Shown here: positions 1 through 64,000 of the stretch, piece by piece
Layout of the letters: every line of letters begins with the position of its first letter
How positions within the stretch are numbered: position 1 is the stretch's first letter
Source: an uncultured bacterium
GTDB taxonomy: Bacteria; Patescibacteriota; Minisyncoccia; Phycocordibacterales; UBA9973
Direction: 5' to 3'
Assembly (NCBI GenBank): GCA_903894565.1
Contig: CAITQP010000009.1
Span: forward strand, 8,576-72,575
Length of the DNA stretch: 64,000 bases
The notes under the pieces: model-generated
Database searches by the model: none
Told to the model about the DNA's origin: nothing
What the model saw: the letters and a program-made list of their open reading frames with translations, nothing else
Position numbers and translations under genes: made by a program

Positions 1-1088
1 TCATTTACTTTGTGCTCGTCTGCTTCTTTTGGTTTGCCTCCAAACACAAGCTCTTTGCCAACACGCAAAAATTCAAACCCAATCTGTCGTCCAATACTGC
101 GGGCGGTTTTAACCGAATAGCCACTCTTTACGTCTTCGAGCACGAGATGAAAGCGATGCATCAATGCATCATCTTCCGGACAAAGTACAAACTGAATTGA
201 CGCTCCCTCCCCTTGTGCTTTCAGCTTACTAAATGCATTCAAAATAATATTCATTGGATCGTGATCAAATGAATCATATGTTTTGATTGGAAAAATATCG
301 TGCTCGGCAAATTTAGCGTATGAAGCAACGGCGGTTTCGCGACCTTCAGCAAACACATTGTAATCATCTGTAACCTCGACGAGCTTTGCATCAGGCTGAA
401 CAGCAAGCAACTGTTTTTCAAACAAATCTACTTTACCGCTCGGGATCGAAGCATAAATAACAAACTGTTCGCCGTTGTTTGAAAGCGCAATCTCAAGAGT
501 GAAGTGACTCTTGTCTTTGTTCTCGCGGCCAAAGCCAATCGAATGCATTCCGGCATAAAACTGTTCCATTGCTGACAGTAGTTCCTTGAGCCCTTTTTTC
601 TTGCCTTCGTCGACTTCAGGGAGTGTCACTTCAAACAAACGAGTATCGAGTGCACGATACAACACTGTTGATTCTTTCAATCCGGGGACCTTCCCTGTTG
701 ACTGAAGATACTGAACGAGAAACCGATGAAAATCATCAGCGACGTGAGGATTCTCCATCCCATCAACAATATCAAGTGCGTTTTTAATTCCATTTTCTAG
801 GAGCATTCCGAGAAGCTCTTCCATGATTGAGTCATGTGGCTCAGGTTTCAATCGAAGAACAAGCGCCTCCTGCTCTGAAGAAGTCAGCTTGTGTCCAGGG
901 GCAAGAACATCCTTTGAATCCATCCCCCGGTACGCCTGGATTGTCTCGCTAGCAATCTTTTCTTTATCCGGAGTTTTCCCTTGGAGGGATAACGCACGCT
1001 CTTGTTTTTCGAGGTGGGCGCGAAGGTATGCGACTTCTTCCTCGGGAGATTTGAACTGAGGTATGTTCTTGGCTTCGAATGATTCCAT
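1..1088 (-). CDS. hypothetical protein, C-terminus outside window
   Basis: Uninterrupted minus-strand frame from ATG at 1088 to the window edge, beginning MESFEAKNIPQFKSPEEEVAYLRAHLEKQE. Not in the ORF track because no stop lies inside the window. I checked one internal frame segment by hand. No family recognised. Confidence 0.5.
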   Translation of the reverse strand, partial: MESFEAKNIPQFKSPEEEVAYLRAHLEKQERALSLQGKTPDKEKIASETIQAYRGMDSKDVLAPGHKLTSSEQEALVLRLKPEPHDSIMEELLGMLLENGIKNALDIVDGMENPHVADDFHRFLVQYLQSTGKVPGLKESTVLYRALDTRLFEVTLPEVDEGKKKGLKELLSAMEQFYAGMHSIGFGRENKDKSHFTLEIALSNNGEQFVIYASIPSGKVDLFEKQLLAVQPDAKLVEVTDDYNVFAEGRETAVASYAKFAEHDIFPIKTYDSFDHDPMNIILNAFSKLKAQGEGASIQFVLCPEDDALMHRFHLVLEDVKSGYSVKTARSIGRQIGFEFLRVGKELVFGGKPKEADEHKVN

Positions 1089-1146
1089 ATCAATCTATTA
1101 TATCCCACAGATTGATTTATTTCACGGAACATACGACAATAGGGGT

Positions 1147-1524
1147 ATGAAGAAAACTATCGGAAATCATGAGTGGAAGAAATTGGCAGAAAAAAACGCC
1201 AAACATTTGGCAAATCTCCATATTGAAACACATAATGCAAAAAAGATTGCCGAGGTCTTCAAAGACATCTCAACGGTTACCGCCCTCGAATATCTCTTTG
1301 AACAGGCCGAAAAATATCGTAAAGAAAGCAAACATACCAAAGTCGCTACAATCCTCGAGGCGGCCAATTTGATCGACCGATCCACGGGGCTCGCAACTGA
1401 AATAACACTCAAATCAAAAGGCTCAGGCAAAAACCAAGACAGCGAACTCTACGTTCGCCGCTACACTCCCACTGAAATTTTTGAGGAACCGATCACCTAT
1501 CGCGAAATCATCGAAGAAGCATAA
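1147..1524 (+). CDS. hypothetical small protein (start chosen at MKKTIGNHEW within ORF 1063..1524)
   Basis: ORF track entry; Lys/Glu-rich; no recognisable motif. Confidence 0.35.
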   Translation: MKKTIGNHEWKKLAEKNAKHLANLHIETHNAKKIAEVFKDISTVTALEYLFEQAEKYRKESKHTKVATILEAANLIDRSTGLATEITLKSKGSGKNQDSELYVRRYTPTEIFEEPITYREIIEEA

Positions 1525-1543
1525 ACTTTACTTTGTCGGTTGG

Positions 1544-1679
1544 TATAAAAATACGCCCTTTGGCTTGTCTGCGAAATCTTGCTCGCGTAATAGATTTTTG
1601 TGCTTTATATTCTTTGCTTTGAAACCGCTCGCTCGGTCAGTCCTCGACTGCGCCAAAGGGGTATTTTTTACCAACCGAC
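1544..1679. terminator. long imperfect inverted repeat between convergent genes, candidate bidirectional terminator
   Basis: gtcggttggtataaaaatacgccctttggc at 1544-1573 is near-complementary to gccaaaggggtattttttaccaaccgac at 1652-1679. It sits between the stops of 1147..1524(+) and map(-). Confidence 0.4.
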
Positions 1680-1700
1680 GTGGTAATTCTGTATTCACAA

Positions 1701-2474
1701 TTAGACAAGAGTCAATATTTCGTACCCTGTGTCGGTAATGAGTACTGTGTGCTCGAAATGGGCGGCTGTTGAGCCGTCAATTGTTTTAAGCGTGTAGCCA
1801 TCCCCTGTCTCGTCAACGTGTTCTGTGCCAAGTGTGAGCATTGGTTCGATAGCGATAATCATTCCTGGGACGAGTGGATCACCTGTGTGCGCCTTTCCAT
1901 AGTTTGGAATATATGGATCCTCATGAATTGCTTTGCCAACACCGTGACCTGCAAGCACTTTGATGATGCCGTATTTACCATGCTTTTTCGCGTATGAGGA
2001 AACAGCAAATCCAATATCACCAACTCGTGCACCCGGTTTTATCGCCTCGATTCCCTCGTACATTGATTGTTCAGTAACGGAGAGAAGTTTCTGTTTTTCT
2101 TTTGTGAGTGTGCCGACGCCAACTGTGACCGCGTGATCAGTAAAAAGTCCTTTGTGATTGAGACCAAGATCAAGCGACACAACATCACCTTCTTTCAATA
2201 TTGTCGTATCTTTTGGAATACCATGCACGACTTCTGCATTCACGGAAACACACAATGCTGCGGGATACGCTTTGCGATGTCCGACTGGCTTATACCCCAA
2301 AAATGCAGGCGTGTCACCAAGTTTTTTGATTTCATTTTGTGCGAAGAGATCGAGCTCAGTCGCTGAAATTCCTGGGCGGACTTGTTTTGCCGTATCAGCA
2401 AGTACTTGGGCAAGTCGTCGTCCTCCTTCGCGGATAATTTCAATTTCTTTCGGTGTTTTGATGATGATTGCCAT
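1701..2474 (-). CDS. map: methionine aminopeptidase type I
   Basis: 257 aa with MetAP metal-ligand regions (DLGLNHKG.., HGVG, IEPM). Position downstream of adk as in conserved clusters. Confidence 0.9.
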   Translation of the reverse strand: MAIIIKTPKEIEIIREGGRRLAQVLADTAKQVRPGISATELDLFAQNEIKKLGDTPAFLGYKPVGHRKAYPAALCVSVNAEVVHGIPKDTTILKEGDVVSLDLGLNHKGLFTDHAVTVGVGTLTKEKQKLLSVTEQSMYEGIEAIKPGARVGDIGFAVSSYAKKHGKYGIIKVLAGHGVGKAIHEDPYIPNYGKAHTGDPLVPGMIIAIEPMLTLGTEHVDETGDGYTLKTIDGSTAAHFEHTVLITDTGYEILTLV

Positions 2475-2477
2475 ATA

Positions 2478-3164
2478 CTATCGAATAACTGTTCCAACAA
2501 ATTCTTTCCCGTCGAGATACGCTGAAAGATTTTCCAAATTCTTACCGTTCATTACTGCAACTTCAAGCCCGAGTTCTTGTGCCATCTTGGCAGCAATCGG
2601 ATCAAACGGAGCATTGAATCCAGGATCCCATGTCTCTGGGAGCAGTTTACGGAAGTCGTCCCACGATGATGCTTTAATCGGAGTTGCGGTCGTATCTTTA
2701 CGTGGGTCCGCGGTGTAAACGTAATCAATATTTGAAAGATTGATTACGTTCTTCGCACCAAGTGATTTTGCGAGTGTTACCGCAGCTCCATCACTCGAGT
2801 GACCAGGTTCATATCCGCCACCAACGAGTACAGACTTGCCGGTGAGTGAAAGCTCCCGCGGGTCGAGGTATATCAGAGGCTCAGCAACATCTCCTATCGC
2901 GAGGCGTAACAATTCGGCATTGTATCGAGTCGTATAAATTCCGAGCCAATCGAGTTCATCATTCGATGGAGTGCGTGCTTTGCGAAGTGCGTCTTGATAT
3001 TCGCGACACAATTTTCCACCACCAGTGATGATCGCAAAGCGCTCCCCTTTTTCTGCGCGCGTACGAATGAGTGTACTAATTGCACTCACATAGTCGCCAT
3101 CAACACGGTCAGGACAAATGAGTGACCCACCGAGAGAAATGACTGTCCAAGAAATATTTTCCAT
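2478..3164 (-). CDS. amino acid kinase family protein, putative archaeal-type uridylate kinase
   Basis: 228 aa with ISLGGSLI and ITGGG glycine-rich motifs typical of the aspartate/glutamate/uridylate kinase fold. Lies between adk and map. Confidence 0.5.
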   Translation of the reverse strand: MENISWTVISLGGSLICPDRVDGDYVSAISTLIRTRAEKGERFAIITGGGKLCREYQDALRKARTPSNDELDWLGIYTTRYNAELLRLAIGDVAEPLIYLDPRELSLTGKSVLVGGGYEPGHSSDGAAVTLAKSLGAKNVINLSNIDYVYTADPRKDTTATPIKASSWDDFRKLLPETWDPGFNAPFDPIAAKMAQELGLEVAVMNGKNLENLSAYLDGKEFVGTVIR

Positions 3165-3167
3165 AAA

Positions 3168-3776
3168 TTAAAAACCGAGCGCCTTTTTGATATCTTCATG
3201 CACAGCCTCGATCGACTGCGCGCCATTGATTGTGTGAAGTGTGTATCCAGACTTGGTCTTGAGTGCCTGCATCGCAGGAATGACGTTCGTCTCATATTCC
3301 CAGAATCTACGATTGATACCTTCGTCGGTATCATCAGAACGTCCGCGAAGCTTCATACGTTTGATGACTTCTTCTTTTGAAACTTCGATATATACGATCT
3401 CAACATTCTCGCGTTTGTAAAAATCCATCGCGCTCGTAAAGGCAGCTTCTTGCTCAAGTGTGCGAGGATATCCGTCGGCGATGAGATGGCAATCCGCTGT
3501 GAGTTCACGGATGAGAATATTCGTAAAGACCCCAATGGTCAAGAAATCAGGCTGAAGCTCACCACGCTCAAGTTTGGCCTTCACGAGGCTGCCTGTATAG
3601 CCATCACCGGCAGTCAATGCGCGGTATTCGTTGCCAGGGTAGGCATACACTATCTTGAGACCATCGCGCTCGGCAAGAAGCTTCTTCAAAAGCTCAACTT
3701 GAGTACCCTTCCCAGCCCCCACAATCCCAAAAAATACATAGGTTTTCGGTGCGTTCATATGGCTCGAATATACCAT
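3168..3776 (-). CDS. adk: adenylate kinase (alternative start at 3758)
   Basis: P-loop GIVGAGKGTQ, LID-region RSDD, overall Adk similarity. Confidence 0.85.
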   Translation of the reverse strand: MVYSSHMNAPKTYVFFGIVGAGKGTQVELLKKLLAERDGLKIVYAYPGNEYRALTAGDGYTGSLVKAKLERGELQPDFLTIGVFTNILIRELTADCHLIADGYPRTLEQEAAFTSAMDFYKRENVEIVYIEVSKEEVIKRMKLRGRSDDTDEGINRRFWEYETNVIPAMQALKTKSGYTLHTINGAQSIEAVHEDIKKALGF

Positions 3777-4296
3777 ATCAAACGAGAAGTTACGAGTGCG
3801 AAAAAGGAGCTCCCTTTTTTCGTTTCGCAGCGATTTTCTTAGGGTCGAGCGTCGGCTGAAATGTGAGCTTTCGGTTCCTTCTACTTATAAATACAAAGCT
3901 TGCCCTCGGTCGTGCGTAAGCCACATATTTATACTATACTTGACAAGGTACCGTAATTACAGGGCTTAGAAGCAATGATGAAAAATGTACTCGTCATAAT
4001 ACTGGGTTTATTATTTTGAATTTAAAATAAATATTTTATGGGGCACGAATCATTTGGGTTTGGTGGAATTGATGCTGTTGTTGGCAAGTCAACAGATATG
4101 GAAAAGAAAGTCCTAGTAGAGAAGCTTGAAAATTTCTTCCACGAAGGAACAGTAAATTCTAATATAGGCAGAGAATATTTGCGATTTGAGGTTGGTAAAA
4201 CACCCGAAGATTTGAAAATCATCGAAAAAGCAAATACTTCCACAAGTAAGTATAGGAGCCGGTTTAGACAGGATTTTTTTACCGTCCCTGAAAAAA

Positions 4297-6216
4297 ATGT
4301 ACACATTTTTTTCACACCCAAAACGGATCAACCCAGAGTCAGGTAGAGGGTCCTTTGTTTCAATTGACCAAAGTGTTTTCTTGGAGAGGAGTTCTGATTA
4401 TGACAAGAATTTAGCAGCAGCGACTCATGAATTTTTGCACGCTAAATCACATAATAAACTGAAGGATAAAACATACAAAAGACTATTCGGGCTGCTAAGA
4501 AAGGGTCATCAAGTAGAGACATATCGCTCTGGCCTAATTGTCGTCAGGGAGAACGAGAGAGTCTTTGACAATCTAAATGAAGCAATAGCTGAAAATATTA
4601 CATCAAAAATATGCTGGGGTGACATAAAAAACACGTTATCTCCCGAGCAATTAAAAACTTTTGAAGAATTTTCTCAAGAATTGGGTGTAAAAATTGAAAA
4701 CCTTTATAGGTTCGGTAAAAGCGAACTAGAAAAAGGTACCCTTTCAATTCAGAATCCGTACCTGAAACAATTGCAAATATATAAAAAATTGATTGACACG
4801 GTGGCGCATAACCTAAAGATTCCTTCTGATGAAGTTGAATTTTCGTTCGAAGAAGCATTTTTTACCGGAAAGCTTCATAAAGTTGCTCACATGCTTGATA
4901 ATGCGTGTGGCGCGGGTACGTTTATGGGCCTTGCTCAGGCAGATACTTGCAGTACTCTTGATCCAGTAGAATCTTCACTTAACTCACCGACAAACCTTGA
5001 AAACTGCGTGAATCTGCTAATTTCTGAATCAACAAAAAAAGAGGCGGCGAATAAGGAGATAAAAGAAAACGCATTGAAAGATTTAAAACGATGGATGTAC
5101 GTCTACGACTATTCGAAATTTACGTGGGAGTCCATGTATGACTTTTTGAAGAAAATTAAAATTGAAATTAAAAAAGATGAGAATACCTATAATTATGACC
5201 TAAATAGCTTTGAACAAACAGAATTAACATCGTTGCTTAGAGAATTAGAAGATATTCTACTGACGCAAAAACAAAAATGGATTAGTTCTGTGGAAAAAGG
5301 AAGTAAGGAGTCCCTGCTTTTGAGTACGGGGAATTGGGATATGGGATACGACGGAAAACTTAAACCGCTAGCACAGAACCCTATACTTCTCGGCGGGGTT
5401 CATGGAAATGAAAAAACTTTGCCAGACGAACTGGACAAATTTTTGAGCTATAACAAAGAGACTGGTCAGTATAAACTTGACTCAACCAAGGCATACGTGA
5501 ACCATAAAGTAAATTCTCCGGCGCTAGGAATGGGTGTTCGTTCATATTCGACAACTGATTCTCGTGCTTCTGAGGATGCGGATATGAACCGCTCAGAGAT
5601 TGTCGACGAAGTAACAAAAAAAATAAAGGAAGAAACTTTGAGCCAAATTTCAGGATTTGAAAGGCCGTTTATTCTAGATATGCATAACGACGATAAAAAT
5701 GAAATGCCATACGCGGCTTTTACTGTTCCTGACAATTTTTCTCCAAATGATGCTATCGACGATTCATTGTTATTCAAAATAAAATTAGCAGAAGAACTTG
5801 GCTTAAAAAATTTTACTATGGTGGATCCCGAATTCGCGAATGGAACAATGGTAGGCGATGCAAAAATTAAAAATAAAAATGCTGATGGGATGATTATTGA
5901 GGTTCCCAGTAATGATACAAGCAATATGTCCGCAAAAATTGCGCTGAAATATCTTTCTATGAACAATGTTGTAACGGGACTTGGGTTCAGCAAGACGAGT
6001 GTTCCATTTCAACTTGAAAATTCCTTAAATGATTCTTTTCTTGCCGTTACAACAGATGATGAAATCGAAATCGTTTACTATAAGGTAAATAAAAACGTTG
6101 ATGAGAATCTGCACCCAAAAAATCAAGTCCCGGATAGAGAATATATGATTCGTAACAATGTACCGATAGAGGTCCAGAAACTAAAGATAAAGAATGGATT
6201 TTTCACTTCTGATTAA
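4297..6216 (+). CDS. large hypothetical protein with C-terminal AstE/AspA-like (succinylglutamate desuccinylase/aspartoacylase) zinc hydrolase motifs
   Basis: 639 aa, visibly AT-rich. GGVHGNE (H369, E372), DADMNR (N430, R431) and DMH (H463) match the HxxE, NR and H zinc/substrate motifs of the AstE/AspA family, with similar spacing. Confidence 0.55.
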   Translation: MYTFFSHPKRINPESGRGSFVSIDQSVFLERSSDYDKNLAAATHEFLHAKSHNKLKDKTYKRLFGLLRKGHQVETYRSGLIVVRENERVFDNLNEAIAENITSKICWGDIKNTLSPEQLKTFEEFSQELGVKIENLYRFGKSELEKGTLSIQNPYLKQLQIYKKLIDTVAHNLKIPSDEVEFSFEEAFFTGKLHKVAHMLDNACGAGTFMGLAQADTCSTLDPVESSLNSPTNLENCVNLLISESTKKEAANKEIKENALKDLKRWMYVYDYSKFTWESMYDFLKKIKIEIKKDENTYNYDLNSFEQTELTSLLRELEDILLTQKQKWISSVEKGSKESLLLSTGNWDMGYDGKLKPLAQNPILLGGVHGNEKTLPDELDKFLSYNKETGQYKLDSTKAYVNHKVNSPALGMGVRSYSTTDSRASEDADMNRSEIVDEVTKKIKEETLSQISGFERPFILDMHNDDKNEMPYAAFTVPDNFSPNDAIDDSLLFKIKLAEELGLKNFTMVDPEFANGTMVGDAKIKNKNADGMIIEVPSNDTSNMSAKIALKYLSMNNVVTGLGFSKTSVPFQLENSLNDSFLAVTTDDEIEIVYYKVNKNVDENLHPKNQVPDREYMIRNNVPIEVQKLKIKNGFFTSD

Positions 6217-6318
6217 CAGGAAAAGTCTACACCGGATCGTATAATTATTTATCAAATTTAAGAATGTTCAGTCCCCGAAATCAAATCGACGACCGAATCG
6301 AAACCGCATTTGCTTGCA

Positions 6319-6429
6319 CAAAAAAGCCACACACTACGGGAAGGACTCTCGGAGCGCGACGGCGCGAGAGGGAGGCGACATTTCTTCGGAAATGTACGCC
6401 GGTCCTTACTGTAGTGTGTGGCTTTTGTG
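6319..6429. repeat. structured GC-rich repeat element, family 2, copy A
   Basis: Core cggagcgcgacggcgcgag..gaggcga..tacgc.ggt is shared with 27678-27796. Flanked by a ~19-bp inverted repeat (caaaaaagccacacactac / gtagtgtgtggcttttgtg). Inner hairpin has a cttcgg loop. Confidence 0.6.
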
Positions 6430-6456
6430 TGCGCGCAGATGCGGGCAAGAACAGTC

Positions 6457-7731
6457 TTAGTACTCGTGCATCGAAATCTGAGCATCAACCTTTTTGATGA
6501 GGTCGAGAATCACAGAAACGACGATGAGAAGTGCCGTACCTCCAAGCGCAATCGAAGTGATACCAGTGACGGCACGAGCAACGAGTGGCAAGACGGCGAT
6601 GACACCGAGGAACAATGCTCCAACGAGCGTGATACGTGAGACCACACCTGAGAGATACTGTTCGGTCGAAAGACCTGGACGAATACCGGGGATGAAGGCA
6701 CCTCCCTTCTGGAGATTTTCCGCCATCTGCTGTGGATCAAACGTCACTGCTGTATAGAAGTAGGTGAAGACGAACACGAGCACGAAGTAGATGATGCCGT
6801 AGAGCCATGTCGTCTGCGAGAAATTCGCAAGCGCACGACCAATAGCAAGCAAGTGACTATTGTGAGCAAACGTCGTCATGAGATTTCCAATGAGCTGCGG
6901 CAAGAGCAAGATTGAGAGCGCGAAGATGATTGGGATCACTCCAGCTTGGTTCACACGAAGTGGAACGTACGTTGAAACTCCTCCAGTCGATCCTCCTCCA
7001 CGTACCTGACGTGCATACGTAACAGGGATTGGGCGCTCAGCTTCCGTGATCACAACAACACCAACGATGAGCGCGAGCCCAAGGATGATGAAGAGTGCGT
7101 AAAATGGAATCTGTGCGACACTGAATGTGAAGAGTGTCTGACTAATGTGTGTTGGAAGTGCGGCAATAATACCAGCGAAAATGATGACTGAAATACCGTT
7201 TGATACTCCAAATTCTGTCATCACTTCTCCAAGCCACATGAGGAAGAGTGATCCTGCAGTCACAACCACGAGACTCGTGATGAGCGCGACTGGCGCAAGA
7301 TGACTAAAGATTCCCTGCTTCTCAAGGAGCAACATGAGTCCGAGACCCTGCAAGAGCGCAAGCGGAATTGCAAGAATACGTGAGTATTGTGCAAACGTCT
7401 TACGTCCTGCCTCACCTTCGTCTTGGTTCAACGCCTTCAAGCGAGCACTCATCATCGTGAGCAACTGCATGATAATCGAAGCCGTAATGTATGGTCCAAC
7501 ACCAAGCATGATGATCGAAAGCGTCGTGAGTCCTCCTCCAGAGAAGAGGTTCAACACTCCGAAGAACTGGTTGTTCGCGAGAAATTGTGCGAGACGAGCT
7601 GGATCAACTCCAGGAACTGGAATTGTCGCAAGCAAGCGGAAGACCACGAGCAAACCAAGCATGACGAACATGCGGTTGCGCAAAGCCTTATCGCGCCAAA
7701 TGATCTTGAGCTTTGAAAAAAAAGTATTCAT
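6457..7731 (-). CDS. secY: preprotein translocase subunit SecY
   Basis: 424 aa, 10-TM profile, SecY signature regions, follows rplO. Confidence 0.95.
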   Translation of the reverse strand: MNTFFSKLKIIWRDKALRNRMFVMLGLLVVFRLLATIPVPGVDPARLAQFLANNQFFGVLNLFSGGGLTTLSIIMLGVGPYITASIIMQLLTMMSARLKALNQDEGEAGRKTFAQYSRILAIPLALLQGLGLMLLLEKQGIFSHLAPVALITSLVVVTAGSLFLMWLGEVMTEFGVSNGISVIIFAGIIAALPTHISQTLFTFSVAQIPFYALFIILGLALIVGVVVITEAERPIPVTYARQVRGGGSTGGVSTYVPLRVNQAGVIPIIFALSILLLPQLIGNLMTTFAHNSHLLAIGRALANFSQTTWLYGIIYFVLVFVFTYFYTAVTFDPQQMAENLQKGGAFIPGIRPGLSTEQYLSGVVSRITLVGALFLGVIAVLPLVARAVTGITSIALGGTALLIVVSVILDLIKKVDAQISMHEY

Positions 7732-7747
7732 AGTGGTTCGAAAGCGA

Positions 7748-8182
7748 TTACGCTTCTACTGTTCCTCCGACTTTTTCGATTGCTGCTTTTGCTGTCGCTG
7801 AAAGCGTACAGCCTTTGACTGAGAGTTTCTTTGAAAGTGTTCCACGAGCAAGAATCTTGACGCGTGGGTTGTTTCCTCCCTTCACGCGAACAACTTTCTT
7901 TGCCATGAGTGTCTCAAGTGACACTACCTCCCCTGCATTATACGCAGTGTTGAGTGCATCGAGGTTGATTGCGTAGAATGTGTTCTGGATTGAAGCGAAT
8001 TTGTATCCGCGGAGCTTTGGGATCTTTTTGATCGCATCTCGAAGTTCTGGGCGGCGCTTGTTACCAGCACGAGCAGTCTGTCCTTTGCCTCCACGTCCTG
8101 AAGTCTTACCATGGCGTCCGCCACGGCCAAGCTGAACATGAGACTTTTCTTTTATGTTTCGTTTTACTGTATGTGTTTGCAT
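7748..8182 (-). CDS. rplO: 50S ribosomal protein L15
   Basis: GRGGRHGKTSGRGGKGQ motif. Start trimmed to MQTHTVKRN to avoid overlap with rpsE. Confidence 0.9.
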   Translation of the reverse strand: MQTHTVKRNIKEKSHVQLGRGGRHGKTSGRGGKGQTARAGNKRRPELRDAIKKIPKLRGYKFASIQNTFYAINLDALNTAYNAGEVVSLETLMAKKVVRVKGGNNPRVKILARGTLSKKLSVKGCTLSATAKAAIEKVGGTVEA

Positions 8183-8198
8183 ATATTTCTCCTCGAGA

Positions 8199-8885
8199 TT
8201 ACTTCGCGACCACAGCGGATTCTTCAGCAAGCTTTACTGTTGCAGCAGCGGCTTCAGCACGGTCAGAAGCAATCTTGTGATGGATGACTTTTGTACCGAT
8301 AGCTTCAAACGCTTTCATTGTTGCGCGAGCATTGTTGAGCTTGTTCTTTGAACCTGAGAGGATCTTTGTCGTTACATCCTTAACTCCAGCAAGGAGAAGC
8401 ATGTCACGTGTTGCACTTCCTGAGATGAGTCCGCGTCCACGGTTCGGCATGAGCATAACTCGTGCTGAAGAGAACTTTGCAGAAATATCATGTGGGAGTG
8501 ACTGTGTCTTCGTGAGCTTCAACTTGAGCATGTTTTTCTTGGCAGCCTTTTGAGCCTTTTGGATTGCCATTGATGTATCAATAGCTTTTCCGGTTCCAAG
8601 TCCTACCATTCCCTTGCGGTCACCAATAGCGAGCGCAACACTAAACGTCATACGACGTCCACCTGAGACCACACGAGTCACGCGACGAATCGCGAGAATC
8701 TTCTGGTCATACTCAGGCTTCGCGCGCTCAGTAAATGGGCGACGTCCACCTGGACGTGAGCCACCTGGGCGAGCACCTGCACCTCCTGCACCACCGCGAG
8801 AACCGCCGTATGATGAACCTCCGCGAGAAGCTCCACCACGAGCGCTTGATCCAGCTGGTTTTGTTGTATTTGTAGTTTCAGCCAT
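8199..8885 (-). CDS. rpsE: 30S ribosomal protein S5 with Gly/Arg-rich N-terminal extension
   Basis: S5 dsRBD and C-terminal domain (..GRRMTFSVALAIGD.., ..NARATMKAFEAIG..). ~60-aa G/R/S-rich N-terminal tail. Confidence 0.9.
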   Translation of the reverse strand: MAETTNTTKPAGSSARGGASRGGSSYGGSRGGAGGAGARPGGSRPGGRRPFTERAKPEYDQKILAIRRVTRVVSGGRRMTFSVALAIGDRKGMVGLGTGKAIDTSMAIQKAQKAAKKNMLKLKLTKTQSLPHDISAKFSSARVMLMPNRGRGLISGSATRDMLLLAGVKDVTTKILSGSKNKLNNARATMKAFEAIGTKVIHHKIASDRAEAAAATVKLAEESAVVAK

Positions 8886-8890
8886 AGAAT

Positions 8891-9238
8891 TTAGAAGTTA
8901 AGGCCACTCGCACGTGCTGCGTCGGCAAGAATTTTAACACGACCTGCGTAGCGGAAACCGCCACGATCGAAGACGACTGTAGTAATTCCCTTTTCTTTCA
9001 AAAGGCCTGCAATAGTCTTTCCAACGAATTCAGCTCCTGCAACTTTGGTTCCCTTTTGTGCGGAATCACTTGCAGCAACGAGTGTGATCTGTTTGTTGTC
9101 GTCGATAGCCTGTGCGTAGATGAATTTGTTTGAGCGGAAGACAGCGAGACGTGGACGCTTTGCGTCACCAGCGATTCGCATACGGATCTTCTTCTTCAAA
9201 CGCATGCGCTTTTCAGTTTTGATGTTTTTTGTTTTCAT
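8891..9238 (-). CDS. rplR: 50S ribosomal protein L18
   Basis: 115 aa, FDRGGFRYAGRVKILADAARASGLNF C-terminal signature. Confidence 0.9.
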   Translation of the reverse strand: MKTKNIKTEKRMRLKKKIRMRIAGDAKRPRLAVFRSNKFIYAQAIDDNKQITLVAASDSAQKGTKVAGAEFVGKTIAGLLKEKGITTVVFDRGGFRYAGRVKILADAARASGLNF

Positions 9239-9258
9239 ACTATTTATCTATTTACTGA

Positions 9259-9795
9259 TTACGCAGCCTTCTTACCCTGCTTGCGACGGATAACCTCAGT
9301 ATCGTAACGGAATCCCTTACCCTTATATGGCTCAGGCTTTTTCATTGCGCGTACCTTGGCTGCAAATTGACCGACCATTTCTTTGTCTACACCAGTGATC
9401 GTGATGTTGTTCTTCTCAGCAGTAACCGTGAGGCCTGTTGGGATTGGGACAACGACACCGTGAGAGAATCCAAGTGCGAGGTTGAGGTCTGTACCTTTGA
9501 CTTCACTCTTAAATCCAACTCCTTCGAGAATGAGTTTCTTCGCGTATGGAGTGTTTACACCGGCAAGCATGTTTTTGACATGTGATGCGTATGTGCCCCA
9601 GAGTGCACGAGAAAAGATGTCTGAATCATTCTTTGGTTTGAGAGTGACATAGCCACCGTCAATGAGAATGATGACATCAGGTTTGACCTCGCGAGTGAGA
9701 GTGCCTTTCGGACCTGTAACTGTGAGGACACCAGCGTCGAGTTTGACCTCTGTACCGGCTGGAATTGGGATGGGTTGTTTAGCGATTCGTGACAT
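9259..9795 (-). CDS. rplF: 50S ribosomal protein L6
   Basis: 178 aa with the two-domain L6 pattern (MSRIAKQPIPIPAGTEV...). Confidence 0.9.
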   Translation of the reverse strand: MSRIAKQPIPIPAGTEVKLDAGVLTVTGPKGTLTREVKPDVIILIDGGYVTLKPKNDSDIFSRALWGTYASHVKNMLAGVNTPYAKKLILEGVGFKSEVKGTDLNLALGFSHGVVVPIPTGLTVTAEKNNITITGVDKEMVGQFAAKVRAMKKPEPYKGKGFRYDTEVIRRKQGKKAA

Positions 9796-9800
9796 ATAAT

Positions 9801-10187
9801 TTACCAGATAGAGAACAATACCTCGCCGCCGACGTGTTCCTTGCGAGCTTCTTTGTCAGTCAGAATGCCTTTCGGAGTTGAAAGGACGAGCAATCCCTTG
9901 CCATTCTTGATTGACCTAATATCCTGCGCGCCAGCGTACATACGACGTGACGGCTTCGAGATGCGAACAACTTCATTGATTTTTGGGATTCGGTCGACAG
10001 CAATGAGAGAAACCTCAAATACTGGTCGTCCGCGACGTGATTTCTTTGTAATAGCACCGACAAAGCCTTCTTTCGAAAGTTTTTGTGCGATTGCGAGACA
10101 GAGCTTCGATTCTGGAACGACAACGACGTCGCGGAGTGCGCGATTGGCGTTTTTCATTCCTGTGAGCATATTTGATACTGGATCCAT
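9801..10187 (-). CDS. rpsH: 30S ribosomal protein S8
   Basis: 128 aa with the S8 pattern (MDPVSNMLTGMKNA...LLVLSTPKGILTDKEAR..GGEVL). Confidence 0.9.
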   Translation of the reverse strand: MDPVSNMLTGMKNANRALRDVVVVPESKLCLAIAQKLSKEGFVGAITKKSRRGRPVFEVSLIAVDRIPKINEVVRISKPSRRMYAGAQDIRSIKNGKGLLVLSTPKGILTDKEARKEHVGGEVLFSIW

Positions 10188-10205
10188 AGATTTACTTTAG
10201 AGTGA

Positions 10206-10391
10206 TTACCAAGACGACTTACGGACGCCCGGGATCATGCCTTCATTGGCAAGTTCACGGAAACAGATTCGACAAAGTCCGAAATCACGCATAAAACCTC
10301 GACCTCGGCCACACTTAAAACAACGATTCTTCGCCCTTGTTGAGAACTTCGGCGTGCGCGTAGCGCGATATTTTGTTGATGTCTTTGCCAT
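10206..10391 (-). CDS. rpsZ: 30S ribosomal protein S14 type Z (zinc-binding)
   Basis: 61 aa MAKTSTKY...[23 protein letters not shown] with a CxxC..CxxC zinc ribbon. The upstream ATG at 10424 is rejected as a spurious extension. Confidence 0.85.
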
Positions 10392-10591
10392 AGTGAAAAT
10401 AGGAGGCCCGCCAGCGCGTATCACGTGTTTGTTCTTTATATCCCTAGAGCAGGAGAAACCTAGGAAACTAAAGGAGAAAAACGGACGCCACTGACTTAAT
10501 CTGCCTCGACGCTCATATTATCAGATTTTCGCTTCGTGTCAACTCACCTCACCCACCACGATCACTATCTTATGCAGATTACCACATTCTA

Positions 10592-10620
10592 TTGACATTA
10601 GCATCTATAGAGTGTATAAT
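10592..10620 (+). promoter_or_regulatory. consensus sigma70-like promoter (TTGACA-17-TATAAT)
   Basis: ttgaca at 10592-10597, 17-nt spacer, tataat at 10615-10620, about 24 nt upstream of the ATG at 10644. Confidence 0.5.
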
Positions 10621-10643
10621 GATAATACAACCAAAAATAAGTT

Positions 10644-10913
10644 ATGTTCTCAACTAAAAATTTGTTAAGCCCAGGAGCACTATTCGGGCATTTCGCAACA
10701 CTTGTGCAGATCGTACTGGTATTTACCGTGCCTACGATTCTGCCACTGCGCTTTTTGTTTTTTTCCCTGATTCCAATCGGAGTCAGCGAAATGATGTTCC
10801 TACTTGGAGCATTCGGACTTGCTAAGCAAAAGAGGGCGGCATTCGTGCTGTTCATATTAGCAGGAATGATGATCGTAGCAACAATGTTTCAATTATTTTT
10901 CTTGCGCAAGTAA
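10644..10913 (+). CDS. small hydrophobic membrane protein
   Basis: 89 aa with three hydrophobic segments, directly behind a consensus promoter. Confidence 0.4.
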   Translation: MFSTKNLLSPGALFGHFATLVQIVLVFTVPTILPLRFLFFSLIPIGVSEMMFLLGAFGLAKQKRAAFVLFILAGMMIVATMFQLFFLRK

Positions 10914-10969
10914 CAGCCCCTCAACCTTATTCTTAAGCAGGCACTATCAATTAGTGTCTGTTTTTGCAT

Positions 10970-11806
10970 CTACTCCTCGATGTGAGTTCTCACGAGTGAG
11001 TACAAACAAGCCTCAATACCAAAAGCCTGCCCAATATCGTGCGCAAATTGTCGAACATAAAATCCGCTCGAAACAGTAAGCTCAACTTTGACCGTGAGTA
11101 ACTCATCAGGTAGGTCTCGGGCACACTGTGTCCACGTCTCAAGAATTTCGGCTTGACGAAAATCACCCTGAACAATACTCGTGAGTTTTTGGACTCGATC
11201 AAGTACTTCAGCTCGAGTGCGTGAGCCGACCGTGAGGTCGGTGTATGAAATGAGCTCCACATCATGTTTCGGCAAAAGAACCTCATTCCCCGCCCGCGCA
11301 TGCGTATGAAGCTGAATACCATCTACCGTCTTTGAAGAATATGCTGGATACTGTTGTTGGAATTTACCGATCATTTTTTTAAGAAATGCTTCAACGTGCG
11401 CAGAAATTTCCAAACATTCTTTTGAAAAGGCAACTCGTCGCGCGTGCTCGCGCGCGAGCTTCTCGGCGCCAAGCGCCTGCGAAAGGCCTTCTTCAAAAGA
11501 ATGTTTGGAAATTTCTGCGCAGGTAGAAGGAATACCCAACAAATCATATGTATCAGTTGATACACTAAAAATAATTTCGGCTACATACGTTTTAGAGAGT
11601 CCGCTGTAAGCGTCTTTGTTTTTACATTCCTCACCCACGAGGATAATCAGTTCACCTTCCGCGGCTGGGTCAAGTCGCCCCGCATACGTCATCGGAACAC
11701 TCGCATCAATCCCTTCGCTCGCGCGGAGTCGCTCCAAACAAACAAGCGGGGTTTCTCCCCACTCTTTGTATACGCGATATACGTTTTTTATACCTTCGCT
11801 TGCCAC
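10970..11806 (-). CDS. truB: tRNA pseudouridine(55) synthase TruB carrying an in-frame 41-aa insertion encoded by a palindromic repeat element
   Basis: MTYAGRLDPAAEGELIILVGE...KTYVAEI.FSVSTDTYDLLG and MIGKFQQQYPAYSSKTVDGIQLH match the TruB GxLDP and GxIxQxPPxYSAxK motifs. The frame is continuous through the 123-bp repeat at 11398-11520. Confidence 0.7.
   Translation of the reverse strand: MASEGIKNVYRVYKEWGETPLVCLERLRASEGIDASVPMTYAGRLDPAAEGELIILVGEECKNKDAYSGLSKTYVAEIIFSVSTDTYDLLGIPSTCAEISKHSFEEGLSQALGAEKLAREHARRVAFSKECLEISAHVEAFLKKMIGKFQQQYPAYSSKTVDGIQLHTHARAGNEVLLPKHDVELISYTDLTVGSRTRAEVLDRVQKLTSIVQGDFRQAEILETWTQCARDLPDELLTVKVELTVSSGFYVRQFAHDIGQAFGIEACLYSLVRTHIEE
11398..11520. repeat. structured repeat element, family 1, copy 1 (inside the truB coding sequence, in frame)
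   Basis: 80-bp core ttttgaaaaggcaactcgtcgcgcgtgctcgcgcgcgagcttctcggcgccaagcgcctgcgaaaggccttcttcaaaag is flanked by a perfect 22-bp inverted repeat gcgcagaaatttccaaacattc / gaatgtttggaaatttctgcgc. Length 123 = 41 codons. Confidence 0.7.
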
Positions 11807-12366
11807 GCCGTGTACGCCTCCAGAATCATTTGCTCAACTGTCGGAATATCATTCACTTTTGTATCAATCACCAAATCAAAATGGCTCGGGTCCTGGTAAT
11901 TTTCAATGGCGTAATATTTGTTGTAACGTTCTTTCTCACTCGCAAGTCGCTCAGAAAGTCGTGTCTTCACGTCGATGAGTGTCTCTGACATTTCCTCCTT
12001 GCGTTCAGATTTCTTGGCTTGAATATCGCCGAACACACGAGCACCCGCCGTATCCAAATCAAGATTCAAAAATACTTTGAATGAATCAGGTGCGAAAAAC
12101 CATCCAATACGTGAATCAATCACAAAATTGTTATTGCTATCCATGAAGGCTTTTTGCTTGGCATCGATTTCACGATCAACCGCTGGGTCATTTTCTGCAA
12201 GGAGGTTGAGTTCAACGATAGTCAGCCCACGCTCACTCGCCATCGCACGCATGAAGTCCCCAGCCGAGTAGTGCGGATAGCCGAGCGCTGTGGCCACACG
12301 CTTGGCAGCGGTTGATTTGCCTGAACCGAGCATGCCACAGATGGTGATGATGTTGCGCTTTTGCAT
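11788..12366 (-). CDS. cmk: cytidylate kinase-like nucleoside monophosphate kinase (P-loop)
   Basis: ITICGMLGSGKST Walker A and overall CMP-kinase-like layout. Start chosen at MQKRNIITICG. Confidence 0.5.
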   Translation of the reverse strand: MQKRNIITICGMLGSGKSTAAKRVATALGYPHYSAGDFMRAMASERGLTIVELNLLAENDPAVDREIDAKQKAFMDSNNNFVIDSRIGWFFAPDSFKVFLNLDLDTAGARVFGDIQAKKSERKEEMSETLIDVKTRLSERLASEKERYNKYYAIENYQDPSHFDLVIDTKVNDIPTVEQMILEAYTAWQAKV

Positions 12367-12446
12367 AGGCGAAGAATAGCACGACTCGAGCAAAATAAAA
12401 AATAACCACCCAATCCTGAGTAGTTATTTTCTATTATTATTTATAT

Positions 12447-13013
12447 TTAATCTACGGAGAGACTGTTCTCAGTAGCAAATAGCTGTAGTTGGAAAAGGCC
12501 AACTTCCTCAATACCAAACCTGACAAAGATATCGAGCAGCAGTAGTAACTGTTGGCAATATTTTCGTTCTTTAGGGTCCTTTTTGGTCTCTTTCTCAGCC
12601 ACAATCTTTGAACGAATGATCTCACCCTCCTCGACAATCCATTTTTTAAAGTTATCTTCAATTTTTTTCACATACCAATCAACCAACTGTTGATTGGGCT
12701 TAAGTGACCTTTTCAGCATCACTATTTTATGGGGATAAAATCCCCCGAGGTCCATCTCCCTTTTTATCGTCAAGAATAGAACGAAGACAAACTCGTCTAT
12801 TGACCTTTTTTGCAGTAGGGTCAATTTCTTTTTGCAAAAAAGGTACTCCGCGAATATCTCGCGGTTTATTGATGTTAGCCAGGTAATCCTTTTGTGTAAA
12901 CCTGGAAGACCAATCCCTAGGTCCTGCTTCTCAAACAGATACCTTTGAAAAAAATACCGAGCCAAAAAAAATACGGCGGGTAGAACTAAGAAAATCAATG
13001 CTAGTTTGCTCAT
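12447..13013 (-). CDS. hypothetical membrane-anchored protein (AT-rich)
   Basis: ORF track entry. Start chosen at MSKLALIFLVLPAVFF, an N-terminal TM segment. Composition clearly lower GC than the ribosomal neighbours. Confidence 0.45.
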   Translation of the reverse strand: MSKLALIFLVLPAVFFLARYFFQRYLFEKQDLGIGLPGLHKRITWLTSINREIFAEYLFCKKKLTLLQKRSIDEFVFVLFLTIKREMDLGGFYPHKIVMLKRSLKPNQQLVDWYVKKIEDNFKKWIVEEGEIIRSKIVAEKETKKDPKERKYCQQLLLLLDIFVRFGIEEVGLFQLQLFATENSLSVD

Positions 13014-13121
13014 GTGAACAATTGTTTTGTTGTGTGAAATTTTATTTACACTACAACATATCCACATATATAACAAGAGCCACACGTGAGTGTGGCTCTT
13101 GTTATATACTATGAAAATTGA

Positions 13122-13682
13122 TTATTTCTTCTTCTTTACATCCTCTTCCTTTTTGAAAGGAACACCGATGAGTTCGAAGAATGCGAGACCTTCTGCCTTT
13201 GTCTTTGCACTCGAGACGATTGTGACAGAGAGACCGAAGACATCCTTGATATCTTCATCTGCAGTTTCAGGGAAGATTGTGTGTTCCTTGATACCGAGTG
13301 TGAGGTTACCGATCGAGTCAACAGCTGAAGGATTGAATCCACGGAAGTCCTTCGTGCGAGGGACTGCAATGTTGAAAAACTTTTCAAGAAATCCGTACAT
13401 GCGAGGACCGCGGAGTGTTACAGAAACACCGACTGGGTCGCCCTGACGAATCTTGAATGTTGCGATTGATTGCTTTGCACCACGGAGTGCAGTCTTCTGT
13501 CCGGTGATCTTGGTCAAACGGTCAGCAACGAGATCGTTGTGATTCTTGTTACGCTTCATTGCGTTTCCAGTTCCGGAACCAACAACAACCTTCTGGAGCT
13601 TTGGAGCTCCCATGACGTTCTTGTAGCCAAACTTTGGCTTCAAAACTTCGTATGATTTTTGTGCTTTTTCTTTTACAGTCAT
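13122..13682 (-). CDS. rplE: 50S ribosomal protein L5
   Basis: MTVKEKAQKSYEVLKPKF start and L5 signature regions. Trimmed from ORF 13122..13745. Confidence 0.9.
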   Translation of the reverse strand: MTVKEKAQKSYEVLKPKFGYKNVMGAPKLQKVVVGSGTGNAMKRNKNHNDLVADRLTKITGQKTALRGAKQSIATFKIRQGDPVGVSVTLRGPRMYGFLEKFFNIAVPRTKDFRGFNPSAVDSIGNLTLGIKEHTIFPETADEDIKDVFGLSVTIVSSAKTKAEGLAFFELIGVPFKKEEDVKKKK

Positions 13683-13683
13683 A

Positions 13684-13989
13684 TTATACTTCCTGTCCGC
13701 TCTTCTTAGCGATGCGGATCTTCTTTCCATTAACATCCTGAGCACCCAAACGAGTTGGCTTGCCGGACTTTGGATCGAGGATCGCGACGTTTGAGCGATT
13801 TACTGGGTGAGCAATGTCCACCATCTGTCCCTTACCACCACGGGTAGTACTCTTCTGGTGACGCTTCTTCATGTTGAGACCCTCGACGAGAACTTTGTTC
13901 TCCTTTGGGAATACTGCGAGGATTTTGCCTTTTTTACCAGCATCCTTGCCTTTTGTGACTATTACGTTGTCTCCTTTTTTGATATTCAT
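13684..13989 (-). CDS. rplX: 50S ribosomal protein L24
   Basis: MNIKKGDNVIVTKGKDAGKKGKI KOW motif. Confidence 0.9.
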   Translation of the reverse strand: MNIKKGDNVIVTKGKDAGKKGKILAVFPKENKVLVEGLNMKKRHQKSTTRGGKGQMVDIAHPVNRSNVAILDPKSGKPTRLGAQDVNGKKIRIAKKSGQEV

Positions 13990-14012
13990 ATAATTGAAAG
14001 GTAGATTAATCG

Positions 14013-14390
14013 TTAGATAACCTCAGGGGCAAGAGAAATAATCTTCTGGTATCCGCGCTCTCCGAGCTCGCGTGGAATTGGTCCGAAAATGCGTCCAGCA
14101 ATTGGCTCGAAGCGCTGCTTTCCAGAACCGATGAGCACAACTGCGTTGTCATCAAAACTGATGTATGAACCATCTTTGCGGCGCATAGCTTCGCGCTGAC
14201 GGACAACAACTGCGTGGTGAACACCCTTCTTTTTGACACCCTTGCGAGGTTCAGCCACTTTGACCGAAATCACAACGACATCGCCGATGCGTGCGTAGCG
14301 ACGCTTGGATGAACCAAGCACCTTGAAGACCATGCCGACTTTTCCTCCGGCGTTGTCTGCTATTTTGACTATTGTTTGTGGCTGAATCAT
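14013..14390 (-). CDS. rplN: 50S ribosomal protein L14
   Basis: MIQPQTIVKIADNAGGK start, 125 aa. Confidence 0.95.
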   Translation of the reverse strand: MIQPQTIVKIADNAGGKVGMVFKVLGSSKRRYARIGDVVVISVKVAEPRKGVKKKGVHHAVVVRQREAMRRKDGSYISFDDNAVVLIGSGKQRFEPIAGRIFGPIPRELGERGYQKIISLAPEVI

Positions 14391-14413
14391 ATAATGTGTG
14401 TTACCTAAAACTA

Positions 14414-14674
14414 TTACTTAGTGACGAGAGTGAAACGCTTGTCTTTTGAGATAGGTTTTGTCTCGACGATTTGAACCTTATCCCCTACTTTTGCAACTCC
14501 GTTCTCATCATGTACCTTGTACTTCTTTGTAAGTGTCTGGTACTTGAGATACTTTGGGTGCTTCTCGAAGCGTGTGACCGCTACAGTGACTGTCTTTTGC
14601 ATTGCTGCTTTGACAACTGTTCCTGAGAGGACGGTCTTCTTTGTATTACTTTTTTCTGGTGTTTTTGTTTTCAT
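14414..14674 (-). CDS. rpsQ: 30S ribosomal protein S17
   Basis: 86 aa S17 OB-fold pattern (..VHDENGVAKVGDKVQIVETKPISKDKRF). Only 8 nt from the rplP stop, so there is no rpmC between them. Confidence 0.9.
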   Translation of the reverse strand: MKTKTPEKSNTKKTVLSGTVVKAAMQKTVTVAVTRFEKHPKYLKYQTLTKKYKVHDENGVAKVGDKVQIVETKPISKDKRFTLVTK

Positions 14675-14682
14675 AAAAATAC

Positions 14683-15102
14683 TTATGCACGAGAGACGAC
14701 GCGAGTTTTGACTGGAAGTTTGGTTCCCGCCTTGCGGAGAGCCTCACGAGCACCTGCTTCATCCATACCGTCGATTTCAAAAATGACACGGCCTGGGCGA
14801 ATCTCCATACAGAATCCCTGTGGATCTCCTTTACCCTTACCCATTCCCACTTCTGGTGGCTTTGCCGTATATGGTCGGTCTGGGAAGATACGAATCCATG
14901 CTTTGCCCGTCTTGGTCATCTGACGTGCCATAGCCTTACGAGCAGCCTCGAGCTGGTTTGAACGAATACGTCCAGATGTCTCAGCCTTGAGGCCGAAAGA
15001 TCCATACGAGATTGTCGTACCTCGGGTGTCAGGCTTCAAGGTACTCATGTCCTTGCGTCCGGTCTGCCACTTTCTGTATTTTATTTTCTTAGGGAAAAGC
15101 AT
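14683..15102 (-). CDS. rplP: 50S ribosomal protein L16
   Basis: MLFPKKIKYRKWQTGR start, 139 aa. Confidence 0.95.
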   Translation of the reverse strand: MLFPKKIKYRKWQTGRKDMSTLKPDTRGTTISYGSFGLKAETSGRIRSNQLEAARKAMARQMTKTGKAWIRIFPDRPYTAKPPEVGMGKGKGDPQGFCMEIRPGRVIFEIDGMDEAGAREALRKAGTKLPVKTRVVSRA

Positions 15103-15122
15103 AAATGTATCGTTAAATTAGA

Positions 15123-15815
15123 TTATTTCTTGGCTATGGTCGAGTTCTTTGCATCTTCTTTTATATCGAAGATTTCACCGCGGTAAATCCACACCTTGAT
15201 ACCGATGTCTCCATAGGTCATGTGTGCACGCTCACGAGTGTAGTCGACGTCTGCACGGAAAGTCTGAAGTGGGATTGATCCACGCTTCTGCTCTTCGATG
15301 CGGGCGATTTCTGCACCACCGAGACGTCCTGAGATGACGATCTTGACTCCTTCAACTCCGCGAGTAGCGATGACACGCTCTACAGCCTGCTTCATAACAC
15401 GGCGGAATGGAAGACGCTTTTCAAGAGCCTCAGCAACACCATACGCAACGATGTGTGCATCAGCATCTGGGTTCATAACTTCAATGATGTCGAGCTTGAG
15501 TTCTTCTGGAACTGGAATGCCCTTCTTTTTCATGAAAGTGACAATTTCCTGCTTGAGTTTGGTTGATCCCTCACCTGAGCGACCAATGACCATACCTGGG
15601 CGTGATGTACGAATGATGAAACGAGTAGACTTTGGTGAGCGCTCCATCTCAATAGATGAGACATAGAGACCGCGCATACGCTTCTCGAGGTATTCACGAA
15701 CAAGAACATCTCCCTTGAGGTATTCTCGGTATTTCTTAGGTCCTGCAAACCAGCGAGATTTCCAATCTCGGAGGATAACAAGTCGGTGTGCGTATGGATG
15801 GACAACTTTTGACAT
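15123..15815 (-). CDS. rpsC: 30S ribosomal protein S3
   Basis: 230 aa with KH plus S3 C-terminal domain. Confidence 0.95.
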   Translation of the reverse strand: MSKVVHPYAHRLVILRDWKSRWFAGPKKYREYLKGDVLVREYLEKRMRGLYVSSIEMERSPKSTRFIIRTSRPGMVIGRSGEGSTKLKQEIVTFMKKKGIPVPEELKLDIIEVMNPDADAHIVAYGVAEALEKRLPFRRVMKQAVERVIATRGVEGVKIVISGRLGGAEIARIEEQKRGSIPLQTFRADVDYTRERAHMTYGDIGIKVWIYRGEIFDIKEDAKNSTIAKK

Positions 15816-15818
15816 ATA

Positions 15819-16241
15819 TTATTTCGTTACTGACTTAGCCTTAGTAGCTTTCTTTACTGGAGCCTTTTTCGCCTTTGGCTCAGCTTTCACGGCCTTGGTC
15901 TTCTTCTCTTCTTTGACACCGGTCTCAGCGAGAGTAAGAGTAACATGGCTTGAATGTTTGTGGATTGCGGAAGCGCGTCCGAAAGCTCGTGGCATATGGC
16001 GCTTCATAACGATACCCTTGTCTACAGTGACATCTTTGACGAAGAGGTTCGCAACATCGGCACCGCCTACCTTTGCGTTTGCAACAGCTGAAGCAAGGAG
16101 CTTTTCCATAGGAAGAGCAGCACGCTTTGCAAGGTGCTTGAGTTCGAGTTCAGCCACAGCGACTGGCTTGCCCTTAATGAGACCCGCTACGAGGCGGACT
16201 TTGCGAGGAGCTTGGCGATAGTTTTTGAGAAAAGCTTTCAT
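15819..16241 (-). CDS. rplV: 50S ribosomal protein L22 with Lys/Ala-rich C-terminal tail
   Basis: L22 core plus KAVKAEPKAKKAPVKKATKAK tail. Confidence 0.9.
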   Translation of the reverse strand: MKAFLKNYRQAPRKVRLVAGLIKGKPVAVAELELKHLAKRAALPMEKLLASAVANAKVGGADVANLFVKDVTVDKGIVMKRHMPRAFGRASAIHKHSSHVTLTLAETGVKEEKKTKAVKAEPKAKKAPVKKATKAKSVTK

Positions 16242-16254
16242 AAGAGTTTAGATA

Positions 16255-16602
16255 TTACTTCTTCTTGGCATCAGTTGTAGAAGCCTTTGCAGCCTGAGCA
16301 GCGGCGATGTCACTCTCCTTCTGCTTGGTTTCGAGCTCCTTCTGCATCTTACCTCCGTGCTTACGGAATGTACGTGTAGGAGAAAACTCACCCAATCGGT
16401 GACCAACCATGTCCTCAGTAACGAGAACCTCAACATGCACCTTGCCGTTGTGAACACCAAAAGTGAAGCCCACCATTTCTGGGGCAATCTGACATGCGCG
16501 TGCCCATGTCTTAATAACAGCGGAACCTTGCGCTGTTTTACCCTCAATCTTTTTCATGAGGCGCTCGTCTACATATGGTCCTTTTTTGAGTGATCGTGTC
16601 AT
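16255..16602 (-). CDS. rpsS: 30S ribosomal protein S19 with C-terminal extension
   Basis: [15 protein letters not shown] start. Trimmed from ORF 16255..16668. Confidence 0.9.
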
Positions 16603-16749
16603 ACAGTAATTAAAATAGCTCCGAGGAGCCGTGTCCAGACATACTAGCAAAAACGCGGAGATTGTCAAATCCCCTGATTCTTTTATTCCCTTATTTGACG
16701 AAACGACTATTTTGTATTAAAGTTTCGTCAACCAAAAATTTAAAATCTA

Positions 16750-17289
16750 ATGTTAACGCGACCACAACTCGAGGCATTCCTCATATGGGAACTCGCCGAC
16801 GCACTTACTTCTAAAACGGGGAAAAATTCTCGTGCGATTAAAAAACGTATTCTTAAAACGAAGTGCTTGCACGTCTTTACAAGTTTAGTAAAGGGAGTAA
16901 AAGCTCTTGAAAAAATTGACTACCTTATTTCACTGAGAGAGAAAGATTCCCTCGCAAAAAGTTGTGCGTCGATAATTGACGCACAGTTCCTACATTTCGA
17001 AGGAGGAAAATTTTTTGACACTCGCGGTTACCAAATAGAGCCAAAGTGCCACGAAAAGCTTAAGCCGAGAATGATGCTGTTCGCAACCACACAGACTGAT
17101 GAAGATAGAGTCTCGGCAGGCCTTCTCAGCGCAATGCAAAAAATAAATTTCAAAGGAACCTTCGTCGTGGTAAGCCATGATGAAGTACCTGGATTAATCA
17201 AAGCTGCCACCCTATTGGAAGTAGTCCAATTACGGGGAGAATGTGATGATAAGAAGCTTATTCAATTAAGGAATGATCTTCTCATCTGA
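16750..17289 (+). CDS. hypothetical protein on the opposite strand inside the ribosomal cluster
   Basis: 179 aa ORF, no recognised motif. Confidence 0.4.
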   Translation: MLTRPQLEAFLIWELADALTSKTGKNSRAIKKRILKTKCLHVFTSLVKGVKALEKIDYLISLREKDSLAKSCASIIDAQFLHFEGGKFFDTRGYQIEPKCHEKLKPRMMLFATTQTDEDRVSAGLLSAMQKINFKGTFVVVSHDEVPGLIKAATLLEVVQLRGECDDKKLIQLRNDLLI

Positions 17290-17356
17290 ACACTCAGAAT
17301 TGGAAACAAAATGAAAATAGAAAAAGCGTACTTACAATGAACGCTTTTTCTTTTGC

Positions 17357-17755
17357 CTATTTTAAGTAAAACAACGCGAATACTTTTGGAAGAAAAATAA
17401 TCATTCCGATGATTCCCCCGAGGAAGACGGTGATGAGTACGGCGCCGGCAGCAATGTCTTTGATATCACGCGCTTTCGGATTGTATTCTGGGCTCTTGAG
17501 ATCAACGTCAATTTCGATCGCCGTATTCACAGCTTCAGCTGCAAGAATGAGACTCATCGTGAGGAGAATAACGATCCATTCAATATTTGAAATACGAAGC
17601 AAGAATCCGAGATACACAGCGAGAAGCGCAAAGAAAAGGTGGAGCCACGCCGCATGGGTATCCTTGATGAATATCCCTACTCCACGAAGTGCGTGATTTG
17701 AATGATGAATGCGCTTGCGCAAACTAAATGGCTGTTTCTGTTCTCCTGGTTGCAT
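17357..17755 (-). CDS. dgkA: diacylglycerol kinase / undecaprenol kinase family membrane protein
   Basis: AAEAVNTAIE motif and 3-TM layout typical of prokaryotic DgkA. Start at MQPGEQKQ. Confidence 0.7.
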   Translation of the reverse strand: MQPGEQKQPFSLRKRIHHSNHALRGVGIFIKDTHAAWLHLFFALLAVYLGFLLRISNIEWIVILLTMSLILAAEAVNTAIEIDVDLKSPEYNPKARDIKDIAAGAVLITVFLGGIIGMIIFLPKVFALFYLK

Positions 17756-17830
17756 ATGAAAAGTGTACCATAGAAAAAGACGCGAGCAGATAATCACTCA
17801 CGTCTTTTTTCTTTTCAGATTTTCCTTTTT

Positions 17831-18193
17831 TTACTTTCTTGCGGGGACAAGAATCATCGAGCCAGCACCATAGTACTGGTCTGGGTTCGCAAACACGAAG
17901 CCTTCTCCGGTGAACTCATACAAATGACTATTGTACGAAATGAGGTAGACGGCTTTGTGTTCCCTCTTTACTTTTTTCCAACCATCCAGAGTTTGAACAG
18001 GGTATTCATGCTCGATCTGATTTGGCAATCCAGCCTGATGGGCATTTGCCATCATGAACACGAACGTGTCGATACTTAATTTAAATTCCTTGCGGTTAAC
18101 TATTTGCTTTAGCCAAGGACATGAACATGCAATCGTGTGCATGATTTGAAATTGATTGCCAGCAATCATAAGCTGAGTGATTGTGCTCTTCAT
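17831..18193 (-). CDS. hypothetical protein
   Basis: 120 aa ORF; no family recognised. Confidence 0.4.
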   Translation of the reverse strand: MKSTITQLMIAGNQFQIMHTIACSCPWLKQIVNRKEFKLSIDTFVFMMANAHQAGLPNQIEHEYPVQTLDGWKKVKREHKAVYLISYNSHLYEFTGEGFVFANPDQYYGAGSMILVPARK

Positions 18194-18295
18194 AAATTTT
18201 GGTTTTAAAAGAAAAGAAATACGTGGTCATTCATTTTGGACCACAGCTCTAAAGACTCTGAGCTTCTCGAGAGCTGTGGTTCAAAACCCATAATA

Positions 18296-18326
18296 CAAAA
18301 GCCCCCCGCGTACGCGGGGGCTTTTG
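18296..18326 (-). terminator. rho-independent terminator hairpin (second of two after rplB)
   Basis: aaaagccccccgcgtacgcgggggcttttgt. Confidence 0.5.
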
Positions 18327-18455
18327 TATTATTGAATCAAAGATTTATACAATAAAAGCAAACCCCCGCGCCGAGCGGATAATAATGAGGGTGCTAATAA
18401 TTGTGTTCTGAGCGAACATATTTTTAATTTAGTATTCTGGGGAGAAAAAGTCAAG

Positions 18456-18485
18456 CAAAAACGCGCCCGTAAGGGCGCGTTTTTG
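18456..18485 (-). terminator. rho-independent terminator immediately downstream of rplB
   Basis: aaaaacgcgcccgtaagggcgcgttttt, with a T-run on the minus strand after the hairpin. Confidence 0.6.
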
Positions 18486-18498
18486 TGTGTCATTTGAA

Positions 18499-19341
18499 TT
18501 ATTTCTTCTTTTTTCCGACGACGCGTCGTGAGACGATGAGGTGGTTTGAGTATTTCTTTGGTCCACGAGTCTTGCGACCTCCGGTGACCTTTCCCCACAT
18601 TGTCTTTGGGCGACGTGTTCCACGGCCCTGGCGTCCTTCTCCTCCTCCGTATGGGTGGTCAACTGGGTTCATGGCAGTACCACGAACTGTTGGTCGAATA
18701 CCCTTATGGCGGGAGCGTCCAGCCTTACCAATGTTTACGAGGTGATGTTCTTCGTTTGAAACTTCACCAATCGTTGCCCAGCATTTCTCAGATACCTTGC
18801 GGACTTCTGATGATGGGAGTTTGATAAGCGTGTACCCGTTGTCGTTCGCCACAACCTGAGCAAAGTTACCTGCTGAGCGGACCAATTTGGCCCCGCCAAG
18901 CGGTTTGAGCTCGATGTTGTATACGAATGTACCAACAGGGATTTTTGAGAGCGGGAGACGGTTTGGAGACGAGAGTGTTGCTTCTGCTGAAACGATGAAT
19001 GTTGCGCCTGGGCGAACAGACTTCGGTGTGAGCATGTAACGCTTCTCTCCATCCTTGTACACAACGAGTGAGATGAATGAAGTTCGGAATGGATCGTACT
19101 CAACTGAGACGACTTTCGCCGGAATTTCTTTCTTGTCAAAACTAAAGTCTACATCACGGTAGAGCTTCTTGTTTCCTCCTCCCTTGTGACGCACCGTAAT
19201 GCGTCCGAGGTTGTTGCGGCCCATATCGCGCTTGCCACCAGAGGTGAGCGCTTTATGCGGTTCAGATTTTGTGATCACGCCACGGTACGTGACTGTAGTC
19301 ATGTGACGGCGTGATGGTGTTGTCGGTGAATATTTTTTCAT
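18499..19341 (-). CDS. rplB: 50S ribosomal protein L2
   Basis: 280 aa, L2 signature GRNNLGRITVRHKGGG.. Confidence 0.95.
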   Translation of the reverse strand: MKKYSPTTPSRRHMTTVTYRGVITKSEPHKALTSGGKRDMGRNNLGRITVRHKGGGNKKLYRDVDFSFDKKEIPAKVVSVEYDPFRTSFISLVVYKDGEKRYMLTPKSVRPGATFIVSAEATLSSPNRLPLSKIPVGTFVYNIELKPLGGAKLVRSAGNFAQVVANDNGYTLIKLPSSEVRKVSEKCWATIGEVSNEEHHLVNIGKAGRSRHKGIRPTVRGTAMNPVDHPYGGGEGRQGRGTRRPKTMWGKVTGGRKTRGPKKYSNHLIVSRRVVGKKKK

Positions 19342-19383
19342 ACGCTAAAAAGATTTCGTATATCTCGAGGGTTTCCCTTCGGA

Positions 19384-19722
19384 TTACAGGACTTCGATCT
19401 TATCGCCCTTTTTCAAATAAACGTAGGCCTTTCGTCCACCTGCGGTGGTACCTACTTTGCCTCGGCGTCCGCGTGGCATGACCTTTTTCTCGGACATGTT
19501 CACGGTGCGAACAGCAACTGGAGTAACTTTGTACATCGCTTTGATAGCTTTGATGATTTCACTCTTTGTTGCATTCCCTGCAACATTGAATGTGTACACG
19601 TTCTGCTCTGAGAGCAATGCTGCTTTTTCAGTGATACGAGCATTCAAGATGATCGAACTCTTTGGAGCAACAACTTTCTCTTCTTTCTTGTCAGCTTTTT
19701 TGGTTACTTTTTTCGTTGCCAT
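19384..19722 (-). CDS. rplW: 50S ribosomal protein L23
   Basis: 112 aa with L23 C-terminal pattern and Lys-rich N-terminal tail. Confidence 0.85.
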   Translation of the reverse strand: MATKKVTKKADKKEEKVVAPKSSIILNARITEKAALLSEQNVYTFNVAGNATKSEIIKAIKAMYKVTPVAVRTVNMSEKKVMPRGRRGKVGTTAGGRKAYVYLKKGDKIEVL

Positions 19723-19725
19723 AGA

Positions 19726-20403
19726 TTACTTCTTTGATACTGTGCAGCGCTTTTCAAGCGTAGCAACACTTGCGTCAGCATCGACGAAGATGACGTACTG
19801 GTGGTTGAGAACATCAAACGTGTTGAGGTCCTTTGCGAGTGAAAGTGAAACCTGTGGGATGTTGCGGAAACTCTGTGAGAAAACTTTGTCGACAGCTGGG
19901 ATCACAACCATTGCCTTTGGAGTGCGAGCTTTTGCAAGCTTCTCAAATCCATTGATTTTGGCGAATGCCTGAACGATAGCTGCTGCGTCTTGTGTCTTTG
20001 GAGCTTTTCCAAAACCAAGTGTCTCAGTGAAGAGCACCTGACCATCTTTCATCTTTGCAGAGAGAGCGGTTGCAAGAGCTTTGCTTGCCATCTTCTTGTT
20101 GACCTTCTGTTTGTAATTCTTCTCAGCAAGAGGTCCATGAGTAACACCTCCACCTTTCCAGATTGGAGAGCGGGATGATCCGTGACGAGCACGTCCTGTT
20201 CCCTTTTGCTTCCATGGCTTCTTTCCTCCTCCACGAACTTCTGCACGTCCTTTTGTATCTGCTGTTCCAGCACGAGTGTTTGCGCGAATTGCACGAAGTA
20301 CTTGGTGAACGAGGTCGCCATTCCATGAGACTCCGAACACATTCTCTGGAAGATTGATCTCTCCTTTCTTTTCGCCTTTTGCGTTGTATGTAGGATTTTT
20401 CAT
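19726..20403 (-). CDS. rplD: 50S ribosomal protein L4
   Basis: 225 aa with the L4 family pattern. Confidence 0.9.
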   Translation of the reverse strand: MKNPTYNAKGEKKGEINLPENVFGVSWNGDLVHQVLRAIRANTRAGTADTKGRAEVRGGGKKPWKQKGTGRARHGSSRSPIWKGGGVTHGPLAEKNYKQKVNKKMASKALATALSAKMKDGQVLFTETLGFGKAPKTQDAAAIVQAFAKINGFEKLAKARTPKAMVVIPAVDKVFSQSFRNIPQVSLSLAKDLNTFDVLNHQYVIFVDADASVATLEKRCTVSKK

Positions 20404-20407
20404 ATGA

Positions 20408-21025
20408 TTACTTCATTACGATTTCGAGCATAGTACCTCGTCGACCTGGAACGGCACCACTGATGAGGAGAGTATTTGTCTCAGCATCAACAGCAAGTAC
20501 TTTCAAATTGGAAACGGTGATGCGCTCGCCACCCATGCGTCCTCCCATGCGCATTCCTTTTGGAACGCGATTACGGAGACCTCCACCGATGGATCCTGGT
20601 GCACGCTCAGAGTGTTTCTGACCGTGTGAACGAGGTCCTCCTTTGAAGTTATGACGCTTGATGACACCCTGGAAACCTTTCGCTTTTGAGATACCACTGA
20701 CAGTGACAACGTCACCTGCAGCAAATACTTCACTCGTAAATTTGTCTCCACTGTTCATCTTTCCAGCCTCATCTGCAGAAACGCGAAACTCGCGTGTCGA
20801 CATAAAAAGACCATTGTCACCGAAATGACCTTTGAGAGCCTTGGTAACATTCTTTTCTTTGCGGACTCCGTAGCCAACTTGGACTGCAGTGTATCCGTCT
20901 TTCTCCATGTTCTTGATCTGCGTAACGACGACTGGCTCAATAGCCACGATCGTTGCAGCGTGCATTTTGCCATCTTCGGCAAAATACTCGGTCATATTCT
21001 TTTTTGTTCCTAATATGAATTTCAT
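20408..21025 (-). CDS. rplC: 50S ribosomal protein L3
   Basis: 205 aa with the L3 family pattern. Confidence 0.9.
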   Translation of the reverse strand: MKFILGTKKNMTEYFAEDGKMHAATIVAIEPVVVTQIKNMEKDGYTAVQVGYGVRKEKNVTKALKGHFGDNGLFMSTREFRVSADEAGKMNSGDKFTSEVFAAGDVVTVSGISKAKGFQGVIKRHNFKGGPRSHGQKHSERAPGSIGGGLRNRVPKGMRMGGRMGGERITVSNLKVLAVDAETNTLLISGAVPGRRGTMLEIVMK

Positions 21026-21184
21026 TTTTTTCTTTTCAGCGGAACAGCTTATTACTACTGTTCATGAATTAATAATCTCCTACACATCCACAACGTGGAT
21101 GGTTTTCTACACCCCCTTGCGGGGTTGGTTTCTACACCCCCATAGGGGGTAAGAAAATTTGGTTTGAGTACAAACCTAAATTTT

Positions 21185-21538
21185 CTACATCATCTTAACA
21201 TCCACCTCGACGCCACTTGGGAGTGAGAGACTGGTGAGTGCTTCGATTGTTTTCGCACCTGGATTGAGGATATCAATCACGCGCTTGTGCACGCGAATTT
21301 CAAACTGTTCACGGGTGTTCTTGTAAATAAATGGTGAACGGTTGACCGTGTACTTTTTGATTTCCGTTGGAAGCGGTGTTGGTCCTGCGATGACTGCATC
21401 ATGACGAAGTGCTGTATCCATGATCTGCTTGACCGAGTTGTCGAGAACTTTGTTCTCGTACGCTCGAACGCGGATGCGGAGACGAACTTCACCACTTTTT
21501 GCAGCCTCAGCTGTTTTTTTTGTTTTTGTTGTAGCCAT
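21185..21538 (-). CDS. rpsJ: 30S ribosomal protein S10
   Basis: 117 aa with S10 core (IRVRAYENKVLDNSVKQI...). Confidence 0.9.
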   Translation of the reverse strand: MATTKTKKTAEAAKSGEVRLRIRVRAYENKVLDNSVKQIMDTALRHDAVIAGPTPLPTEIKKYTVNRSPFIYKNTREQFEIRVHKRVIDILNPGAKTIEALTSLSLPSGVEVDVKMM

Positions 21539-21557
21539 AATGATGAGGTTTTAGTTT

Positions 21558-21602
21558 CTCGGTTCTCGGTTCGAGCGAATGCTCGAACCGAGCCCCGAGA
21601 AC
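21558..21602 (-). promoter_or_regulatory. strong stem-loop in the tuf-rpsJ intergenic region (candidate attenuator or processing site)
   Basis: Perfect 12-bp stem ctcggttcgagc-gaat-gctcgaaccgag, with additional flanking complementarity ggttctcgg / ccgagaacc. Confidence 0.4.
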
Positions 21603-21615
21603 CTAAGAACGAGTT

Positions 21616-22815
21616 CTACGCGATGATACTGGTTACGACTCCGGCACCGACAGTCTTGCCTCCTTCGCGGATAGCGAAGCGCATTCCCTGTTCCATGGCG
21701 ACTGGAGTAACGAGCTTAACCTTGAGGGTTACTGTGTCTCCTGGCATAACCATTTCCTTTCCTTCTGGAAGCATGACATCTCCTGTCACGTCAGTTGTAC
21801 GAACGTAGAACTGAGGCTTGTATCCCTTAAAGAATGGAGTGTGACGTCCACCTTCTTCCTTCTTCAAAATGTAAACTTCACATTCGAATTCAGAGTGAGG
21901 CTTAACGGTACCCATCTTTGCGAGAACCTGTCCACGAGTAATGTCTTCTTTTTTAAGACCGCGAAGAAGGATTCCAGCGTTGTCGCCGGCGATACCTTCT
22001 TTGAGGTTCTTGTTGAACATTTCGATACCAGTGACTGTTGTCTTCTGTGTATCTTTGATTCCAACGATTTCAACTTCTTCACCAACCTTCACAACTCCAC
22101 GCTCGATACGGCCTGTAACAACAGTTCCGCGTCCTTCGATTGAGAAGATGTCTTCAACCGGCATAAGGAATGGCTTTGTGATGTCGCGTTCTGGAAGTGG
22201 GAAGTAAGTGTCGAGAGCGTTTGCGAGCTCAAGAACTTTCTGTGCCCATGGATCATTGTTGTCTGCAGACTCGAGAGCCTTGAGACCTGAACCACGGATG
22301 ACAGGACATCCTGCGCCGTCGAAGCCCTGCTTGGTGAGGAGTTCGCGGACTTCTTCTTCAACGAGCTCGATGAGATCTGGATCATCAACCATGTCGCACT
22401 TGTTGAGGAACACGATGATCTTTGGCACTCCAACCTGTTTTGCAAGGAGGATGTGTTCACGAGTCTGTGGCATAACACCGTCAGTCGCAGCAACAACGAT
22501 GATTGCTCCGTCCATTTGAGCGGCACCGGTAATCATGTTCTTGATGTAGTCGGCGTGTCCTGGAGCATCAATGTGAGCGTAGTGGCGAGTAGGAGTCTCG
22601 TACTCGTTGTGAGAGAGGGCGATCGTGATTCCACGAGCCTTTTCTTCAGGAGCCTTGTCGATATCTCCAACACCCTTAAGCTTTGCACTGTAACCATTTC
22701 CCTGACGAGCAAGAACCGTAAGGATCGCTGCTGTAAGAGTAGTTTTGCCGTGGTCAACGTGACCGATGGTTCCTACGTTGACATGGGGCTTGGAACGGTT
22801 GAATTCTTCTGCCAT
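21616..22815 (-). CDS. tuf: elongation factor Tu
   Basis: 399 aa, [22 protein letters not shown] motifs. Confidence 0.97.
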
Positions 22816-23138
22816 ATGTTTTTTGAGCTACTTATTAAAGTGAGCTTATAAAATTAAGAACTAATAATGCGCGAGCCTGCGCAAGGTTGGTTACTGGCGA
22901 GAGCAGGGGCACCAAGCTTGTCTTTGAACTATTCGTAAAAATAGCCTTGAAATGAAAGACAAAACTGCCTCTGCCACAGCCACTAACCGTTTGAAAGTCC
23001 GCACCCAGGCACGAAAAAATAGCCTGGGGAGAGCTATCGAGGTTGATATTAGCAGATTTAGGGGGTATGTCAACTGATTTTGGGTAAAAATTGACGATTT
23101 CAACGAATATAGTGTAGTATGCAACAAAATCATACAAA

Positions 23139-23537
23139 ATGAATCGAAGATTATTGTTTGCGCTCATCGGCATCGTTGCCCTTCAGTGCATGCTTGCCTG
23201 TAATAGCAAGCCCAAAAAAGATTATTCTGCTCTCCTTTCGAGGATTGAGCTGATATGTAGGGCAGATACGTCTCTCCCGCCAACTTATAGCGACGGAGAC
23301 AGCATTTTTCGCCACTATCAGGGTGGAGCGAAGACAGTTTTCTCGCTGAACCGAAATGGTGATAAAAAAACTGTAAGTACTGAGTACCCCTTGGATGATA
23401 CCGACACGGTAGAGATTACCCTTACAATGGATAATGTCTCAGGGAGCATCATGTGCTTCGACAAAGAACACGAGTTCAAATATTATCAATTATTCTCTTC
23501 GGAAGAAGCAATAGATAAACTTGAACGAATTAAGTAA
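23139..23537 (+). CDS. putative lipoprotein
   Basis: Signal peptide with lipobox-like ..QCMLAC^N, 132 aa. Confidence 0.45.
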   Translation: MNRRLLFALIGIVALQCMLACNSKPKKDYSALLSRIELICRADTSLPPTYSDGDSIFRHYQGGAKTVFSLNRNGDKKTVSTEYPLDDTDTVEITLTMDNVSGSIMCFDKEHEFKYYQLFSSEEAIDKLERIK

Positions 23538-23539
23538 CG

Positions 23540-23576
23540 CCTGTAGGCAAGAAAAAATCTGCCCACAGGTTTTTTC
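23540..23576 (+). terminator. rho-independent terminator after the lipoprotein gene
   Basis: cctgtaggcaag..ctgcccacagg hairpin followed by ttttttc. Confidence 0.5.
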
Positions 23577-23592
23577 TTGCCTATTTCATTTT

Positions 23593-23883
23593 TTAAACGA
23601 GCTGAACGCGTTTGCCGAGTGCGTGGGCGATGCGATTGAGTGTATCGAGTGAGATGCTGTGCTGACCGCTCTCGATACGGGCGATGACCGATTGTGGCAT
23701 CTTGGCCTTCTTCGCGACAGCGAGCTGAGTCATCCCCTTTTCTTTACGAACGCGTTTGATTTCCATGACGAGATTCAAGCGCATAGCTTCCTCGTTATAG
23801 GATTTGATAAAGGCCTTTGATTTTGAAGCTTTTTTGAAAACTTCGTCCACCGTATAAAATTCCAGTCCGTTGATTATTTCCAT
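23593..23883 (-). CDS. higA: HigA-like antitoxin, XRE-family HTH
   Basis: HTH segment GMTQLAVAKKAKMPQSVIARIESGQHSISLDTLNRIAHALG. Overlaps the upstream toxin gene by 10 nt. Confidence 0.65.
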   Translation of the reverse strand: MEIINGLEFYTVDEVFKKASKSKAFIKSYNEEAMRLNLVMEIKRVRKEKGMTQLAVAKKAKMPQSVIARIESGQHSISLDTLNRIAHALGKRVQLV

Positions 23884-24179
23884 ATATTTTTTAGATAATG
23901 ATATATTCGCAATGCATTTTCGATTTCTTGAGGCGGTGTTTTGGCTGTCTTTTTTATAAACACAGAAACAAAATATATCTCGTTTGATTCTATAAAAAAT
24001 AATATCCGGTAATGAAGCACAATCAGTTCACGAATCGGAAAGCGGAGCATTTTAGTGTGAACTGATTGAAAATGACCATACAATAGCGCATCGAGCGCAA
24101 GTCGAACTTTGCCTTGTTCTTTGTTTGAAAGATTATTTATAAATTCAGAAACATTTCTTAATACTTTGCTCTGGTACAT
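23874..24179 (-). CDS. higB: HigB/Gp49-like RelE/ParE superfamily toxin
   Basis: 101 aa. IRELIVLHYRILFFIESNEIYFVSVFIKKTAKTPPQEIENA matches the Gp49/HigB C-terminal pattern. Toxin-first gene order with an XRE antitoxin downstream. Confidence 0.6.
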   Translation of the reverse strand: MYQSKVLRNVSEFINNLSNKEQGKVRLALDALLYGHFQSVHTKMLRFPIRELIVLHYRILFFIESNEIYFVSVFIKKTAKTPPQEIENALRIYHYLKNIWK

Positions 24180-24341
24180 AATGAATATATCAATATTGCT
24201 ATAGTGCTGTCAATGAGCTTTATTAAGATTTACGATACCAAATCCGATATCAATTCTATGCAAAGAAATTGTCGAGGAATAGCAAAAGGCGCGCCCTCCG
24301 GGCGCGCCTTTTGCTTCTTTCATTTGTTTGTCGTCCGAACC

Positions 24342-26507
24342 TTAAGCAGTTGCTGAGCGAGCCTTTACGATTTCGTCAGCTACGTTCTTAGGGACGATAT
24401 CGTAGCGGAGGAATTCCATTGTGAATCCTGCGCGACCTTCTGTCATCGAGCGGAGGTTCGTCATGTAACCGAACATTTCCGAGAGTGGCACCACAGCTTT
24501 GACGGCTTGGTTGAGTCCACGCTGTTCCATACCTTCGATGATTCCACGCTTCGCGGAGAGTGATCCAGTGACATCTCCCATGAATTTGTCTGGAGTGACC
24601 ACTTCAACACTCATCATCGGCTCAAGGATAACAGGGCTTGCGCGTCGTGCGGCTTCTTGAACGGCCATTGAGGCTGCGATCTTGAAGGCCATTTCGTTTG
24701 AGTCCACATCGTGGTACGAACCATCCCAGAGTTCAACAGAAATATCTTCCATTTTGAATCCAGCAACAACTCCACGATCGAGACCTTCTTTGAATCCTTT
24801 TTCACAGGCTGGAATGTATTCCAAAGGAATAGCTCCTCCCTTGATTGTGTTGATGAATTCGAAGTGTTCTTCGCGCTTGGTGTTGCGTGGGAGATCTTCG
24901 ATTTCTTCCTTGGTCATTTTGACCATAGGCTTCATCTTGATCTTTACGTGACCGTAGTTTCCACGACCTCCCGTCTGCTTGATATACTTACCTTCAGCTT
25001 CTGATTCAGTCGATATCGTTTCGCGGTAAGCAACTTGTGGTTTACCAACATTCACTTCAACAGTGAACTCACGCTTGAGACGGTCAACAATGATTTCAAG
25101 GTGGAGTTCTCCCATTCCGGCGATGATTGTCTCACCTGTTTCCTGATCTGTCGAAACGCGGAATGTTGGATCTTCTTGACCGAGACGGTTAAGCGCCATA
25201 CCCATTTTTTCTTGGTCAGCCTTTGTCTTTGGCTCAATACGCATAGAGATAACTGGCTCCGGGAAGACGATACGATCGAGTGCGATTGGGTGCTCCGGCT
25301 CACAAAGAGTGTCTGAAGTGATCGCTTCTTTGAGTCCAACGGCCGCTGCGATTTCTCCAGCGAATACTTTCTTCACTTCTTCACGCTCGTTTGCGTGCAT
25401 ACGAACGATACGTCCAACACGTTCTTTGTTGCGAGTACGTGGGTTGTAAACGTATGAACCAGCAGAGAGAGTTCCTGAATACACGCGGAAGAAGATGAGC
25501 TGTCCAACGAATGGGTCAGATGCAACTTTGAACGCAAGTGCTGAGAGTGGCTCGTTGTCATTTGCTGTAATCACGACGTCCTCTTCTGTGTCAGGGTTGA
25601 TTGCATGCATTGGTGGCATGTCAGATGGTGATGGGAGGTAGTCAACGACTGAGTCGAGGACGAGTTGAACACCCTTGTTCTTGAGCGCAGTTCCCGCAAG
25701 CACTGGGAAGATTGCATTCGCGATAACCGCTTTGCGGAGCACGACTTTGAGTTCAGCAAGTGATGGCTCTTTGCCGTCGAGGTATGAGGTCATCATCGCA
25801 TCGTCGTTCGCAACGATTGCTTCGATGAGTTCTGCGCGATATTTTGCAACATCGGCCTTCATGTCTTCTGGGATGTTGTCTGAAACGACAACTTTCTCAC
25901 CCTTGTCGCCTTCGAAACGGACGGCTTTGTTTGCAAGAAGATCAATAACACCTTCGAATTTTTCTTCGAGACCGATTGGGAGGTGGAGACGAACTGCCTT
26001 CTTACTGAGACGATCAAGAATAGATGCGAATGATTTCTCAAAGTTTGCACCTGTTCGGTCGAGCTTGTTGATGAAACAGATACGAGGAACATTGGCCTCG
26101 TCGGCGTAACGCCAGTTGGTCTCAGACTGTGGCTCAACTCCGGCAACACCGTCGAAGACGACGACTGCACCGTCGAGCACGCGGAGAGAACGCTTCACTT
26201 CCACAGTGAAGTCGATGTGCCCAGGAGTGTCGATGAGGTTGAAGCGGAACTTCTTGCTCAAGTCTTTGACGTCGGGGACGTAGGTCGGTGTCCAGAAACA
26301 TGTTGTAGCAGCAGCGGTAATCGTGATTCCACGCTCACGCTCCTGTTCCATCCAGTCCATCACAGCTTCACCTTCGTGCACTTCTCCGATCTTGTGGGAG
26401 ACACCCGTATAAAAGAGCACACGCTCTGATGTCGTGGTCTTACCGGCATCGATGTGGGCAATGATACCGAAGTTTCGAACCTTATTGAGAGGATAATCGC
26501 GTTCCAT
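24342..26507 (-). CDS. fusA: elongation factor G
   Basis: 721 aa with AHIDAGKTTT and DTPGHIDF motifs. Confidence 0.97.
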   Translation of the reverse strand: MERDYPLNKVRNFGIIAHIDAGKTTTSERVLFYTGVSHKIGEVHEGEAVMDWMEQERERGITITAAATTCFWTPTYVPDVKDLSKKFRFNLIDTPGHIDFTVEVKRSLRVLDGAVVVFDGVAGVEPQSETNWRYADEANVPRICFINKLDRTGANFEKSFASILDRLSKKAVRLHLPIGLEEKFEGVIDLLANKAVRFEGDKGEKVVVSDNIPEDMKADVAKYRAELIEAIVANDDAMMTSYLDGKEPSLAELKVVLRKAVIANAIFPVLAGTALKNKGVQLVLDSVVDYLPSPSDMPPMHAINPDTEEDVVITANDNEPLSALAFKVASDPFVGQLIFFRVYSGTLSAGSYVYNPRTRNKERVGRIVRMHANEREEVKKVFAGEIAAAVGLKEAITSDTLCEPEHPIALDRIVFPEPVISMRIEPKTKADQEKMGMALNRLGQEDPTFRVSTDQETGETIIAGMGELHLEIIVDRLKREFTVEVNVGKPQVAYRETISTESEAEGKYIKQTGGRGNYGHVKIKMKPMVKMTKEEIEDLPRNTKREEHFEFINTIKGGAIPLEYIPACEKGFKEGLDRGVVAGFKMEDISVELWDGSYHDVDSNEMAFKIAASMAVQEAARRASPVILEPMMSVEVVTPDKFMGDVTGSLSAKRGIIEGMEQRGLNQAVKAVVPLSEMFGYMTNLRSMTEGRAGFTMEFLRYDIVPKNVADEIVKARSATA

Positions 26508-26607
26508 GGAATTACTTATATATAATCAATTCTAATAAAAAAAGAGACACCGAGTCCCATTTGTTCGGAAACTATACAGAAAAAGCGCTTTTTTTGCAAA
26601 TAAAAAA

Positions 26608-26636
26608 TCCCCATAAAGGGGATTTTTTAAAAATGA
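26608..26636 (-). terminator. terminator-like hairpin between rpsG and fusA (possible attenuator)
   Basis: aaaaaatccccataaaggggatttttt, plus a second small palindrome aaaaagcgcttttt at 26580-26595. Confidence 0.35.
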
Positions 26637-26644
26637 GGTGATAT

Positions 26645-27115
26645 TTACCAAGCAAGGTGAGCAAAAGCTTTGTTTGATTCTGCCATCTTCTTTGTATCGT
26701 CTCGCTTTTTGATTGCGGCACCTTCGTTGTTGAAAGCTTGCATGAGTTCGTTCGCGAGCTTCTCGGCCATTGGTTTGCCTTTGCCGCCACGTGCAGCATC
26801 GATAATCCAGCGGTATGCGAGTGCTTGTTTGCGCTCTGGGCGAACTTCGCGTGGAACCTGATAGTTTGCTCCACCAACACGGCGTGAGCGAACTTCAATT
26901 GCTGGTCCAACGTTCTTGATCGCTGCATCGAAGATTTCGAGTGGATTTTCGTTTCCAGTCTTTACCTTGATGATTTCGAGGGCGTCATAGACACACTTGC
27001 GTGATTTGTCTTTCTTTCCATCCTGCATCACGTAGTTGATGAATTTTTCAAGACGCTCTGAGCCGAACTTGATGTCTGCTCCTGGGATATTTCGTTTTTT
27101 AACTGGTCTTCGCAT
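26645..27115 (-). CDS. rpsG: 30S ribosomal protein S7
   Basis: 156 aa with the S7 family pattern. Confidence 0.95.
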   Translation of the reverse strand: MRRPVKKRNIPGADIKFGSERLEKFINYVMQDGKKDKSRKCVYDALEIIKVKTGNENPLEIFDAAIKNVGPAIEVRSRRVGGANYQVPREVRPERKQALAYRWIIDAARGGKGKPMAEKLANELMQAFNNEGAAIKKRDDTKKMAESNKAFAHLAW

Positions 27116-27135
27116 AGTAAGTAGAGATTAGAGGA

Positions 27136-27561
27136 TTATTTCTTGACGGCAGCCTTAGGCTTTTTGTTACCGTAGAGAGAGCGCGACTGGCGACGCTTCT
27201 CAACACCTGCTGCATCGAGACGTCCGCGAACGATGTGGTAACGAACTCCGATAAGGTCCTTCACGCGTCCACCACGGAGCATGACGACTGAGTGTTCTTG
27301 GAGGTTGTGTCCTTCACCTGGGATGTAGGCAGTAACTTCCATTCCGTTTGAGAGACGAACGCGGGCGATCTTTCGGAGCGCTGAGTTTGGCTTCTTTGGA
27401 GTAGTCGTTGTGACCTTTGTACATACACCACGCTTGAACGGCGCCGAATAGTAGATTGGGCGGTTCTTAAGCGCGTTAAAACCACGCGAAAGCGCAGTAG
27501 TTCGAGACTTTTGGACGACCTGTTTGCGTCCCTTTTTTGAGAGTTGATTTATTGTAGGCAT
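27136..27561 (-). CDS. rpsL: 30S ribosomal protein S12
   Basis: [13 protein letters not shown] start. Trimmed from ORF 27136..27690, whose extension runs into the repeat element. Confidence 0.95.
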
Positions 27562-27677
27562 GTAGTGATTAAAATAAAAAGCTAGGCTACACCCAGAAGC
27601 AACTCGAACAATATCTAGGGGGAACTCGCTTAGGTCAGTACTATACATAGACTCTCGAGAAAATGCAAGAGGGAGGC

Positions 27678-27796
27678 GGGAAAACCACAAAATGCCCTTG
27701 TGAAAGTATCCGCGGAGCGCGACGGCGCGAGCGTGAGGCGAAAATCCTTCAGGATTTTACGCTGGTACTTTCACAAGGGCATTTTGTGGTTTTCCC
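27678..27796. repeat. structured GC-rich repeat element, family 2, copy B, in the rpsL leader
   Basis: Perfect 31-bp inverted repeat gggaaaaccacaaaatgcccttgtgaaagta / tactttcacaagggcattttgtggttttccc. It flanks the conserved core cggagcgcgacggcgcgagcgtgaggcga and the hairpin gcgaaaatcc-ttca-ggattttacgc. Confidence 0.65.
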
Positions 27797-27798
27797 GC

Positions 27799-29973
27799 CT
27801 ACACCTTGAATTTGCTCGACAAGTAGCCTTTTGAAACTGTGGCAGGCATGTCGGTGACCGCTGTTTGGTAGGTGCCGTCGGGCATTTTGCGATCAATGCG
27901 AATCTTGTAGTCGGCGTTTGGAAGGAGTGCGTAGTATCTTCCTTGCGCGTCGGCGATACGGTGCATGACTTCAACACCCGTTGAAACAGATGCTATACGA
28001 ATAAGCGCAAATGAAAGTGGTAAACCTGTTTTCGCATCCGTAATATCTCCATATGGTCGTGAATGTTTGCCGTATTGTCGGAGGAAGAAAAGTCCAACAT
28101 ACAAAACAAGCACAATAATGTTATATGGCTTCGGCGCAAAGACTGTTGCGAGCATTGCGATAACAAATCCCGTGCCGAAAAGCACGTCAGATACTCGACG
28201 AAAGATTTTGCCGCGACGGGAATAGAACTTCATGAGGTTCTGCTGATTTTTTGCAAATTCATTCCAATCGAAATTCATTGGATCCATTGGAATATTTTTG
28301 ATCACAACATCCCCCGCGTTCTCAACAGTGAAGTGTTCACCGAAATACAAGTCACGGTAGAGTTCGTCATGGTCACGTCCGACGAGCTGTTGTGATGGGA
28401 AAAGATAATTCGTTTTTTGAGCAAAGATTGAGTACACACCTGGCTTTGGCACAACGAATCCGAATCGTCCATCAAGGTCGGTCAAATTGGAAACAACATC
28501 TTCTCCTTCAATAGTTCGAAGTGTTACATATGCAGGATCAAGTGGTTGCTTTGTAATACTGTCATAGACAGTACCCCACGGCTGATGACGTTTGCGCAAA
28601 CCAAGTGCGGCAAGAAGAAGCGACCACAAACGAGCTGGGATCAAGAAAATTTCAGAGAATGAAAGTGGATTCAAAAAGAGTGCCGTGAAAATTGAGGTGG
28701 CAGCACTTGCGACTACTCCGACTGTCGCTACAACAGCTTCGGCTTTTGTCGCAGTACCTGTTCCGAGAATTGCTTTTATTTTTTTGTACGTCGTGCCAAC
28801 CGTCTGCGTCGTATTACAGTAACTATTTTTTACTTGCCCAATAACTTCTCCGACGATGTCAGTTGCAGTAGAAATCGGACAACCACCACCACTTCCAGTT
28901 GTTGTCGTCGTATGAACAATTGCGTAGACACACGTTCCTGATTGACGAAAATTGCTTGCCGTTGGGTCGGTACACTGTGTGCTTGCATAGGTGCAAGGAA
29001 AAGCGCCGAGATAATTGCTCGCGGTTGCATCAAGACACAGTGGTGGTGGTGCATAGGTACACGCACCAGTCGCTCCATAGTTTGTAGCTGCTGTATCAGT
29101 ACACGTTGTTGCGTACGAACACGGCAATGCTCCGCCATAGTTTGTAGCTGAACGATCCCGACACAATAATGCATACGTACAAGCACCCGAAGCACCGTAG
29201 TTTGTCGCCGTTGTATCAGTACAAATACGCGGATAGACACATGATCCAATTGCGCCATAATTTGTTGCAGTTGTATCAGTACACGTCAGAGTATAGGTAC
29301 ATGGTAATGATCCACCAAAATTCGTCGCCGTTCGGTCCTGACACAATAATGCGTAAGTACAAATACCAGCCGAACCATAATTGGTAGCGGTCGTGTCGGT
29401 ACAGAGTGTTGGATACACACACGGCAATGATCCTCCGTAGTTGAGCGCAGTTCGATCGAGACAAATGAGTGGAGGAGGCGGAGTTGTGTGTGTCGTGACA
29501 ACAACAGTTGGGCGCCAATCAGTCTTCACACAGGCGTCAGTCTTCGTACAATCAAACAGCATCCAACCTCCACCGGACACCCATGCATATCCAGAAAATT
29601 CTCCAGTGCTTGGGTTGATTGTGACTCCTCCGTGCGTAGGGTTGAAGTTCACCCAACTCGCGGTCGAGCCCCACGCATCTCCCGTAACTGTACCGCTCGT
29701 TGTGTTGTGCACTCCCCCGCTTACTGGCGCAAGATTAATCCAACCCAATTTGTTTGACCAGATATATCCGAAAAGCGTGGTGTCACTCACCGAAACTCCT
29801 CCACCATTTGTAGGTTTCCAATTGACGATTGAATACGCCGAGCAGTCTTCATTCGAACACAATCGAGCCGTGTGACTCGTCGCGTCTATTCCTCCCGTCG
29901 AAGCAAAAAGTGCGACCGGAATGAGAAATCCGATAACACTCGCAATCAGAATGAAAAGACGTGAGAGACGCAT
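27799..29973 (-). CDS. large membrane/surface protein with nine 20-aa Cys-containing tandem repeats and C-terminal TM/beta-sandwich-like region
   Basis: 724 aa. N-terminal signal/TM. GY(I/A)W..GW(I/V).F(N) repeats. 9x C.D.TATNYG....C.Y... repeats. Several TM helices later in the sequence. Confidence 0.6.
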   Translation of the reverse strand: MRLSRLFILIASVIGFLIPVALFASTGGIDATSHTARLCSNEDCSAYSIVNWKPTNGGGVSVSDTTLFGYIWSNKLGWINLAPVSGGVHNTTSGTVTGDAWGSTASWVNFNPTHGGVTINPSTGEFSGYAWVSGGGWMLFDCTKTDACVKTDWRPTVVVTTHTTPPPPLICLDRTALNYGGSLPCVYPTLCTDTTATNYGSAGICTYALLCQDRTATNFGGSLPCTYTLTCTDTTATNYGAIGSCVYPRICTDTTATNYGASGACTYALLCRDRSATNYGGALPCSYATTCTDTAATNYGATGACTYAPPPLCLDATASNYLGAFPCTYASTQCTDPTASNFRQSGTCVYAIVHTTTTTGSGGGCPISTATDIVGEVIGQVKNSYCNTTQTVGTTYKKIKAILGTGTATKAEAVVATVGVVASAATSIFTALFLNPLSFSEIFLIPARLWSLLLAALGLRKRHQPWGTVYDSITKQPLDPAYVTLRTIEGEDVVSNLTDLDGRFGFVVPKPGVYSIFAQKTNYLFPSQQLVGRDHDELYRDLYFGEHFTVENAGDVVIKNIPMDPMNFDWNEFAKNQQNLMKFYSRRGKIFRRVSDVLFGTGFVIAMLATVFAPKPYNIIVLVLYVGLFFLRQYGKHSRPYGDITDAKTGLPLSFALIRIASVSTGVEVMHRIADAQGRYYALLPNADYKIRIDRKMPDGTYQTAVTDMPATVSKGYLSSKFKV
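28923..29478. repeat. 60-bp tandem coding repeats (about 9 units) encoding the Cys-x-D-x-T-A-T-N-Y-G repeat
   Basis: Periodic DNA similarity and periodic protein sequence CTDTTATNYG..G.CTY.. within the CDS. Confidence 0.6.
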
Positions 29974-29982
29974 GATGTAAGT

Positions 29983-30645
29983 TTAGAAACCAAGTGACGT
30001 GCCCGTGATGAGCGTGAACAGTTTGCCAACGACAGGAAAAATGAGTGGCCAAAGATAAAACAAAAAGAGGATGAGAAGCGGAAGTGAAAGGTATTCGACC
30101 GTCGCCTGAAATTTCATCGTACTTCGAGGAAAGAGAGAGAAGAGAATTTTGGATCCATCAAGCGGTGGAATCGGAATGAGGTTAAAGAGCGCGAGCAACA
30201 AATTTACAATTACGATCACTCCCGCGATGTCGGTGAATGCTTGTGCTGAACTTCCGAGCACGAGCGGGGCAACGCGAATCAAAAGACCAAACAAAACAGC
30301 AAGCGAGAGGTTCACAAGAATACCGGCAGAAGCGACAATGGCAGTACCCCAACGTTTGTTACGCAGATTGCGTTCGTTGTATGGCACGGGCTTGGCCCAC
30401 CCGATCACAAATCCCGCATGAAAGAGCACGAGGAGAAGCGGGAGGATAACCGAACCGACCATGTCGAGATGACGCAGTGGGTTCATCGTAAGCCGTCCGG
30501 CATAGCGAGCAGTCGGGTCGCCCTGACTCTCGGCGGCGAAACCGTGTGCCACTTCGTGGACAACAACGGACATGATGAGAACGACGATATAGAAGATGGA
30601 TCCGAGAAAGCCTTGCATAGAATGTATCTCTATGATAGCATGCAC
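29983..30645 (-). CDS. site-2 protease family (M50) zinc metalloprotease
   Basis: HEVAHG HExxH motif in a TM helix, multi-TM, NLIPIPPLDG motif. Confidence 0.75.
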   Translation of the reverse strand: MHAIIEIHSMQGFLGSIFYIVVLIMSVVVHEVAHGFAAESQGDPTARYAGRLTMNPLRHLDMVGSVILPLLLVLFHAGFVIGWAKPVPYNERNLRNKRWGTAIVASAGILVNLSLAVLFGLLIRVAPLVLGSSAQAFTDIAGVIVIVNLLLALFNLIPIPPLDGSKILFSLFPRSTMKFQATVEYLSLPLLILFLFYLWPLIFPVVGKLFTLITGTSLGF

Positions 30646-30658
30646 TTCGCAAATCCCT

Positions 30659-30904
30659 ATGGCAAAAGTATGCGCAATAACTAAAAAAGGTTCGATCGTT
30701 GCAGGTGGCTATTCTAACCGCACCCGTGCTACGAAGTTCAACCCAACCGGCATGGTTCGTAAGTATCCGAACATGCAGAAGAAGCGAGTCTATGTTCCGG
30801 AGCTCAAGAAGACTTTCGTCATTGACGTCAGTACTCGTGGTATCCGCACAATCACCAAACTTGGTGCATATGCTGCGCTCAAAAAGGCTGGAATCATTAA
30901 GTAA
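30659..30904 (+). CDS. rpmB: 50S ribosomal protein L28
   Basis: MAKVCAITKKGSIVAGGYSNRTRATKF... L28 pattern. Trimmed from ORF 30596..30904. Confidence 0.75.
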   Translation: MAKVCAITKKGSIVAGGYSNRTRATKFNPTGMVRKYPNMQKKRVYVPELKKTFVIDVSTRGIRTITKLGAYAALKKAGIIK

Positions 30905-30919
30905 CTAATGGTATCTCGC

Positions 30920-30946
30920 AAAAACCGCCCCAACGGGGCGGTTTTT
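30920..30946. terminator. bidirectional rho-independent terminator between rpmB(+) and the MBL gene(-)
   Basis: aaaaaccgccccaacggggcggttttt. Confidence 0.65.
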
Positions 30947-30953
30947 GTTGTTT

Positions 30954-31808
30954 CTATTCATTTTCCCCTTCACGGAGAAACGTGTGCCCGTCAGAAGTAA
31001 CAATGATTGTGCCGAGCTCATCGGTCCGCAGGATTGTGGCGCCATGGCGCTTGAGAGTGGTGAGGGTTTCGGATTTGGGGAGGCCGTATTTGTTGTTGCG
31101 ACCGGCGGAGATTACTGCCATGGTCGGCGCGACAGCGCCGACGAATGCGTCACTCGAGCTCGTCGTGGAACCATGATGCCCAACTTTCAAAATGGTGCTC
31201 GCTAATTCGTCTGCTCCATTTTCGGCGAGCACTATCCCCTCCGTCTTTTTTGTAGCATCACCCGTGAACATTATTTTTGTGGCCCCATACGCGAGAATGC
31301 CCATGATCGACCCATCATTCGTTGTCCACGTCGAGACATCGCGGTCAGGAAAGAGCACGGTGAATGTAACACCTGCATCAGGGTCGAGAGTGATCGTCAT
31401 CCCCTTTCGCGCCATGACCTCAGGAATATTTTGCTCGGCGATTTCTTTTTGAAATTGTGCATGTGTTGGCGTATGCGTCACCGTCCCCGGTTCAATCACA
31501 GCACCAACGTCATAATCACGGAGTAAGTCTATAAATCCAGCATAGTGATCGGCATCAGGATTCGTAACCATAATCACATTGATCGAGCGGTCGAGATATG
31601 GCATGACAGCAGAGAGCGGACTCTCGAGCGAACCTTCTGGACCTCCGTCAATAATCATCTGCGCACTATTCGGAGCTTCGATATATATCGCATCGCCTTG
31701 GCCGATATCGAGAAAGGCCACCCGCATAACATTTTGCGCTTGTGTGGTAAAGGGAAAAACAAGCGACACAATCGCCGGGATGAGCAAAAAGAACGTTCGG
31801 ATTTTCAT
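30954..31808 (-). CDS. secreted MBL-fold metallo-hydrolase, ComEC C-terminal-domain-like
   Basis: Signal peptide, DIGQGDA, NPDADHYAG, VGHHGS motifs of the ComEC/Rec2 beta-lactamase-like domain. Confidence 0.7.
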   Translation of the reverse strand: MKIRTFFLLIPAIVSLVFPFTTQAQNVMRVAFLDIGQGDAIYIEAPNSAQMIIDGGPEGSLESPLSAVMPYLDRSINVIMVTNPDADHYAGFIDLLRDYDVGAVIEPGTVTHTPTHAQFQKEIAEQNIPEVMARKGMTITLDPDAGVTFTVLFPDRDVSTWTTNDGSIMGILAYGATKIMFTGDATKKTEGIVLAENGADELASTILKVGHHGSTTSSSDAFVGAVAPTMAVISAGRNNKYGLPKSETLTTLKRHGATILRTDELGTIIVTSDGHTFLREGENE

Positions 31809-31858
31809 ACCAAAAAGAGTATACTAGTCTCGTCGTCAAGAAATAGTAAAGAAAAAAT

Positions 31859-32446
31859 ATGGATTACTTCACAGCAAAAACATTCGCTCTTCCCGAGCTC
31901 AAAGGAATCTCAGCCAAGAACGTCGAAGAGCATCTCAAGCTCTACGCTGGCTACGTAAAATTTTCGAATTATATCCAAAACCAAATTCGAGAATTGAGTA
32001 AAGATGCCGAAAAGAATTCGTATGAGATCGCCGAACTCCAGCGTCGCTTCGCCTTCGAACACGATGGAATGAAGAATCACGAGATCTATTTCTCACAATT
32101 TGAAGGTGGTCCTGCCTCACTCATGAGTAGTGGTGCGCTCGCTCAGCAAATCGAAAAAGATTTCGGTAGCTTCGATGCATTCCTCGCTCGATTGAAAGCG
32201 CTCGCAATGACACGCGGAGTCGGATGGGCAATGCTTTACTACTGCAGTGAATCAGGACACTTGCTCACGCAGTGGGTAGACGAGCAACACATGGGTCACC
32301 TTTCGGGACCAAAACTCATTCTCGCCATCGACATGTGGGAACACTCATATGTCTATGATTATCCGACGAGCGAAAAGAAAAAATACGTTGAGGCTTTTTT
32401 TGAGAATTTGAATTGGGGTAAAGTTGAAGAGCGATTCAGTAAATAA
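31859..32446 (+). CDS. sod: Fe/Mn-family superoxide dismutase
   Basis: AIDMWEHSYV (D/H ligands), NHEIYF and an N-terminal His. All four metal-ligand positions look present. Confidence 0.75.
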   Translation: MDYFTAKTFALPELKGISAKNVEEHLKLYAGYVKFSNYIQNQIRELSKDAEKNSYEIAELQRRFAFEHDGMKNHEIYFSQFEGGPASLMSSGALAQQIEKDFGSFDAFLARLKALAMTRGVGWAMLYYCSESGHLLTQWVDEQHMGHLSGPKLILAIDMWEHSYVYDYPTSEKKKYVEAFFENLNWGKVEERFSK

Positions 32447-32460
32447 GGTTAGTAAAATTA

Positions 32461-32556
32461 AAAAACTCTTTTGAAAAGGCAACTCGTCGCGCGTGCTCGC
32501 GCGCGAGCTTCTCGGCGCCAAGCGCCTGCGAAAGGCCTTCTTCAAAAGAGTTTTTT
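32461..32556. repeat. structured repeat element, family 1, copy 2; doubles as bidirectional terminator between sod and comEC
   Basis: Identical 80-bp core to copy 1. Flanked by aaaaactcttttgaa / ttcaaaagagttttt, with T-runs on both strands. Confidence 0.7.
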
Positions 32557-34057
32557 AATTTTGCTCCACTTTTTCACTGTTCCATTTTCGATACAGCCAA
32601 TATATTAAACACACATATATAAATAAGCATAGCCATAGTGGAAAATGTTTAATGACAACTGAGGCGAATGGAACACGCGCGAAGAATTGTACGGCTCCTG
32701 TGATGTAGCTGAGGAGATAGTGTGTGATGAGCGAGGCGGGATATGCGAGTCCTAGACTGAATGCTCCGATGAGTCCCGCAAGTGCGCCGAAGCCCATGGC
32801 GAGTGGTACGGCAGGCAGGATTGCTACGTTTGCAGGAAGTGCGATGAGTGAGAGCGTGCCCATTTTGTAGAGGATGAACGGCAAGACTCCCGTTTGTGCG
32901 CCGAGGGTCACTGACATTAATTCGCGCAGTGGAATAATGTATGCGACTTTTTTGGGAACACGCGCGAATGCACGCTCGAGCACCGGAGTGACAAAGAGGA
33001 TACCGAGCGTAGCGAGGTATGAGAGTTGGAATGATACGTCGTAAACGAGATATTTTGGATCGTAGAGAATCATCAAAAATCCGGCGACGATGAGCGCGCG
33101 AAATGCATCGTACGTGCGACCCTTGGTCCGTGCAAAAAGTCCAATGAGTGCCATGATGCCCGCACGGATTGCCGATGATTGCATGCCTGTCATTACGACA
33201 AAGAGCACGATACAGAGCGCCCCACTCGCCGAAGCGACGCGCATAGAGAGACCAAGAATATCGACGAAAAAACTTTGCAGTGCGTTTGCGACAACTGTCA
33301 CGTTGTATCCCGAAAGTGCAATCATGTGAATCGTGCCAGTCGTGACGAGGTCGTCGCGAAATTGTGGATCAATGTTTGCTTTGACTCCGAGATTGAGACC
33401 GGCGAGAAGATCGGCTTGTGGTGCAGGCAAAATACGATGAAACGATTTTACAATTACATTTTTTACGGGAATCAAATGAGCGACAACCCAATTGCCATGA
33501 TTATGTTCGAGCACAGTCGCGCTCGCATTTTTGATTTGATACACAATGTTATTTTTATACAAATATGAAATGTAATCGAATTCAGTACCTTGATCGGTCA
33601 TGAAATTCTCGGGACGTGCGAGTGTGCCGTGCACAAGCACAGTATCGCCGTACGCGAGATTCATATTTGATTTCGTGCGAACAGAAAAACTGAGGCCGGG
33701 TGTTTCGAGCGTAAAACTATCTCCATATGATTTTGCCGACGGTTCGTCGACGATGAGTCCCTCGACCGTAACGCTTGTGCCGATATTATTTTCAAAATCT
33801 TTTGTATTTGGTTTAGCGATTTCTGCACGATATGCCCCGAGCACAAATGCACAGATGAAGAGACTCGCGAAGAGTGTGTATGATCTCGCCCTCTGGATGA
33901 AAGTGGCGATGATGAGGAGGCAAACGCCGACCGCCCCCGCGACGATAGTCGCGGGGGCGGTCATATGAGAAAGCGAAGCAAAAATAATTCCGGTGGCAAA
34001 GCCTACAATACCAGAAGCCAAATATACATCTATGTTTTGTGAGCGAGCGTGCTCCAT
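32555..34057 (-). CDS. comEC: ComEC/Rec2 family competence protein (membrane domain)
   Basis: 500 aa polytopic membrane protein. IHMIALSGYNVTVVA matches the competence-domain signature. Confidence 0.75.
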   Translation of the reverse strand: MEHARSQNIDVYLASGIVGFATGIIFASLSHMTAPATIVAGAVGVCLLIIATFIQRARSYTLFASLFICAFVLGAYRAEIAKPNTKDFENNIGTSVTVEGLIVDEPSAKSYGDSFTLETPGLSFSVRTKSNMNLAYGDTVLVHGTLARPENFMTDQGTEFDYISYLYKNNIVYQIKNASATVLEHNHGNWVVAHLIPVKNVIVKSFHRILPAPQADLLAGLNLGVKANIDPQFRDDLVTTGTIHMIALSGYNVTVVANALQSFFVDILGLSMRVASASGALCIVLFVVMTGMQSSAIRAGIMALIGLFARTKGRTYDAFRALIVAGFLMILYDPKYLVYDVSFQLSYLATLGILFVTPVLERAFARVPKKVAYIIPLRELMSVTLGAQTGVLPFILYKMGTLSLIALPANVAILPAVPLAMGFGALAGLIGAFSLGLAYPASLITHYLLSYITGAVQFFARVPFASVVIKHFPLWLCLFIYVCLIYWLYRKWNSEKVEQN

Positions 34058-34794
34058 TCGTGTTTCAAAGAATCTTCTTCTTGCTTACTAAATACTTTTT
34101 TGAACTTCGTTGCCTTCTTCCCTTTCACTCGTCGTTCACATTCTGCCCATGTCTTGTGTGTTTCAATCTTACCATCAAGCAGTGAGACATAGGAATACGC
34201 TGGTGCAGCTGAACTTGATTTTTTCTTGGCTTTTTTTTGCACAATTTTTTCGTCACTCGTGCCAGAAAATACAGAACCGCCAATGAGCTGTTCATATTGA
34301 TCGAGCGGACCAACGTAGAGAAGCTGTTGTGTCTTGTCGGCGCAATTGGTCGCAATGAGGTCGGCGCGCTCGTTGCCGAGGAGTCCGATGTGCCCGCCGA
34401 CTTTGTTCCACATGAGCGCATGCTTCATCTTCAGTCGCGTAACGAGCGCGCCGAGTTCTCGCCACAAATCCTGATTGAGCACGTCGTCCCCCGTTTTTGT
34501 TTTCCAGCCATTTTTCTCCCAGCCAAATACCCACCCCGTAATCCCTTGCAAAAGATATGCCGAGTCAGTATTCACCTCAATATCCCCCACGAGTTTGCGT
34601 GATTCCACATGCGCGAGCGCACCAAGCGCCGCAGCAATCTCCACGCGATTGTTCGTCGTGTGGTCTTCTCGTCCGCCGAGCTCGTACACTTTGCCGGAGG
34701 CATCAATCACTACCGCACCCCATCCCCCCGGCCCTGGATTGCCCCGCGAAGATCCGTCTGTAAATATCGTAATCGTGTTTTCTTTCATGAGCAA
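34030..34794 (-). CDS. rnhA: ribonuclease HI with C-terminal hybrid-binding (caulimovirus-VI-like) domain
   Basis: IFTDGSSRGNPGPGGWG and NNRVEIAA (catalytic D, E). C-terminal YSYVSLLDGKIETHKTWAECERRVKGKKATKFKKVFSKQEE resembles the HBD motif. Confidence 0.75.
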   Translation of the reverse strand: MLMKENTITIFTDGSSRGNPGPGGWGAVVIDASGKVYELGGREDHTTNNRVEIAAALGALAHVESRKLVGDIEVNTDSAYLLQGITGWVFGWEKNGWKTKTGDDVLNQDLWRELGALVTRLKMKHALMWNKVGGHIGLLGNERADLIATNCADKTQQLLYVGPLDQYEQLIGGSVFSGTSDEKIVQKKAKKKSSSAAPAYSYVSLLDGKIETHKTWAECERRVKGKKATKFKKVFSKQEEDSLKHEWSTLAHKT

Positions 34795-34816
34795 TTATTG
34801 TATCAAATACTTATTT

Positions 34817-36559
34817 CTATCGCACATCGACAATCCGCAAACGGATGGTGGTACGCCCAGCGAAGTAAGATTTTTCTATTGTCGCAATGAGGTCGATGAT
34901 ATCCCCTTCGCGGACGGCTCGTGTAAATGTGTCGCCATCGGCGAAGAAGGCCATGGCGGTGCGCTCGACCTGCATGTCGTCGGCGACGATGAGTTCGAGG
35001 TGATTTTTTTCTTTGCCGAATTGTTTAGTTTTGCGAACGGAGACGCGCGGAAAGAGAAAGAGTGGTTTTGGATTGCCGAGACCAAATGGTGAGAGACCGG
35101 CGAGCATTGTCGCTGTGTTATCGTTGACCTCAGAAAGTGAGAGTACGGCATCGATCTGCGGACCAGTCGTGTTTGATTTCCCGTCGCTTGTTGCGCTATC
35201 TCGCTTTTGGCTTTCATACAGCCCACACAACATATCTTCGAGTGTGTGCACGGTATCTTCAGTCACGGAAAATCCACCGGCGAGTTCGTGTCCACCGAAA
35301 TCCAAAAAATGTTCGCGTCCAGCCGTCATGAGCTCGACGATATTGACCGCACCATTTGATCGGCAGGAACCTTTGACGACCGGTGTGCCACCTTCGGCAA
35401 TCGGGCTCCCCTGTCTGCCCCAGACGAAGACGGGTCTGTCCCATTCTTCCATGATTTTTCCTGCGACGATACCGAGAATACCAACACGCCAATCGGGATT
35501 GCCGATGACGATGATCGGGCCGAGCTCACGCTCGGCCAATTTCGCCTTCACGTCTTTCATGATATGCGCGACAAGACTTTTGCGTTCATCATTAATCTTC
35601 GTGAGATGATCCGCCACCATGCCCGCCTGCACGCTATCGCGCACGGAGAGCAATTCAAATGCGCGCATCGGTGAATCCATACGACTCGCCGCGTTTAAGC
35701 GTGGCGTGACCATAAAGGTGATATCGTCTTCGCTAATCGTGCGCTGATCGATATTGAGTTTGCGCAAAAGTTGCATGATGCCCGGACGCGGAGATTTCTG
35801 AAAGACCTGCATGCCAAAGCGTGCGATGATTCTATTCTCGCCAGTAAGTGGCACCATATCTGAGAGTGTGGCGAGACCAGCCATGTCGAGAAGCCATTTT
35901 TCCCAGCCGGGGGTGATGGAAAGCGAGCTCGCGTAGCGAGCGAGATATGCTTGAACGAGTTTGAACACGACGCCCGAACCACAGAGCATCGGGTCAGGAT
36001 ATGTGCCGCCAACTTTTGGATTCACAACGGCGAATGCTTCTGGCAATGTCTCATGCGGAATATGGTGATCCGTCACAATCACATCCACACCTTTTGATTG
36101 AGCAAATGCGATATCTTCATGATTACTCGTGCCGAGGTCGATCGTGATTATGAGCTTTGCCCCATTCTCAACAAATTGTTCCACGGCTTTTCGATTGAGC
36201 CCGTACCCCTCAAGGTGACGATCGGGGATATATACAGACATATTTTTGTATCCAATTTTTTCAAAAAAATCGTACGCAATGACCGCCCCTGGAATACCAT
36301 CACAATCGTAGTCAGCATAAATGACGATCGTCTCGTTCTTTTCAATTGCTTGGTGAATACGCACAATAGCCTTCTCCATGTCATGCATGAGAAACGGATC
36401 ATTCATATGTCCGTCGTAACTTGGTTTCAAAAATCGCTCAGCCATCTCGGGCGTCGTGTATCCACGATTAACGAGCAGCCGTGTGAGGAGCGGACTATAT
36501 CCAACAAGGCTGTGTTCCTCATCTCGGATTTGGCGGGCGTCGATAAAAGTCCTTTGCAT
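34817..36559 (-). CDS. recJ: single-stranded-DNA-specific exonuclease RecJ
   Basis: 580 aa; DHH motifs (YADYDCDG, DHH) and DHHA1 region. Confidence 0.85.
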   Translation of the reverse strand: MQRTFIDARQIRDEEHSLVGYSPLLTRLLVNRGYTTPEMAERFLKPSYDGHMNDPFLMHDMEKAIVRIHQAIEKNETIVIYADYDCDGIPGAVIAYDFFEKIGYKNMSVYIPDRHLEGYGLNRKAVEQFVENGAKLIITIDLGTSNHEDIAFAQSKGVDVIVTDHHIPHETLPEAFAVVNPKVGGTYPDPMLCGSGVVFKLVQAYLARYASSLSITPGWEKWLLDMAGLATLSDMVPLTGENRIIARFGMQVFQKSPRPGIMQLLRKLNIDQRTISEDDITFMVTPRLNAASRMDSPMRAFELLSVRDSVQAGMVADHLTKINDERKSLVAHIMKDVKAKLAERELGPIIVIGNPDWRVGILGIVAGKIMEEWDRPVFVWGRQGSPIAEGGTPVVKGSCRSNGAVNIVELMTAGREHFLDFGGHELAGGFSVTEDTVHTLEDMLCGLYESQKRDSATSDGKSNTTGPQIDAVLSLSEVNDNTATMLAGLSPFGLGNPKPLFLFPRVSVRKTKQFGKEKNHLELIVADDMQVERTAMAFFADGDTFTRAVREGDIIDLIATIEKSYFAGRTTIRLRIVDVR

Positions 36560-36604
36560 CGGGGTATTCTATCACGCCTCCCGCATATGCTAGACTATTC
36601 CCAT

Positions 36605-37018
36605 ATGAAAGACACAAACTGCCTCTTTTGCAAGATCGTCGCGGGAGAAATCCCGTGTGAGAAAATCTATGAGGATGCCGATACCCTCGCCTTCCTCGAC
36701 ATCATGCCCGTAAACCCAGGGCACACACTCATCATTCCGAAGGAGCACTACATGAATGTGTTTGAAGCTCCAGCAGATGTGTGGGCCAAAGTTATGGATA
36801 CCGTCAAGAAAGTCGCTCATGGCATTCAAGCAGGTATTCCCTCACCCGATCTGAATATCGCAATGAACAATGGCAAGCTTGCCGGACAAGTCGTCTTTCA
36901 CGCGCACGTCCACGTCATGCCTCGACATGAAGGTGATGGATATGAATTGTGGCACGGTAAAAAATATGCCGAGGGTGAAGCCCCACACATTGCGGACAAA
37001 ATAAAAAACGCCCTCTAG
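36605..37018 (+). CDS. HIT-family hydrolase
   Basis: CLFCKIVAGEIP and HAHVHVMP histidine triad. The ORF track's 36098 start is an antisense-overlapping extension and is rejected. Confidence 0.8.
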   Translation: MKDTNCLFCKIVAGEIPCEKIYEDADTLAFLDIMPVNPGHTLIIPKEHYMNVFEAPADVWAKVMDTVKKVAHGIQAGIPSPDLNIAMNNGKLAGQVVFHAHVHVMPRHEGDGYELWHGKKYAEGEAPHIADKIKNAL

Positions 37019-37126
37019 TTTTTGGTTTCGCGTAGTTGTAAAAAGGTCTCTGGTTAGACTCTTTTTTGACCTTTAGTAACAATATGTTATTGTGCTAATA
37101 ATAATTACATTTTAAATAACCTCCAT

Positions 37127-37411
37127 ATGCGAATTGAAGATCTAATCGGCGAGTATGAAAGAACCTGTGGTATGATTTCTAATCAAATAGAAAACCACAA
37201 GCTGGTCTTAGCCCACGCAAGTGCATTTACTGCTGTCATTACCGCAGCATGCGAAGAAATTGGTGTTACCTACCCAAGCGGTTTTGATAAAACAGAAATG
37301 AGAACTGTATTGAAAAAATTACAGGATTGTTCTGTATTTACTTCAACAAAGACCGAGACAGCGTTTGGTGACTACCTGTATTTTACAAGACAGGATATTA
37401 CTCATCAATGA
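37127..37411 (+). CDS. hypothetical small protein
   Basis: 94 aa ORF, AT-rich, followed by a terminator. Confidence 0.35.
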   Translation: MRIEDLIGEYERTCGMISNQIENHKLVLAHASAFTAVITAACEEIGVTYPSGFDKTEMRTVLKKLQDCSVFTSTKTETAFGDYLYFTRQDITHQ

Positions 37412-37420
37412 TGAGTAATA

Positions 37421-37449
37421 AAAATGGCACAACAATTGTGCCATTTTTA
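37421..37449. terminator. bidirectional terminator hairpin
   Basis: aaaatggcacaacaattgtgccatttt. Confidence 0.55.
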
Positions 37450-37458
37450 TTACCTATT

Positions 37459-38577
37459 TTATTTCAAAGCCTTAATTCCAGGCAATGTTCCCTTCGCGAG
37501 ATAGTCGAGCGTCGCACCGCCACCGGTTGAGACGAAAGTAAATTTGTCTGCGAGCTTCTTGCGTTCGACGAGTACTGAGGTGTCCCCGCCGCCGATGATT
37601 GTTTCCGCCTTTGCTTCAGCAAGCAGTTTCAAAAGTGCGCCTGTTGCCTTTGTATATCCTCCTTCGTAATATCCCATTGGTCCATTCCAGAGAATGAGTT
37701 TCGCTTTTTTGATTATCGGTGCGAGCGCCTCGATCGAGGGCACACCGACATCGAGAATTGATTCATCTGTTTGAACATCATTCACAGAAGTCGTGCGAGA
37801 TTTTTTGTTCGCATTCGCGACGACGACACTTTCGGGCATAATGAGTTTCTTGTTCTTGATCATCGCGCCAAGTGGAGGAAGATTCTCATCAGTCTTCGAT
37901 GTTCCGACGTTTGCACCATTTGCTTTGAAAAAATTGTTCGCGAGAATTCCTCCGATGAACACGTTGTCTGCTTCTTTAAGGTATCGTTTCAAAAGTGGAA
38001 TCTTGGTTTCAGCTTTGCCTCCGCCGAGAATGAAAAGGAATGGACGTTTTGGTTTCAATACTTTTGAAAGCTCTTTTACTTCCCGTTCAAACTGTAACCC
38101 CGCATAGGAAGGCAGGAGTTTTGCGAGAGCAACAACTGACGCATCTGCACGGTGTGAGACAGGAAATGCTTCGTTGACATACATATCACCAAGCGCGGCG
38201 AGTGCTTTTGCAAATACTTTGTCGCCAGCCTTCTCACCGGGATTCGAACGAAGATTTTCGAGCAAAACAACATCGCCATTTTTCATATCTGCGAGTGCTT
38301 CCTCAACTTTTGTTCCAAGCAATTCTTCGACGAAACGTACGGGTACATGTTTTTTGAGCGCACGATATACGGGCTTGAGGGATTCTTCTGGGTCACGACC
38401 GATGTGACTGATAAGAACAACACGTGCCCCTTTTTTCTGAAGGAGCTTGATTGTTGGCAATGCAACGAGAATACGTGTGGCATCGAGAATCTTGCCATCG
38501 GCAAGTGGAACATTGAAATCTGCGCGCACGAGTACGTATTTGCCTTTGCAATCCTTGATTGATTTAACGGAGGTCAT
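37459..38577 (-). CDS. pgk: phosphoglycerate kinase
   Basis: MTSVKSIKDCKGKYVLVRADFNVP start and PGK hinge motifs. Trimmed from ORF 37459..38718. Confidence 0.9.
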   Translation of the reverse strand: MTSVKSIKDCKGKYVLVRADFNVPLADGKILDATRILVALPTIKLLQKKGARVVLISHIGRDPEESLKPVYRALKKHVPVRFVEELLGTKVEEALADMKNGDVVLLENLRSNPGEKAGDKVFAKALAALGDMYVNEAFPVSHRADASVVALAKLLPSYAGLQFEREVKELSKVLKPKRPFLFILGGGKAETKIPLLKRYLKEADNVFIGGILANNFFKANGANVGTSKTDENLPPLGAMIKNKKLIMPESVVVANANKKSRTTSVNDVQTDESILDVGVPSIEALAPIIKKAKLILWNGPMGYYEGGYTKATGALLKLLAEAKAETIIGGGDTSVLVERKKLADKFTFVSTGGGATLDYLAKGTLPGIKALK

Positions 38578-39352
38578 TGGTTGTATTAATAGTATTAGCG
38601 ACTTGTAATAGTGCGACGAACTTTTTTGGAGTAAGACTTGCACGTCCAGGGAGTAATCCGTCAGCGTGTCCCCCAATGAGAAATCCGATCGCGTTCTTTT
38701 CGTCCACAGAACCACCATACAAAATTTTTATTTTCTCCATCGCAGCATTGCCATACAAATCAGAAAGGACTTTTTTGATATAAATGCGCATTTCAAGACA
38801 ATCTTCAGGAGTAGCGTCTCGGCGATTCTCTGTCGTCGAGAGTGCCCAAACAGGCTCGTACGCAATAACAATTTTTTGAGCCGAAGCTTTTGAAATACCA
38901 GCAAAACATTCTTCAATTTGTGTCTTGATTGTACTCAAGTACCACATATCGTGATCTCGTTCCGTTTCTCCAATACAAAGAACGGGGGTCATTTGAGCCA
39001 GGAGCACAAGCATGAGCTTCTTGTTGATAAAGGCATTCGTCTCGCCAAGTGTCCGACGCTCTGAATGACCGAGAATAACGTATTTTGTTTTGATCGATTT
39101 GAGCATCGATACTGAAACTTCACCAGTGAATGCGCCTTCCTTTTCTGCAGAGACGTTTTGGGCGGCAATTGCGAGCGACGTAGTCGCGAGCTTTCCGAGT
39201 GACGAAAGATACACAAACGGAGCAGCAATTCCGGCATCAACATTTCGTAATTTAGGAAGTTGTTTTTTAATTTGGGTAAAATGAGCCTCGGCCTCACGGA
39301 GAGACTTTGGATTCATTTTCCAATTACCAATAACGAGTTTTTTCTTATGCAT
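38564..39352 (-). CDS. tpiA: triosephosphate isomerase
   Basis: LVIGNWKMN, ILGHSERR, IAYEPVWA.. motifs. Start at MHKKKL. Confidence 0.9.
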   Translation of the reverse strand: MHKKKLVIGNWKMNPKSLREAEAHFTQIKKQLPKLRNVDAGIAAPFVYLSSLGKLATTSLAIAAQNVSAEKEGAFTGEVSVSMLKSIKTKYVILGHSERRTLGETNAFINKKLMLVLLAQMTPVLCIGETERDHDMWYLSTIKTQIEECFAGISKASAQKIVIAYEPVWALSTTENRRDATPEDCLEMRIYIKKVLSDLYGNAAMEKIKILYGGSVDEKNAIGFLIGGHADGLLPGRASLTPKKFVALLQVANTINTTNDLR

Positions 39353-39424
39353 GGGTGGATTATAGCACGCCCGCGCGCGCACAAAAATGCACTCTACGCC
39401 AAATACTCGAGGCGCGCGGGCGTG

Positions 39425-40702
39425 CTAATTTGTCTCTTTCCAAAACAGAATTGTCGGCGGTGTGCTTGCCCCAGTTGAAAATACCGTTCCGAGAAGTGCC
39501 GAATCATATGTAACCGAGGAAGTATCAGCAAGATGCACGGCCTGCCCCGCCACAAAACTCGCTGAGGCAGTCCCATTGAGTACTGCCGTTCCTCCACGTG
39601 CATACACGATTGCAGAACCTGTTCCTCGATACAATACAGCACTGGTACTTGTACTATTTGAAAGGAGTAAAACATAGCTTCCCGGAGTCCCCGAACCGAC
39701 AATATGACTCGCACCTGAAGTTGTAATCGTACCATCGACAATAATCATTCCACTATTTGCTCCAAAACTTGAAGAGAGGTTGATGCTTCCTGCCCCTGTA
39801 ATCGTAAGATTCCCTGTCACCCAGAGAACACCCGAGAGCGTCAAATTCGCAGAATCTGGTATCGTCAGGTCGCCACTAATCTTTTTTGGGCCAAGCGTAA
39901 CTCCAGCCAAAGAAACACTGTAACTTCCAGAGATAACTCCCCCGCTCACAGCATCTGCTTCCCACCCCGAAATATCAGTACTCGTAATTGGAAGCTCTTC
40001 GTAGACAGGATCAGGATAAGTCGAACACGGACCAGAAGAACTCACCACGAGCGTACAGTAGAGTACCCCCGTCGCGTTCGTATAATCAACAGTATGTGCA
40101 TACACATTACCAACACCACCAACGCCCACATGAATCGGATGCGCAGCATCTTCTCCCGTAATCACCCCATACGTCCCCGACGATGAATTCGCAACAGTCG
40201 CAGTACCACCAATACTTACACCATCTTGTCCATGAACCTGCGCGTCTGCGTGAATATCACCCGTAACTGAGGATGAATCGGCCATGTCCAAACCTCCATC
40301 GTCAGTCATTACCGCGTAGCGAAGTGGGATTCCCGTGCCAACAATCGCACGCAATGTACTGGTACGTTCGTCTCCTAATGAGTTCCCAGTGCCGGCAATC
40401 TCCTCAACACCTCCACCCATATTTGTGATTGTTGTCGCAGCAGAAACATTGCCAATAAAAAATGAGGTGCTTGAACCAAGGTGCATTCCATTTTTAAGAC
40501 GATAATATGCATCCTCAACTCCAGATTCTCCTGCACTATAACTTTGACGTGAAGTAATTGCATCAAGTCCAATACGATACTCACGTGCCGCGGGAGCAGA
40601 CAATCCAAGCACGAGAAGTACCGAGGCGAGAATAAAGAAGATCACTGCGATCATCATCGCAGCTCCCCGTTCAGTATTTTGTTGGAATAATTGCATACTC
40701 AT
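39425..40702 (-). CDS. large membrane-anchored Gly/Ser/Thr-rich protein, likely pilus-associated
   Basis: 425 aa. N-terminal TM. Repetitive G/S/T-rich beta-rich sequence. First gene downstream of three pseudopilin genes. Confidence 0.45.
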   Translation of the reverse strand: MSMQLFQQNTERGAAMMIAVIFFILASVLLVLGLSAPAAREYRIGLDAITSRQSYSAGESGVEDAYYRLKNGMHLGSSTSFFIGNVSAATTITNMGGGVEEIAGTGNSLGDERTSTLRAIVGTGIPLRYAVMTDDGGLDMADSSSVTGDIHADAQVHGQDGVSIGGTATVANSSSGTYGVITGEDAAHPIHVGVGGVGNVYAHTVDYTNATGVLYCTLVVSSSGPCSTYPDPVYEELPITSTDISGWEADAVSGGVISGSYSVSLAGVTLGPKKISGDLTIPDSANLTLSGVLWVTGNLTITGAGSINLSSSFGANSGMIIVDGTITTSGASHIVGSGTPGSYVLLLSNSTSTSAVLYRGTGSAIVYARGGTAVLNGTASASFVAGQAVHLADTSSVTYDSALLGTVFSTGASTPPTILFWKETN

Positions 40703-40708
40703 ATTCGT

Positions 40709-41257
40709 TTAATAACTTCCACGAAGCGCGACAGTATCAGTCAACGATATCGAACGATCAATTGGCGAGCGGAGTGAATGAAGTGTCATTTCAACACGCA
40801 CGGCACTTCCGTGTGCTGAAACAATTTTCCGGAAAATAAGAGACGTAACTGAAACACTTTCTCCCGTCAGATCTGTTGCCGCACCATAACTGCTATCGGT
40901 CATTTCAAGCGCTCCACTGACCGTATCAAATACTACTGTTTTTGGTGCACCTGAAACATCAGTCGCGTTTAATTTAAGGACCCCGGGATTTGTAGCAAAC
41001 ACGCTTGTGGTCAAATCAATACTTGTTGCTCCACGTATTTCACGAGTGACTCGCTCCATTGATACATGTGCCGAATCAAGTAGATCGTTTGTCGAACGCA
41101 TCACTCGATAACTCTTGGTCATGCCGATCAAACAACTAATCAACACCGTTGAGAGTGTAATAAAAAGCATCATGTACACAATAATTTCAACGAACGAATA
41201 CCCTCCCTCTGAATGAGTCTTATCGCCAGTATGTAATTGCTGTTTTCTATTCCACAT
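40709..41257 (-). CDS. type IV pilin-like (pseudopilin) protein
   Basis: Prepilin motif G-YSFVE with Glu at +5 followed by a hydrophobic helix. Confidence 0.6.
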   Translation of the reverse strand: MWNRKQQLHTGDKTHSEGGYSFVEIIVYMMLFITLSTVLISCLIGMTKSYRVMRSTNDLLDSAHVSMERVTREIRGATSIDLTTSVFATNPGVLKLNATDVSGAPKTVVFDTVSGALEMTDSSYGAATDLTGESVSVTSLIFRKIVSAHGSAVRVEMTLHSLRSPIDRSISLTDTVALRGSY

Positions 41258-41260
41258 ATA

Positions 41261-41761
41261 TTATGAAAAAATATCCGAGAGATAAAATGAATCCGTCTTC
41301 GTCTGTACCTGTCCGTTACTCTCTCTCCACGTAACAGTTTCCGTAAAGAAACGTGTCCCCGTATCAAGCGTCCCCGAAACATCAATATCATCCCCCGCAT
41401 TACGTACGACGTTCGATGGAACAATCGATCGAGTATATGCACCAACCTGTCCATCTGCCGGGTTTGTTGAAAGCGACCAAGTATTCGTAGCTGAATCAAA
41501 TAGAGGATAGTATGTATCGCCGGCCGTTAAGCTCGAAATAGTTGCCCAGCTGTCGTCTCGAACAATCCGCGTTGCCTCTGATCCCTCTTCAAGTAATAAG
41601 GCAGCCGTATACGTGTTGAGTGCACGATGAGACACCGCAATGGATCTTCCCGCAATCGCAATAATTGAAACGAGTGACAAAGAAATAATCCCCGTTGCGA
41701 TAACGATTTCTACAAGGTTAAATCCTTTCTCTCCTGAATTATGTACAGATGAAAATATCAT
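41261..41761 (-). CDS. type IV pilin-like (pseudopilin) protein
   Basis: Prepilin motif KG-FNLVE with E at +5, hydrophobic N-terminal helix. Confidence 0.65.
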   Translation of the reverse strand: MIFSSVHNSGEKGFNLVEIVIATGIISLSLVSIIAIAGRSIAVSHRALNTYTAALLLEEGSEATRIVRDDSWATISSLTAGDTYYPLFDSATNTWSLSTNPADGQVGAYTRSIVPSNVVRNAGDDIDVSGTLDTGTRFFTETVTWRESNGQVQTKTDSFYLSDIFS

Positions 41762-41782
41762 TTATATTCAAGCACAAAAAAC

Positions 41783-42271
41783 TTATCGACTACTCGCTTG
41801 CCCGGCATGAGTAATTGTAACTGTTTTCGCACCACTTGTAGATGCAGCCTCTCGCACAACAAAAGTGCCGTCTTCTTCTGTATCACCTGTAAGTGAATCA
41901 AAAATAACATCACTACCTCCACCGGTAAGCGATATTGATGTAATCTCTGCAGAACGATCAATCAGTACTACGCGGTTATCTACGGCAGTAGACGAATATG
42001 TCGTACCAGAAAAGAGAACTGCTTTTGTCGTCTCGAGATGTACACCGTATTGAGATCCAGATTCATGAGCGAGCGTACGCGATCGAGCTTCGTCGAGAAG
42101 TGCAGTGACGTCTCCCACACCGTTATCAATCGCTTGATGCCCAAGAAATGTTCCAAGGTTCAACGCAACGACGCCAGACAAAATACCAATCACAACAATA
42201 CCAATCATAAGCTGAAGAAGCATGAAACCTCGTGATTTTTTTTGAGAGAAGAATGATTTCATACAATACAT
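41783..42271 (-). CDS. type IV pilin-like protein (Gln at +5)
   Basis: RG-FMLLQLMIGIVVIG prepilin-like N-terminus. Confidence 0.5.
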   Translation of the reverse strand: MYCMKSFFSQKKSRGFMLLQLMIGIVVIGILSGVVALNLGTFLGHQAIDNGVGDVTALLDEARSRTLAHESGSQYGVHLETTKAVLFSGTTYSSTAVDNRVVLIDRSAEITSISLTGGGSDVIFDSLTGDTEEDGTFVVREAASTSGAKTVTITHAGQASSR

Positions 42272-42274
42272 TTG

Positions 42275-43492
42275 TTATGACGAAAGTGTACTCACAAGAC
42301 CGTACATCGGTGAAATCATTGATACGGCAAAAAATCCAACGGCAGCCCCGATAAAAATCATAAGTATCGGCTCAACGATCGTTGAAAGATTCTTTGTTTG
42401 GGCATCCACCTCTTCTTCATAATACGTAGCAATATCGGCAAGCATCGATGTTAAGGCACCAGTCTCCTCGCCGACAGCAACCATCTCTCCCACCATGATT
42501 GGATACAGATCTGGTGCTCCTTTAAACACCGAAGAAAGTGTTTCTCCCTTTTGGAGAGCTATACTCGCGCGCTCAAGCACGTCTTTGTAGTATGAATTTT
42601 GCACAACATCTTTTGTGATTGAAAGGGCGCGTGTCATTTCTACGCCCGCAGACAAAAGTGACGAAAGTGTTCGAGCCGTGCGGGCAGTATTTACTTCCTG
42701 AACAATACTTCGAATCGCTGGAAAAGCCAGTGCGATGCGATCATTCGTTCGTTGCATTTGTTTAGAATTAAAAAAGTAGAAAAAAGCAGCAAATACAACA
42801 ACGAGACAATCAAGGAAAAAGATTGGATGAGTTGAAACAGCATCTGAAATCGTAATCACGAATTGAGTCGATGCTGGCAGTTTTGTTCCAAAATCCTTAA
42901 AAATTTTCGTTAGTGTCGGAACGACGAATACAAGCATCAATGCCCCAATAAGCAGAATCGCAGAAATGACAATCGTTGGATACATTAATGCTCCGCGAAC
43001 TTTGCGATTCAATTTATAACTTTTTTCAAGGTTGTCACCGATTTCCTTCAACGTCCCTGCAAGATTTCCTGATTCCTCACCCGCACGTACCATTGATACA
43101 ACAAGCGGAGGAAAAACATCGGCAAATTTTGCGAGACCTTCGGACAAAGTGCCTCCTTGATTGATCGTCGCAAGTAAACCATCAAAAATGGTGACAAGCA
43201 TCGCGTTCTTGTTTTGTTTCTTTTCGACTTCAAGCGCTCGAAACAACGGCAACCCAGCGGAAAGCATGCCCGCCAAGTTATGCATGAATACGATTTTTTC
43301 ATGCAAACTCACATGAGCGAAGATGCGAGAAAATCCAAGTGCTACTCGATTTTTAGGTATGATCTCATGAACAGTAATCGGGGTCTGTGCTCGTTCACGA
43401 AGTTCCTTTGCGACAGTAAAACGATCGGCCGCTTCAAGCGTGCCTTCGATTGTTTCTCCTTGCGCATCTCGCGCTGTATAAGCAAATAGCAT
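42275..43492 (-). CDS. pilC: type IV pilus assembly platform protein PilC (GspF family)
   Basis: 405 aa, two GspF repeats, 3 TM. Confidence 0.85.
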   Translation of the reverse strand: MLFAYTARDAQGETIEGTLEAADRFTVAKELRERAQTPITVHEIIPKNRVALGFSRIFAHVSLHEKIVFMHNLAGMLSAGLPLFRALEVEKKQNKNAMLVTIFDGLLATINQGGTLSEGLAKFADVFPPLVVSMVRAGEESGNLAGTLKEIGDNLEKSYKLNRKVRGALMYPTIVISAILLIGALMLVFVVPTLTKIFKDFGTKLPASTQFVITISDAVSTHPIFFLDCLVVVFAAFFYFFNSKQMQRTNDRIALAFPAIRSIVQEVNTARTARTLSSLLSAGVEMTRALSITKDVVQNSYYKDVLERASIALQKGETLSSVFKGAPDLYPIMVGEMVAVGEETGALTSMLADIATYYEEEVDAQTKNLSTIVEPILMIFIGAAVGFFAVSMISPMYGLVSTLSS

Positions 43493-43503
43493 TGTAGTAA
43501 AAA

Positions 43504-45255
43504 TTATTCAGAGATAACACGGAGCACTTCCTCTGTCGTCGTCAGTCCCTGCACCGCAAGGAAAATCCCATCCTCAAGCATCGTCATCATTCCCTCCTTA
43601 CGTGCTTGATCGTTGATCAAGTCTTGAGACGCACCCTTCAAGATCAATTCTCGGATTGTTTGTGTCACGGTCAGCACCTCGTGAATTCCAACACGTCCTT
43701 TGTAACCATCTTCTGACTCTTCGCTTTTCTTTGGGCGGTAAAATGGAATTTGTTGCCAGGTAATCGTCGCATCAATAATTTTTTCTTTTTTCAAAAGTGC
43801 GAGCATCGCATCAAGATCAATGAGTTTACCGAGGGCTGCGAGTTCGGCATCGTTCAGCACATACTTTTCGCGCGCATGAGTGAGTCGGCGAACAAGACGC
43901 TGCGCCATCACTGTCTTTACTGTTGATACGATCAAGAATGGCTCAATACCCATATCAATCATACGAGGAATCGCTCCAGCGGCACTGTTCGTATGTATAG
44001 TTGAAAGCACTAGGTGACCAGTCAGCGAAGCATTCACTGCAAGGCCAGCTGTTTCTCCGTCACGAATTTCTCCCACCATGATGATGTCCGGATCCTGACG
44101 AAGCAATGTGCGAAGGCCGTTTGCAAACGTAAGACCGATCTCAGGTTTTACTTGTGTCTGGTTGATGCGTGGTACCTGATATTCGATTGGATCTTCAACA
44201 GTAGAGATGTTCACATCAGGAGTATTCAGAATATCGAGCATCGTATAAAGTGTGGTTGTTTTTCCACTTCCTGTTGGTCCAGCCGCAAGAATCATTCCTG
44301 CGCGTTGCTTCATCGCCGCATGAATACGTTCAAGCGCGTCACCGTGAAATCCAAGATTCTCAAGTGTATATCCATGTGAACTTTCACGGAGCAAACGAAG
44401 TACCGTCTTCTCACCATAGTAGGTTGGGAGTGTCGAAACACGGAAAGAGACTTTTTCTCCATCGCTTTCCATCTTGAAACGACCGTCTTGAGGAAGACGT
44501 TTTTCGTCGAGCTTCAATCCTGAAAGCACTTTGATACGGGCAGTCAAACCTGGCGCGACATCTTTTGGTAACGTCATCGCATCATGCAAAATACCATCGA
44601 TGCGATAGCGAACAACAAGCGATTCCTCTCCTGGCTCAATATGAATGTCAGATGCATTCTGACTGATCGCATGAGCAATAAGCGTGTCGGCAATTTTAAC
44701 AATAGGCAAATCTTCGGCAAGTGCTTTCAATTCCTTTTCACTTGCGTCAGCAGGCAATCCTTCAGCAATCGTTTTCGCAGAAACTGATTCCTTGGCGATA
44801 ATCGCATCGAATTCTGCTTTGAGACTTTTCTTGTATTGCTGAAGTGCCGATTTGATCGAAGCCTCATCAGTCAAACATGGAACAATCTTGAGTCCAGTCT
44901 TTTTCTTTACGAAATCAATCGTCGGGAGATCGTCAACATCAAGCATCGCGACCTGAAGACGATCGTCATTGCGCTTGAAGGCAACGACATTGTTTGTGCG
45001 AGCAATTGGTTCTGGAATCAGTGCAAGTACTTCTGGCTCAATTTTTTCATTTCCGAGGAATACAAACGGAATACCGATCACGTAAGCTTCAATACGTTTC
45101 AAATCTGCTGCTTTCAACTTTCCAGCTGCGACGAGCGCTTGTCCAATTTTTTCTCCCTTCCCTTCAATTGTTTTTTCTGCAGCGGTAATGTCTGTTGTCG
45201 ACACAAGTCCACTTTCAACAATAAATCTTTTGAGTTGCTCAGGATTAATTTGCAT
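43504..45255 (-). CDS. pilB: type IV pilus assembly ATPase PilB (GspE family)
   Basis: 583 aa with Walker A LAAGPTGSGKTTTLY, Asp box, His box and N-terminal GSPII_E_N-like domains. Confidence 0.9.
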   Translation of the reverse strand: MQINPEQLKRFIVESGLVSTTDITAAEKTIEGKGEKIGQALVAAGKLKAADLKRIEAYVIGIPFVFLGNEKIEPEVLALIPEPIARTNNVVAFKRNDDRLQVAMLDVDDLPTIDFVKKKTGLKIVPCLTDEASIKSALQQYKKSLKAEFDAIIAKESVSAKTIAEGLPADASEKELKALAEDLPIVKIADTLIAHAISQNASDIHIEPGEESLVVRYRIDGILHDAMTLPKDVAPGLTARIKVLSGLKLDEKRLPQDGRFKMESDGEKVSFRVSTLPTYYGEKTVLRLLRESSHGYTLENLGFHGDALERIHAAMKQRAGMILAAGPTGSGKTTTLYTMLDILNTPDVNISTVEDPIEYQVPRINQTQVKPEIGLTFANGLRTLLRQDPDIIMVGEIRDGETAGLAVNASLTGHLVLSTIHTNSAAGAIPRMIDMGIEPFLIVSTVKTVMAQRLVRRLTHAREKYVLNDAELAALGKLIDLDAMLALLKKEKIIDATITWQQIPFYRPKKSEESEDGYKGRVGIHEVLTVTQTIRELILKGASQDLINDQARKEGMMTMLEDGIFLAVQGLTTTEEVLRVISE

Positions 45256-45368
45256 TTGATGAATTAAATTACTCCTAGTAGTATACCAAAAAAAGAAATC
45301 TTACGACAGTAAATGAGACAAGTGGAAATGTATTTACTGATCTAAAAAATGAATCTCCGAGCTATTCA

Positions 45369-45408
45369 AAAAAATAACCTGTCTCGAAATCGAGACAGGT
45401 TATTTTTT
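45369..45408 (-). terminator. rho-independent terminator downstream of the 440-aa secreted protein gene
   Basis: aaaaataacctgtctcgaaatcgagacaggttatttttt. Confidence 0.6.
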
Positions 45409-45427
45409 AAATGATTTATGTATTCAA

Positions 45428-46750
45428 TTATGGTGTGACTGGCGTCAACAAGTATCCAGCGACAGGGAGTGGCCAAATATAGTGACCAGATGATCCTCCA
45501 CAGTAAGGGTGCGTTGTGGTAATACCATTCCAATAATAACCACTGTATGTACCAGCTCCACCACTGAGATATGATGAGCCATTGTCAGAAAAATATGCAC
45601 ATCCATAACCGTTTGAAGGATTTGAGATAACAGTGTAGAGCGGTGCGATGTTACCAGCGTGCAAAACGGTCGTAGCAACAGATGTCGCTTTGATCGCGTA
45701 AGCATATCCTGGAGCAGGATCTGTATACGTTGTATTCGCAAAATGCGATTCATTTCCAGTAACATTTATTCCTCCACCGACTACATCAAGCTTCGATCCA
45801 GAGGTGACAGCACCTGAACCTCCAAGTTTCAATGCACCTTGAATAGTAACCTGACCAGTCGATCCATCAATAGACATATGTCCACCAAGAACACCCGGAC
45901 CATCAAAATTCACAGTACCAGGAGCGACACTCAACACGGGGCTTGTTCCGTAATCGACGTCTGCACCGATACGTGATGTACCTGAGACAAAGAGTTTTGT
46001 ACTTGGGTAGATGTTTGTAGCCGTACCAAGCATCACAGTACCAGGGTTCGTATTATAAAGGCTGGTTCCTGAAACTGTCCAAGAGGGAGCAGTGGTTGTT
46101 CCGGTTGATGCCGTTGGACAATTCGATCCGTTCTGAAGACAGACTGGAATACCTTGAACATAAATTGTGTTGTAACCACTTGTACTTGTCGCAGGGACAG
46201 TACTTCCATCGTTTTGTGCGATACCGAGCGATCCACGAATACCAACACTTCCCGCAAACAACGCAGCACTTTGAGGCAAATTGGTCGCCGAATATGTTCC
46301 AACCAACGGATCGGCCTTCACATATAACTTAGGGACTTTTGCTGTTCCACTAACAGTAAACGTCGACCCGATAGAGACCAATCCTTGCAAGAAGGTAGCT
46401 CCCCAGTTTGAAAATCCATCGGTATCGGTAATTCCATTCACAGTGAATTTTGATACTGGTACCCAACCAGCAATTGGCGTAGGACACGGAATCGTTCCAA
46501 CGGTAAGATGTCCGTCCTTTTGTTGATCGAGTGATCCCACATTGATTGGAGCAGTAACATTTCCGGCCGGAGCAGTCGACGTTGGTGGTGTCCACGATGA
46601 AGCACCGTATGTTGAACAACCACTCGTACCTGTTGTCGTGGTCGTTGAACCAGAGCCTCCGGATGAGACGAGTGCAGCGTTTGCTAGTGGAGTAAAAGCA
46701 AGAAACGCGAGAACAAAAACTGAGAGACCGATTTTTTTTACCATATACAT
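45428..46750 (-). CDS. secreted Gly/Ser/Thr-rich protein (signal peptide), unknown function
   Basis: 440 aa, N-terminal signal peptide ..LANA^AL, low-complexity beta-rich. Confidence 0.5.
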   Translation of the reverse strand: MYMVKKIGLSVFVLAFLAFTPLANAALVSSGGSGSTTTTTGTSGCSTYGASSWTPPTSTAPAGNVTAPINVGSLDQQKDGHLTVGTIPCPTPIAGWVPVSKFTVNGITDTDGFSNWGATFLQGLVSIGSTFTVSGTAKVPKLYVKADPLVGTYSATNLPQSAALFAGSVGIRGSLGIAQNDGSTVPATSTSGYNTIYVQGIPVCLQNGSNCPTASTGTTTAPSWTVSGTSLYNTNPGTVMLGTATNIYPSTKLFVSGTSRIGADVDYGTSPVLSVAPGTVNFDGPGVLGGHMSIDGSTGQVTIQGALKLGGSGAVTSGSKLDVVGGGINVTGNESHFANTTYTDPAPGYAYAIKATSVATTVLHAGNIAPLYTVISNPSNGYGCAYFSDNGSSYLSGGAGTYSGYYWNGITTTHPYCGGSSGHYIWPLPVAGYLLTPVTP

Positions 46751-46776
46751 TATATTAATTGATTAAATAATAAGGA

Positions 46777-48369
46777 TTATTTCTCTTGCCAAGGGAACGA
46801 GCCTCGAATTCCAGTACCACCTGACGAACCAATCGTGATCGTTGCTGGACTACATGATGAAACTCCAACAACTGAAACACTTGGCCCCGCATTCACGACT
46901 ATTGAACTTGAGACTGTTGGCATAGGTCCATCAATCATGAGTCCAAGACGTCCTGCTGAAGTCGTGATGCTTGAGGCAGGCAGACCTGTCGTCATATCTA
47001 CAAATGTAGCAGTCAGACCAGGAGCCCCAGTTAAATCTACCGTGAAATCTGTACTGTGGAATGTCGGAGTCCACGCAATATTTAACGAAACTTCGAAATG
47101 TACATGCGTACCTGATGGCGCAAAGTATGGTCCTGGACGGATAGCACAGGAAGGAGTGTCTGTCGGAGGAACATTCACAAGAACTGTGTCGTTTACAACA
47201 GAAGTACCCGTACATTGTATCTTGTAAACATATGTCATCGTACTAACCGTAGTATTTTCTGGAAGAGTAATGAGCGTACCGGTACTTGATGTTCCAATCG
47301 TTGTTGTTGGACTCCAGTCTGACATCGAAGGTGTCGATGAAGCAGTACACGAGGTCACGTCAGTAGATGAAGTCCACAAAAGTGTCTCTGCGCCACCGGA
47401 CCAGTCAGGCATCGTGATCGGTCCATCAGTTGGACCACTTGATCCTTCGATCTTCAGATCCACGTACGGAGCACTTGTTACGCCTCCAACAATCACCTGT
47501 ATCGAATCAGAAATAGGTGATGATCCAGTTGCCGTAGGATTACAAGTGACCTTATAGGTATATGTTGCAGGTGTACTTAATGAGTAACTCACCACAGAAC
47601 TTGTACTCGAAACAGGTACTGAGCCAGACCAATCGGTCGCAGATGAAATAGTCGAAGGAGAAACTGAAGCTGAACAAGAGGAGACACCGGTTGAAGTCCA
47701 CTTGAGCTGTGCTGTGCCAGTGCCTGTCGACGAAACCACATTCAATGGCCCATTCGTAAACGTGAGGAGTGCTGGATCGAAAACAGTAAGATCAACGGTT
47801 GCTGAGACAGCCGAACTCATTGTTACGCGGCTAAAATCAACCCATCCAATAGTATATGAGCCCCACGCATAACCTGAATAGGTGCCAGTAGATGAGTCAA
47901 CAGTAACGCCATACAAACTACCGCTTGTCGGGCTAAGACTAATACAACCGTCAGCGCCATTTGTATATGCACTACTTATTGCGCGTGCCCATCCCGTCAT
48001 GCGTCCGCTAGCAAATGAAGCTTGTGATCCACAAAATGAGACGTCGGCCGGATTAAATGAAACCCATCCAACGTTTGAACTCCACGCATAACCAGAAAAG
48101 AGTTGCGTAGTAGCATCAAGTGTAACTTTATAGTTTGAAGTAGAACAAACGCTTCCACCAACCGTGCTTCCTTCAGCGCAGTTAAGACTAAACCAGCCCA
48201 CCGTTGAGCTCCATGCATATCCGTGAAGATCACCAGAAAGACCTGAAGCCGCATGAGCGGTACGTGGTGAGGCAGAAGTGTATGCGATTGAAGCAACTAA
48301 TCCAAGAGCACAAACCAGTACTCCTAAGATAACGCTATTTTGCTTCACTATTTTTTTAAAAGTATTCAT
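46777..48369 (-). CDS. secreted Ser/Thr-rich protein with GYAWS...GW(V/F)SFN repeats
   Basis: 530 aa, signal peptide. At least four copies of the GYAWS..VGW..F(N) motif, which also occurs in the 724-aa protein at 27799..29973. Confidence 0.55.
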   Translation of the reverse strand: MNTFKKIVKQNSVILGVLVCALGLVASIAYTSASPRTAHAASGLSGDLHGYAWSSTVGWFSLNCAEGSTVGGSVCSTSNYKVTLDATTQLFSGYAWSSNVGWVSFNPADVSFCGSQASFASGRMTGWARAISSAYTNGADGCISLSPTSGSLYGVTVDSSTGTYSGYAWGSYTIGWVDFSRVTMSSAVSATVDLTVFDPALLTFTNGPLNVVSSTGTGTAQLKWTSTGVSSCSASVSPSTISSATDWSGSVPVSSTSSVVSYSLSTPATYTYKVTCNPTATGSSPISDSIQVIVGGVTSAPYVDLKIEGSSGPTDGPITMPDWSGGAETLLWTSSTDVTSCTASSTPSMSDWSPTTTIGTSSTGTLITLPENTTVSTMTYVYKIQCTGTSVVNDTVLVNVPPTDTPSCAIRPGPYFAPSGTHVHFEVSLNIAWTPTFHSTDFTVDLTGAPGLTATFVDMTTGLPASSITTSAGRLGLMIDGPMPTVSSSIVVNAGPSVSVVGVSSCSPATITIGSSGGTGIRGSFPWQEK

Positions 48370-48381
48370 ATTGTGTAGTGT

Positions 48382-48696
48382 TTATTGATTCGAAGCCTTT
48401 CCAATCGAATCGAGAATCGCCGCTCTGTCTGTCATGTTGGGAGCCGGAGTCTTTTTTTCGAGCGTCTTAAGAATATCCGTTTTTTGTTTGTCAGTAATAG
48501 AGCCTTGTACTGAATTATTGCCGATCTGGTCAATTACTGCCTTGTGTTCACTTTCAACAGTAGTAGCGGGTGAAGTAACACTTTTTTTTATGAAAACAAG
48601 ACCAACAGCAATAAGTGCTGCGACAACTATTATAATAAGAAGAACTTTTGGCTTTGCACGCGACGAACGAACTGATTGCTTCATTGGAGCATCCAT
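48382..48696 (-). CDS. small membrane-anchored hypothetical protein
   Basis: 104 aa, single TM after a basic N-terminus. Confidence 0.4.
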   Translation of the reverse strand: MDAPMKQSVRSSRAKPKVLLIIIVVAALIAVGLVFIKKSVTSPATTVESEHKAVIDQIGNNSVQGSITDKQKTDILKTLEKKTPAPNMTDRAAILDSIGKASNQ

Positions 48697-48759
48697 ATGT
48701 CACATATTGTACCATTTATAGTTCGGGTGGATAACAATCATCTGGCTGTGGAAAACCAA

Positions 48760-48791
48760 CAACCCCGCATTTGCGCGCAAATGCGGGGTTG
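48760..48791. promoter_or_regulatory. 32-bp perfect palindrome overlapping the -35 of the candidate nusA promoter (putative operator)
   Basis: caaccccgcatttgcgcgcaaatgcggggttg equals its own reverse complement. Lies in the divergent region between 48382..48696(-) and nusA(+). Confidence 0.5.
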
Positions 48792-48817
48792 ACACGTTTT
48801 GCCGAGCAGAGTACTAT
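48789..48817 (+). promoter_or_regulatory. sigma70-like promoter (TTGACA-17-TACTAT)
   Basis: ttgaca at 48789-48794, 17-nt spacer, tactat at 48812-48817. Confidence 0.4.
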
Positions 48818-48848
48818 ATATATGTTACTAGATAAGGTGTTTAGGTAT

Positions 48849-48878
48849 GTCGGCCATCGGGCCGGCTCTTTTTTTTAA
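48849..48878 (+). terminator. terminator/attenuator hairpin plus 8-T run in the nusA leader (possible ~55-nt leader RNA or sRNA)
   Basis: gtcggcc-atcg-ggccggc followed by tcttttttttaaaa, about 30 nt downstream of the predicted TSS and 70 nt upstream of the nusA ATG. Confidence 0.4.
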
Positions 48879-48950
48879 AAGGACCCAAAAACCTCATCAA
48901 AAATTAGAAAATTTAATAACGAGCCTTGTAAAATAAGGCTAAAATCATAT

Positions 48951-50126
48951 ATGTTAGACCTAAAAGCACTCAAAATAGCCCTCGACCAACTCGAAACAGA
49001 GCGCCGAGTACCCCGCGAGAAGATCATCGATGCCATCGAACAGGCACTCGCCGCCGCTTACAAAAAAGACTACGGCAAGCGTGGGCAGATCGTTCGCGCC
49101 CATTTTGACCTTGAAACTGGCCGTACCGACTTCTTTCAGGTGAAAATCGTCGCCGACGAATCAACTGTTTACTTCGTAGAGGATGGTGTCGATACTCCAG
49201 ACCTCCCAGAAGGCGACGAGCGTGTTCGCTTCAATCCCGAGCACCACATTCTCCTTGAGGATGCACGCATCATGAAATCAAACGCTGTTGTAGGCGAGGA
49301 AATCAACTTCCCCCTTGAAGCCAAAGAAGATTACGGCCGTATTGCAGCCCAAACAGCCAAGCAAGTCATCATTCAGCGCATCCGTGAGGCAGAACACGGT
49401 GCAATCATGAGCGAATTCGGCGGTCACGAAGGTGATATCGTCAGTGGAATGATTCAGAAGATGGAACGTGGCAATGTCTTCGTTGATATTGGTCGCGTTA
49501 CCGCTATTCTTCCTCGCGAAGAACAGATTCCAAACGAATACTATCGTCGTGGTGAGCGTATTCGCGCATACCTGTATGCTGTTGAAGAAACTCCTCGTGG
49601 CGTATCGCTCAAAATCTCACGTACACATCCAAAATTCATTACAGCGCTCTTCGCTCAAGAAGCTCCAGAAGTTGCAAGTGGCACCGTAGAAATAAAATCA
49701 ACTGCTCGTGAGGCAGGTGCTCGAACCAAGATTGCAGTTTTCTCAGCTGACGAACATGTTGATCCAGTTGGTTCATGTGTCGGACAGAAGGGTATCCGTG
49801 TAACAACTGTTATGAGTGAGCTCGGAAACGAAAAGATTGATATCATTGAATGGAATGCAGATCCAGCAAAGTTTGTTTCAGCTGCTCTCTCACCAGCAAA
49901 AGCGCTCTCAGTCGTCATCAATGACACTGAGCACACCGCGAGTGTTGAAGTCGCTGACGATCAACTTTCACTCGCAATAGGAAAGGGCGGACAGAACGTT
50001 CGTCTCGCCGCAAAACTCACTGGATGGAGAATCGATATCAAAGGAGTCGCCGGTGAAACAGTTGGATCATCAGATGGTGAAACAGTTGTAGAAAAGAAAG
50101 AGACAGTAGCCGAAGAGACTGCTTAA
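48951..50126 (+). CDS. nusA: transcription termination/antitermination factor NusA
   Basis: 391 aa with N-terminal domain, S1 and two KH regions. Close similarity to the E. coli NusA layout (AKQVIIQRIREAE.., PVGSCVGQKGIRV.., IGKGGQNVRLAAKLTGW). Confidence 0.9.
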   Translation: MLDLKALKIALDQLETERRVPREKIIDAIEQALAAAYKKDYGKRGQIVRAHFDLETGRTDFFQVKIVADESTVYFVEDGVDTPDLPEGDERVRFNPEHHILLEDARIMKSNAVVGEEINFPLEAKEDYGRIAAQTAKQVIIQRIREAEHGAIMSEFGGHEGDIVSGMIQKMERGNVFVDIGRVTAILPREEQIPNEYYRRGERIRAYLYAVEETPRGVSLKISRTHPKFITALFAQEAPEVASGTVEIKSTAREAGARTKIAVFSADEHVDPVGSCVGQKGIRVTTVMSELGNEKIDIIEWNADPAKFVSAALSPAKALSVVINDTEHTASVEVADDQLSLAIGKGGQNVRLAAKLTGWRIDIKGVAGETVGSSDGETVVEKKETVAEETA

Positions 50127-50143
50127 TCATATAATAGAAGCAT

Positions 50144-50728
50144 ATGGCAAACATCAATCACGAACCATCGAAGTACATGCTCAACTTGTTGCACGTACTC
50201 CCAGCCGTTGTCGATGAATCAAAGTGCATCATTAATGCAATCGTCGAAGTTTCTGCTGGATCTATCAACAAGTACGAACTCATCACCGAGAGTGGTCAGC
50301 TCAAGCTCGATCGTGTTGGATATTCTTCAATGGCATATCCATTCACATACGGAGCGATTCCAATGACATGGGATCAAGACAATGACCCGCTTGATGTTGA
50401 AGTTGTAAATGTAACTGAACCACTCGTGCCAGGATCTGTCGTTGAACTCCGTGTCATCGGTATCATGAAATATATTGATGGAGGTGAAGTCGATGACAAA
50501 ATCATCGCCGTCATCAGTGAAGACAAACGACAAGATCACATCACACATGTGGATCAGCTCGGAGAGTATTTCAAAAAACAAACACAGTACTACTGGGAAA
50601 ATTACAAAGCGCTCAAGAAACCTGGTACTGGCGTTGTCGAAACATTCCATGGACCAGAAGAAGCAATGAAGGTCATCAAAGAATGTGTTGATGTGTACGC
50701 AAAGAATTACGCTTCAAAGGTAAAATAG
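50144..50728 (+). CDS. ppa: inorganic pyrophosphatase, family I
   Basis: DPLDV motif and 194-aa length. Confidence 0.8.
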   Translation: MANINHEPSKYMLNLLHVLPAVVDESKCIINAIVEVSAGSINKYELITESGQLKLDRVGYSSMAYPFTYGAIPMTWDQDNDPLDVEVVNVTEPLVPGSVVELRVIGIMKYIDGGEVDDKIIAVISEDKRQDHITHVDQLGEYFKKQTQYYWENYKALKKPGTGVVETFHGPEEAMKVIKECVDVYAKNYASKVK

Positions 50729-50742
50729 TACTCAAGACTAAG

Positions 50743-50777
50743 AAAAAATCACGCCCCGAATCGGGGCGTGATTTTTT
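50743..50777 (+). terminator. rho-independent terminator after ppa
   Basis: aaaaaatcacgccccgaatcggggcgtgatttttt. Confidence 0.65.
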
Positions 50778-50814
50778 CTTTCATTTTTTGTAAAATTGTA
50801 TATACTCACACCAT

Positions 50815-51024
50815 ATGGAAAGAATGTCTCAAAAATCTATCCGAGAAAATGGTGGCGCTCTGGCCGGCATTGTCATTATCCTCGCTATCCTGATTATTGC
50901 AGGCTATTTCCTCTACCAAAATGTGCGCAAGCAAACTGATCTTATTCAAAACCACCAAGCAAAGACAGCTGCCGAAGCCGGCATCAACCTCGACGCAAAC
51001 GCGTCAGGGTCTCTCTCAAACTAA
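50815..51024 (+). CDS. small single-TM protein
   Basis: 69 aa, GALAGIVIILAILIIAGYFLY TM segment. Confidence 0.35.
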   Translation: MERMSQKSIRENGGALAGIVIILAILIIAGYFLYQNVRKQTDLIQNHQAKTAAEAGINLDANASGSLSN

Positions 51025-51029
51025 CAAGG

Positions 51030-51162
51030 CCGAGCAGGAACAAAAGCACACACCTCCTTTGAAGAAGGCCTTTCGCAGGCGCTTGGCGCCGAGAAGCCCG
51101 GCCGCGAGCACGCGGAACGGGTTGCCTTTTCAAAGGAGGTGTGTGTGCTTTTGTTCCTGCTC
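51030..51162. repeat. structured repeat element, family 1, copy 3 (reverse orientation) upstream of tig
   Basis: Core is the reverse complement of copies 1 and 2, with a few substitutions. Flanked by a perfect 34-bp inverted repeat ccgagcaggaacaaaagcacacacctcctttgaa / ttcaaaggaggtgtgtgcttttgttcctgctcgg. Confidence 0.7.
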
Positions 51163-51188
51163 GGTTTTTGTGTTAGTATGCGAAAACC

Positions 51189-52232
51189 ATGAAAAATACA
51201 ATCAAAAAATTAGCTAAGAGTGAAACCCAGATTGACGTAGTAATCCCAGCAGACGTATTTGAAAGCTACCGTGCGAAAGCGCTCAGTCGCGCAGGCGAGC
51301 ACGTCGAAATCCCTGGATTTCGCAAAGGCAAAGTGCCAGCAAACATTCTTGAAAAAGAGCTCAACCCAATGATGTTGCTCGAAGAAATGGCAGACATTGC
51401 AATCAACGAACACTTTCCAAAGATTTTGAAAGATGAGAAGATCGACGCTATCGGTCGCCCATCAATCACACTTACCAAGATCGCAAAAGATAACGACCTT
51501 GAGTTTACTGCGGTCGTTGCCACCCTTCCTGAAGTCAAACTTCCTGAATACAAAAAAATCGCGTCCGTTGAAAATAAAACTGTTGCCGATGTGACTGTCA
51601 CTGACGCTGAGCTCGACGAAGCAATCAAAGAACTCAAAAAGGCGCGCAAGCATAATGAAATTCATCAGTCAGGCGAGAAGCATGACCACGCAGAATTTGA
51701 GAAACTTGAATTCGATGCAACGCTTGATGATGAGTATGTGAAATTACTTGGTGAGTTCGAAAATGTTGACGCATTCAAAGTAAAATTCCGCGAAAACATC
51801 AAAGCTGAAAAGATTGCTCGAGATCTCGAGAAGCGCCGCATCGCAACGCTTGAAAAAATTGCCGAAGCAACGACGATCGAAATTCCTCAAGTACTGATCG
51901 AAAACGAAGCAGAGAATCTCATCAATCGTCTCAAGGCAGATATTGCTCAAGCTGGCATTCCATTTGAAGAATATCTCAAGCACGTGCAAAAATCAGAAGC
52001 TGATATCCAAAAAGATTTACTTCCTGATGCTGAGAAGCGCGCAAAGACAGAGCTTATCATGATGGAAATCGCCAAGGCAGAAAAACTCGAACCAAAGGCT
52101 GAAGAAGTTGAAAACGAAACCAAGCGTCTCATCCAAACATACCAAGACGCAGACCCACTCCGTGCTCGTATGTATGTTGCACACATGATGCTCAACGAAG
52201 AAATCTTTAAGTTCCTCGAAGCTCAGCAATAG
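51189..52232 (+). CDS. tig: trigger factor, apparently lacking the PPIase (FKBP) domain
   Basis: GFRKGKVP ribosome-binding signature. 347 aa with N- and C-terminal TF domains only. Confidence 0.7.
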   Translation: MKNTIKKLAKSETQIDVVIPADVFESYRAKALSRAGEHVEIPGFRKGKVPANILEKELNPMMLLEEMADIAINEHFPKILKDEKIDAIGRPSITLTKIAKDNDLEFTAVVATLPEVKLPEYKKIASVENKTVADVTVTDAELDEAIKELKKARKHNEIHQSGEKHDHAEFEKLEFDATLDDEYVKLLGEFENVDAFKVKFRENIKAEKIARDLEKRRIATLEKIAEATTIEIPQVLIENEAENLINRLKADIAQAGIPFEEYLKHVQKSEADIQKDLLPDAEKRAKTELIMMEIAKAEKLEPKAEEVENETKRLIQTYQDADPLRARMYVAHMMLNEEIFKFLEAQQ

Positions 52233-52284
52233 AAACTATTTTTGTGGTATAGTCAGAAAACATTACTAGTAATACTTACCTTAT

Positions 52285-52875
52285 ATGCTCATCCCAACAG
52301 TCATCGAAAAAAGTCAGTTTGGCGAACGCGCGTACGATATTTATTCGCGTCTCTTGCGCGAACGTATCATCTTCCTCGGTGGAGCGATTGATGACCACAT
52401 GGCAAACATTGTCATTGCTCAATTACTCTTCCTTGAAAACGAAGATCCAAAAAAAGATATTAAACTTTATATCAATTCTCCGGGTGGTTCAGTCACAGCT
52501 GCAATGGCAATCTACGACACGATGAATCACATCAAGCCAGATGTCTCAACAGTGTGTGTCGGTATCGCCGCATCTGCTGCTGCAGTCCTCCTCTCAAGTG
52601 GAGCGAAGGGAAAGCGATTCTGTCTGCCAAATTCTGAGGTGATGATTCACCAAGTCATGGGTGGCGCAGAAGGACAAGCGTCGGACATTGCGATCGTGGC
52701 AAAACACATTCTTCGCACCAAAGAAAATCTCAATAAGATTCTCTCGAAGAACACCGGCAAGCCAATCACACAGGTTGAAAAAGATTCTGATCGCGACTAC
52801 TATATGAGTGCTGATGAAGCCAAGAGATACGGCATCATCGATGAAATCGTGATGAAGTCAAAGAGCGGAAAATAA
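52285..52875 (+). CDS. clpP: ATP-dependent Clp protease proteolytic subunit
   Basis: [19 protein letters not shown] (Ser), MIHQ (His) catalytic-triad context. Confidence 0.9.
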
Positions 52876-52894
52876 AACGACCCGCACAAAAAAA

Positions 52895-52917
52895 CACCCG
52901 ACGTAACATCGGGTTTT
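52895..52917 (+). terminator. weak terminator hairpin after clpP
   Basis: cccgacgtaacatcggg followed by ttttc. Confidence 0.35.
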
Positions 52918-52986
52918 CAAATAAGATTTCTGTTCCCATGCTCTTGATACTATATATTGTATCTCTACACGGACGACCCTTGATCG

Positions 52987-53427
52987 TCAGAGGTCCTCTG
53001 TCACCATTTCGATACGCATAACGCGAACGAATTTAATGAATTTATAATGGCGTCTGTTAAAAGAAAAAGTTGCCTCGCTTGCGTCTTCTACCTCAACAAC
53101 GTCTGCCTTTATCGGATACCTACCAAGTCGAATGACGTGATCGATGACCGATAGCGGAGCTACCATTACAATTTCATCAAATTTACCTACAGTTATTCTG
53201 TCAACAATTTTGGCAGCATTCATATAGGCCTCGTTCTCCGATACGTGTTCCAGTACCATGTCCTCACCGAATATTTCTTTGAGTATTAGTATCTGGAATG
53301 CCATCGGAGGATGGCGCGAGAACCAAAGAATTCTCTTTGGCATTATTTTTACAATACAATTTTTATATATCAGTGTCAATATACACCCAAAGTACCTGGA
53401 ACTCTTCGTGCCATCATTTCTCGACAT
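52987..53427 (-). CDS. hypothetical protein (alternative start 53343)
   Basis: 146-aa ORF, AT-rich, no motif. Confidence 0.3.
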   Translation of the reverse strand: MSRNDGTKSSRYFGCILTLIYKNCIVKIMPKRILWFSRHPPMAFQILILKEIFGEDMVLEHVSENEAYMNAAKIVDRITVGKFDEIVMVAPLSVIDHVIRLGRYPIKADVVEVEDASEATFSFNRRHYKFIKFVRVMRIEMVTEDL

Positions 53428-53620
53428 TCCACCAAAGCTCTGGTATTCTATGAATATCGAACTTTAGTATATTAGTTTGGCCGTTCGTACAGAAAAAGCT
53501 CCGTTTACTCTTCAAACCATTATGAATCTCAGGACTTCCCGCGCTGTGTGTTCCAAATATTCCGTCATTTTGATTCGAACTATTCGAAGCGTTTTCTAGA
53601 CGACCGGCTACAGGTCGTGT

Positions 53621-55150
53621 ATGAGTACATTTATTGTATTGCTCATCGTTATCATCGCTCTCGCAGGTGGTGTGGCAGGTGGATATTACCTCCGCAAAGT
53701 CACAGCTCTCGGCAAGCGACGCTCGATTGAGATAGATATCAAGCAGATGCTCGTCGGTGCGAAGGAGGAAGCTCAACGCATTCTCGACGAGGCAAAGAAG
53801 AAAGCCGACGAAGCAGATTCGGACATCCGCATGACGGAACGCCGAAAAGCCGAAGATTTCAAGCGTACTGAAGAGCGCCTGATCAAAAAGGAAGAGCTCC
53901 TCGATGCCCGCCAAACAGAAATCGACAAGGAGTCAGAGATTCAGAAGGGCAAGATCGAAGAAATCAAGAAGATCAAGGAACGTGCCGATCATTTGCTTGC
54001 GGAACGTGTCACGACACTCGAAAAAGTGGCTGGCCTTTCACGTGACGATGCCAAGAATCAGCTCATTCAAGAGATTGAACGTGACAGCGAGGAGGATCTC
54101 ATGGTTCGTATGCAGAAATTAGAGCAAAACGCCGAGGAGCGTCTCGGTCGTCGTGCAAAAGACATCCTCGCGACTTCAATCCAGCGTCTCGCATCAAGTA
54201 CGGCAGCTGAGATCATGACGACCAACGTTGCGATACCATCCGACGACATCAAAGGCAAAATCATTGGAAAAGAAGGACGCAATATTCGCGCCTTCGAACG
54301 TGCAGCAGGAGTTGAGCTCATCGTTGACGAGACTCCAGGCACCATCATCATCTCGGCCTTCGATCCAGTTCGCCGTCAGATTGCACGAGTTGCACTTGAA
54401 AACCTTATTCTTGACGGACGTATTCAGCCAGCCAAGATCGAAGAAGTTGTTACCAAGGCGAAGGACGACATCAACAAGATCATCAAGGAAAAGGGCGAGC
54501 AGGCAGTCTACGAATGTGGCATCTTCAATTTCGATCCTCGTATCATAGCTATTTTGGGACGACTCTACTTCCGAACCAGTTACGGCCAAAACGTTCTCCA
54601 GCACTCAGTGGAAATGGCACATATTGCCGGCATGATGGCTGAAGAACTCGGTGCTGATGTTGCTGTCGCCAAACAAGGAGCACTCGTGCATGACATCGGA
54701 AAGGCACTCGACCATGAAGTACAAGGTACACATATCGAAATCGGTATTCGTATTCTTCAGAAGTTCGGAGCTGATCCACGCGTCGTCGTTGCAATGAAGA
54801 GTCATCATGATGACTGCCCTCACGAATCAATCGAAGCGGTCATCGTGCAAACCGCCGACAATATTTCTGGTGGCCGCCCAGGTGCTCGACGCGATAGTGT
54901 TGAGAACTACCTCAAACGACTTCAAGAAATGGAATCCCTCGTAAACGCATTTCCAAATATTGAAAAGTCATACGCACTCTCTGCTGGACGCGAAATTCGT
55001 ATCTTCGTTACTCCTGAAAAAGTCAGTGATGTTGAGGCCAAAGAAATGGCTCGCGATATCGCAAAGAAGATTGAAGCTGAACTTAAGTATCCTGGTGAAA
55101 TCAAAGTAACGATGATTCGCGAAACACGTATCATCGAATACGCGAGATAG
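53621..55150 (+). CDS. rny: ribonuclease Y
   Basis: N-terminal TM, coiled coil, KH (IIGKEGRNIRAFE) and HD domain (HSVEMAH..LVHDIGK). Confidence 0.9.
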   Translation: MSTFIVLLIVIIALAGGVAGGYYLRKVTALGKRRSIEIDIKQMLVGAKEEAQRILDEAKKKADEADSDIRMTERRKAEDFKRTEERLIKKEELLDARQTEIDKESEIQKGKIEEIKKIKERADHLLAERVTTLEKVAGLSRDDAKNQLIQEIERDSEEDLMVRMQKLEQNAEERLGRRAKDILATSIQRLASSTAAEIMTTNVAIPSDDIKGKIIGKEGRNIRAFERAAGVELIVDETPGTIIISAFDPVRRQIARVALENLILDGRIQPAKIEEVVTKAKDDINKIIKEKGEQAVYECGIFNFDPRIIAILGRLYFRTSYGQNVLQHSVEMAHIAGMMAEELGADVAVAKQGALVHDIGKALDHEVQGTHIEIGIRILQKFGADPRVVVAMKSHHDDCPHESIEAVIVQTADNISGGRPGARRDSVENYLKRLQEMESLVNAFPNIEKSYALSAGREIRIFVTPEKVSDVEAKEMARDIAKKIEAELKYPGEIKVTMIRETRIIEYAR

Positions 55151-55173
55151 CAAAAAATAAAAAACGCCCCGTT

Positions 55174-55572
55174 ATGGAATTAAAAAATTGGCACAATCTC
55201 GCCCCAAAGCTCCCTCGTCAACGCATCATGATAGAGGGCCTCACAGATCGTCTCTATACGGAAGATGATATCAAGGATTTTATGAGTAAACTCACCGAAA
55301 TCGTTGGCATGCGTCCACTGGAAAAGCCGTTCGCTTATCCAGCCCTCAAAATGGGATATGGTGGCTGGCAACATTGGGTGACATCAGGTGTACATGTATA
55401 CACGTATCCTGCGATAACGACTGGTTCAAGTAGTGTCACAGGCAAAGCCGACCAATGTCTCGTCTCAGTTGATGCGTATACTTGTAAGCCGTTCGACAAC
55501 GAGAAAGCAGTGGCTTTCACAAAAGAATACTTCAAGTGTACAGAAATCGTATGGCAAGAAGTTCGAGTGTAA
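55174..55572 (+). CDS. S-adenosylmethionine decarboxylase-like (class 1b AdoMetDC fold) protein
   Basis: SGVHVYTYP and VSVDAYTCKP resemble the ESHISIHTWPE and AVDVFTCG motifs of small prokaryotic AdoMetDC. The pyruvoyl ES dipeptide is replaced by TS. Confidence 0.35.
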   Translation: MELKNWHNLAPKLPRQRIMIEGLTDRLYTEDDIKDFMSKLTEIVGMRPLEKPFAYPALKMGYGGWQHWVTSGVHVYTYPAITTGSSSVTGKADQCLVSVDAYTCKPFDNEKAVAFTKEYFKCTEIVWQEVRV

Positions 55573-55590
55573 TCGGTGCGACTCAATATT

Positions 55591-55627
55591 AAAAATGGCA
55601 GACCTTAAGTAGGGGTCTGCCATTTTT
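55591..55627. terminator. bidirectional rho-independent terminator
   Basis: aaaaatggcagacc-ttaagtagg-ggtctgccattttt. Confidence 0.65.
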
Positions 55628-55630
55628 CAC

Positions 55631-57334
55631 TTACACAAACTCCTGCTGATAACAACTCACACAGTAGACTATTTCTGGTCCCTCTGGATTATATGCAGTC
55701 TGTATGTCAGTTCCACATTTTGCACAATGACGATCCCATAATTTCGGTGAATTCATTCGCTTAAAGCGTCGATTCTCACGACATTTCAAACACAATCGTG
55801 GAAGCGGAAGATTCATTTTTAACAACAAATCATATTCCATTTTTGCAATTCGATATGCACGGCCACATTCAATACAGCCAATCGCTTCTTTCAAAATAGT
55901 CTCGTCGACTTCTTTGATCGTCTGCGGGAGCAATTCCCCGTCAATTGAATTCGCAACAACCGGAGCGATTGCGTCACTCCACGTATACCCTTCGGCGAGT
56001 GCCTGCTCTTTCGTCTTTGGGAAGAACCGCATTGCATTTGATTTATTGTACGGAAAGTTACTAAACTCAAGCGGGAAAAATTCTCCATACGGAAATGTTC
56101 GCCCGAGTGCGTCAACGTACGGTCGAACCTTCATGTCCTCAATAATCTGCGCACGTAGTATTTCAAATGCTTCTTTTGTATATTCTTTATTCAAAATGCA
56201 GTGTTGTTTGCGTTTCAAATTTGCACAACCAAAATTATTCTTCCCTGCTGTGTTCCAAATACAATACTGCAAATTCATAACATCCGGCCAGCATTCGAGT
56301 GCAAACATAACAGAGTTCGCATTCTCGCCAACGGTCACAGCCTCATATATCTCTGTGGCGTTATTTCCCCATCCAGAATAATCTCGACAGTCCTTCGCCG
56401 AATGTACTGTGATGAACTCAACCCATTTACAATCCTCGGCGCCATTTGCAATATACATTTCGTGAGAATTCTTTGATTCATATACATATTCTCCTGATAC
56501 GTTCACATTAAGCGGACTCCCGTGATATGCACGATACGACTCGGTCAAAAAAAATACGTCTGCTTTTTTTTGGAGAGCATCAATACCCGAACGAGTATCG
56601 AGGCGCATCTCGGCTGCTCGAGCGATATACTCTTCATGACTATATTTCACATTAAAAATACAATTTGATTCTCCGCGCAAATTTGCACAACCGATACAAT
56701 TCGTACAGTTATAGCAATTGCGCGAGAACCATACGTCAACACAGTTATCGCATTCTTCGGAATAAAATGTTCGATAACATTTTTCAAAACCGATTGATTC
56801 ATAACACAATTCTGACTCGAATCCGCGAATGCAGTCGGCACTATTTTTAAGTGTGTTGAGAAGAGATGAATTATATACGTTTTCACAAAAGTCCGCCCAA
56901 AAAACAAACGAGCAATCTTTACTCCAAGCAAGCGCGTTCGAGTAATCTGAGTTTTTTAAACTGGTATACAAACTCGTAAGCGCAGAATATGGTGTCTTTC
57001 GAGCAAGCTCCTTGAGCTGATCCAAAAATGGTCGCGCCGGATCGTAATCCATCGCGTACTCAGTGCCGTCCCAGTCATCCTTCCACCAGCATGGCTGACA
57101 ATACACGGTGAGCTCTTGCTCTGGAGAGTACAAGGATAACGTTCGATTGCCACACTTGTCACAATTGCGCCAGTGAAGATTCCACGTATTTTGAAACGAA
57201 AACCTTCGCACTCGGCGACATTCCGAACACCACGAAGGATGAGGGACTCGTATTTTTTTATAATAATGAGCATCCTCTTCCGTGATTTCAAATTCGTGAT
57301 TACAATTTTGGCACAATTTTGTTTCCATAATCAA
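55631..57334 (-). CDS. Cys-rich multi-zinc-ribbon protein, paralog 1 (unknown family)
   Basis: 567 aa, about 40 Cys. Double CxxC zinc ribbons at both termini. Duplicated central CYNCTNCIGC..NLRG...YSKEEY module. About 45-50% identical to the ORFs at 57381..59078 and 60976..62721. Confidence 0.7.
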   Translation of the reverse strand: MIMETKLCQNCNHEFEITEEDAHYYKKIRVPHPSWCSECRRVRRFSFQNTWNLHWRNCDKCGNRTLSLYSPEQELTVYCQPCWWKDDWDGTEYAMDYDPARPFLDQLKELARKTPYSALTSLYTSLKNSDYSNALAWSKDCSFVFWADFCENVYNSSLLNTLKNSADCIRGFESELCYESIGFEKCYRTFYSEECDNCVDVWFSRNCYNCTNCIGCANLRGESNCIFNVKYSHEEYIARAAEMRLDTRSGIDALQKKADVFFLTESYRAYHGSPLNVNVSGEYVYESKNSHEMYIANGAEDCKWVEFITVHSAKDCRDYSGWGNNATEIYEAVTVGENANSVMFALECWPDVMNLQYCIWNTAGKNNFGCANLKRKQHCILNKEYTKEAFEILRAQIIEDMKVRPYVDALGRTFPYGEFFPLEFSNFPYNKSNAMRFFPKTKEQALAEGYTWSDAIAPVVANSIDGELLPQTIKEVDETILKEAIGCIECGRAYRIAKMEYDLLLKMNLPLPRLCLKCRENRRFKRMNSPKLWDRHCAKCGTDIQTAYNPEGPEIVYCVSCYQQEFV

Positions 57335-57380
57335 TACTCATAGTATGCCATATATGGGCACAAGATAGAAAAATCCTTGG

Positions 57381-59078
57381 CTAAACGAATTCTTGCTGGT
57401 AACAACTCACGCAATACACGGTCTCTGTACCCTCCGGAGAAAACGCGGTCTTGATTGGTCCTGAACATTTCGCACAACTTCTGTCCCAGAGCTCGGGTGG
57501 GTTCAACCGCTCAAAACGGGCATTCTGGCGACAAGACGGGCATGTGTGAGGTAACGGCAACTGCATTTTTTGAAGAAGTGCAAGCTCAAGTTGTCCGATC
57601 TTATAACCACGTCCACATTCTACGCAACCAATAATCTCACGTAAAACTGAGTCATCGATACCAGCCACTGTTTCTGGAAGATCTTTTGATAGAAGCGTCA
57701 CAGAATGCTGCACCGGCTCATCGTCATACCAACTATATCCTTCAGAGAGAGCCTGTTCTTTCGTCTTCGAAGCATACTTACTCCCTGAACATTCGTTATA
57801 TCCAAAGTGACTCATCATAAGAGGAAAGGACTCGCCGTATGTCCATGTTCTTCCCAGCTCATCAACATAAGGATTTTTCTTCATATCAGCAATTATTTCT
57901 CCACGCAATTTCTCATATTCTTCCTTTGAATATTCCTTATTTAAAATGCAATATTTTTTGCGTTTCAAATTCACACAACCAAAATTTTGTTTACCAGAAA
58001 TCACCCACCATGAATATTCAACATCGAGACAATCAGTGTACGTACAATAGGAAAACCGAATATTTGCGACATTTTCTCCAGTAGAATGTGACTCGTATAT
58101 TCGCTCAGCACCCGCACCCCAACCTGAATAGTCATAACATTCTTTCGCTGAGGGGACAGTGATGAACTGACAATACCGAGAATCTTCGGCGCTTGTACAA
58201 AGATACATATCTTCGGAATTTTTTGATTCAAAAATATATTCCCCAGTAACATTCAAATTCATTGAATTTCCCGTATATTCACGATATGGCAGTGTGTGCC
58301 AAAATTCATTGATTGATGATTTCATTGCCTCGATTCCCGAGTGTGTATCAAAGCCAAATTCAGCAAGTTTCTGCATATATTCATCTTTTGAATACTGTAC
58401 ATTAAAAATCATATATGAAGCTCCTCGTACATTCACGCAACCAATACAGTTGGTACAATTGTAACAATTACGTGAAAACCAAACATCCGTGCAAGCATCG
58501 CATTCCTCTGAATAAAATGTTCGGTAACATTTGTTGATGCCGATAGATTCTGAACAAAGCTGGGATTCACGTGCACGAAGACAATCGGTCGAATCTTTCA
58601 ATTCAAGAATGACTGACGAATTAGAAACATTTTCAGAATAATCTGCCCAAAATGTTAGGTAGCAATTACGCAAATACGATGCTCCATTACAAAATTCAGA
58701 ATTAACCATTGTCGGCGCAAGAACTTCTTGTGCCACCCACGGTGTCTTCCGTGAGAGCTCATAGACCTGTTCAAAGAAGTTTCGAGTCGGATCGTATTCC
58801 ATTCCGTATTCAGTTCCATCCCACTCATCACTCCACCAGCAATCGTTACAATACACCTCGATTGGAACAGTTTTGTTGTACATGGAAAGTGTGCGCTTTT
58901 CGCATTTTGCACAATTCCGCCAGTATACACTCCACACATTATGTGTAGACATGCGGCGCTCGAAGCGACATTTCGAACACCATGTGGGATGCGGAACATC
59001 AATCTTTTTATAGTAATTTTGGTCGCGTTCATCGATGACGAAATCAAGGTGGCAATTTTGACAGTTTTTTGTTTCCAT
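57381..59078 (-). CDS. Cys-rich multi-zinc-ribbon protein, paralog 2
   Basis: 565 aa, same architecture, tandem to paralog 1. Confidence 0.7.
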   Translation of the reverse strand: METKNCQNCHLDFVIDERDQNYYKKIDVPHPTWCSKCRFERRMSTHNVWSVYWRNCAKCEKRTLSMYNKTVPIEVYCNDCWWSDEWDGTEYGMEYDPTRNFFEQVYELSRKTPWVAQEVLAPTMVNSEFCNGASYLRNCYLTFWADYSENVSNSSVILELKDSTDCLRARESQLCSESIGINKCYRTFYSEECDACTDVWFSRNCYNCTNCIGCVNVRGASYMIFNVQYSKDEYMQKLAEFGFDTHSGIEAMKSSINEFWHTLPYREYTGNSMNLNVTGEYIFESKNSEDMYLCTSAEDSRYCQFITVPSAKECYDYSGWGAGAERIYESHSTGENVANIRFSYCTYTDCLDVEYSWWVISGKQNFGCVNLKRKKYCILNKEYSKEEYEKLRGEIIADMKKNPYVDELGRTWTYGESFPLMMSHFGYNECSGSKYASKTKEQALSEGYSWYDDEPVQHSVTLLSKDLPETVAGIDDSVLREIIGCVECGRGYKIGQLELALLQKMQLPLPHTCPSCRQNARFERLNPPELWDRSCAKCSGPIKTAFSPEGTETVYCVSCYQQEFV

Positions 59079-59222
59079 ATAATTTAAGTATTTGTATTAT
59101 CTCACACGCGCCTCCTAATGAAAATCAAACCCAGTACTACCCGCCGACTCCGTGCACATGTACCACACAACCACAAACAAAATCATTGGAATGATAATCA
59201 TATATTGCTATTAGCTATTATT

Positions 59223-59292
59223 TCTCACAATTAATCCGCAAGTGACTCTTGTGAACTAAAAAGTGAGGGCTATAAATTGGTTTATAGATAGC
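59223..59292 (-). promoter_or_regulatory. conserved leader/promoter motif shared with 62737-62786 (hairpin plus ttaattgtgaga(a)ataat)
   Basis: ctcacaattaatccgcaagtgactcttgtgaactaaaaagtgagggct here versus ctcacaattaacccgcgagcgacactcgtggactaaatagtgggctc upstream of paralog 3. The stem change caag/cttg versus cgag/ctcg is compensatory. Confidence 0.5.
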
Positions 59293-59300
59293 CCATGTAA

Positions 59301-60059
59301 TCACAGCAACTCACGCAATTGTTCGGGAGTGAACGGGAGCTGCAAGTGTTGCTCCTGTAAGTCCTTCGGTTTTGTAAAACCGAACCGAATCAATTTTTGA
59401 CCAGGGAGAAGCGAGCGCTTCAAATCTCCATAACGTCGCTCAGTTTGAGCCCACCGCTCAGCACTTACCCCAGACTCGACAAGACACACAATGTATGAGG
59501 GCATTACTATTGAGATAATCCGAAAAGCGTCGCTATGCACAACACTAATGCTGTCATACCCCTCAATCGGACCCAACATGTGTTTCTCTTCGACAAAAAC
59601 AATTTTTGTCGAATCTAGTTTTGACACTCGTTCGAATGCACAACCAAGACCCAGCAATTCCGCAACCGATTTCTTCCAATCTTTTCGATCAAGAGAAAAA
59701 GGAATACGTCCATACTTATACTTCTGGTGAGTCGCGAGCATTCGTATCGGAGCTTCTACATATGCACAATAGTGGTGATCCACATCAGTACACACTGAAA
59801 CTGGGATATTGTACTCAACACACTGAGCGACCATGCTCAACCCGTTTGGCTTGTCTGCATCATGATCGTTTAAGTTCATCGACGGATAATGCATATCCGT
59901 TACAACTCCAACGAGCTGATCTTTGAGTTCCTGTAACAGGCGAAGTCCATCAGCCAAATTGTGAGCAATTACCGGGAAGCAACCGGAAGAAAGTACTGCC
60001 TCTTGGGCCAGTTTTGCTTGATCGAGCTTATCCTCGATTACTAACATTATTCTGTTCAT
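59301..60059 (-). CDS. receiver (REC, CheY-like) domain protein with unknown C-terminal domain
   Basis: N-terminus MLVIEDKLDQAKLAQEAVLSSGCFPVIA...VGVVTDMHYP carries an acidic pair and phospho-acceptor-like Asp. 252 aa. Confidence 0.45.
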   Translation of the reverse strand: MNRIMLVIEDKLDQAKLAQEAVLSSGCFPVIAHNLADGLRLLQELKDQLVGVVTDMHYPSMNLNDHDADKPNGLSMVAQCVEYNIPVSVCTDVDHHYCAYVEAPIRMLATHQKYKYGRIPFSLDRKDWKKSVAELLGLGCAFERVSKLDSTKIVFVEEKHMLGPIEGYDSISVVHSDAFRIISIVMPSYIVCLVESGVSAERWAQTERRYGDLKRSLLPGQKLIRFGFTKPKDLQEQHLQLPFTPEQLRELL

Positions 60060-60187
60060 AACGAATTAATTTATGCATATAATAAAATGATTTGAGAGTA
60101 ACGTCAAAATACTCTACATTCTGATTCTAAAATACCCTTTATTTATAAAGCTTATTTTAAACATGTGATATTATTTCGTCAAAATTC

Positions 60188-60217
60188 TTGACATAAATAT
60201 AGCCCAAAAGGTATACT
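60188..60217 (+). promoter_or_regulatory. sigma70-like promoter (TTGACA-18-TATACT) placing the TSS at or next to the TrmB ATG (leaderless)
   Basis: ttgaca at 60188-60193 and tatact at 60212-60217. ATG at 60224. Confidence 0.45.
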
Positions 60218-60223
60218 TTTGAC

Positions 60224-60979
60224 ATGCCCATAGAGCTCACAACCATCCTCGAAAAAACCGGTCTCTCCAAGAAGCAGGCCGACGTATACCTCGCTCTCCT
60301 TGAGCTTGGTGAGGCATCAATGACAGAAATTTCGAAGCGTGCGAACCAGAAGCGCCCTACCACCTACCTCATCGTCGAAGAACTCGAGCTCGTTGGTCTC
60401 GCCTCGTCCGTCAAAAAGGGTAAGAAAAAAATCTATATGCCTGCACATCCTCGTCGTCTCGCCGAACTGACAAAGTTTCGTATGGACCAAGTCGGCGACG
60501 TAATGCCAGAACTCCTTGCTCGTTACAAATCGGAATCAACCAAACCAAAGATTGAAATGTTTGAAGGTATCGAAGGCGTTCGTAAGGCATACCGTGAAGC
60601 ATTTAGTTTACTTTCTGAACACAAGGAAGGCCTCTGGATCAGCGACATTGAACGTGTGCTCGAAAAATTTCCCGAAGTCCTCAAAGAATACGACAAACTT
60701 GTACGAAGTATTCGCGACCCACGCATTCGTGAAATCACATTTGGCGGAGGGCCGGCTCGCGCATGGGTAGAACACATGCAAAAGGATCACAGCAAATACT
60801 GCAAAGTAAAGTATATGGGCGATCGTGGCCACATCGGTGCTCTCGATCAGCTCATCGTCGGAAACAAGGTCATGAGCTTCTCGCTCAACAAAGATATTTT
60901 TGTCCTCATTACAGAAAGCGAAGCACTAGCAGAAACTCAGCGTGGACTCTTCGAACTTTTGTGGAATCAAAAAAACTAA
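60224..60979 (+). CDS. TrmB-family transcriptional regulator
   Basis: N-terminal winged HTH LGLSKKQADVYLALLELGEASMTEISKRANQKRPTTYLIVEELELVGL typical of TrmB. 251 aa. Confidence 0.65.
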   Translation: MPIELTTILEKTGLSKKQADVYLALLELGEASMTEISKRANQKRPTTYLIVEELELVGLASSVKKGKKKIYMPAHPRRLAELTKFRMDQVGDVMPELLARYKSESTKPKIEMFEGIEGVRKAYREAFSLLSEHKEGLWISDIERVLEKFPEVLKEYDKLVRSIRDPRIREITFGGGPARAWVEHMQKDHSKYCKVKYMGDRGHIGALDQLIVGNKVMSFSLNKDIFVLITESEALAETQRGLFELLWNQKN

Positions 60980-62721
60980 ATCACTTCTGCTTGATAACAT
61001 GCTTCGCAATACACAAGCTCAGCACGATCCGGTGAATATGCAGTCTCAAATTGATTCAAGCACTTTCCTTCGTGATGAGGGTGGCTATTCTCACACATAC
61101 ATGCACGGTGCCAAAGCTTGTTTGGGTTACGATCAACTACGCGCATGTAGTGACGGCAGTTCGGACAAAGTCTTGGAAGTGGCAAACTATGAGCGCGATA
61201 AAACTGTAATTCCTGTGCTGTGACACGGAATGCGGTAGCGCACTGATCATTACATTCCCCTTTATGAGCACAGCCTATAATCGCAGATACAATATCGTCA
61301 TCTATTTCCAGAATATCATCCGGTAATTCTTCCGGAGAATGTGTGATTTCATAATTTTTAATTTTTCGATTTTTCCATGGAAAACCGTTTCCTTCAGCAA
61401 AATCTTTTGTTATCGGGAAAAATTCTTGAGCTGAGGTTTCATTGTACGCAAATTGTGAGATTTCAATCGGCATAAAATCTCCGTAGGAGTATCCCCTCTC
61501 CTTCGAGTCGATATAAGGCATCATTTTCATCTGTTCTATTATTTTTGGGATCAGTTCATCGTATTCCTCTTTTGAATATTGCTTGTTCAAAATACAATAC
61601 TGTTTACCCCGAAGGCCGACACATCCGAAACAATTGTTATTATTGTTGAATAAGTACAAACAATATCGTAACGCCCGTGCTTCGATAGAATTCACACAAC
61701 CAATAATGTCACTAATATTTTTCCCACATGTTAATGATTCATAGACGCGTTCGGTATTTTCACCAAATTGAGTAAAATCATAGCACTCTTTATTCCCCTT
61801 AATTATGAGCCACATGCAATACTTACAATACTCAGACTCATTCACGATAAACGAATTGTCGGAAAATTTTGAGTTGTAAATATAATCGCCAGTTGAATTC
61901 AGATTTTGTAAACCGTGCATATATTTATGCGGAAACTGTAACCAGAAATCTCGAACCTGTTTTTTCATGTCAGCCACGAATGAATGCGAGCCAAGGTTAA
62001 ATTCTTTTATTTTTTCCGCATACTCATCTTTACTAAACTGCTCGTTGAAAATACAGTATGACTGATTACGCAAATTGATACACCCGAAACAACTCGAGCA
62101 TCCTGAAAGATTTTTTGAGAACCATGTATTATGTGAACTCTCGCAGTCGACAGAATAATATATCTCATAACACTTATTACAATTCAAACTTTCATACCCC
62201 ATCTGTGTACCCTCAATCATTGTCACATCGACTGAATCACGTGAACGCTCAACTTCTTCTCCATACATACACGACTCGTTATAATCAGAATTAAAAAGAT
62301 AATAACAATTTTTCAATGCATGGTTCATGTTTGTAAAACTACTATTCTCAAGTGTTTTGTAGCTAACAGCAAGATGCTGATACGGAACTTTTTTTATAAG
62401 CTCTGCGAGTTGGGAAAAAAATGATTTTGAAAAATCATATTCCTTTCCGTATGTCGTCGCGTCCCATTTATCGCTCCACCAGCACTCACCACAATAACTC
62501 GTAATCCCTGCTTCTGGATCGTACATCGAAATCGTACTCACACCACACATATCGCATGGTCTCTTATAAAGAGAGCGTTCATTACGAAATGAAAGACGAC
62601 GTTGCAATCGACAATCGGGACAAAACGTTGGCGCTGGCACATTCATTTTTCCGTAAAAATCAAAGTCAGTAGATGTAACAACAAAATCATTTTTGCAGTT
62701 TTGGCACACTCGTGTCTCCAT
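60976..62721 (-). CDS. Cys-rich multi-zinc-ribbon protein, paralog 3
   Basis: 581 aa with the same CxxC-terminal ribbons and central Cys modules. Its stop overlaps the stop of the convergent TrmB gene by 4 nt. Confidence 0.7.
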   Translation of the reverse strand: METRVCQNCKNDFVVTSTDFDFYGKMNVPAPTFCPDCRLQRRLSFRNERSLYKRPCDMCGVSTISMYDPEAGITSYCGECWWSDKWDATTYGKEYDFSKSFFSQLAELIKKVPYQHLAVSYKTLENSSFTNMNHALKNCYYLFNSDYNESCMYGEEVERSRDSVDVTMIEGTQMGYESLNCNKCYEIYYSVDCESSHNTWFSKNLSGCSSCFGCINLRNQSYCIFNEQFSKDEYAEKIKEFNLGSHSFVADMKKQVRDFWLQFPHKYMHGLQNLNSTGDYIYNSKFSDNSFIVNESEYCKYCMWLIIKGNKECYDFTQFGENTERVYESLTCGKNISDIIGCVNSIEARALRYCLYLFNNNNNCFGCVGLRGKQYCILNKQYSKEEYDELIPKIIEQMKMMPYIDSKERGYSYGDFMPIEISQFAYNETSAQEFFPITKDFAEGNGFPWKNRKIKNYEITHSPEELPDDILEIDDDIVSAIIGCAHKGECNDQCATAFRVTAQELQFYRAHSLPLPRLCPNCRHYMRVVDRNPNKLWHRACMCENSHPHHEGKCLNQFETAYSPDRAELVYCEACYQAEVI

Positions 62722-62736
62722 ATATTTTTTGATTAT

Positions 62737-62786
62737 CTCACAATTAACCCGCGAGCGACACTCGTGGACTAAATAGTGGGCTCATC
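62737..62786 (-). promoter_or_regulatory. conserved leader/promoter motif, copy upstream of paralog 3
   Basis: See 59223-59292. Contains the hairpin ggctcatc-ggaaat-gatgagcc and a TGaGATAAT extended -10-like element 14 nt before the ATG. Confidence 0.5.
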
Positions 62787-63187
62787 ATTTCCGATGAGCC
62801 AACCACCACAAAAGATTATACTTTCGGAGCAGCCATAATATACATGTCCCAGTTATTACAAATACCATCGCCAAACTATATCTATAAACTGCATCAAGCC
62901 ACCAAAATAGTTCACTGGCCAGTAGATGGCAGAGTAGGACCGTCATTATTTGATCGAAAATCTTATCAAAAATGGGCTTCCATAATTTACGAGGATTGGC
63001 AGAAAAATTATGGACATAGATCAATAACAGCAAGAATAAATTTATCTTCACCGAATGCACACTTGGACACAAGGACTTTGTCGCAATAACACAGTGTATT
63101 GTTGGTGCTAAATATCCTGTAGAAAGTACAACAAGGCCAAGCTCTACCAAAATGAGAATAAATACTAATGGATGACGTTTTTCCATG
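62785..63187 (-). CDS. small polytopic membrane protein (start chosen at MEKRHPLVFILIL)
   Basis: C-terminal 134 aa of ORF 62785..63666. The upstream part of that ORF is antisense to the TrmB paralog and is rejected. Confidence 0.3.
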
Positions 63188-63328
63188 TTACATATTTTGA
63201 ATGTGAAATTATTTCCTACATTATCCAACGGTTTGCTTTTTCTGTCATATTTGTCAACAAATTCTTTATATATGGACAAAAAACCATATTTTATATAGTA
63301 TAAATGTTGTAGGATTTTCCAACAGATT

Positions 63329-64000
63329 ATGCGAAACGACCAAAAAATCATCGATTCTCTCACAGACTTCGGTCTCGAGAAAAACGAGGCGACTGTGTAT
63401 CTCGCTTCTCTTTCGCTCGGCCCGACCACAATACTAAAGCTTGCGAACCAGTCTGGCGTGAACCGCACGACTGTATACGAGATCGTCGAGGCGCTTGAAC
63501 ACAAAGGACTCATGAAAAAAGAGATCCATGGCTTAAAAACACTCTTCTCCCCCGAGCATCCCGACCGCCTCGAGAATACACTCTCTCGAAAACGCGAGGC
63601 GCTTACGAAACTTCTCCCAGAGCTTGAGAGCAAATACCACCTAAAAGGTTCTGGAAGTACAATCAAGTATTACGAGGGACTCTCCGCCATCAAAAATCTT
63701 TACGGCGATCTTGCACACGAACTCAAACCAACTGATTTCTACTATGTCGTTTCAAACACAGCCGAATGGGAAGCAATCGATGACAACTATTTTCGCAAAG
63801 AGCACGTGGAAATTTTTTCGCAAAAACGTGTCGATCGACGAGTACTCTTTGTCGATTCACCTGAGGCACAAGCACGCAAAAAATATGAGCGTAATTTCAA
63901 CGAAGTCGTAAAGATACTCCCGCCTGACTCAAACATCCACGTCGACCTCTGCATCACACCGTACAAGCTTGTTATCTTTCAACTTCATCAACCGCTTGTC
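63329..64000 (+). CDS. TrmB-family transcriptional regulator, paralog, 3' end outside window
   Basis: MRNDQKIIDSLTDFGLEKNEATVYLASLSLGPTTILKLANQSGVNRTTVYEIVEALEHKGL wHTH. Frame open to the window end. Confidence 0.6.
   Translation, partial: MRNDQKIIDSLTDFGLEKNEATVYLASLSLGPTTILKLANQSGVNRTTVYEIVEALEHKGLMKKEIHGLKTLFSPEHPDRLENTLSRKREALTKLLPELESKYHLKGSGSTIKYYEGLSAIKNLYGDLAHELKPTDFYYVVSNTAEWEAIDDNYFRKEHVEIFSQKRVDRRVLFVDSPEAQARKKYERNFNEVVKILPPDSNIHVDLCITPYKLVIFQLHQPLV

Follow-up and report, generated by a model that had tools for sequence, protein, structure and literature searches.

The window analyzed here, a 64,000-nucleotide stretch of bacterial DNA, carries three copies of a small palindromic element (family 1), located within truB, between sod and comEC, and upstream of tig. 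In every case, the core occupies the tip of a far longer hairpin, the outer stem of which differs from copy to copy, and the window holds two other families built on the same plan. The host is a tiny-genome, Patescibacteria-like bacterium. The features discussed below are as follows.

10970-11806, minus strand: truB (tRNA pseudouridine-55 synthase), host gene of copy 1; 278 aa, Pfam TruB_N, E=3e-21
11397-11419: copy 1 left arm, TGCGCAGAAATTTCCAAACATTC, within the truB coding sequence
11420-11499, plus strand: copy 1 core, variant A; the 80-mer is forward on the plus strand and antisense to truB
11499-11521: copy 1 right arm, GAATGTTTGGAAATTTCTGCGCA
32454-32468: copy 2 left arm, AAAATTAAAAAACTC, beginning 7 nt past the sod stop codon
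32469-32548, plus strand: copy 2 core, variant A, identical to that of copy 1
32548-32562: copy 2 right arm, GAGTTTTTTAATTTT, holding the last two codons and TAA stop of comEC (minus strand)
51030-51057: copy 3 left arm, 28 nt, beginning 5 nt past the stop of a 69-aa ORF (50815-51024)
51058-51134, minus strand: copy 3 core, variant B', ~92% identical to copies 1 and 2
51135-51164: copy 3 right arm, 30 nt, slipped by 2 nt (GT) against the left arm; then TTTTTGTGTTAGTAT and the tig start at 51189
6304-6444: family 2 copy a, copy-specific stem of ~43 nt; of its two sub-hairpins, one has a TTCG loop
27655-27819: family 2 copy b, arms of 60 nt, 88% complementary, between a 724-aa gene and rpsL
1528-1686: family 3 copy, between a convergent 153-aa ORF and map; core inverted relative to the ELA106 orthologue
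52233-52240: empty family-1 site, a mini-hairpin (ATAG-AAA-CTAT) just past the tig stop
48760-48791: plain perfect terminator palindrome, CAACCCCGCATTTGCG/CGCAAATGCGGGGTTG, an empty family-3 site

Anatomy and fold of the elements

The initial annotation described an 80-nt core identical at two sites, and there is indeed no mismatch between 11420-11499 and 32469-32548, although copy 2 had been placed one base off. No 80-nt core match between copies is expected in shuffles. The third copy, described as reversed and carrying substitutions, is confirmed at 51058-51134, with about 92% identity. Most of its differences from variant A are compensatory changes in sub-hairpin 1, and it shares the 24-mer GGCGCCAAGCGCCTGCGAAAGGCC with the 80-nt core. 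Flanks of 22, 15, and 34 bp had been reported as perfect inverted repeats. They are copy-specific, as claimed, and those of copy 2 are perfect over 15 nt, but those of copy 1 form a perfect 23-nt complement (11397-11419/11499-11521), in which the final base of the core, G at 11499, is already paired with 11419, and those of copy 3 (28 and 30 nt) are imperfect, being offset by an AC/GT dinucleotide slip with a longest perfect block of 24 nt.

A stop codon lies within a few nucleotides of every intergenic copy. Copy 2 separates the convergent genes sod (stop 32444-32446) and comEC (stop 32555-32557, inside the right arm), and its position and A/T-tract arms make a role as a bidirectional terminator plausible. 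Copy 3 ends 24 nt before the start of tig. Family 2 copy a, the core of which differs in sequence from that of family 1, also lies between convergent genes, one of them secY.

The conserved unit is a GC-rich core of 77-80 nt that folds as a long stem with two sub-hairpins. Its own short terminal inverted repeats (TTTGAAAAGGC ... GCCTT-CT-TCAAA) close a three-way junction bearing the sub-hairpins, and the inner pair TTTGAAAAGGC/GCCTTCTTCAAA is kept in nearly all copies. Three helices were compared across 14 copies taken from the window, metagenome contigs, and two related MAGs: pairing holds in 95.3% of pair cells and 28 of 44 pairs show double changes, a level of covariation reached in none of 500 shuffles, which bears out the earlier description of the sub-hairpins as conserved. 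The loops and junction strands (a TGCT loop, GAAAAGGCAAC, and CTGCG..AGGCCTTCT) remain constant while the stems covary. Folding z-scores lie between -7.6 and -11.7 on either strand, and the two kinds of mismatch are equally rare (G:T in 5 and A:C in 6 of 616 cells); there is therefore no strand-specific RNA signature. An Rfam search returned no family matching the element.

Distribution and variation among orthologues

The element is not limited to the three sites of the window. The only true matches in 596 Gb of genomes are in ELA106 (at least 7 copies) and Loclat_bin-19288 (2 copies), with further copies in four metagenomic truB orthologues. Sequence searches found none in JGI metagenome or viral collections, and none are present in ~50 kb from relatives with tig 76-83% identical. 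The family is rare, with a distribution confined to one clade; the data set comprises ~15 copies drawn from no more than five or six lineages, each represented by MAGs or metagenome contigs, and copy number is low, at about 10 per Mb.

Copy 1 is in frame with truB: on the coding strand its core translates as SFEEGLSQALGAEKLAREHARRVAFSKE, and the insert corresponds to residues ~96-136 of the product. In alignment, this product carries 28-34 additional residues compared with TruB proteins of 55-60% identity, and residues 96-127 have pLDDT <50 in an AF2 model that is otherwise confidently folded. In our reading, the truB copy is a tolerated in-frame insertion in a disordered surface loop. The element is present at the same codon position, always in frame, in five truB orthologues (P0001-P0005), in either orientation: L001, L004, and L005 carry the core forward, and the window and L002 carry it in reverse. 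The reading frame stays open both ways, with two different peptides encoded. By protein comparison, the element is absent from more distant TruB proteins, and a six-frame peptide search of 5.8 billion proteins found the encoded peptide in none besides the truB product. L005 is a hybrid copy in which 73 nt of tig-upstream flank lie inside the truB element, one junction falling at a TTTTGA microhomology and the other within the core. In principle this may be an assembly chimera, but no long shared repeat lies at the first junction.

At three orthologous loci, the cores of the window and ELA106 are identical at 227 of 227 positions, compared with 85.8% identity in the adjacent 300-nt flanks (P ~1e-15); these include copy 2 (orthologue in L041) and copy 3 (orthologue in L018). 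Sequence-specific constraint acts on the core, independently of its orientation. The family-3 core is inverted between the window and ELA106 with collinear flanks, and relative to the upstream gene the intergenic core is reverse upstream of tig and in L083/L058 and forward downstream of tig in ELA106. Constraint that disregards orientation suggests that the core is probably read at the DNA level, or that its structure is recognized by a protein. A purely selfish repeat in decay would not be expected to stay perfectly conserved at orthologous loci, and this conservation argues for a constraint imposed by the host or by a protein.

The arms behave differently, in that those of orthologues differ only by paired, complementary changes. 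Examples are CATTC/GAATG versus CTCTC/GAGAG, AAGCACTCAGCAAATC versus AAGCACGTAGCGAATC (3 paired changes), AACTC versus ACCTC, and CACACC versus CGCGCC; L004 has the same truB arm as copy 1 with two paired changes. An ordinary terminator shows paired changes likewise. To judge from these paired changes, the arms are continuously re-homogenized.

In three comparisons of filled and empty sites (one target hairpin having a stem of only 4 bp), the elements seem to have entered hairpins already present, at the apex and just past stop codons, which lends some support to the earlier proposal that pre-existing palindromes are targeted. At the site corresponding to 52233-52240, the loop of the 4-bp mini-hairpin is occupied in ELA106 by a family-1 element of 133 nt (L018:226-358); it is the most diverged member of the family, its arms are imperfect, and the site is also empty in L087-L091. 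In ELA106, the exact position of the window's plain terminator palindrome (26 nt) is taken by a family-3 element (L018:~3795-3955), the outer arms of which show weak homology to the terminator, at about 8/13 positions per side. The arms of L033 consist of a known inner arm nested in a new outer palindrome. No pre-existing hairpin is demonstrable at the truB site. The alternative offered initially, duplication of an inverted flank, likewise has some support: the right outer arm of family 3 in the window is an inverted copy of native left-flank sequence that is one-sided in ELA106. Arms can travel with the core and are thus not simply made at insertion.

Origin and maintenance

The best explanation, to which we would give slightly better than an even chance, is that these small palindromic elements form a non-autonomous, REP/MITE-like family confined to one clade, and that DNA-level copying between arms keeps their stems perfect, extends them, and flips them. 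A center that is unusually conserved and can flip between relatives points to a repeat of the REP/MITE type and not to a classic transposon. The same label had been applied in the initial annotation, and it fits insofar as the elements are multi-copy, hairpin-forming, non-coding, and found at gene 3' ends; on the other hand, they lack the GTAG/CGTC tag that defines REPs, and direct target duplication is absent at every copy examined.

The arms would not be a target duplication made by a transposase. They may derive from the stems of pre-existing hairpins, typically terminators just past stop codons, with the core inserted at the apex; from inner arms carried along from a donor copy; or from one flank copied inverted onto the other side. 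Their perfect complementarity would be maintained by DNA-level copying, which could be replication template switching or recombination within the palindrome. Through such copying between arms, one mutation would become a paired change, and the asymmetric core could be inverted; a single template-switching event can generate perfect stems, change several bases in a compensatory manner, and invert loops (PMC8794818). Recombination or copy-choice between copies may give rise to new copies and replace cores, and the hybrid L005, one orthologue, is a direct case of copying between element copies. The intergenic copies probably serve as strong, often bidirectional, terminators or 3'-end hairpins; a simple terminator scan does not recognize multi-hairpin structures.

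An unlikely but credible alternative is a canonical transposase-driven MITE or REPIN-like element, with the enzyme encoded elsewhere in the genome and acting in trans. It would bind the core or the short inner repeats and insert preferentially into hairpin loops, which would suit the retention of TTTGAAAAGGC/GCCTTCTTCAAA, the apical position of the apparent insertion points, and the strong conservation of the core as a protein recognition site. That copies 1 and 2 share an identical 80-nt core between unrelated arms, and that the copy after tig was gained in ELA106 since its split from the window lineage, also fits, and insertion sequences that target REPs are documented in one report (PMC12288879). 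The gained copy is, however, the most diverged and has imperfect arms, which is odd for recent transposition from a resident master, and resident orthologous copies, which selection for transposability does not preserve, are identical at every position. Direct target duplications are missing, and the associated RAYT or IS200/605-like transposase suggested initially was not found: there is no transposase among the 26 window proteins scanned or in ORFs adjoining the ELA106 and Loclat copies, and no RAYT, IS200/605-like, or invertase gene in the window or adjoining the related copies.

Somewhat more doubtful is a host cis-acting structured module that is not mobile but inherited vertically at each locus, the arms being its covarying closing helix; it could act as a terminator, a 3'-UTR stabilizer RNA, or a site for a protein recognizing DNA or RNA junctions. 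Cores far more conserved than their flanks, stems that covary around constant loops and junction strands, the UUCG-type tetraloop of family 2, and the position of every intergenic copy right past a stop codon are all in keeping with this. Against it, the orientation of the core relative to the upstream gene is inconstant, with both forms at truB, neither strand has an excess of G:U, and Rfam holds no match. An identical core recurs in unrelated contexts, including inside a coding gene, and one copy was gained in ELA106 only. Furthermore, closing stems that are perfectly Watson-Crick over 15-34 bp, with eight paired changes at only ~10% divergence, would be hard to reach by stepwise selection.

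The flips themselves could be taken to indicate an inverton, in which the arms are invertase recombination sites and inversion of the core toggles a function, recoding a 28-aa loop in truB. Intragenic invertons have been described (PMC10028968), both orientations at truB keep the frame open with different peptides, and a second locus (family 3) is inverted between genomes 90% identical. We nevertheless regard this as very improbable: the arm sequence differs at every copy, so that the arms contain no common recombinase site, a search of the neighborhood found no invertase gene, disorder is predicted for the encoded loop, and flips are seen only between lineages, the independent assemblies compared for the same strain being identical.

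Finally, Logan unitigs break inside the element, indicating that assemblers struggle with it, but chance similarity, local duplication, or assembly artifact is effectively refuted by the presence of the same elements at orthologous loci in independently assembled MAGs and contigs. Such matches are also not expected in shuffles, the arms are shorter than typical final k-mers, and the flipped copies differ in sequence variant as well.

Comparison with known systems

The elements resemble REPs and REPINs in being small, GC-rich, palindromic, multi-copy, hairpin-forming, and non-coding, in lying at gene 3' ends between convergent or tandem genes, in their proposed roles in termination and mRNA stabilization, and as targets of other insertions. 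REPs are 20-40 nt long with a GTAG or CGTC tag (PMC3733652). REPINs, which are mobilized by RAYT, comprise two inverted REPs, so that their arms hold the repeated sequence. In the present elements, conservation resides in an asymmetric center of 77-80 nt, the arms are unique to each copy, there are about 10 copies per Mb, and no RAYT was seen. Bacterial MITEs (Correia/NEMIS, RUP, BOX, ERIC, and SPRITE) are likewise long intergenic hairpins of 100-150 nt including arms, and SPRITE can resemble terminators; occasional in-frame intragenic copies of MITEs are known (PMC10969869). Unlike the present elements, MITEs have family-wide terminal inverted repeats and direct target-site duplications, whereas here the copies have only the inner repeat of ~12 nt in common, each has long outer repeats of its own, and direct duplication is absent.

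The Rickettsia palindromic elements (RPEs) are inserted in frame in housekeeping genes and retained in orthologues, encoding fold-compatible peptides (PMC10969869). The truB copy is likewise an in-frame palindromic insertion kept across orthologues, but the sequences are unrelated and only this one gene is affected. To our knowledge, neither orientation flips nor co-evolving, copy-specific arms have been described for RPEs. As described by Mönttinen and Löytynoja (2022, PMC8794818), template switching that creates and maintains hairpins is a mutational process in RNA genes, as opposed to a family of repeats. It shares with the present elements perfect Watson-Crick stems, one-step compensatory changes, stem extension by inverted copying, and in-place loop inversion, although in our case it would operate on the stems that surround a conserved, mobile core.

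The inverted terminal repeat of parvoviruses such as AAV is a T-shaped hairpin with flip and flop forms; it is terminal, replicated by hairpin transfer, and nicked by the HUH endonuclease Rep. The elements described here are interstitial and chromosomal, with no Rep gene found, but share the long stem with two small internal palindromes and an asymmetric center that occurs in both orientations. IS1397 and ISKpn1 insert into REP loops. According to one report, ISPpu9, of the IS110 family, also targets REPs (PMC12288879). Whereas these are full insertion sequences with transposase genes, and the present elements are ~80-130 nt without coding capacity, the two have in common an apparent preference for the apex of an existing palindrome.

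Copies, distribution and gene context

Family 1 is built around a core of 77-80 nt that has TTTGAAAAGGCAAC at its 5' start and contains two sub-hairpins. The three copies in the window lie in truB, between sod and comEC, and upstream of tig, and their cores and inverted flanks (arms) are as follows.

Family-1 cores and arms in the window
11420-11499: copy 1 core, the same 80-mer as copy 2 with 0 mismatches
11397-11419 / 11499-11521: copy 1 arms, 23 nt, perfect
32469-32548: copy 2 core, the same 80-mer as copy 1 with 0 mismatches
32454-32468 / 32548-32562: copy 2 arms, 15 nt, perfect
51058-51134, minus strand: copy 3 core, ~92% identical, with the 24-mer GGCGCCAAGCGCCTGCGAAAGGCC in common
51030-51057 / 51135-51164: copy 3 arms, 28 vs 30 nt

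The initial annotation had described an identical core at two sites and a reversed one at a third, and this holds apart from a one-base offset in its coordinates for the second copy; dinucleotide-preserving shuffles give an expectation of 0 matches to the 80-mer. Its perfect flanks of 22, 15 and 34 bp need more revision: the 15-nt arms are perfect, those of copy 1 measure 23 nt, and copy 3 has no perfect 34-mer, its arms being unequal in length because of an AC/GT dinucleotide slip. The final G of the 80-mer is already paired with the base preceding its first T, hence the arm boundaries as measured. An inner repeat of ~12 nt (TTTGAAAAGGC/GCCTT-CT-TCAAA) is kept across copies. The long outer repeats (15-34 nt) are copy-specific, and the arms of different copies are unrelated, with the center alone in common.

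In 596 Gb of sequence, with each species represented by one genome, the 20-mer CTCGGCGCCAAGCGCCTGCG matched 78 loci, 70 of them chance matches in GC-rich genomes. True copies were found in two MAGs only, ELA106 (GCA_037143195.1), with six exact-seed copies and one diverged copy, and Loclat_bin-19288, with two; the family is thus not confined to the three window sites, as the initial annotation had allowed that it might be. Copy density is roughly ten per megabase. Families 1-3 (the latter two being sister repeats in the window) have no copy in ~50 kb of sequence from relatives with trigger factors 76-83% identical, and the small number of true copies together with their absence from these more distant relatives indicates a family that is young or limited to a narrow clade. 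The named best matches of the host's proteins are in Patescibacteria (Paceibacterota, Nomurabacteria). A gapped junction-strand pattern returned three chance matches in coding regions and no real one from JGI metagenome contigs, and 0 matches from viral contigs, leaving a phage origin without evidence. The regular ~21-kb spacing in the window was rejected as a sign of chromosome organization, the ELA106 copies being irregularly placed (~13.5, 80.3, 81.5, 99.5, 122 and 250 kb).

Look-ups of the window's tig and sod proteins for strain polymorphism yielded nothing beyond one assembly with 100% identity and unitigs that break off within the repeat. Logan unitigs of the window strain stop inside copy 3 (start of L093) and copy 2 (end of L094), so the repeats fragment this organism's assemblies. 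This has a practical side, in that such elements break assemblies and leave Patescibacteria MAGs with protein sequences that are spurious or altered.

Copy 2 lies between the convergent genes sod and comEC, and its right arm holds the comEC stop codon; copy 3 starts 5 nt past the stop codon of a 69-aa ORF, and 24 nt separate its far end from tig. A stop codon lies no more than a few nucleotides from every intergenic family-1 copy, and the copies fall between convergent or tandem genes (sod/comEC; the 69-aa ORF upstream of tig; tig/clpP; rhodanese-like; release-factor; gdhA; T2SSE-like ATPase), and the orientation of the core relative to the upstream gene is not constant. The elements are hairpins at gene 3' ends and probably act as terminators. 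Of the marks of an intrinsic terminator that works in both directions (a U-tract after the hairpin, an A-tract before it), copy 2 has A/T tracts within its arms and convergent genes on either side, copy 3 is followed by TTTTT, and copy 1 has neither feature. The consensus terminator scan does not score multi-hairpin stems. There is no tRNA gene in the window.

Two further observations concern sequences that adjoin the elements. In all relatives, the tig ATG is preceded at ~13 nt by a conserved TGTTA(G/A)TAT that resembles an extended -10 promoter element (51165-51188 and the tig loci L087-L091 of more distant relatives). At that distance, the leader of the tig mRNA would be very short or absent; the bases at the -35 position come, in the window, from the right arm of copy 3. 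At the ATPase gene, a conserved GC-rich stretch of ~190 nt adjoins the element on the side away from the gene (L083:~5570-5760 in ELA106; L058:~6780-6970 in Loclat_bin-19288). It looks structured, contains no long ORF and has no Rfam match at gathering score.

Fold, paired changes and related palindromes

On either strand one long stem runs via the core's own terminal repeat (the ~12-nt inner repeat) into a three-way junction bearing sub-hairpin 1 (CTCG-T-CGCGCG tgct CGCGCG-CGAG) and sub-hairpin 2 (TTC-t-C-GGCGC caa GCGCC-t-G-c-GAA), and folding z-scores range from -7.6 to -11.7. In an alignment of 14 distinct copies, standard pairs occupy 95.3% of pair cells vs 78.5% after shuffling, and both sides have changed in 28 of the 44 pairs, a result that shuffles and slid registers came nowhere near. 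Conservation of the internal sub-hairpins, as initially noted, is borne out by this covariation, which extends beyond the arms into the core itself: CTCG/CGAG is replaced by CCCG/CGGG, CTCC/GGAG and CCCC/GGGG; CGCGCG by CCGCG/CGCGG and CTGGCC/GGCCAG; TTC/GAA by TGC/GCA and CGC/GCG; and GGCGC/GCGCC by GGCCC/GGGCC. Among copies, no change is seen in the TGCT loop or in the junction strands.

The arms are perfect in every orthologue, and where orthologues differ they do so by complementary double changes. At truB, the window has ...AAACATTC/GAATGTTT... vs ...AAACTCTC/GAGAGTTT... in the orthologous locus L004, and ELA106 (L001) has AAGCACTCAGCAAATCTTC vs AAGCACGTAGCGAATCTTC in a further orthologue (L002), a difference at three positions that is mirrored in the opposite arm. 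The corresponding pairs are AAAAAACTC vs AAAAACCTC at sod/comEC and CACACACCTCC vs CACGCGCCTCC upstream of tig. Between genomes that differ by 10-14%, there are at least eight paired arm changes and very few unpaired ones, and several of the former are paired transversions, for which there is no wobble intermediate. These changes are unlikely to stem from stepwise compensatory selection; if one arm serves as the template for the other, a single step accounts for the pattern.

The same tendency is seen in the plain terminators of this genome, which are perfectly palindromic over 15-20 nt, A and T tracts included, and have loops of only 0-4 nt.

Plain terminators in the window
50740-50780: palindromic terminator
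48760-48791: palindromic terminator
45369-45408: palindromic terminator
13067-13108: palindromic terminator
37415-37453: palindromic terminator
24281-24315: palindromic terminator

The terminator after ppa likewise differs from that of ELA106 by a paired C:G to A:T change (GCCCC/GGGGC vs GCACC/GGTGC). These observations suggest a lineage-wide process that makes sequences palindromic at the DNA level. Replication template switching is known to yield stems without mismatches, compensatory changes of several bases at once, extended stems and inverted loops (PMC8794818).

Families 2 and 3 differ from family 1 in their cores and are alike in plan, each copy having its own long stem around a conserved center of several hairpins; their copies are all at gene ends.

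Sister families
6304-6444 and 27655-27819: family 2, arms of 43 and 60 nt, cores 78-81% identical
1528-1686 (window), L001:19139-19265 and L018:~3795-3955 (both ELA106): family 3, with a larger, AT-rich center

The family-2 plan is Y-shaped with a GC-rich center, and one sub-hairpin has a TTCG/TTCA loop and compensatory stem changes. The window also holds a single copy of an intergenic GC-rich hairpin (39363-39427) with perfect 16-nt arms (TAGCACGCCCGCGCGC) and a 33-nt center. A 14-nt inverted repeat in the RNase H gene (34361/34441) was set aside as due to chance. A tandem repeat of 60-nt period (29050-29463; at least five units, 61-70% identical) lies within the gene for a 724-aa CarboxypepD_reg-domain protein (27799-29973). 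Three paralogues (565-581 aa) at 55631-62721 have a treble-clef zinc finger at the C terminus and alternate with TrmB-like regulators, and DNA segments recur at 1750-nt and ~3.6-kb spacing.

Core constancy, the truB copy and the origin of the arms

Between the window and ELA106, the cores are identical at 79/79 positions at sod/comEC and at 79/79 upstream of tig, and the central 69 nt are identical at truB, where gene identity is 73% at the nucleotide level. Four adjacent 300-nt flanks are 85.8% identical, which gives P ~1e-15 for 0 changes in 227 nt; the absence of change is unexpected even when the count is restricted to unpaired core positions (~20 per copy). The locus-specific core variants are the same in both genomes (A at truB and sod/comEC, B' at tig), and because different variants are kept at different loci, simple homogenization within a genome does not explain the conservation. 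Full conservation of the core against 14% divergence of the flanks implies a sequence-specific reader in these minimal-genome organisms.

The core can also be found inverted in place. The family-3 element by map (1528-1686) matches ELA106 L001:19139-19265 in the forward direction and its flanking genes align in reverse; this disagreement places an inversion of the core between genomes that are ~90% identical.

The gene that holds copy 1 encodes a TruB_N protein (10970-11806, minus strand), and its reading frame runs on through the copy. The element occupies one position in all five of the closest TruB proteins (67-100% identity; four other assemblies), and TruB proteins at 55-60% identity have 28-34 residues fewer at the insert site. 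A six-frame peptide query of 5.8 billion proteins returned only these five, so in-frame capture is unique to truB. Relative to the gene, the core is reversed in the window and L002 and forward in L001, L004 and L005; both orientations are stop-free, giving different peptides (SFEEGLSQALGAEKLAREHARRVAFSKE vs SFEKATRRACSRASFSAPSACERPSSKE). An AlphaFold model of the window protein has a pLDDT of 82 and a pTM of 0.79, with pLDDT <50 for the insert (residues 96-127), which fits a predicted surface loop that is tolerated. Rickettsia palindromic elements offer a functional analogy only, being likewise in-frame, fold-tolerated insertions in conserved genes. The length of the truB loop differs by 18-24 residues among homologues, so that codon arithmetic is compatible with one, both or neither arm being native.

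Arm type and core variant occur in all four combinations at truB.

Core variant and orientation at truB
Window: A, reverse
L004: B, forward
L001: A, forward
L002: B, reverse

Together with the mosaic character of the TruB proteins around the insert, these combinations indicate that cores or whole segments have been exchanged. Comparison of the sequences suggests recombination centered on the truB element. The ends of the window TruB (10970-11806) are nearly identical to those of the homologue P0002 and the surroundings of its insert resemble P0003/P0004; nucleotide identity between the window and ELA106 is 73% at truB and ~91% in neighboring genes. One truB element (L005:1042-1959, encoding P0004) has 73 extra nt, in frame, adding 24 residues to TruB. 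The segment is identical at 64/73 positions to the reverse complement of the tig-upstream flank and its arm, and includes the reverse complement of the tig start codon. One of its junctions is at TTTTGA microhomology and the other is within the shared core, and such a hybrid is what would be expected if an ectopic copy had served in copy-choice or break repair. The first of these junctions is away from any long repeat, which makes an assembly chimera unlikely.

Filled and empty sites give some indication of where arms come from. Directly after the tig stop codon, ELA106 has a diverged family-1 element of 133 nt (L018:226-358) with imperfect arms of ~25 nt, and the site is empty in the window and five outgroups. 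Neither arm resembles local sequence, so the arms arrived with the core. Where empty, the site corresponds to the loop of a mini-hairpin with a 4-bp stem (ATAG-AAA-CTAT), and comparison of filled and empty tig-clpP sites revealed no direct target duplication; nor is there a direct repeat outside the arms at any copy. The ELA106 family-3 element at L018:~3795-3955 replaces the window terminator palindrome CCCCGCATTTGCG|CGCAAATGCGGGG (48763-48788), its outermost arms being weakly like the terminator stem and its junction being the stem center. Another ELA106 copy (L033) has the arms of window copy 2 (AAATTAAAAAACTC) as its inner arms, and a new outer palindrome, CCGGAC/GTCCGG. The right outer arm of the window family-3 copy, ACCAACCGAC, is an inverted copy of the native left flank GTCGGTTGG, a sequence that ELA106 has on one side only. 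One or two cases each suggest that insertion occurs at hairpin apexes, that inner arms are transferred with the core and that the palindrome is lengthened afterwards.

Proposed mechanism and relation to known repeats

The pattern is striking and internally consistent in a family that is tiny and drawn from MAGs only, and it is from this pattern that we infer a mechanism. We lean toward a composite process in which the core would enter hairpin apexes, or swap between copies via recombination or copy-choice; the arms would be taken from the target, brought by the donor or copied across; correction between arms would be continuous at the DNA level, with the same process flipping the center; and the core would be under a sequence-specific, orientation-independent constraint from some reader. 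A more novel proposal, which we put forward tentatively and think improbable as it stands, is that family 1 is either a Y-shaped DNA core invading apexes without a transposase, or the recognition site of a putative junction-binding protein of Patescibacteria. On the former reading, a sequence-constrained three-way-junction core would spread by break repair or replication template switching between copies, and replication-level copying would also build, perfect and flip the long stems. Either reading, if true, makes the center the conserved part and the palindromic arms a by-product, which to our knowledge turns round the arrangement in all MITE and REP families so far described.

The usual explanation of small palindromic repeats invokes a transposase with conserved ends as its recognition sites. 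In family 1, the ends vary and the center is conserved, the arms change in pairs, the center flips between close relatives, and one copy has stayed in frame in an essential-type gene, truB, through several speciation events. A conventional transposase acting in trans with a preference for hairpin loops, to which the post-tig site would be suited, is on present evidence unlikely. The 26 window proteins scanned with Pfam and the ORFs inspected beside the ELA106 and Loclat copies include no transposase, recombinase, invertase or HUH protein, no RAYT gene was among the ORFs scanned in the window and neighboring loci, and no longer element (parent IS) holding the core was found in any collection scanned. 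Vertical inheritance of a cis-acting RNA or DNA module would accommodate the covariation and the conservation of the cores; we hold it to be decidedly doubtful. An RNA-type signature is present on neither strand, since G:T wobble pairs are about as rare as A:C mismatches (5 vs 6 in 616 cells), and Rfam 15 gave no match at gathering score in the window and eight related loci. Matches below that score were to generic long hairpins, such as miRNA precursors, and are uninformative. An enzyme-driven inverton, brought to mind by the flipped centers, is very improbable: both orientations were seen between lineages only (truB; family 3 at map), and the independent assemblies of the window strain that were retrieved are identical, giving no sign of within-population switching. 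An artefact, with copies recurring in separate MAGs, hardly merits consideration.

If the arms are indeed kept by template switching, as the composite process would permit, family 1 would be an unusually clean natural example of how that process shapes bacterial hairpins and terminators. No description of such elements in Patescibacteria was found in the literature searched. They are best placed among the small palindromic repeats of REP/MITE type, and the label initially given to them survives in part: the hairpins at gene 3' ends agree with it, and the GTAG/CGTC tag, family-wide long terminal repeats and direct target duplication are all absent. REPs are imperfect palindromes of 20-40 nt with GTAG or CGTC at one end, whereas family 1 has a 77-80-nt core with no such tag at its ends. 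The repeated sequence of a REPIN is its arms, two inverted REPs around a spacer; in family 1, by contrast, the center is shared and the arms are unrelated. MITEs have conserved terminal inverted repeats and a direct target-site duplication, but family 1 has only the ~12-nt inner repeat and no duplication. The closest described phenomena differ with the property considered: capture in frame recalls RPEs, the terminator-like repeats recall SPRITE and REP, the perfect stems and flips recall hairpin evolution by template switching, and the two reading variants recall intragenic invertons.

Follow-up and report, generated by a model that had tools for sequence, protein, structure and literature searches.

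The 724-residue protein encoded at 27799..29973 on the reverse strand of the window (the whole stretch of 64,000 nucleotides analysed) belongs, as judged from sequence and domain comparisons, to a widespread and previously unstudied family of Patescibacteria membrane proteins, in which a stalk of variable make-up connects a conserved N-terminal head, here termed the GYAWS domain, to a conserved membrane base. We put at roughly 45% the probability that it is a membrane-anchored surface protein whose conserved head would bind a ligand of the cell's own envelope or pilus.

To our knowledge, the building of the envelope, attachment and DNA uptake in Patescibacteria are largely not understood. What the present analysis offers is improved annotation and a hypothesis open to testing rather than a new principle; it concerns three building blocks missed by the domain libraries, namely a head of ~130 aa, a 20-aa mini-repeat that occurs in >1000 protein clusters across phyla, and a base of two hairpins and two transthyretin-like domains. 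The head marks a conserved protein encoded in the type IV pilus (T4P) operon and another encoded beside the ribosomal str operon; both are targets for structural work and for genetic experiments in the few relatives that can be cultivated.

Architecture of the protein and its family

The open reading frame (ORF) with nine two-cysteine repeats, as described in the initial annotation, was confirmed by a pattern search and by manual reading, and its product is laid out as follows.

27799..29973 (−): 724-aa ORF, stop codon at 27799-27801; member of the head–stalk–base membrane protein family
29902..29973 (−): signal peptide, residues 1-24; Sec-type, with MRLSR, a hydrophobic core and LFA↓ST
29500..29901 (−): GYAWS head domain, residues 25-158, from family alignments and AF2
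28924..29463 (−): Cys-repeat stalk, residues 171-350; nine tandem 20-22-aa two-cysteine repeats
28747..28923 (−): linker, residues 351-409; Thr/Gly-rich, with the Cys pair C365/C386; its long amphipathic helix (373-404) runs up to the membrane
28588..28746 (−): first helical hairpin, residues 410-462; TM1, NPLSFSE turn, TM2, then RKRH
28219..28587 (−): first transthyretin-like (CarboxypepD_reg) domain, residues 463-585, including a conserved NIPMDPxxFDWNEFAK segment; PF13620 at 467-524
28060..28218 (−): second helical hairpin, residues 586-638; TM3, APKPYN turn, TM4, with Arg/Lys on both outer flanks
27802..28059 (−): second transthyretin-like β-sandwich, residues 639-724; second PF13620 stretch, AF2 pLDDT ~90

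The signal peptide, modelled by AF2 as a helix at residues 3-22, keeps its position in the family alignment and exports the N-terminal part of the protein. All 24 cysteines precede TM1, 18 of them within the repeat units, and the AF2 model of the protein contains four helices of 23-27 residues and two β-sandwiches. A class III signal peptide (G↓F/M-x-x-x-E, N_methyl motif) is absent from both this protein and the 530-aa protein discussed below, which carry Sec-type signals, and identification of the 724-aa protein as a pilin was rejected for lack of that signal; it was likewise rejected as a sortase substrate, a C-terminal LPXTG being absent.

Searches with the protein retrieved 462 homologues, with full-length matches at 35-94 % identity. 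Head and base occur together in 110 of 120 relatives, all of them from Patescibacteria, and in the 724-aa protein the GYAWS head, both hairpins and both transthyretin-like domains lie on one polypeptide. In the homologues that have both, the region between head and base ranges from 77 to 623 aa (median 149). The family alignment has 30 invariant and ~90 nearly invariant columns, which fall in the head and the base – the latter being the most conserved part of the family – with essentially none in the middle; this region is a hypervariable cassette in which Pro-rich linkers, Cys repeats or else VWA, FG-GAP or chitobiase-C insertions are found. The base is also found without the head, behind other N-terminal regions (P0021, P0024, P0029, P0032 and P0066). 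The relatives are labelled 'carboxypeptidase regulatory-like domain-containing protein' in the databases, a label that is uninformative on function, and a literature search for Patescibacteria proteins of that name returned nothing relevant.

The arrangement resembles that of Gram-positive MSCRAMM-type surface proteins such as SdrD, with its ligand-binding head, its stalk of B repeats and its wall anchor, in the head–stalk–anchor logic, in stalk modules that vary in number and kind, and in its use of a transthyretin/CnaB-like fold. It differs in that the head is an unrelated, unclassified N-terminal fold, the stalk consists of 20-aa, presumably disulfide-closed loops rather than the Ig-like B repeats of SdrD, and the anchor is a polytopic helical module without LPXTG; moreover, the head is conserved while the stalk varies.

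The cysteine repeats of the stalk

The repeat follows the consensus C-x-D-x-x-A-x-N-[YF]-x5-C-x-Y, with cysteines at unit positions 1 and 15; the nine units start at residues 171, 191, 211, 231, 251, 271, 291, 313 and 334, and two subtypes, CTDTTATNYGxxGxCTY and CxDRTATNYGGSLPCxY, alternate. When residues 161-360 were shuffled 10,000 times with their composition preserved, no shuffle matched the unit pattern even once. The 60-bp DNA period first ascribed to this region did not hold, because TRF detected no tandem repeat in the DNA and the units share only ~62 % DNA identity and ~60 % protein identity, which makes them old repeats maintained at the protein level. A recent expansion at the DNA level was rejected, since the units have diverged and the subtypes alternate.

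AF2 gave pLDDT values of ~70-82 over the repeats, with hardly any regular secondary structure. The even cysteine count and the existence of relatives with one to few copies were counted in favour of a self-contained unit. Each unit would close on itself through a C1–C15 disulfide, and the units together may form a protease-resistant, semi-rigid stalk that sets the distance of the head from the membrane.

Curated models do not describe the repeat: the best Pfam matches were CLIP_1 (E 0.054) and Vitelline_membr (E 0.075), both far below cut-offs, and an NCBIfam scan, for which only the whole 724-aa protein was used, gave nothing over the repeat region. In 10 further proteins that bear the repeat, it is covered by neither Pfam nor NCBIfam, a PDB sequence search with the repeat region gave no match, and a literature search with the motif strings found no paper. 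The repeats are real and lie outside the curated adhesin-repeat families.

A profile search for the repeat found 1266 cluster representatives at E ≤ 1e-3, with up to 35 copies per protein. It occurs in extracellular proteins, among them Bacteroidota T9SS cargo (Por_Secre_tail proteins P0251, P0372, P0317 and P0301), PG_binding_1 proteins, pilin-like (N_methyl) proteins and proteins of CPR (Patescibacteria) that end in a TM anchor; the C-x-D-x-x-A-x-N-Y…C-x-Y repeat of the T9SS cargo and of further giant surface proteins is, by profile search, the same repeat, and is likewise uncovered by Pfam and NCBIfam. When the isolated repeat region was used in phmmer, 21 known relatives were recovered, with E values down to 1e-107. 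Only eight of the best 147 new repeat matches bear the base module of the head–stalk–base family, and only 17 of 110 family members carry the repeat. The proposal that repeats and GYAWS motif jointly define one family was therefore rejected, their distributions being independent. The Cys repeat is instead best described, from its distribution, as an independent and promiscuous module, one option for the variable stalk, and its presence in the 724-aa protein is a case of domain shuffling and not a family signature.

The membrane base and its neighbouring genes

In the base, two transthyretin-like domains alternate with two helical hairpins, and the C-terminal TM helices and transthyretin-like segments noted at the outset are well founded. 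CarboxypepD_reg (PF13620) matches the 724-aa protein in two stretches, with 45.2 bits against a gathering cut-off of 32.3 (E 1.3e-11) and 50.1 bits for the isolated C-terminal half, and AF2 places helices at 410-434, 439-462, 586-612 and 616-638, with turns of 6-7 residues, and β-domains at 482-560 and 642-723. A base HMM gives E 2e-153 on the ORF. Foldseek relates the base domains to transthyretin, 5-hydroxyisourate hydrolase, CnaB2 and the stalk domains of SdrD and BcpA, the transthyretin, CnaB and SdrD-B folds being matched by the first domain at E ~3e-3; no match to the base was found among PDB sequences. We know of no description of PF13620 domains that alternate with helical membrane hairpins, as the two do here.

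The topology of the base is subject to two conflicting indications. A signal peptide followed by two hairpins would leave both transthyretin-like domains outside, whereas the Lys/Arg distribution would by the positive-inside rule place them in the cytoplasm, the net charge being ~0 in the turns of the hairpins but +2.9, +3.1 and +1.9 on the flanks that face the domains, and this pattern counts against both being outside.

The first hairpin has a variable TM1 in which small residues abound, a conserved turn (NPLSFSE), and a TM2 that forms a conserved NP…LIPxRLW helix with P446, R448 and W450 nearly invariant. This conservation bears on a reading that we consider highly improbable, in which the base itself is functional, for example as a transporter-like or metal- or ligand-handling module, and head and stalk are accessory. 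Consistent with such a role are the peak of conservation in the base, an invariant Glu/Arg pair in TM2, many invariant Asp, Tyr and Pro residues in the first transthyretin-like domain, and the headless proteins mentioned above; however, four helices with such short turns make only a small bundle, no transporter or enzyme family was matched in Pfam, NCBIfam or PDB sequences, and the conserved residues of the first domain are largely the generic CarboxypepD_reg signature.

Two genes lie upstream of the 724-aa gene in the window.

29983..30645 (−): small M50 (site-2-protease-type) intramembrane metalloprotease; PF02163, HEVAH and NxxPxxxLDG motifs
30954..31808 (−): MBL-fold protein with a signal peptide, equivalent to the ComEC C-terminal domain; TIGR00361 positions 433-663, E 1e-34

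Downstream, rpsL starts at ~27.56 kb, so that the gene has the position typical of the family, between M50 and rpsL. Among 80 related loci, which were screened only for M50, MBL, S12, S7 and EF-G, the M50 gene precedes the family gene on the same strand in 46, and the ComEC-type MBL gene is found upstream in roughly 30; rpsL is immediately downstream in 35 of the 74 with room for it. The conserved block reads ComEC-type MBL – M50 protease – family gene – rpsL – rpsG – fusA, and the wider block holds RecJ, RNase H, SOD, L28, S12 and S7.

The M50 gene ends 9 bp upstream of the ORF, and in at least 12 loci it has stayed upstream where rpsL no longer adjoins. A further reading would make the 724-aa protein a putative substrate or partner of the protease, cleavage at NP…LIPxRLW freeing the surface part from the base for signalling or shedding. 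The nearly invariant helix-breakers of TM2 (the N-P turn, P446 and R448) and a conservation of the base far above the needs of an anchor would fit such a substrate, but we consider it very unlikely: the adjacency may be inherited synteny, because the block is otherwise one of unrelated housekeeping genes, and the FG-GAP paralogues (L009, L011-L013 and L015) have no M50 neighbour.

The head domain, the pilus operon and a possible role

The head is an all-β domain of ~130 aa built from three Trp/Tyr-rich β-meander repeats of ~30 aa, with hairpins at residues 69, 98 and 128; it ends in …ACVKTDWRP and holds two conserved Cys pairs (C39/C44 and C142/C148) that presumably form disulfides. Its AF2 model is of high confidence (pLDDT 92 to ~95, pTM 0.87). 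Of the three N-terminal motifs originally listed, those at 69 (GYIWS…GWINL) and 128 (GYAWV…GWMLF) are canonical, and the one at 98 (GDAWG…SWVNF) is degenerate. The domain has no match in Pfam, NCBIfam or PDB sequences, and its fold none by Foldseek in PDB or BFVD.

The same motif had been reported to recur at least four times in a secreted protein next to the pilus genes, and we found three canonical copies there (at 50, 93 and 166) and one degenerate copy (at 126). The genes concerned are listed below; Pfam confirmed PilB and PilC, and these span 42275..45255, the core of the T4P operon, downstream of the 530-aa gene.

46777..48369 (−): 530-aa secreted protein, second gene of the type IV pilus operon; Sec-type signal peptide
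47830..48246 (−): expanded GYAWS domain of the 530-aa protein, residues ~42-180, in the N-terminal region
43504..45255 (−): PilB, PF00437 with PF05157
42275..43492 (−): PilC, PF00482
41783..42271, 41261..41761 and 40709..41257: pilin-like genes

The likeness of the two proteins is statistically significant at every level of comparison: BLASTP gave E 2e-8, a head HMM built solely from relatives of the 724-aa protein (E 8e-60 on the 724-aa ORF itself) detected the 530-aa ORF (E 1.4e-17) and no further ORF of the window, and hhalign of the two family profiles gave 99.6 % probability (E 3.6e-24). These comparisons indicate that the common GYAWS motif reflects homology.

The link to the pilus, initially drawn for the family as a whole, holds for one part of it. 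Orthologues of the 530-aa protein keep their place in the T4P operon in all four orthologous-type loci (L005, L006, L007 and L089), and PilB is linked in five of six NusA-divergent metagenome loci with enough downstream sequence; among GYAWS-domain metagenome loci with at least 5 kb downstream, however, PilB is in reach in only 6 of 29 and absent from the other 23. The 530-aa orthologue group is thus a conserved member of the T4P operon, whereas GYAWS proteins in general are not. The 724-aa gene has M50, MBL and rpsL as its neighbours; in the window PilB, the T4P gene closest to it, is ~13.5 kb away and the 530-aa gene ~16.8 kb. Neither PilB nor PilC is beside the family gene in the five contexts that were annotated, L001-L004 and the window, and by these contexts the family gene is not linked to the pilus.

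These distances and contexts weigh against the idea that the protein is a host-attachment adhesin working with the T4P/competence machinery, its head seeing the host surface or the pilus and its stalk projecting the head. According to a published account (PMC11623550), Patescibacteria are ultra-small, and every member in cultivation lives in attachment to another microbe. The adhesin proposal draws on the presence of the head in a conserved second gene of the T4P operon, on the VWA or FG-GAP cassettes of some members, on the occurrence of the Cys repeat in pilin-like proteins and on the frequent proximity of a ComEC-type MBL gene. The related loci nevertheless show the M50–gene–rpsL block, few GYAWS loci have PilB downstream, and divergent lineages share a highly conserved head (mean column identity 45 %, with 19 invariant columns in the alignment), unlike the tips of host-specific adhesins. 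We therefore regard the adhesin proposal as unlikely.

Strong conservation of head and base points instead to a conserved ligand, and because the head also stands at the N-terminus of hundreds of further secreted proteins of Patescibacteria, in front of varied passenger domains, we favour a ligand of the cell's own envelope. The head would most likely bind a wall polymer, the S-layer or the pilus, and not diverse host surfaces; the 724-aa protein would then tether the membrane to the outer envelope, and in the 530-aa protein the head may serve as a docking module. Choline-binding CW_binding_1, GW and SLH-type modules are terminal wall-anchoring modules, and the proposed binding role draws on these aromatic β-hairpin repeats, which the head resembles in its short tandem Gly-Trp/Tyr hairpins, terminal placement and many passengers. 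The period of CW_binding_1 and GW modules is ~20 aa, compared with ~30 aa in the head, which also has Cys pairs, and the likeness is one of analogy, comparison with CW_binding_1-type repeats giving no profile match at E ≤ 10 and no fold match. Two observations count against an own-envelope tether: conservation of the base exceeds what a passive anchor needs, and VWA and FG-GAP cassettes are typical of adhesion to foreign ligands.

A long shot would extend the own-envelope reading, with GYAWS as a Patescibacteria-specific docking module for the pilus or envelope of the cell itself and the ComEC-type MBL nuclease, the M50 protease and the 724-aa protein as one functional unit, which might link contact at the surface, or the capture of DNA at the envelope, with intramembrane proteolysis or with the DNA uptake needed by these nucleotide-auxotrophic cells; the 530-aa protein would be its pilus-side counterpart. 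The portability of the head is seen among relatives of the 530-aa protein, where ~110 of 120 matches bear it right behind the signal peptide and continue with PKD, cadherin-like, MAM and other domains.

Architecture of the 724-residue protein

The 724-residue protein is a modular bacterial surface protein of a known kind. Neither Pfam nor NCBIfam covers two of its modules, and its membrane base is unusual. The features of the window that concern it are:

27799..29973, minus strand: ORF of the 724-residue protein
29983..30645, upstream of the 724-residue gene: small M50 intramembrane metalloprotease, with its end 9 bp before the start codon
39425..48696, minus strand: type IV pilus (T4P) operon

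A homologue search returned 462 proteins, for which the best existing annotation is 'carboxypeptidase regulatory-like domain-containing protein'; all those with a taxonomic label are from Patescibacteria (Paceibacterota, Nomurabacteria, Parcubacteria). Most matches are confined to the C-terminal ~50%, where identity is high, the N-terminal motif is found in nearly all, and an alignment of 87 sequences showed two conserved blocks with an unalignable middle between them. Using local HMMs, we found both the head (residues 25–158) and the base (~405–724) in 110 of 120 homologues, separated by a middle region of 77–623 residues (median 149). This region is usually a Pro-rich linker; in 17 members it contains 1–11 copies of a Cys repeat, and in others chitobiase-C, VWA or FG-GAP domains. 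When one genome of each GTDB species was scanned, 479 loci encoding a relative were obtained, and the best 80 of the 479 belong to Paceibacteria-type MAGs, some labelled 'uncultured Candidatus Saccharibacteria', which we regard as generic, or just 'bacterium'. These results show a head–variable stalk–base architecture, widely distributed in Patescibacteria.

The AlphaFold2 model obtained with the family alignment (mean pLDDT 76) has a well-defined head (~95), Cys repeats almost without regular secondary structure (70–82) and a long helix (373–404). The C-terminal helices and transthyretin-like segments described in the initial annotation were recovered as four helices of 23–27 residues each (410–434, 439–462, 586–612 and 616–638) and two β-sandwich domains. 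CarboxypepD_reg, in the base, was the only Pfam match (45.2 bits, two stretches), and Foldseek matched the full model to transthyretin, 5-hydroxyisourate hydrolase, CnaB and SdrD-B folds at E ~3e-3. Modelled alone, the head (pLDDT 92, pTM 0.87) is all-β, with three strand-hairpin units of ~30 residues. The isolated head had no match in Pfam at E ≤ 10 or among PDB sequences, nor by Foldseek in the PDB (best E 0.44) or BFVD (best E 0.37), and NCBIfam, searched with the whole protein, gave no match over it.

If the signal peptide is cleaved, the two hairpins that come after it would leave both transthyretin-like domains outside together with the ectodomain, a topology compatible with the predicted helix lengths and, in some members, with Pro-rich C-terminal tails. 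However, in the 87 sequences the net charge is +2.9, +3.1 and +1.9 for the domain-side flanks, compared with ~0 for the two hairpin turns, and by the positive-inside rule the domains would therefore be cytoplasmic, contrary to the hairpin count. In TM2 a Glu/Arg pair is invariant, and a Pro, an Arg and a Trp are nearly so. That the base module has a transport-like function of its own seems to us very improbable.

The Cys repeat

Residues 171–350 form nine tandem units of 20–22 residues, of the pattern C-x-D-x-x-A-x-N-[YF]-x5-C-x-Y and of two alternating subtypes, which hold 18 of the 24 Cys residues; all 24 precede the first membrane helix. Shuffling this region 10 000 times with its composition preserved never produced a match to the unit pattern, confirming the nine two-Cys repeats first noted. 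The proposed periodicity holds for the protein but not for the DNA, in which Tandem Repeats Finder detected no repeat because the units are only ~62% identical (~60% in protein). They are old repeats, preserved at the protein level. From the even number of Cys residues, and from isolated single units elsewhere, we infer that a C1–C15 disulfide may close each unit.

A 40-column profile of double units, built from 33 sequences, was searched against a library of 1.84 billion cluster representatives. At E ≤ 1e-3 there were 1266 matching proteins, of which 374 reached E ≤ 1e-10 and 70 reached E ≤ 1e-30; a single protein can hold as many as 35 copies. Only eight of the best 147 new matches carry the base of the 724-residue family and six the head, so the view that the Cys repeats and the GYAWS motif together define one family does not hold. 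Among the remainder are surface proteins anchored by one C-terminal membrane segment, whose origin is probably Patescibacteria (library entries have no taxonomic labels), Bacteroidota T9SS cargo with Por_Secre_tail, a type IV pilin-like protein with an N_methyl motif, a PG_binding_1 protein and giant FG-GAP/CAP proteins. Type IV pilin-like proteins with the repeat are P0277, in which Pfam confirms the N_methyl motif, and P0370 and P0375, whose pilin-like N-termini were judged by eye only; the repeat can therefore be displayed on pilus subunits. The repeats of the 724-residue protein match no curated adhesin-repeat family, the repeat lies outside every Pfam model in the other repeat-bearing proteins examined, and a literature search for the motif found no paper. 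Because of this distribution, and the lack of a Pfam model, we regard the repeat as a widespread extracellular mini-module outside Pfam and NCBIfam, used here as a stalk; as judged from sequence, it is an independent, promiscuous module rather than a signature of the family. A word-indexed homologue search with the isolated repeat region returned no matches, although the database contains a 94%-identical protein; the retrieval of candidates by this search apparently fails when the query is repetitive.

The GYAWS head and the pilus operon

The motif G-Y-x-W…G-W-x-x-F is present in the N-terminal region of the 724-residue protein as two canonical copies and one degenerate copy, and in the secreted 530-residue protein of the T4P operon (46777..48369, minus strand; identical to database protein P0121) as three canonical and one degenerate, so that one of the three, and one of the at least four, copies originally counted is degenerate. 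The similarity between the proteins is statistically significant, as shown by BLASTP (E 2e-8, 92 residues), by an HMM built from relatives of the 724-residue protein alone, which matched the 530-residue ORF (E 1.4e-17) and no further ORF in the window, and by profile–profile comparison of the two N-terminal alignments (99.6% probability, E 3.6e-24, 89 columns). These results show that the shared motif reflects true homology. The pilus-operon protein has additional Cys-containing loops and one more hairpin in this region.

Hundreds of relatives of the 530-residue protein have the GYAWS region alone in common. In about 110 of 120 it immediately succeeds the signal peptide, and the domains behind it are PKD, cadherin-like, MAM or none that can be recognised. 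Orthologues at 35–63% identity occupy the same operon position in three related loci (L005, L006 and L007), the conserved order being a small TM protein, the GYAWS protein, 1–3 secreted proteins of unknown type, PilB, PilC and 3–4 pilin-like genes; at a further locus, L089, a 324-residue relative lies immediately upstream of PilB. Two other relatives are not in a pilus operon, one being inside an S10 ribosomal-protein operon. In a metagenome scan, 29 GYAWS loci had 5 kb or more of downstream sequence, and only six of these had PilB there; for loci in the orthologous, NusA-divergent position the figure was five of six. It is therefore one orthologue group of a large superfamily, and not GYAWS genes in general, that is linked to the pilus.

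The window operon begins with a 104-residue TM protein, the 530-residue protein, a 440-residue Gly/Ser/Thr-rich secreted protein, PilB and PilC, followed by three pilin-like proteins (162, 166 and 182 residues) and a 425-residue PilX-like protein; no PilM, PilN, PilO or PilD is recognisable in it. The 104-, 440- and 425-residue proteins belong to no Pfam family, and the 104- and 425-residue proteins to no NCBIfam family.

Gene context and proposed role

Upstream of the M50 gene is a signal-peptide-bearing MBL protein corresponding to the C-terminal part of ComEC (TIGR00361 positions 433–663, E 1e-34), and downstream of the 724-residue gene are rpsL, rpsG and fusA. Of the best 80 of the 479 loci, 46 have M50 upstream on the same strand and about 30 have the MBL gene; rpsL is directly downstream in 35 of the 74 with room. 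The MBL–M50–family gene trio is kept in at least seven loci without adjacent rpsL. The adjacency may nevertheless be inherited synteny, because the block also holds unrelated housekeeping genes (RecJ, RNase H, SOD and L28) and headless paralogues have none of these neighbours; we consider it improbable that the 724-residue protein is a substrate or partner of the M50 protease.

No pilus genes adjoin the family gene in five annotated contexts (the window and loci L001–L004), and in these contexts linkage of the 724-residue gene to pilus genes is not supported. The observations of the initial annotation stand, and its interpretation only in part. We favour, with a probability of roughly 0.45, a membrane-anchored surface protein. 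Its head, conserved and built of aromatic hairpins, would bind some conserved part of the envelope or pilus of the cell itself, and the stalk, here nine putatively disulfide-stapled loops, would set its reach. This reading is preferred because the ends are constant and the middle variable, the opposite of host-specific adhesins, because the head, like anchoring modules, is reused N-terminally with many passenger domains, and because the neighbouring genes are housekeeping ones. That the protein is a host adhesin which cooperates with the pilus is, in our view, unlikely. The family can aid annotation and gives access to the envelope and pilus biology of Patescibacteria; its function is a predicted one, and nothing points to a new principle.

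ComEC is split in the window between a channel gene (DUF4131 and Competence domains; 32555..34057, minus strand) and the MBL gene (30954..31808, minus strand), with an Fe/Mn superoxide dismutase gene (31859..32446, plus strand) between them. The mechanical S12 ORF (27136..27690, minus strand) has a TTG start and ~45 extra N-terminal residues; the true start is probably an internal ATG near 27560, leaving ~240 bp of intergenic region after the 724-residue gene. Locus L003 encodes, at 3413–5974, an 853-residue protein with a Peptidase_S74 (tail-fibre/endosialidase chaperone) domain between M50 and the family gene, and insertions of 2–3 kb are found at the same place in L027, L049, L054, L061, L063 and L079. 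At locus L090 (8001–9806), a gene for a 601-residue GYAWS-domain protein is inserted within the S10 ribosomal-protein operon, with rplB and rpsS on either side, paralleling the position of the 724-residue family just upstream of rpsL; together these positions suggest that GYAWS surface-protein genes ride on highly expressed operons.

Follow-up and report, generated by a model that had tools for sequence, protein, structure and literature searches.

Three homologous genes on the minus strand of the 64-kb window (the whole stretch of DNA that was analysed) encode P1, P2 and P3, which on sequence comparison are ancient paralogs. They belong to a large unnamed family whose members are soluble and about 565 amino acids long. 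Each protein consists of an N-terminal zinc-finger pair, two homologous narrow beta-solenoid modules, an alpha/beta insert and a C-terminal finger pair homologous to the N-terminal one (Table 1). The overall explanation that we favour, with about even confidence, is that these zinc-finger-capped solenoid paralogs act as a recognition scaffold.

Table 1. Genes, protein segments (given for P2) and intergenic regions at the locus, in window coordinates
Feature	Position	Strand	Description
Paralog P1	55631..57328	-	565 aa from ATG; core orthogroup F17; 668 bits vs family HMM
Paralog P2	57381..59078	-	565 aa; core orthogroup; protein chosen for the AF2 model
P2 C-terminal zinc-finger pair	57384..57638	-	P2 residues 481-565; homologous to N-terminal pair
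P2 capping helix and conserved alpha/beta insert	57639..57926	-	P2 residues 385-480
P2 beta-solenoid module B	57927..58283	-	P2 residues 266-384; homologous to module A
P2 beta-solenoid module A	58389..58742	-	P2 residues 113-230
P2 N-terminal zinc-finger pair	58827..59078	-	P2 residues 1-84
Orphan protein	59301..60059	-	252 aa; first gene of putative operon orphan-P2-P1; receiver-like by motif register only
Divergent intergenic region 1	60060..60223	.	Between orphan gene and TrmB1
TrmB-like HTH regulator 1 (TrmB1)	60224..60979	+	251 aa; divergent from orphan-P2-P1 operon
Paralog P3	60976..62721	-	581 aa; other, small orthogroup; 767 bits vs family HMM
Small hydrophobic ORF	62785..63186	-	133 aa; upstream of P3
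Divergent intergenic region 2	63187..63328	.	Between small ORF/P3 and TrmB2
TrmB-like HTH regulator 2 (TrmB2)	63329..64000	+	Runs past window end; at least 223 aa visible

The three homologous ORFs described in the initial annotation are all present, with scores of 668-767 bits against the family HMM and identities to P1 of 55% (P2) and 39-40% (P3), far beyond chance, and their arrangement, P1 and P2 in tandem with a gap of about 50 bp and P3 at a distance of 1.9 kb, is as it was reported. The P1 ORF had been listed as 55631..57334 (-) with a TTG start at 57334; as the ATG at 57328 gives METK..., the same beginning as in P2 and P3, the likely P1 gene is the shorter one given in Table 1. The locus end at 63666 belongs to a spurious 293-aa ORF, and the estimate of about 40 Cys per protein has to be lowered to 34, 35 and 36. 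A signal peptide had been reported as absent, and indeed none of the three proteins contains a hydrophobic segment (maximum KD19 < 1), which is consistent with their being soluble. With a pI of 5.0-5.5, all three are acidic overall, a property that is unusual among general nucleic-acid binders and counts against the scaffold reading. When compared with the PADLOC models of known anti-phage defence proteins, P1 and P2 gave no match, P3 gave a marginal match to Csx20 (E 0.004) and TrmB1 was matched through its HTH only.

The family is large, the records found are confined to Patescibacteria, and all named members come from Parcubacteria-type groups. The statement that the proteins fit no known family has stood up to comparison with Pfam and NCBIfam, in which no whole-protein match to a characterised family was found; the models zf_Tbcl (PF13451), zf_Tbcl_2 (PF23477) and TIGR04272 match the termini only, and the core of about 400 aa between the finger pairs matches no domain model. 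The paralogs are considered old, because they are 30-57% identical within arrays and because for 117 of 126 the best match comes from a different genome. Orthologues are 55-70% identical over their whole length, a very high level of conservation among proteins of Patescibacteria.

The terminal Cys carry the metal-binding part of the proposal. In P2, the four fingers are formed by C6, C9, C34 and C37 (ZnF1, treble-clef zf_Tbcl type), C56, C59, C77 and C80 (ZnF2, CxxC-x17-CxxC type), C485, C488, C513 and C516 (ZnF3), and C535, C538, C556 and C559 (ZnF4), and the resemblance between the two terminal pairs noticed earlier is borne out by hhalign (probability 99.4%, E 3.8e-21). Among aligned homologues, the Cys of ZnF1 and ZnF4 are kept in 95-100% of the family, and whenever ZnF2 or ZnF3 is lost all four of its Cys are missing together, while the finger-helix arginines R38, R42, R517 and R521 are invariant or nearly so. 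The 16 terminal Cys form four Cys4 sites, with structural zinc as their most likely occupant. The earlier description of a metal-binding protein is supported for the terminal CxxC pairs and not for the central module. [quoted passage not shown] The match to zf_Tbcl_2 reaches 31.4 bits at the P1 C-terminus, above the Pfam cutoff of 27, and 24.0 bits in P2, just under it, with no match in P3, and 40 of 49 family members are matched (E<0.01); for zf_Tbcl, the N-terminal fingers of P2 and P3 score 20.2 and 22.8 bits, both below the cutoff of 24, and 24 of 49 members are matched (E<0.01). All TIGR04272 scores are under the cutoff of 36. Both termini of the family share with these models their modules and the CxxC...CxxC-R-x2-R-R signature; however, in the examples known so far the fingers stand alone or in repeats within small proteins, whereas here two finger pairs cap the long core. 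The C-terminal pair also weakly matches the CRP1/CRP2 LIM profile (E 0.002, a marginal and Cys-driven match). LIM domains are likewise tandem zinc modules, and both kinds of finger are regarded as serving macromolecular recognition, but the ligands of the family are all Cys and their spacing is unlike the LIM consensus.

The central module is internally duplicated, as had been proposed (hhalign probability 98.2%, E 4.6e-14). Module A has coils of about 12 residues with Cys, Ser or Val at each third residue and contains a CYNCTNCIGC coil (C205, C208, C211, C214) and a GCVNxR...N cap; module B, which is without most of module A's Cys, terminates in FGCVNLKRKKYCILNKEYSKEEY and a capping helix. 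Each module is capped at its end by the conserved motif G-C-x-N-L-[RK]...Y-C-I-[LF]-N..Y-S-K-E-E-Y and a helix, and the family consensus of the alpha/beta insert is YGEFFP..SPF.YNET.AQ..FP...G..W. An AlphaFold model had been suggested as a check on whether the central Cys form zinc-ribbon or Fe-S sites; in the AF2 model of P2 (pLDDT 91.9, pTM 0.91) they map to beta-solenoid coils instead, and residues 351-378 form short strands with a period of 6. The supposed C-x2-C-x2-C-x2-C metal module is a strict period of 3 (1001 spacing-3 pairs observed vs 231 expected), in which spacings of 3, 6, 9 and 12 occur about 3- to 4-fold more often than expected and those of 1-2 about 10-fold less often. The Cys are replaced one at a time by Ser, Val, Ile, Leu or Ala, and no co-variation was found within putative ligand sets, nor between (i,i+6) Cys as would be expected for obligate disulfides. 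Periodicity, substitution pattern and fold matches place these roughly 20 Cys facing inward, where they line the solenoid core as packing residues and not as Fe-S or zinc ligands. A central Fe-S or zinc-ribbon site was rejected on the single substitutions, the solenoid coils of the model and the lack of any match in the family to Fer4, radical-SAM or other Fe-S HMMs in Pfam and NCBIfam; the same holds for a 4Fe-4S ferredoxin-like or radical-SAM assignment, defined by CxxCxxCxxxC(P) or CxxxCxxC together with Fer4 or Radical_SAM. All four Cys of the C205/C208/C211/C214 coil are nevertheless present in 57% of homologues, P1 and P2 included, so a subset of homologues may carry a fifth metal site there.

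Among solenoids, the closest likeness is to narrow insect and plant antifreeze types (Tenebrio TmAFP 1ezg, spruce budworm 1m8n, ryegrass IBP 3ult), at 6-10% sequence identity. The TmAFP-type beetle fold shares the 12-residue coils, with Cys lining the core in the family, but the family has no Thr-x-Thr ice-binding ladder, its ladder Cys have Asn/Asp and Tyr as neighbours, and its members are bacterial, predicted to be cytoplasmic and show no sign of disulfides. An assignment to TmAFP-type antifreeze proteins (TCTxSxxCxxAx, Thr-x-Thr ladder, intra-coil disulfides) was rejected.

In the weakest step of the proposed mechanism, the family protein would be a rigid, zinc-stapled recognition scaffold for a macromolecular partner, most likely a nucleic acid or nucleoprotein, and the old paralogs would differ in the partners that they serve. 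In favour of this reading, the finger-helix arginines are invariant or nearly so, and one family protein fused to GNAT is encoded after IscS-MnmA-MiaB-RNase III-Der. Elsewhere, members of the core orthogroup (that of P1 and P2) lie directly upstream of rplS, after an RluA-type pseudouridine synthase gene; this co-directional gene order recurs at more than 20 loci, all from a single clade, and the gene beside rplS always belongs to the core orthogroup. Small Patescibacteria genomes are rich in translation genes, and this adjacency is therefore weak evidence.

An equally recurrent neighbour, a pair of VirD4-like ATPases, points in another direction. Of 85 loci, 16 have the short (about 500 aa) and long (660-810 aa) ATPase types on both sides of, or directly beside, family genes or arrays, and the junctions between these genes are short or overlapping. 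The ATPases match Pfam TrwB_AAD_bind, T4SS-DNA_transf and TraG-D_C. According to PMC12102498, a Patescibacteria genome has about two VirD4-like genes, usually at a distance from virB4, and these may have been 'exapted for other functions'. It is conceivable, though we consider it unlikely, that the family works with such orphan soluble VirD4/TraG-like (FtsK-HerA superfamily) ATPases as adaptors, regulators or translocase substrates, in which case the three genes of the window would be detached members of that module; however, no VirD4-like ATPase was found within the 64 kb, the RluA-rplS clade lacks the association, the loci are not phylogenetically independent of one another and the Pfam matches are weak in one scanned example (E ~1e-6, with 1e-15 reached in other copies).

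An enzyme with a beta-helix catalytic platform, for example an LbH-like transferase of acyl or other groups with RNA, protein or cell-wall precursors as substrates, appears less probable still. The very high conservation over the whole length would suit it, as would the one fusion of a family protein to GNAT and Mur ligase genes as neighbours in 4 loci. Against it, comparison with Hexapep and other enzyme HMMs gave no match, the periodicity is 3/12 rather than the 6/18 of hexapeptide proteins, the conserved polar residues are mainly Asn, Asp and Tyr at ladder and cap positions, and neither a conserved His nor a catalytic constellation was recognised. In contrast to hexapeptide LbH acyltransferases and gamma-carbonic anhydrases, the family shows no recognisable catalytic His or metal triad, and the hexapeptide-repeat transferase class (PF00132; [LIV]-[GAED]-x2-[STAV]-x, period 6) was rejected.

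We regard as very improbable that the proteins are exported, disulfide-bonded, adhesin- or effector-like Cys-rich solenoids that serve host interaction via a non-Sec route. The best fold matches are to extracellular solenoids (antifreeze proteins, curli CsgA, YadA/UspA1 heads, phi29 gp12), multi-copy tandem arrays stand beside VirD4-like ATPases, and the solenoid module weakly matches the phage family phrog_15341 (14 of 49 members), but signal peptides, hydrophobic segments and (i,i+6) Cys co-variation are absent, the ATPases are without membrane anchors, and the paralogs are ancient and strongly conserved, not fast-evolving. Moreover, treble-clef fingers of the Cys4 kind that carry invariant Arg are typically found in intracellular proteins.

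The neighbouring genes bear on the signalling circuit that had been proposed for the locus. The product of 59301..60059 had been called a CheY-like REC protein, yet it has no match in Pfam or NCBIfam at E<=1, REC (PF00072) included, and 2 homologues among 5.8 billion sequences. Against CheY, hhalign gives a probability of 1.3% (not significant) and places E9-D10 opposite D12-D13 and D55 opposite D57; by eye, T91 aligns with T87, and the position of the conserved Lys is Ala. A CheY-like receiver was accordingly rejected. The two TrmB regulators are confirmed by PF01978 (E 6e-14 and 1e-13; 52 and 51 bits vs a cutoff of 25.6) and are 32% identical to each other. This likeness to TrmB-family regulators, a winged helix above the Pfam cutoff, concerns the flanking genes only and not P1-P3; both are far under the NCBIfam equivalog cutoffs of TrmB, TrmBL1 and TrmBL2, so a sugar-sensing role cannot be assumed. 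A conserved signalling system is not supported by the neighbourhoods, as only 9 of the 85 loci have a TrmB gene close to a family gene. Least probable of all, and already largely refuted by the conservation analysis, is the initial reading as a metal-rich (Fe-S or multi-zinc) redox or nucleic-acid system with cluster-binding central modules and a REC and TrmB circuit, for which the ferredoxin-like CxxCxxCxxC, the intact four-Cys coil, the TrmB genes flanking the family in this clade and a faint match of P3 residues 179-215 to the ferredoxin-type subunit NF045763 (E 0.01, 16 bits vs a cutoff of 150) may speak, but against which stand the absent Fe-S models, the singly replaced, non-co-varying Cys, the Cys-poor module B, the orphan status of the receiver-like protein and the scarcity of TrmB among the loci.

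P3 and TrmB1 do converge with overlapping stop codons, the overlap being 4 bp. The small membrane protein said to flank the locus corresponds to a hydrophobic ORF, but its status as a gene is uncertain because no counterpart was found in the sister genome. In that genome, the P1-P2-TrmB1 block is 86% identical at the DNA level, while TrmB2 and P3 are jointly replaced by a 43%/46%-identical pair, the place of P3 being taken by the 46%-identical paralog. Two transcription units are probably present here, orphan-P2-P1 and small ORF-P3, and each would be divergently paired with its own TrmB-like regulator, which is probably its controller. Within 55-64 kb, the four promoter-like matches that rank best, all of them consensus matches only, fall in the two divergent intergenic regions: three sigma-70-like ones between TrmB1 and the orphan gene (+ 60188-60217, 11/12; - 60182-60154; - 60107-60079) and the fourth between the small ORF and TrmB2 (minus strand, 63248-63220). 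The first of these regions also contains a 15-nt inverted repeat at 60128-60159.

The three minus-strand ORFs reported in the initial annotation are present as described, and so is their layout, with P2 and P1 in tandem, P3 1.9 kb off, and the TrmB-like regulator gene TrmB1 convergent with P3. Since the ATG at 57328 gives P1 the same beginning ('METK...') as P2 and P3, its product is likely to start there rather than at the listed TTG. P2 is 55% and P3 39-40% identical to P1, all three score 668-767 bits against the family HMM, and this HMM detects no further copy in the 64-kb window. The proteins are acidic (pI 5.0-5.5), contain 34 (P1), 35 (P2) and 36 (P3) Cys, and have no hydrophobic segment. 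Both internal similarities that had been pointed out are recovered in profile-profile comparisons of sub-alignments, i.e., the resemblance of the two ends (residues 1-80 vs 480-562, probability 99.4%, E 3.8e-21) and the central duplication (residues 169-241 vs 321-395, probability 98.2%, E 4.6e-14).

Features at the paralog locus and in its immediate surroundings (window positions)
Feature	Position	Strand	Remarks
AdoMetDC-like gene	55174-55572	+	132 aa; converges on P1; PF02675 32.8 bits vs cutoff 25
P1	55631..57334	-	as listed, TTG start; ATG at 57328 gives 'METK...', 565 aa
P2	57381..59078	-	565 aa
Orphan protein	59301..60059	-	252 aa
TrmB1	60224..60979	+	converges on P3, 4-bp overlap
P3	60976..62721	-	581 aa
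Small hydrophobic ORF	62785..63186	-	last 133 codons of a listed 293-aa ORF
TrmB2	start 63329	+	TrmB gene; extends past window end

Matches to Pfam and NCBIfam models are confined to the termini of P1-P3, with zf_Tbcl (PF13451) at the N-terminus and zf_Tbcl_2 (PF23477) or TIGR04272 (CxxC-x17-CxxC) at the C-terminus; P1 lies above the Pfam cutoff, zf_Tbcl_2 is matched by 40 and zf_Tbcl by 24 of 49 family members, and residues ~100-480 have no match in either database. When 136 diverse homologues with 31-55% identity to P2 are aligned, the 16 terminal Cys act as four Cys4 sites, two at each end. Conservation reaches 95-100% at ZnF1 (C6, C9, C34, C37) and ZnF4 (C535, C538, C556, C559); about half of the family has lost the whole of ZnF2, and about one fifth the whole of ZnF3. 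Because they are conserved or lost as units, the terminal Cys4 sets have the hallmark of genuine structural metal sites. The small CxxC-x17-CxxC proteins of Methanosarcina have been found by ICP-MS to bind zinc (PMC12704099), and by analogy with this result the fingers of the family would carry structural zinc. The finger-helix arginines R38, R42, R517 and R521 are invariant or almost so. In the PDB, a sequence search with P2 (phmmer) gave only a noise match and a search with the family profile only a marginal LIM-domain match. The three proteins, which the initial annotation could not assign to a known family, belong to no characterised one in Pfam, NCBIfam or the PDB, the matches at the termini being to finger domains.

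The center of the protein follows different rules. Its Cys are placed with a strict three-residue period: compared with shuffled sequences, Cys pairs 3, 9 or 12 residues apart are ~4 times commoner and pairs 1-2 residues apart ~10 times rarer. Each central Cys position is swapped independently for Ser, Val, Ile, Leu or Ala, module B is devoid of most of the Cys of module A despite the homology of the two, and the number of Cys per family protein ranges from 21 to 47. No co-variation of the ligand-set or cross-coil-disulfide type was found among the central Cys. In the AlphaFold2 model built from the diverse alignment (pLDDT 91.9, pTM 0.91), the two central modules each show short strands that recur with a period of 6, and each is followed by a helix. 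Fold matches include the ryegrass ice-binding protein, curli CsgA, phi29 gp12, the Tenebrio and spruce-budworm antifreeze proteins, YadA-type adhesin heads and LbH acyltransferases; Foldseek searches of the PDB with the first model gave no match. In the column profile, a unit of ~12 residues, [KE]-[ND]-C-x-Y, recurs at C139, C151, C163, C175, C196 and C208. The Tenebrio antifreeze protein has a 12-residue coil in which every third residue points inward, and we take the register of our unit to recall this coil. The period of three, the independent substitutions, the model and the fold matches together argue that the 'C-x2-C-x2-C-x2-C' strings, initially interpreted as metal modules, are ladders that pack the core of a narrow solenoid and not Fe-S or zinc motifs. 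A disulfide ladder and an internal metal site were also considered as general features of the core and both were dropped because core Cys co-vary weakly, with most of the associations at spacing 9 and no association at spacing 6. As all four Cys of the coil C205/C208/C211/C214 are kept in 57% of homologues, P1 and P2 included, an extra metal site is possible at this coil in a subset of the family. A more speculative idea is that the thiol-lined interior of the solenoid may hold metal in vivo.

We describe a soluble protein whose two homologous pairs of Cys4 fingers cap two homologous, Cys-lined, narrow beta-solenoids together with a conserved alpha/beta insert, conservation being even across all domains. 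At the domain level its termini are zf_Tbcl/CxxC-x17-CxxC fingers and its center is a generic beta-solenoid closest to the antifreeze-type helices, although it lacks their defining sequence features. We rate the combination, a beta-solenoid with zinc fingers, as one of known kinds; the whole protein is outside every described family. No literature on the family was found under the domain names or among Patescibacteria Cys-rich or zinc-ribbon families, and PADLOC returned nothing useful. A weak match links module A (P1 residues 119-236, nt 56621-56974) to the phage family phrog_15341, whose function is unknown (E 2e-6 for P1; 14 of 49 family members); tblastn in 50,697 phage genomes found no match, and IMG/VR gave a single partial match, at a contig end.

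The family is large. A word-indexed search returned 2,971 relatives, the best 120 of which are all full-length proteins with identities of 54% or more, named only 'hypothetical', and an exhaustive profile search gave 4,709 clusters at 50% identity with E<=1e-3 (1,892 with E<=1e-30), those listed being nearly all 550-600 aa. At least 566 loci occur in one-genome-per-species contigs, and the best 80 of these are nearly all labelled Patescibacteria, mostly with titles of Nomurabacteria or Paceibacterota, a few with Liptonbacteria, Kaiserbacteria, Jorgensenbacteria or Brennerbacteria, and many with a generic 'Saccharibacteria' or 'uncultured bacterium' label. One 277-kb contig labelled 'Burkholderiales' (JAMPXW010000001.1) has the order RluA-family gene, family gene, rplS typical of Paceibacteria and is probably mis-binned or mislabelled. 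P2 is 95% identical in the nearest genome, GCA_037143195.1, and the core copy remains 55-70% identical across this fast-evolving group. That a family of such size and conservation has neither a name, a family model, a solved relative nor a literature represents a clear gap in the cell biology of the candidate phyla radiation.

Gene context was surveyed in 85 loci of about +/-8 kb each, which hold 192 family ORFs, with two or more in 47 loci. Co-directional and almost gap-free arrays of 7-9 or more full-length paralogs, with 9-10 as the maximum, occur at L083:807-16744, L079:3-15291 and L076:6052-17689. Genomes of Paceibacteria are very small, yet some spend at least 16 kb of a single locus on tandem 1.7-kb genes of this one family. 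The paralogs are ancient and have been retained over very long evolutionary times: those of one array are 30-57% identical to each other, and for 117 of 126 members the best match comes from a different genome. P1 and P2 fall into a core orthogroup that accounts for 69 of 172 sequences, and P3 into a small group; too few positions passed as specificity-determining between orthogroups. In more than 20 loci (e.g., L003:9285-12206, L024, L026, L044, L049, L059) rplS (L19) directly follows the core copy, which itself comes after a gene for an RluA-type pseudouridine synthase, and where extra paralogs occur the rplS-adjacent copy is always the core one. The family member P0254 (L088:8001-10196) has an N-terminal GNAT acetyltransferase domain, and its gene stands in a co-directional series, after the genes of IscS, MnmA, a MiaB-like radical-SAM enzyme, RNase III and GTPase Der.

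We infer that the family protein is cytoplasmic and serves as a rigid scaffold that recognizes a macromolecular partner, and the old paralogs would be specialized for different partners. A nucleic acid or nucleoprotein is favored as the partner, because the finger-helix arginines hardly vary, the core orthogroup is syntenic with rplS and RluA, the GNAT fusion sits in a context of RNA modification and ribosome biogenesis, and the other recurrent neighbor is a DNA-translocase-type ATPase. This step is the weakest, given the acidic pI of the proteins and the density of translation genes in Patescibacteria genomes.

The best-placed alternative is that the family proteins are partners or substrates of orphan VirD4-like ATPases. 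In 16 of the 85 loci (among them L017, L030, L036, L045, L051, L058, L066, L081, L083 and L084) paired soluble P-loop ATPases of ~500 aa and 660-810 aa bracket or abut the family genes or arrays, as at L084:2031-3896 and L084:11369-13233, around four family genes. These ATPases match VirD4/TrwB/TraG models and have no membrane segment; none is encoded in the 64-kb window. According to a 2025 paper (PMC12102498), Patescibacteria genomes carry ~2 such VirD4-like genes each, mostly distant from virB4, possibly exapted and without known role. It is a speculative and rather improbable idea that the family is the missing partner of these ~2 soluble ATPases, a set of old, differentiated zinc-finger/beta-solenoid paralogs and an FtsK/VirD4-type motor pair forming an unrecognized Paceibacteria-specific machine, which could serve for handling nucleic acid that is imported or comes from the host, or for delivering family proteins to the host. 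The link itself is new and offers a testable lead on two unexplained Patescibacteria gene sets together; with the size and conservation of the family and its paralog arrays in minimal genomes, it constitutes the main interest of the protein. Less preferred is an enzyme, for instance a group transferase of the LbH kind, for which the GNAT fusion may be cited; the defining sequence features of hexapeptide transferases are absent. An exported adhesin-like or effector-like protein comes third, the YadA-type and curli matches standing beside the absence of hydrophobic segments from P1-P3. The Fe-S/redox reading of the initial annotation, tempting as the CxxCxxCxxC strings make it, ranks last and is largely excluded by the conservation data, the defining features of ferredoxins being absent as well, a misreading that bears on automated annotation of Cys-rich proteins in anaerobes.

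The 252-aa orphan had been labelled a REC protein, a label we do not retain: it has no Pfam, NCBIfam or PDB match, and against CheY it shows a plausible register in an alignment that is not significant, with Ala, by eye, at the position of the conserved Lys. Since it has two homologues only in 5.8 billion sequences, and TrmB-like genes, often divergent from the family genes, occur near them in 9 of the 85 loci, each of which belongs to the window's clade, the proposed system of REC, TrmB and family proteins is not conserved as a unit. The TrmB link nevertheless looks functional within this lineage, given the placement of promoter-like matches and the joint replacement of TrmB2 and P3. Of the four best promoter-like matches in 55-64 kb, the interval from TrmB1 to the orphan gene contains three, and that from the small ORF to TrmB2 contains the remaining one; a search for a common operator in both divergent intergenic regions found unrelated AT-rich inverted repeats only. 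In a sister genome the block AdoMetDC-like/P1/P2/orphan/TrmB1 is retained with 86% DNA identity over 55170-60972, and another TrmB (43%) and another paralog (46% aa identity) replace TrmB2 and P3 (L001:3717-8011 vs window 60976-64000), the replacing paralog being separated from TrmB1 by two additional genes, of 255 aa and 60 aa. TrmB2-P3 thus looks like a cassette of regulator plus target that was swapped as a whole.

The 293-aa ORF listed at 62785-63666 (-), from which the locus took its initially annotated end, is an artefact, its upstream half overlapping the start of TrmB2 on the opposite strand; its last 133 codons are plausible as a hydrophobic ORF and are not conserved even in the sister genome. 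No Rfam match occurs within 55-64 kb. Positions 56001-64000 have the lowest G+C of the window (0.40-0.42 vs 0.43-0.51 for most of the remainder) and its longest-sustained negative GC skew, which could reflect coding-strand and amino-acid bias or foreign origin. The S-adenosylmethionine decarboxylase-family gene that converges on P1 is kept beside the paralogs in the sister genome.
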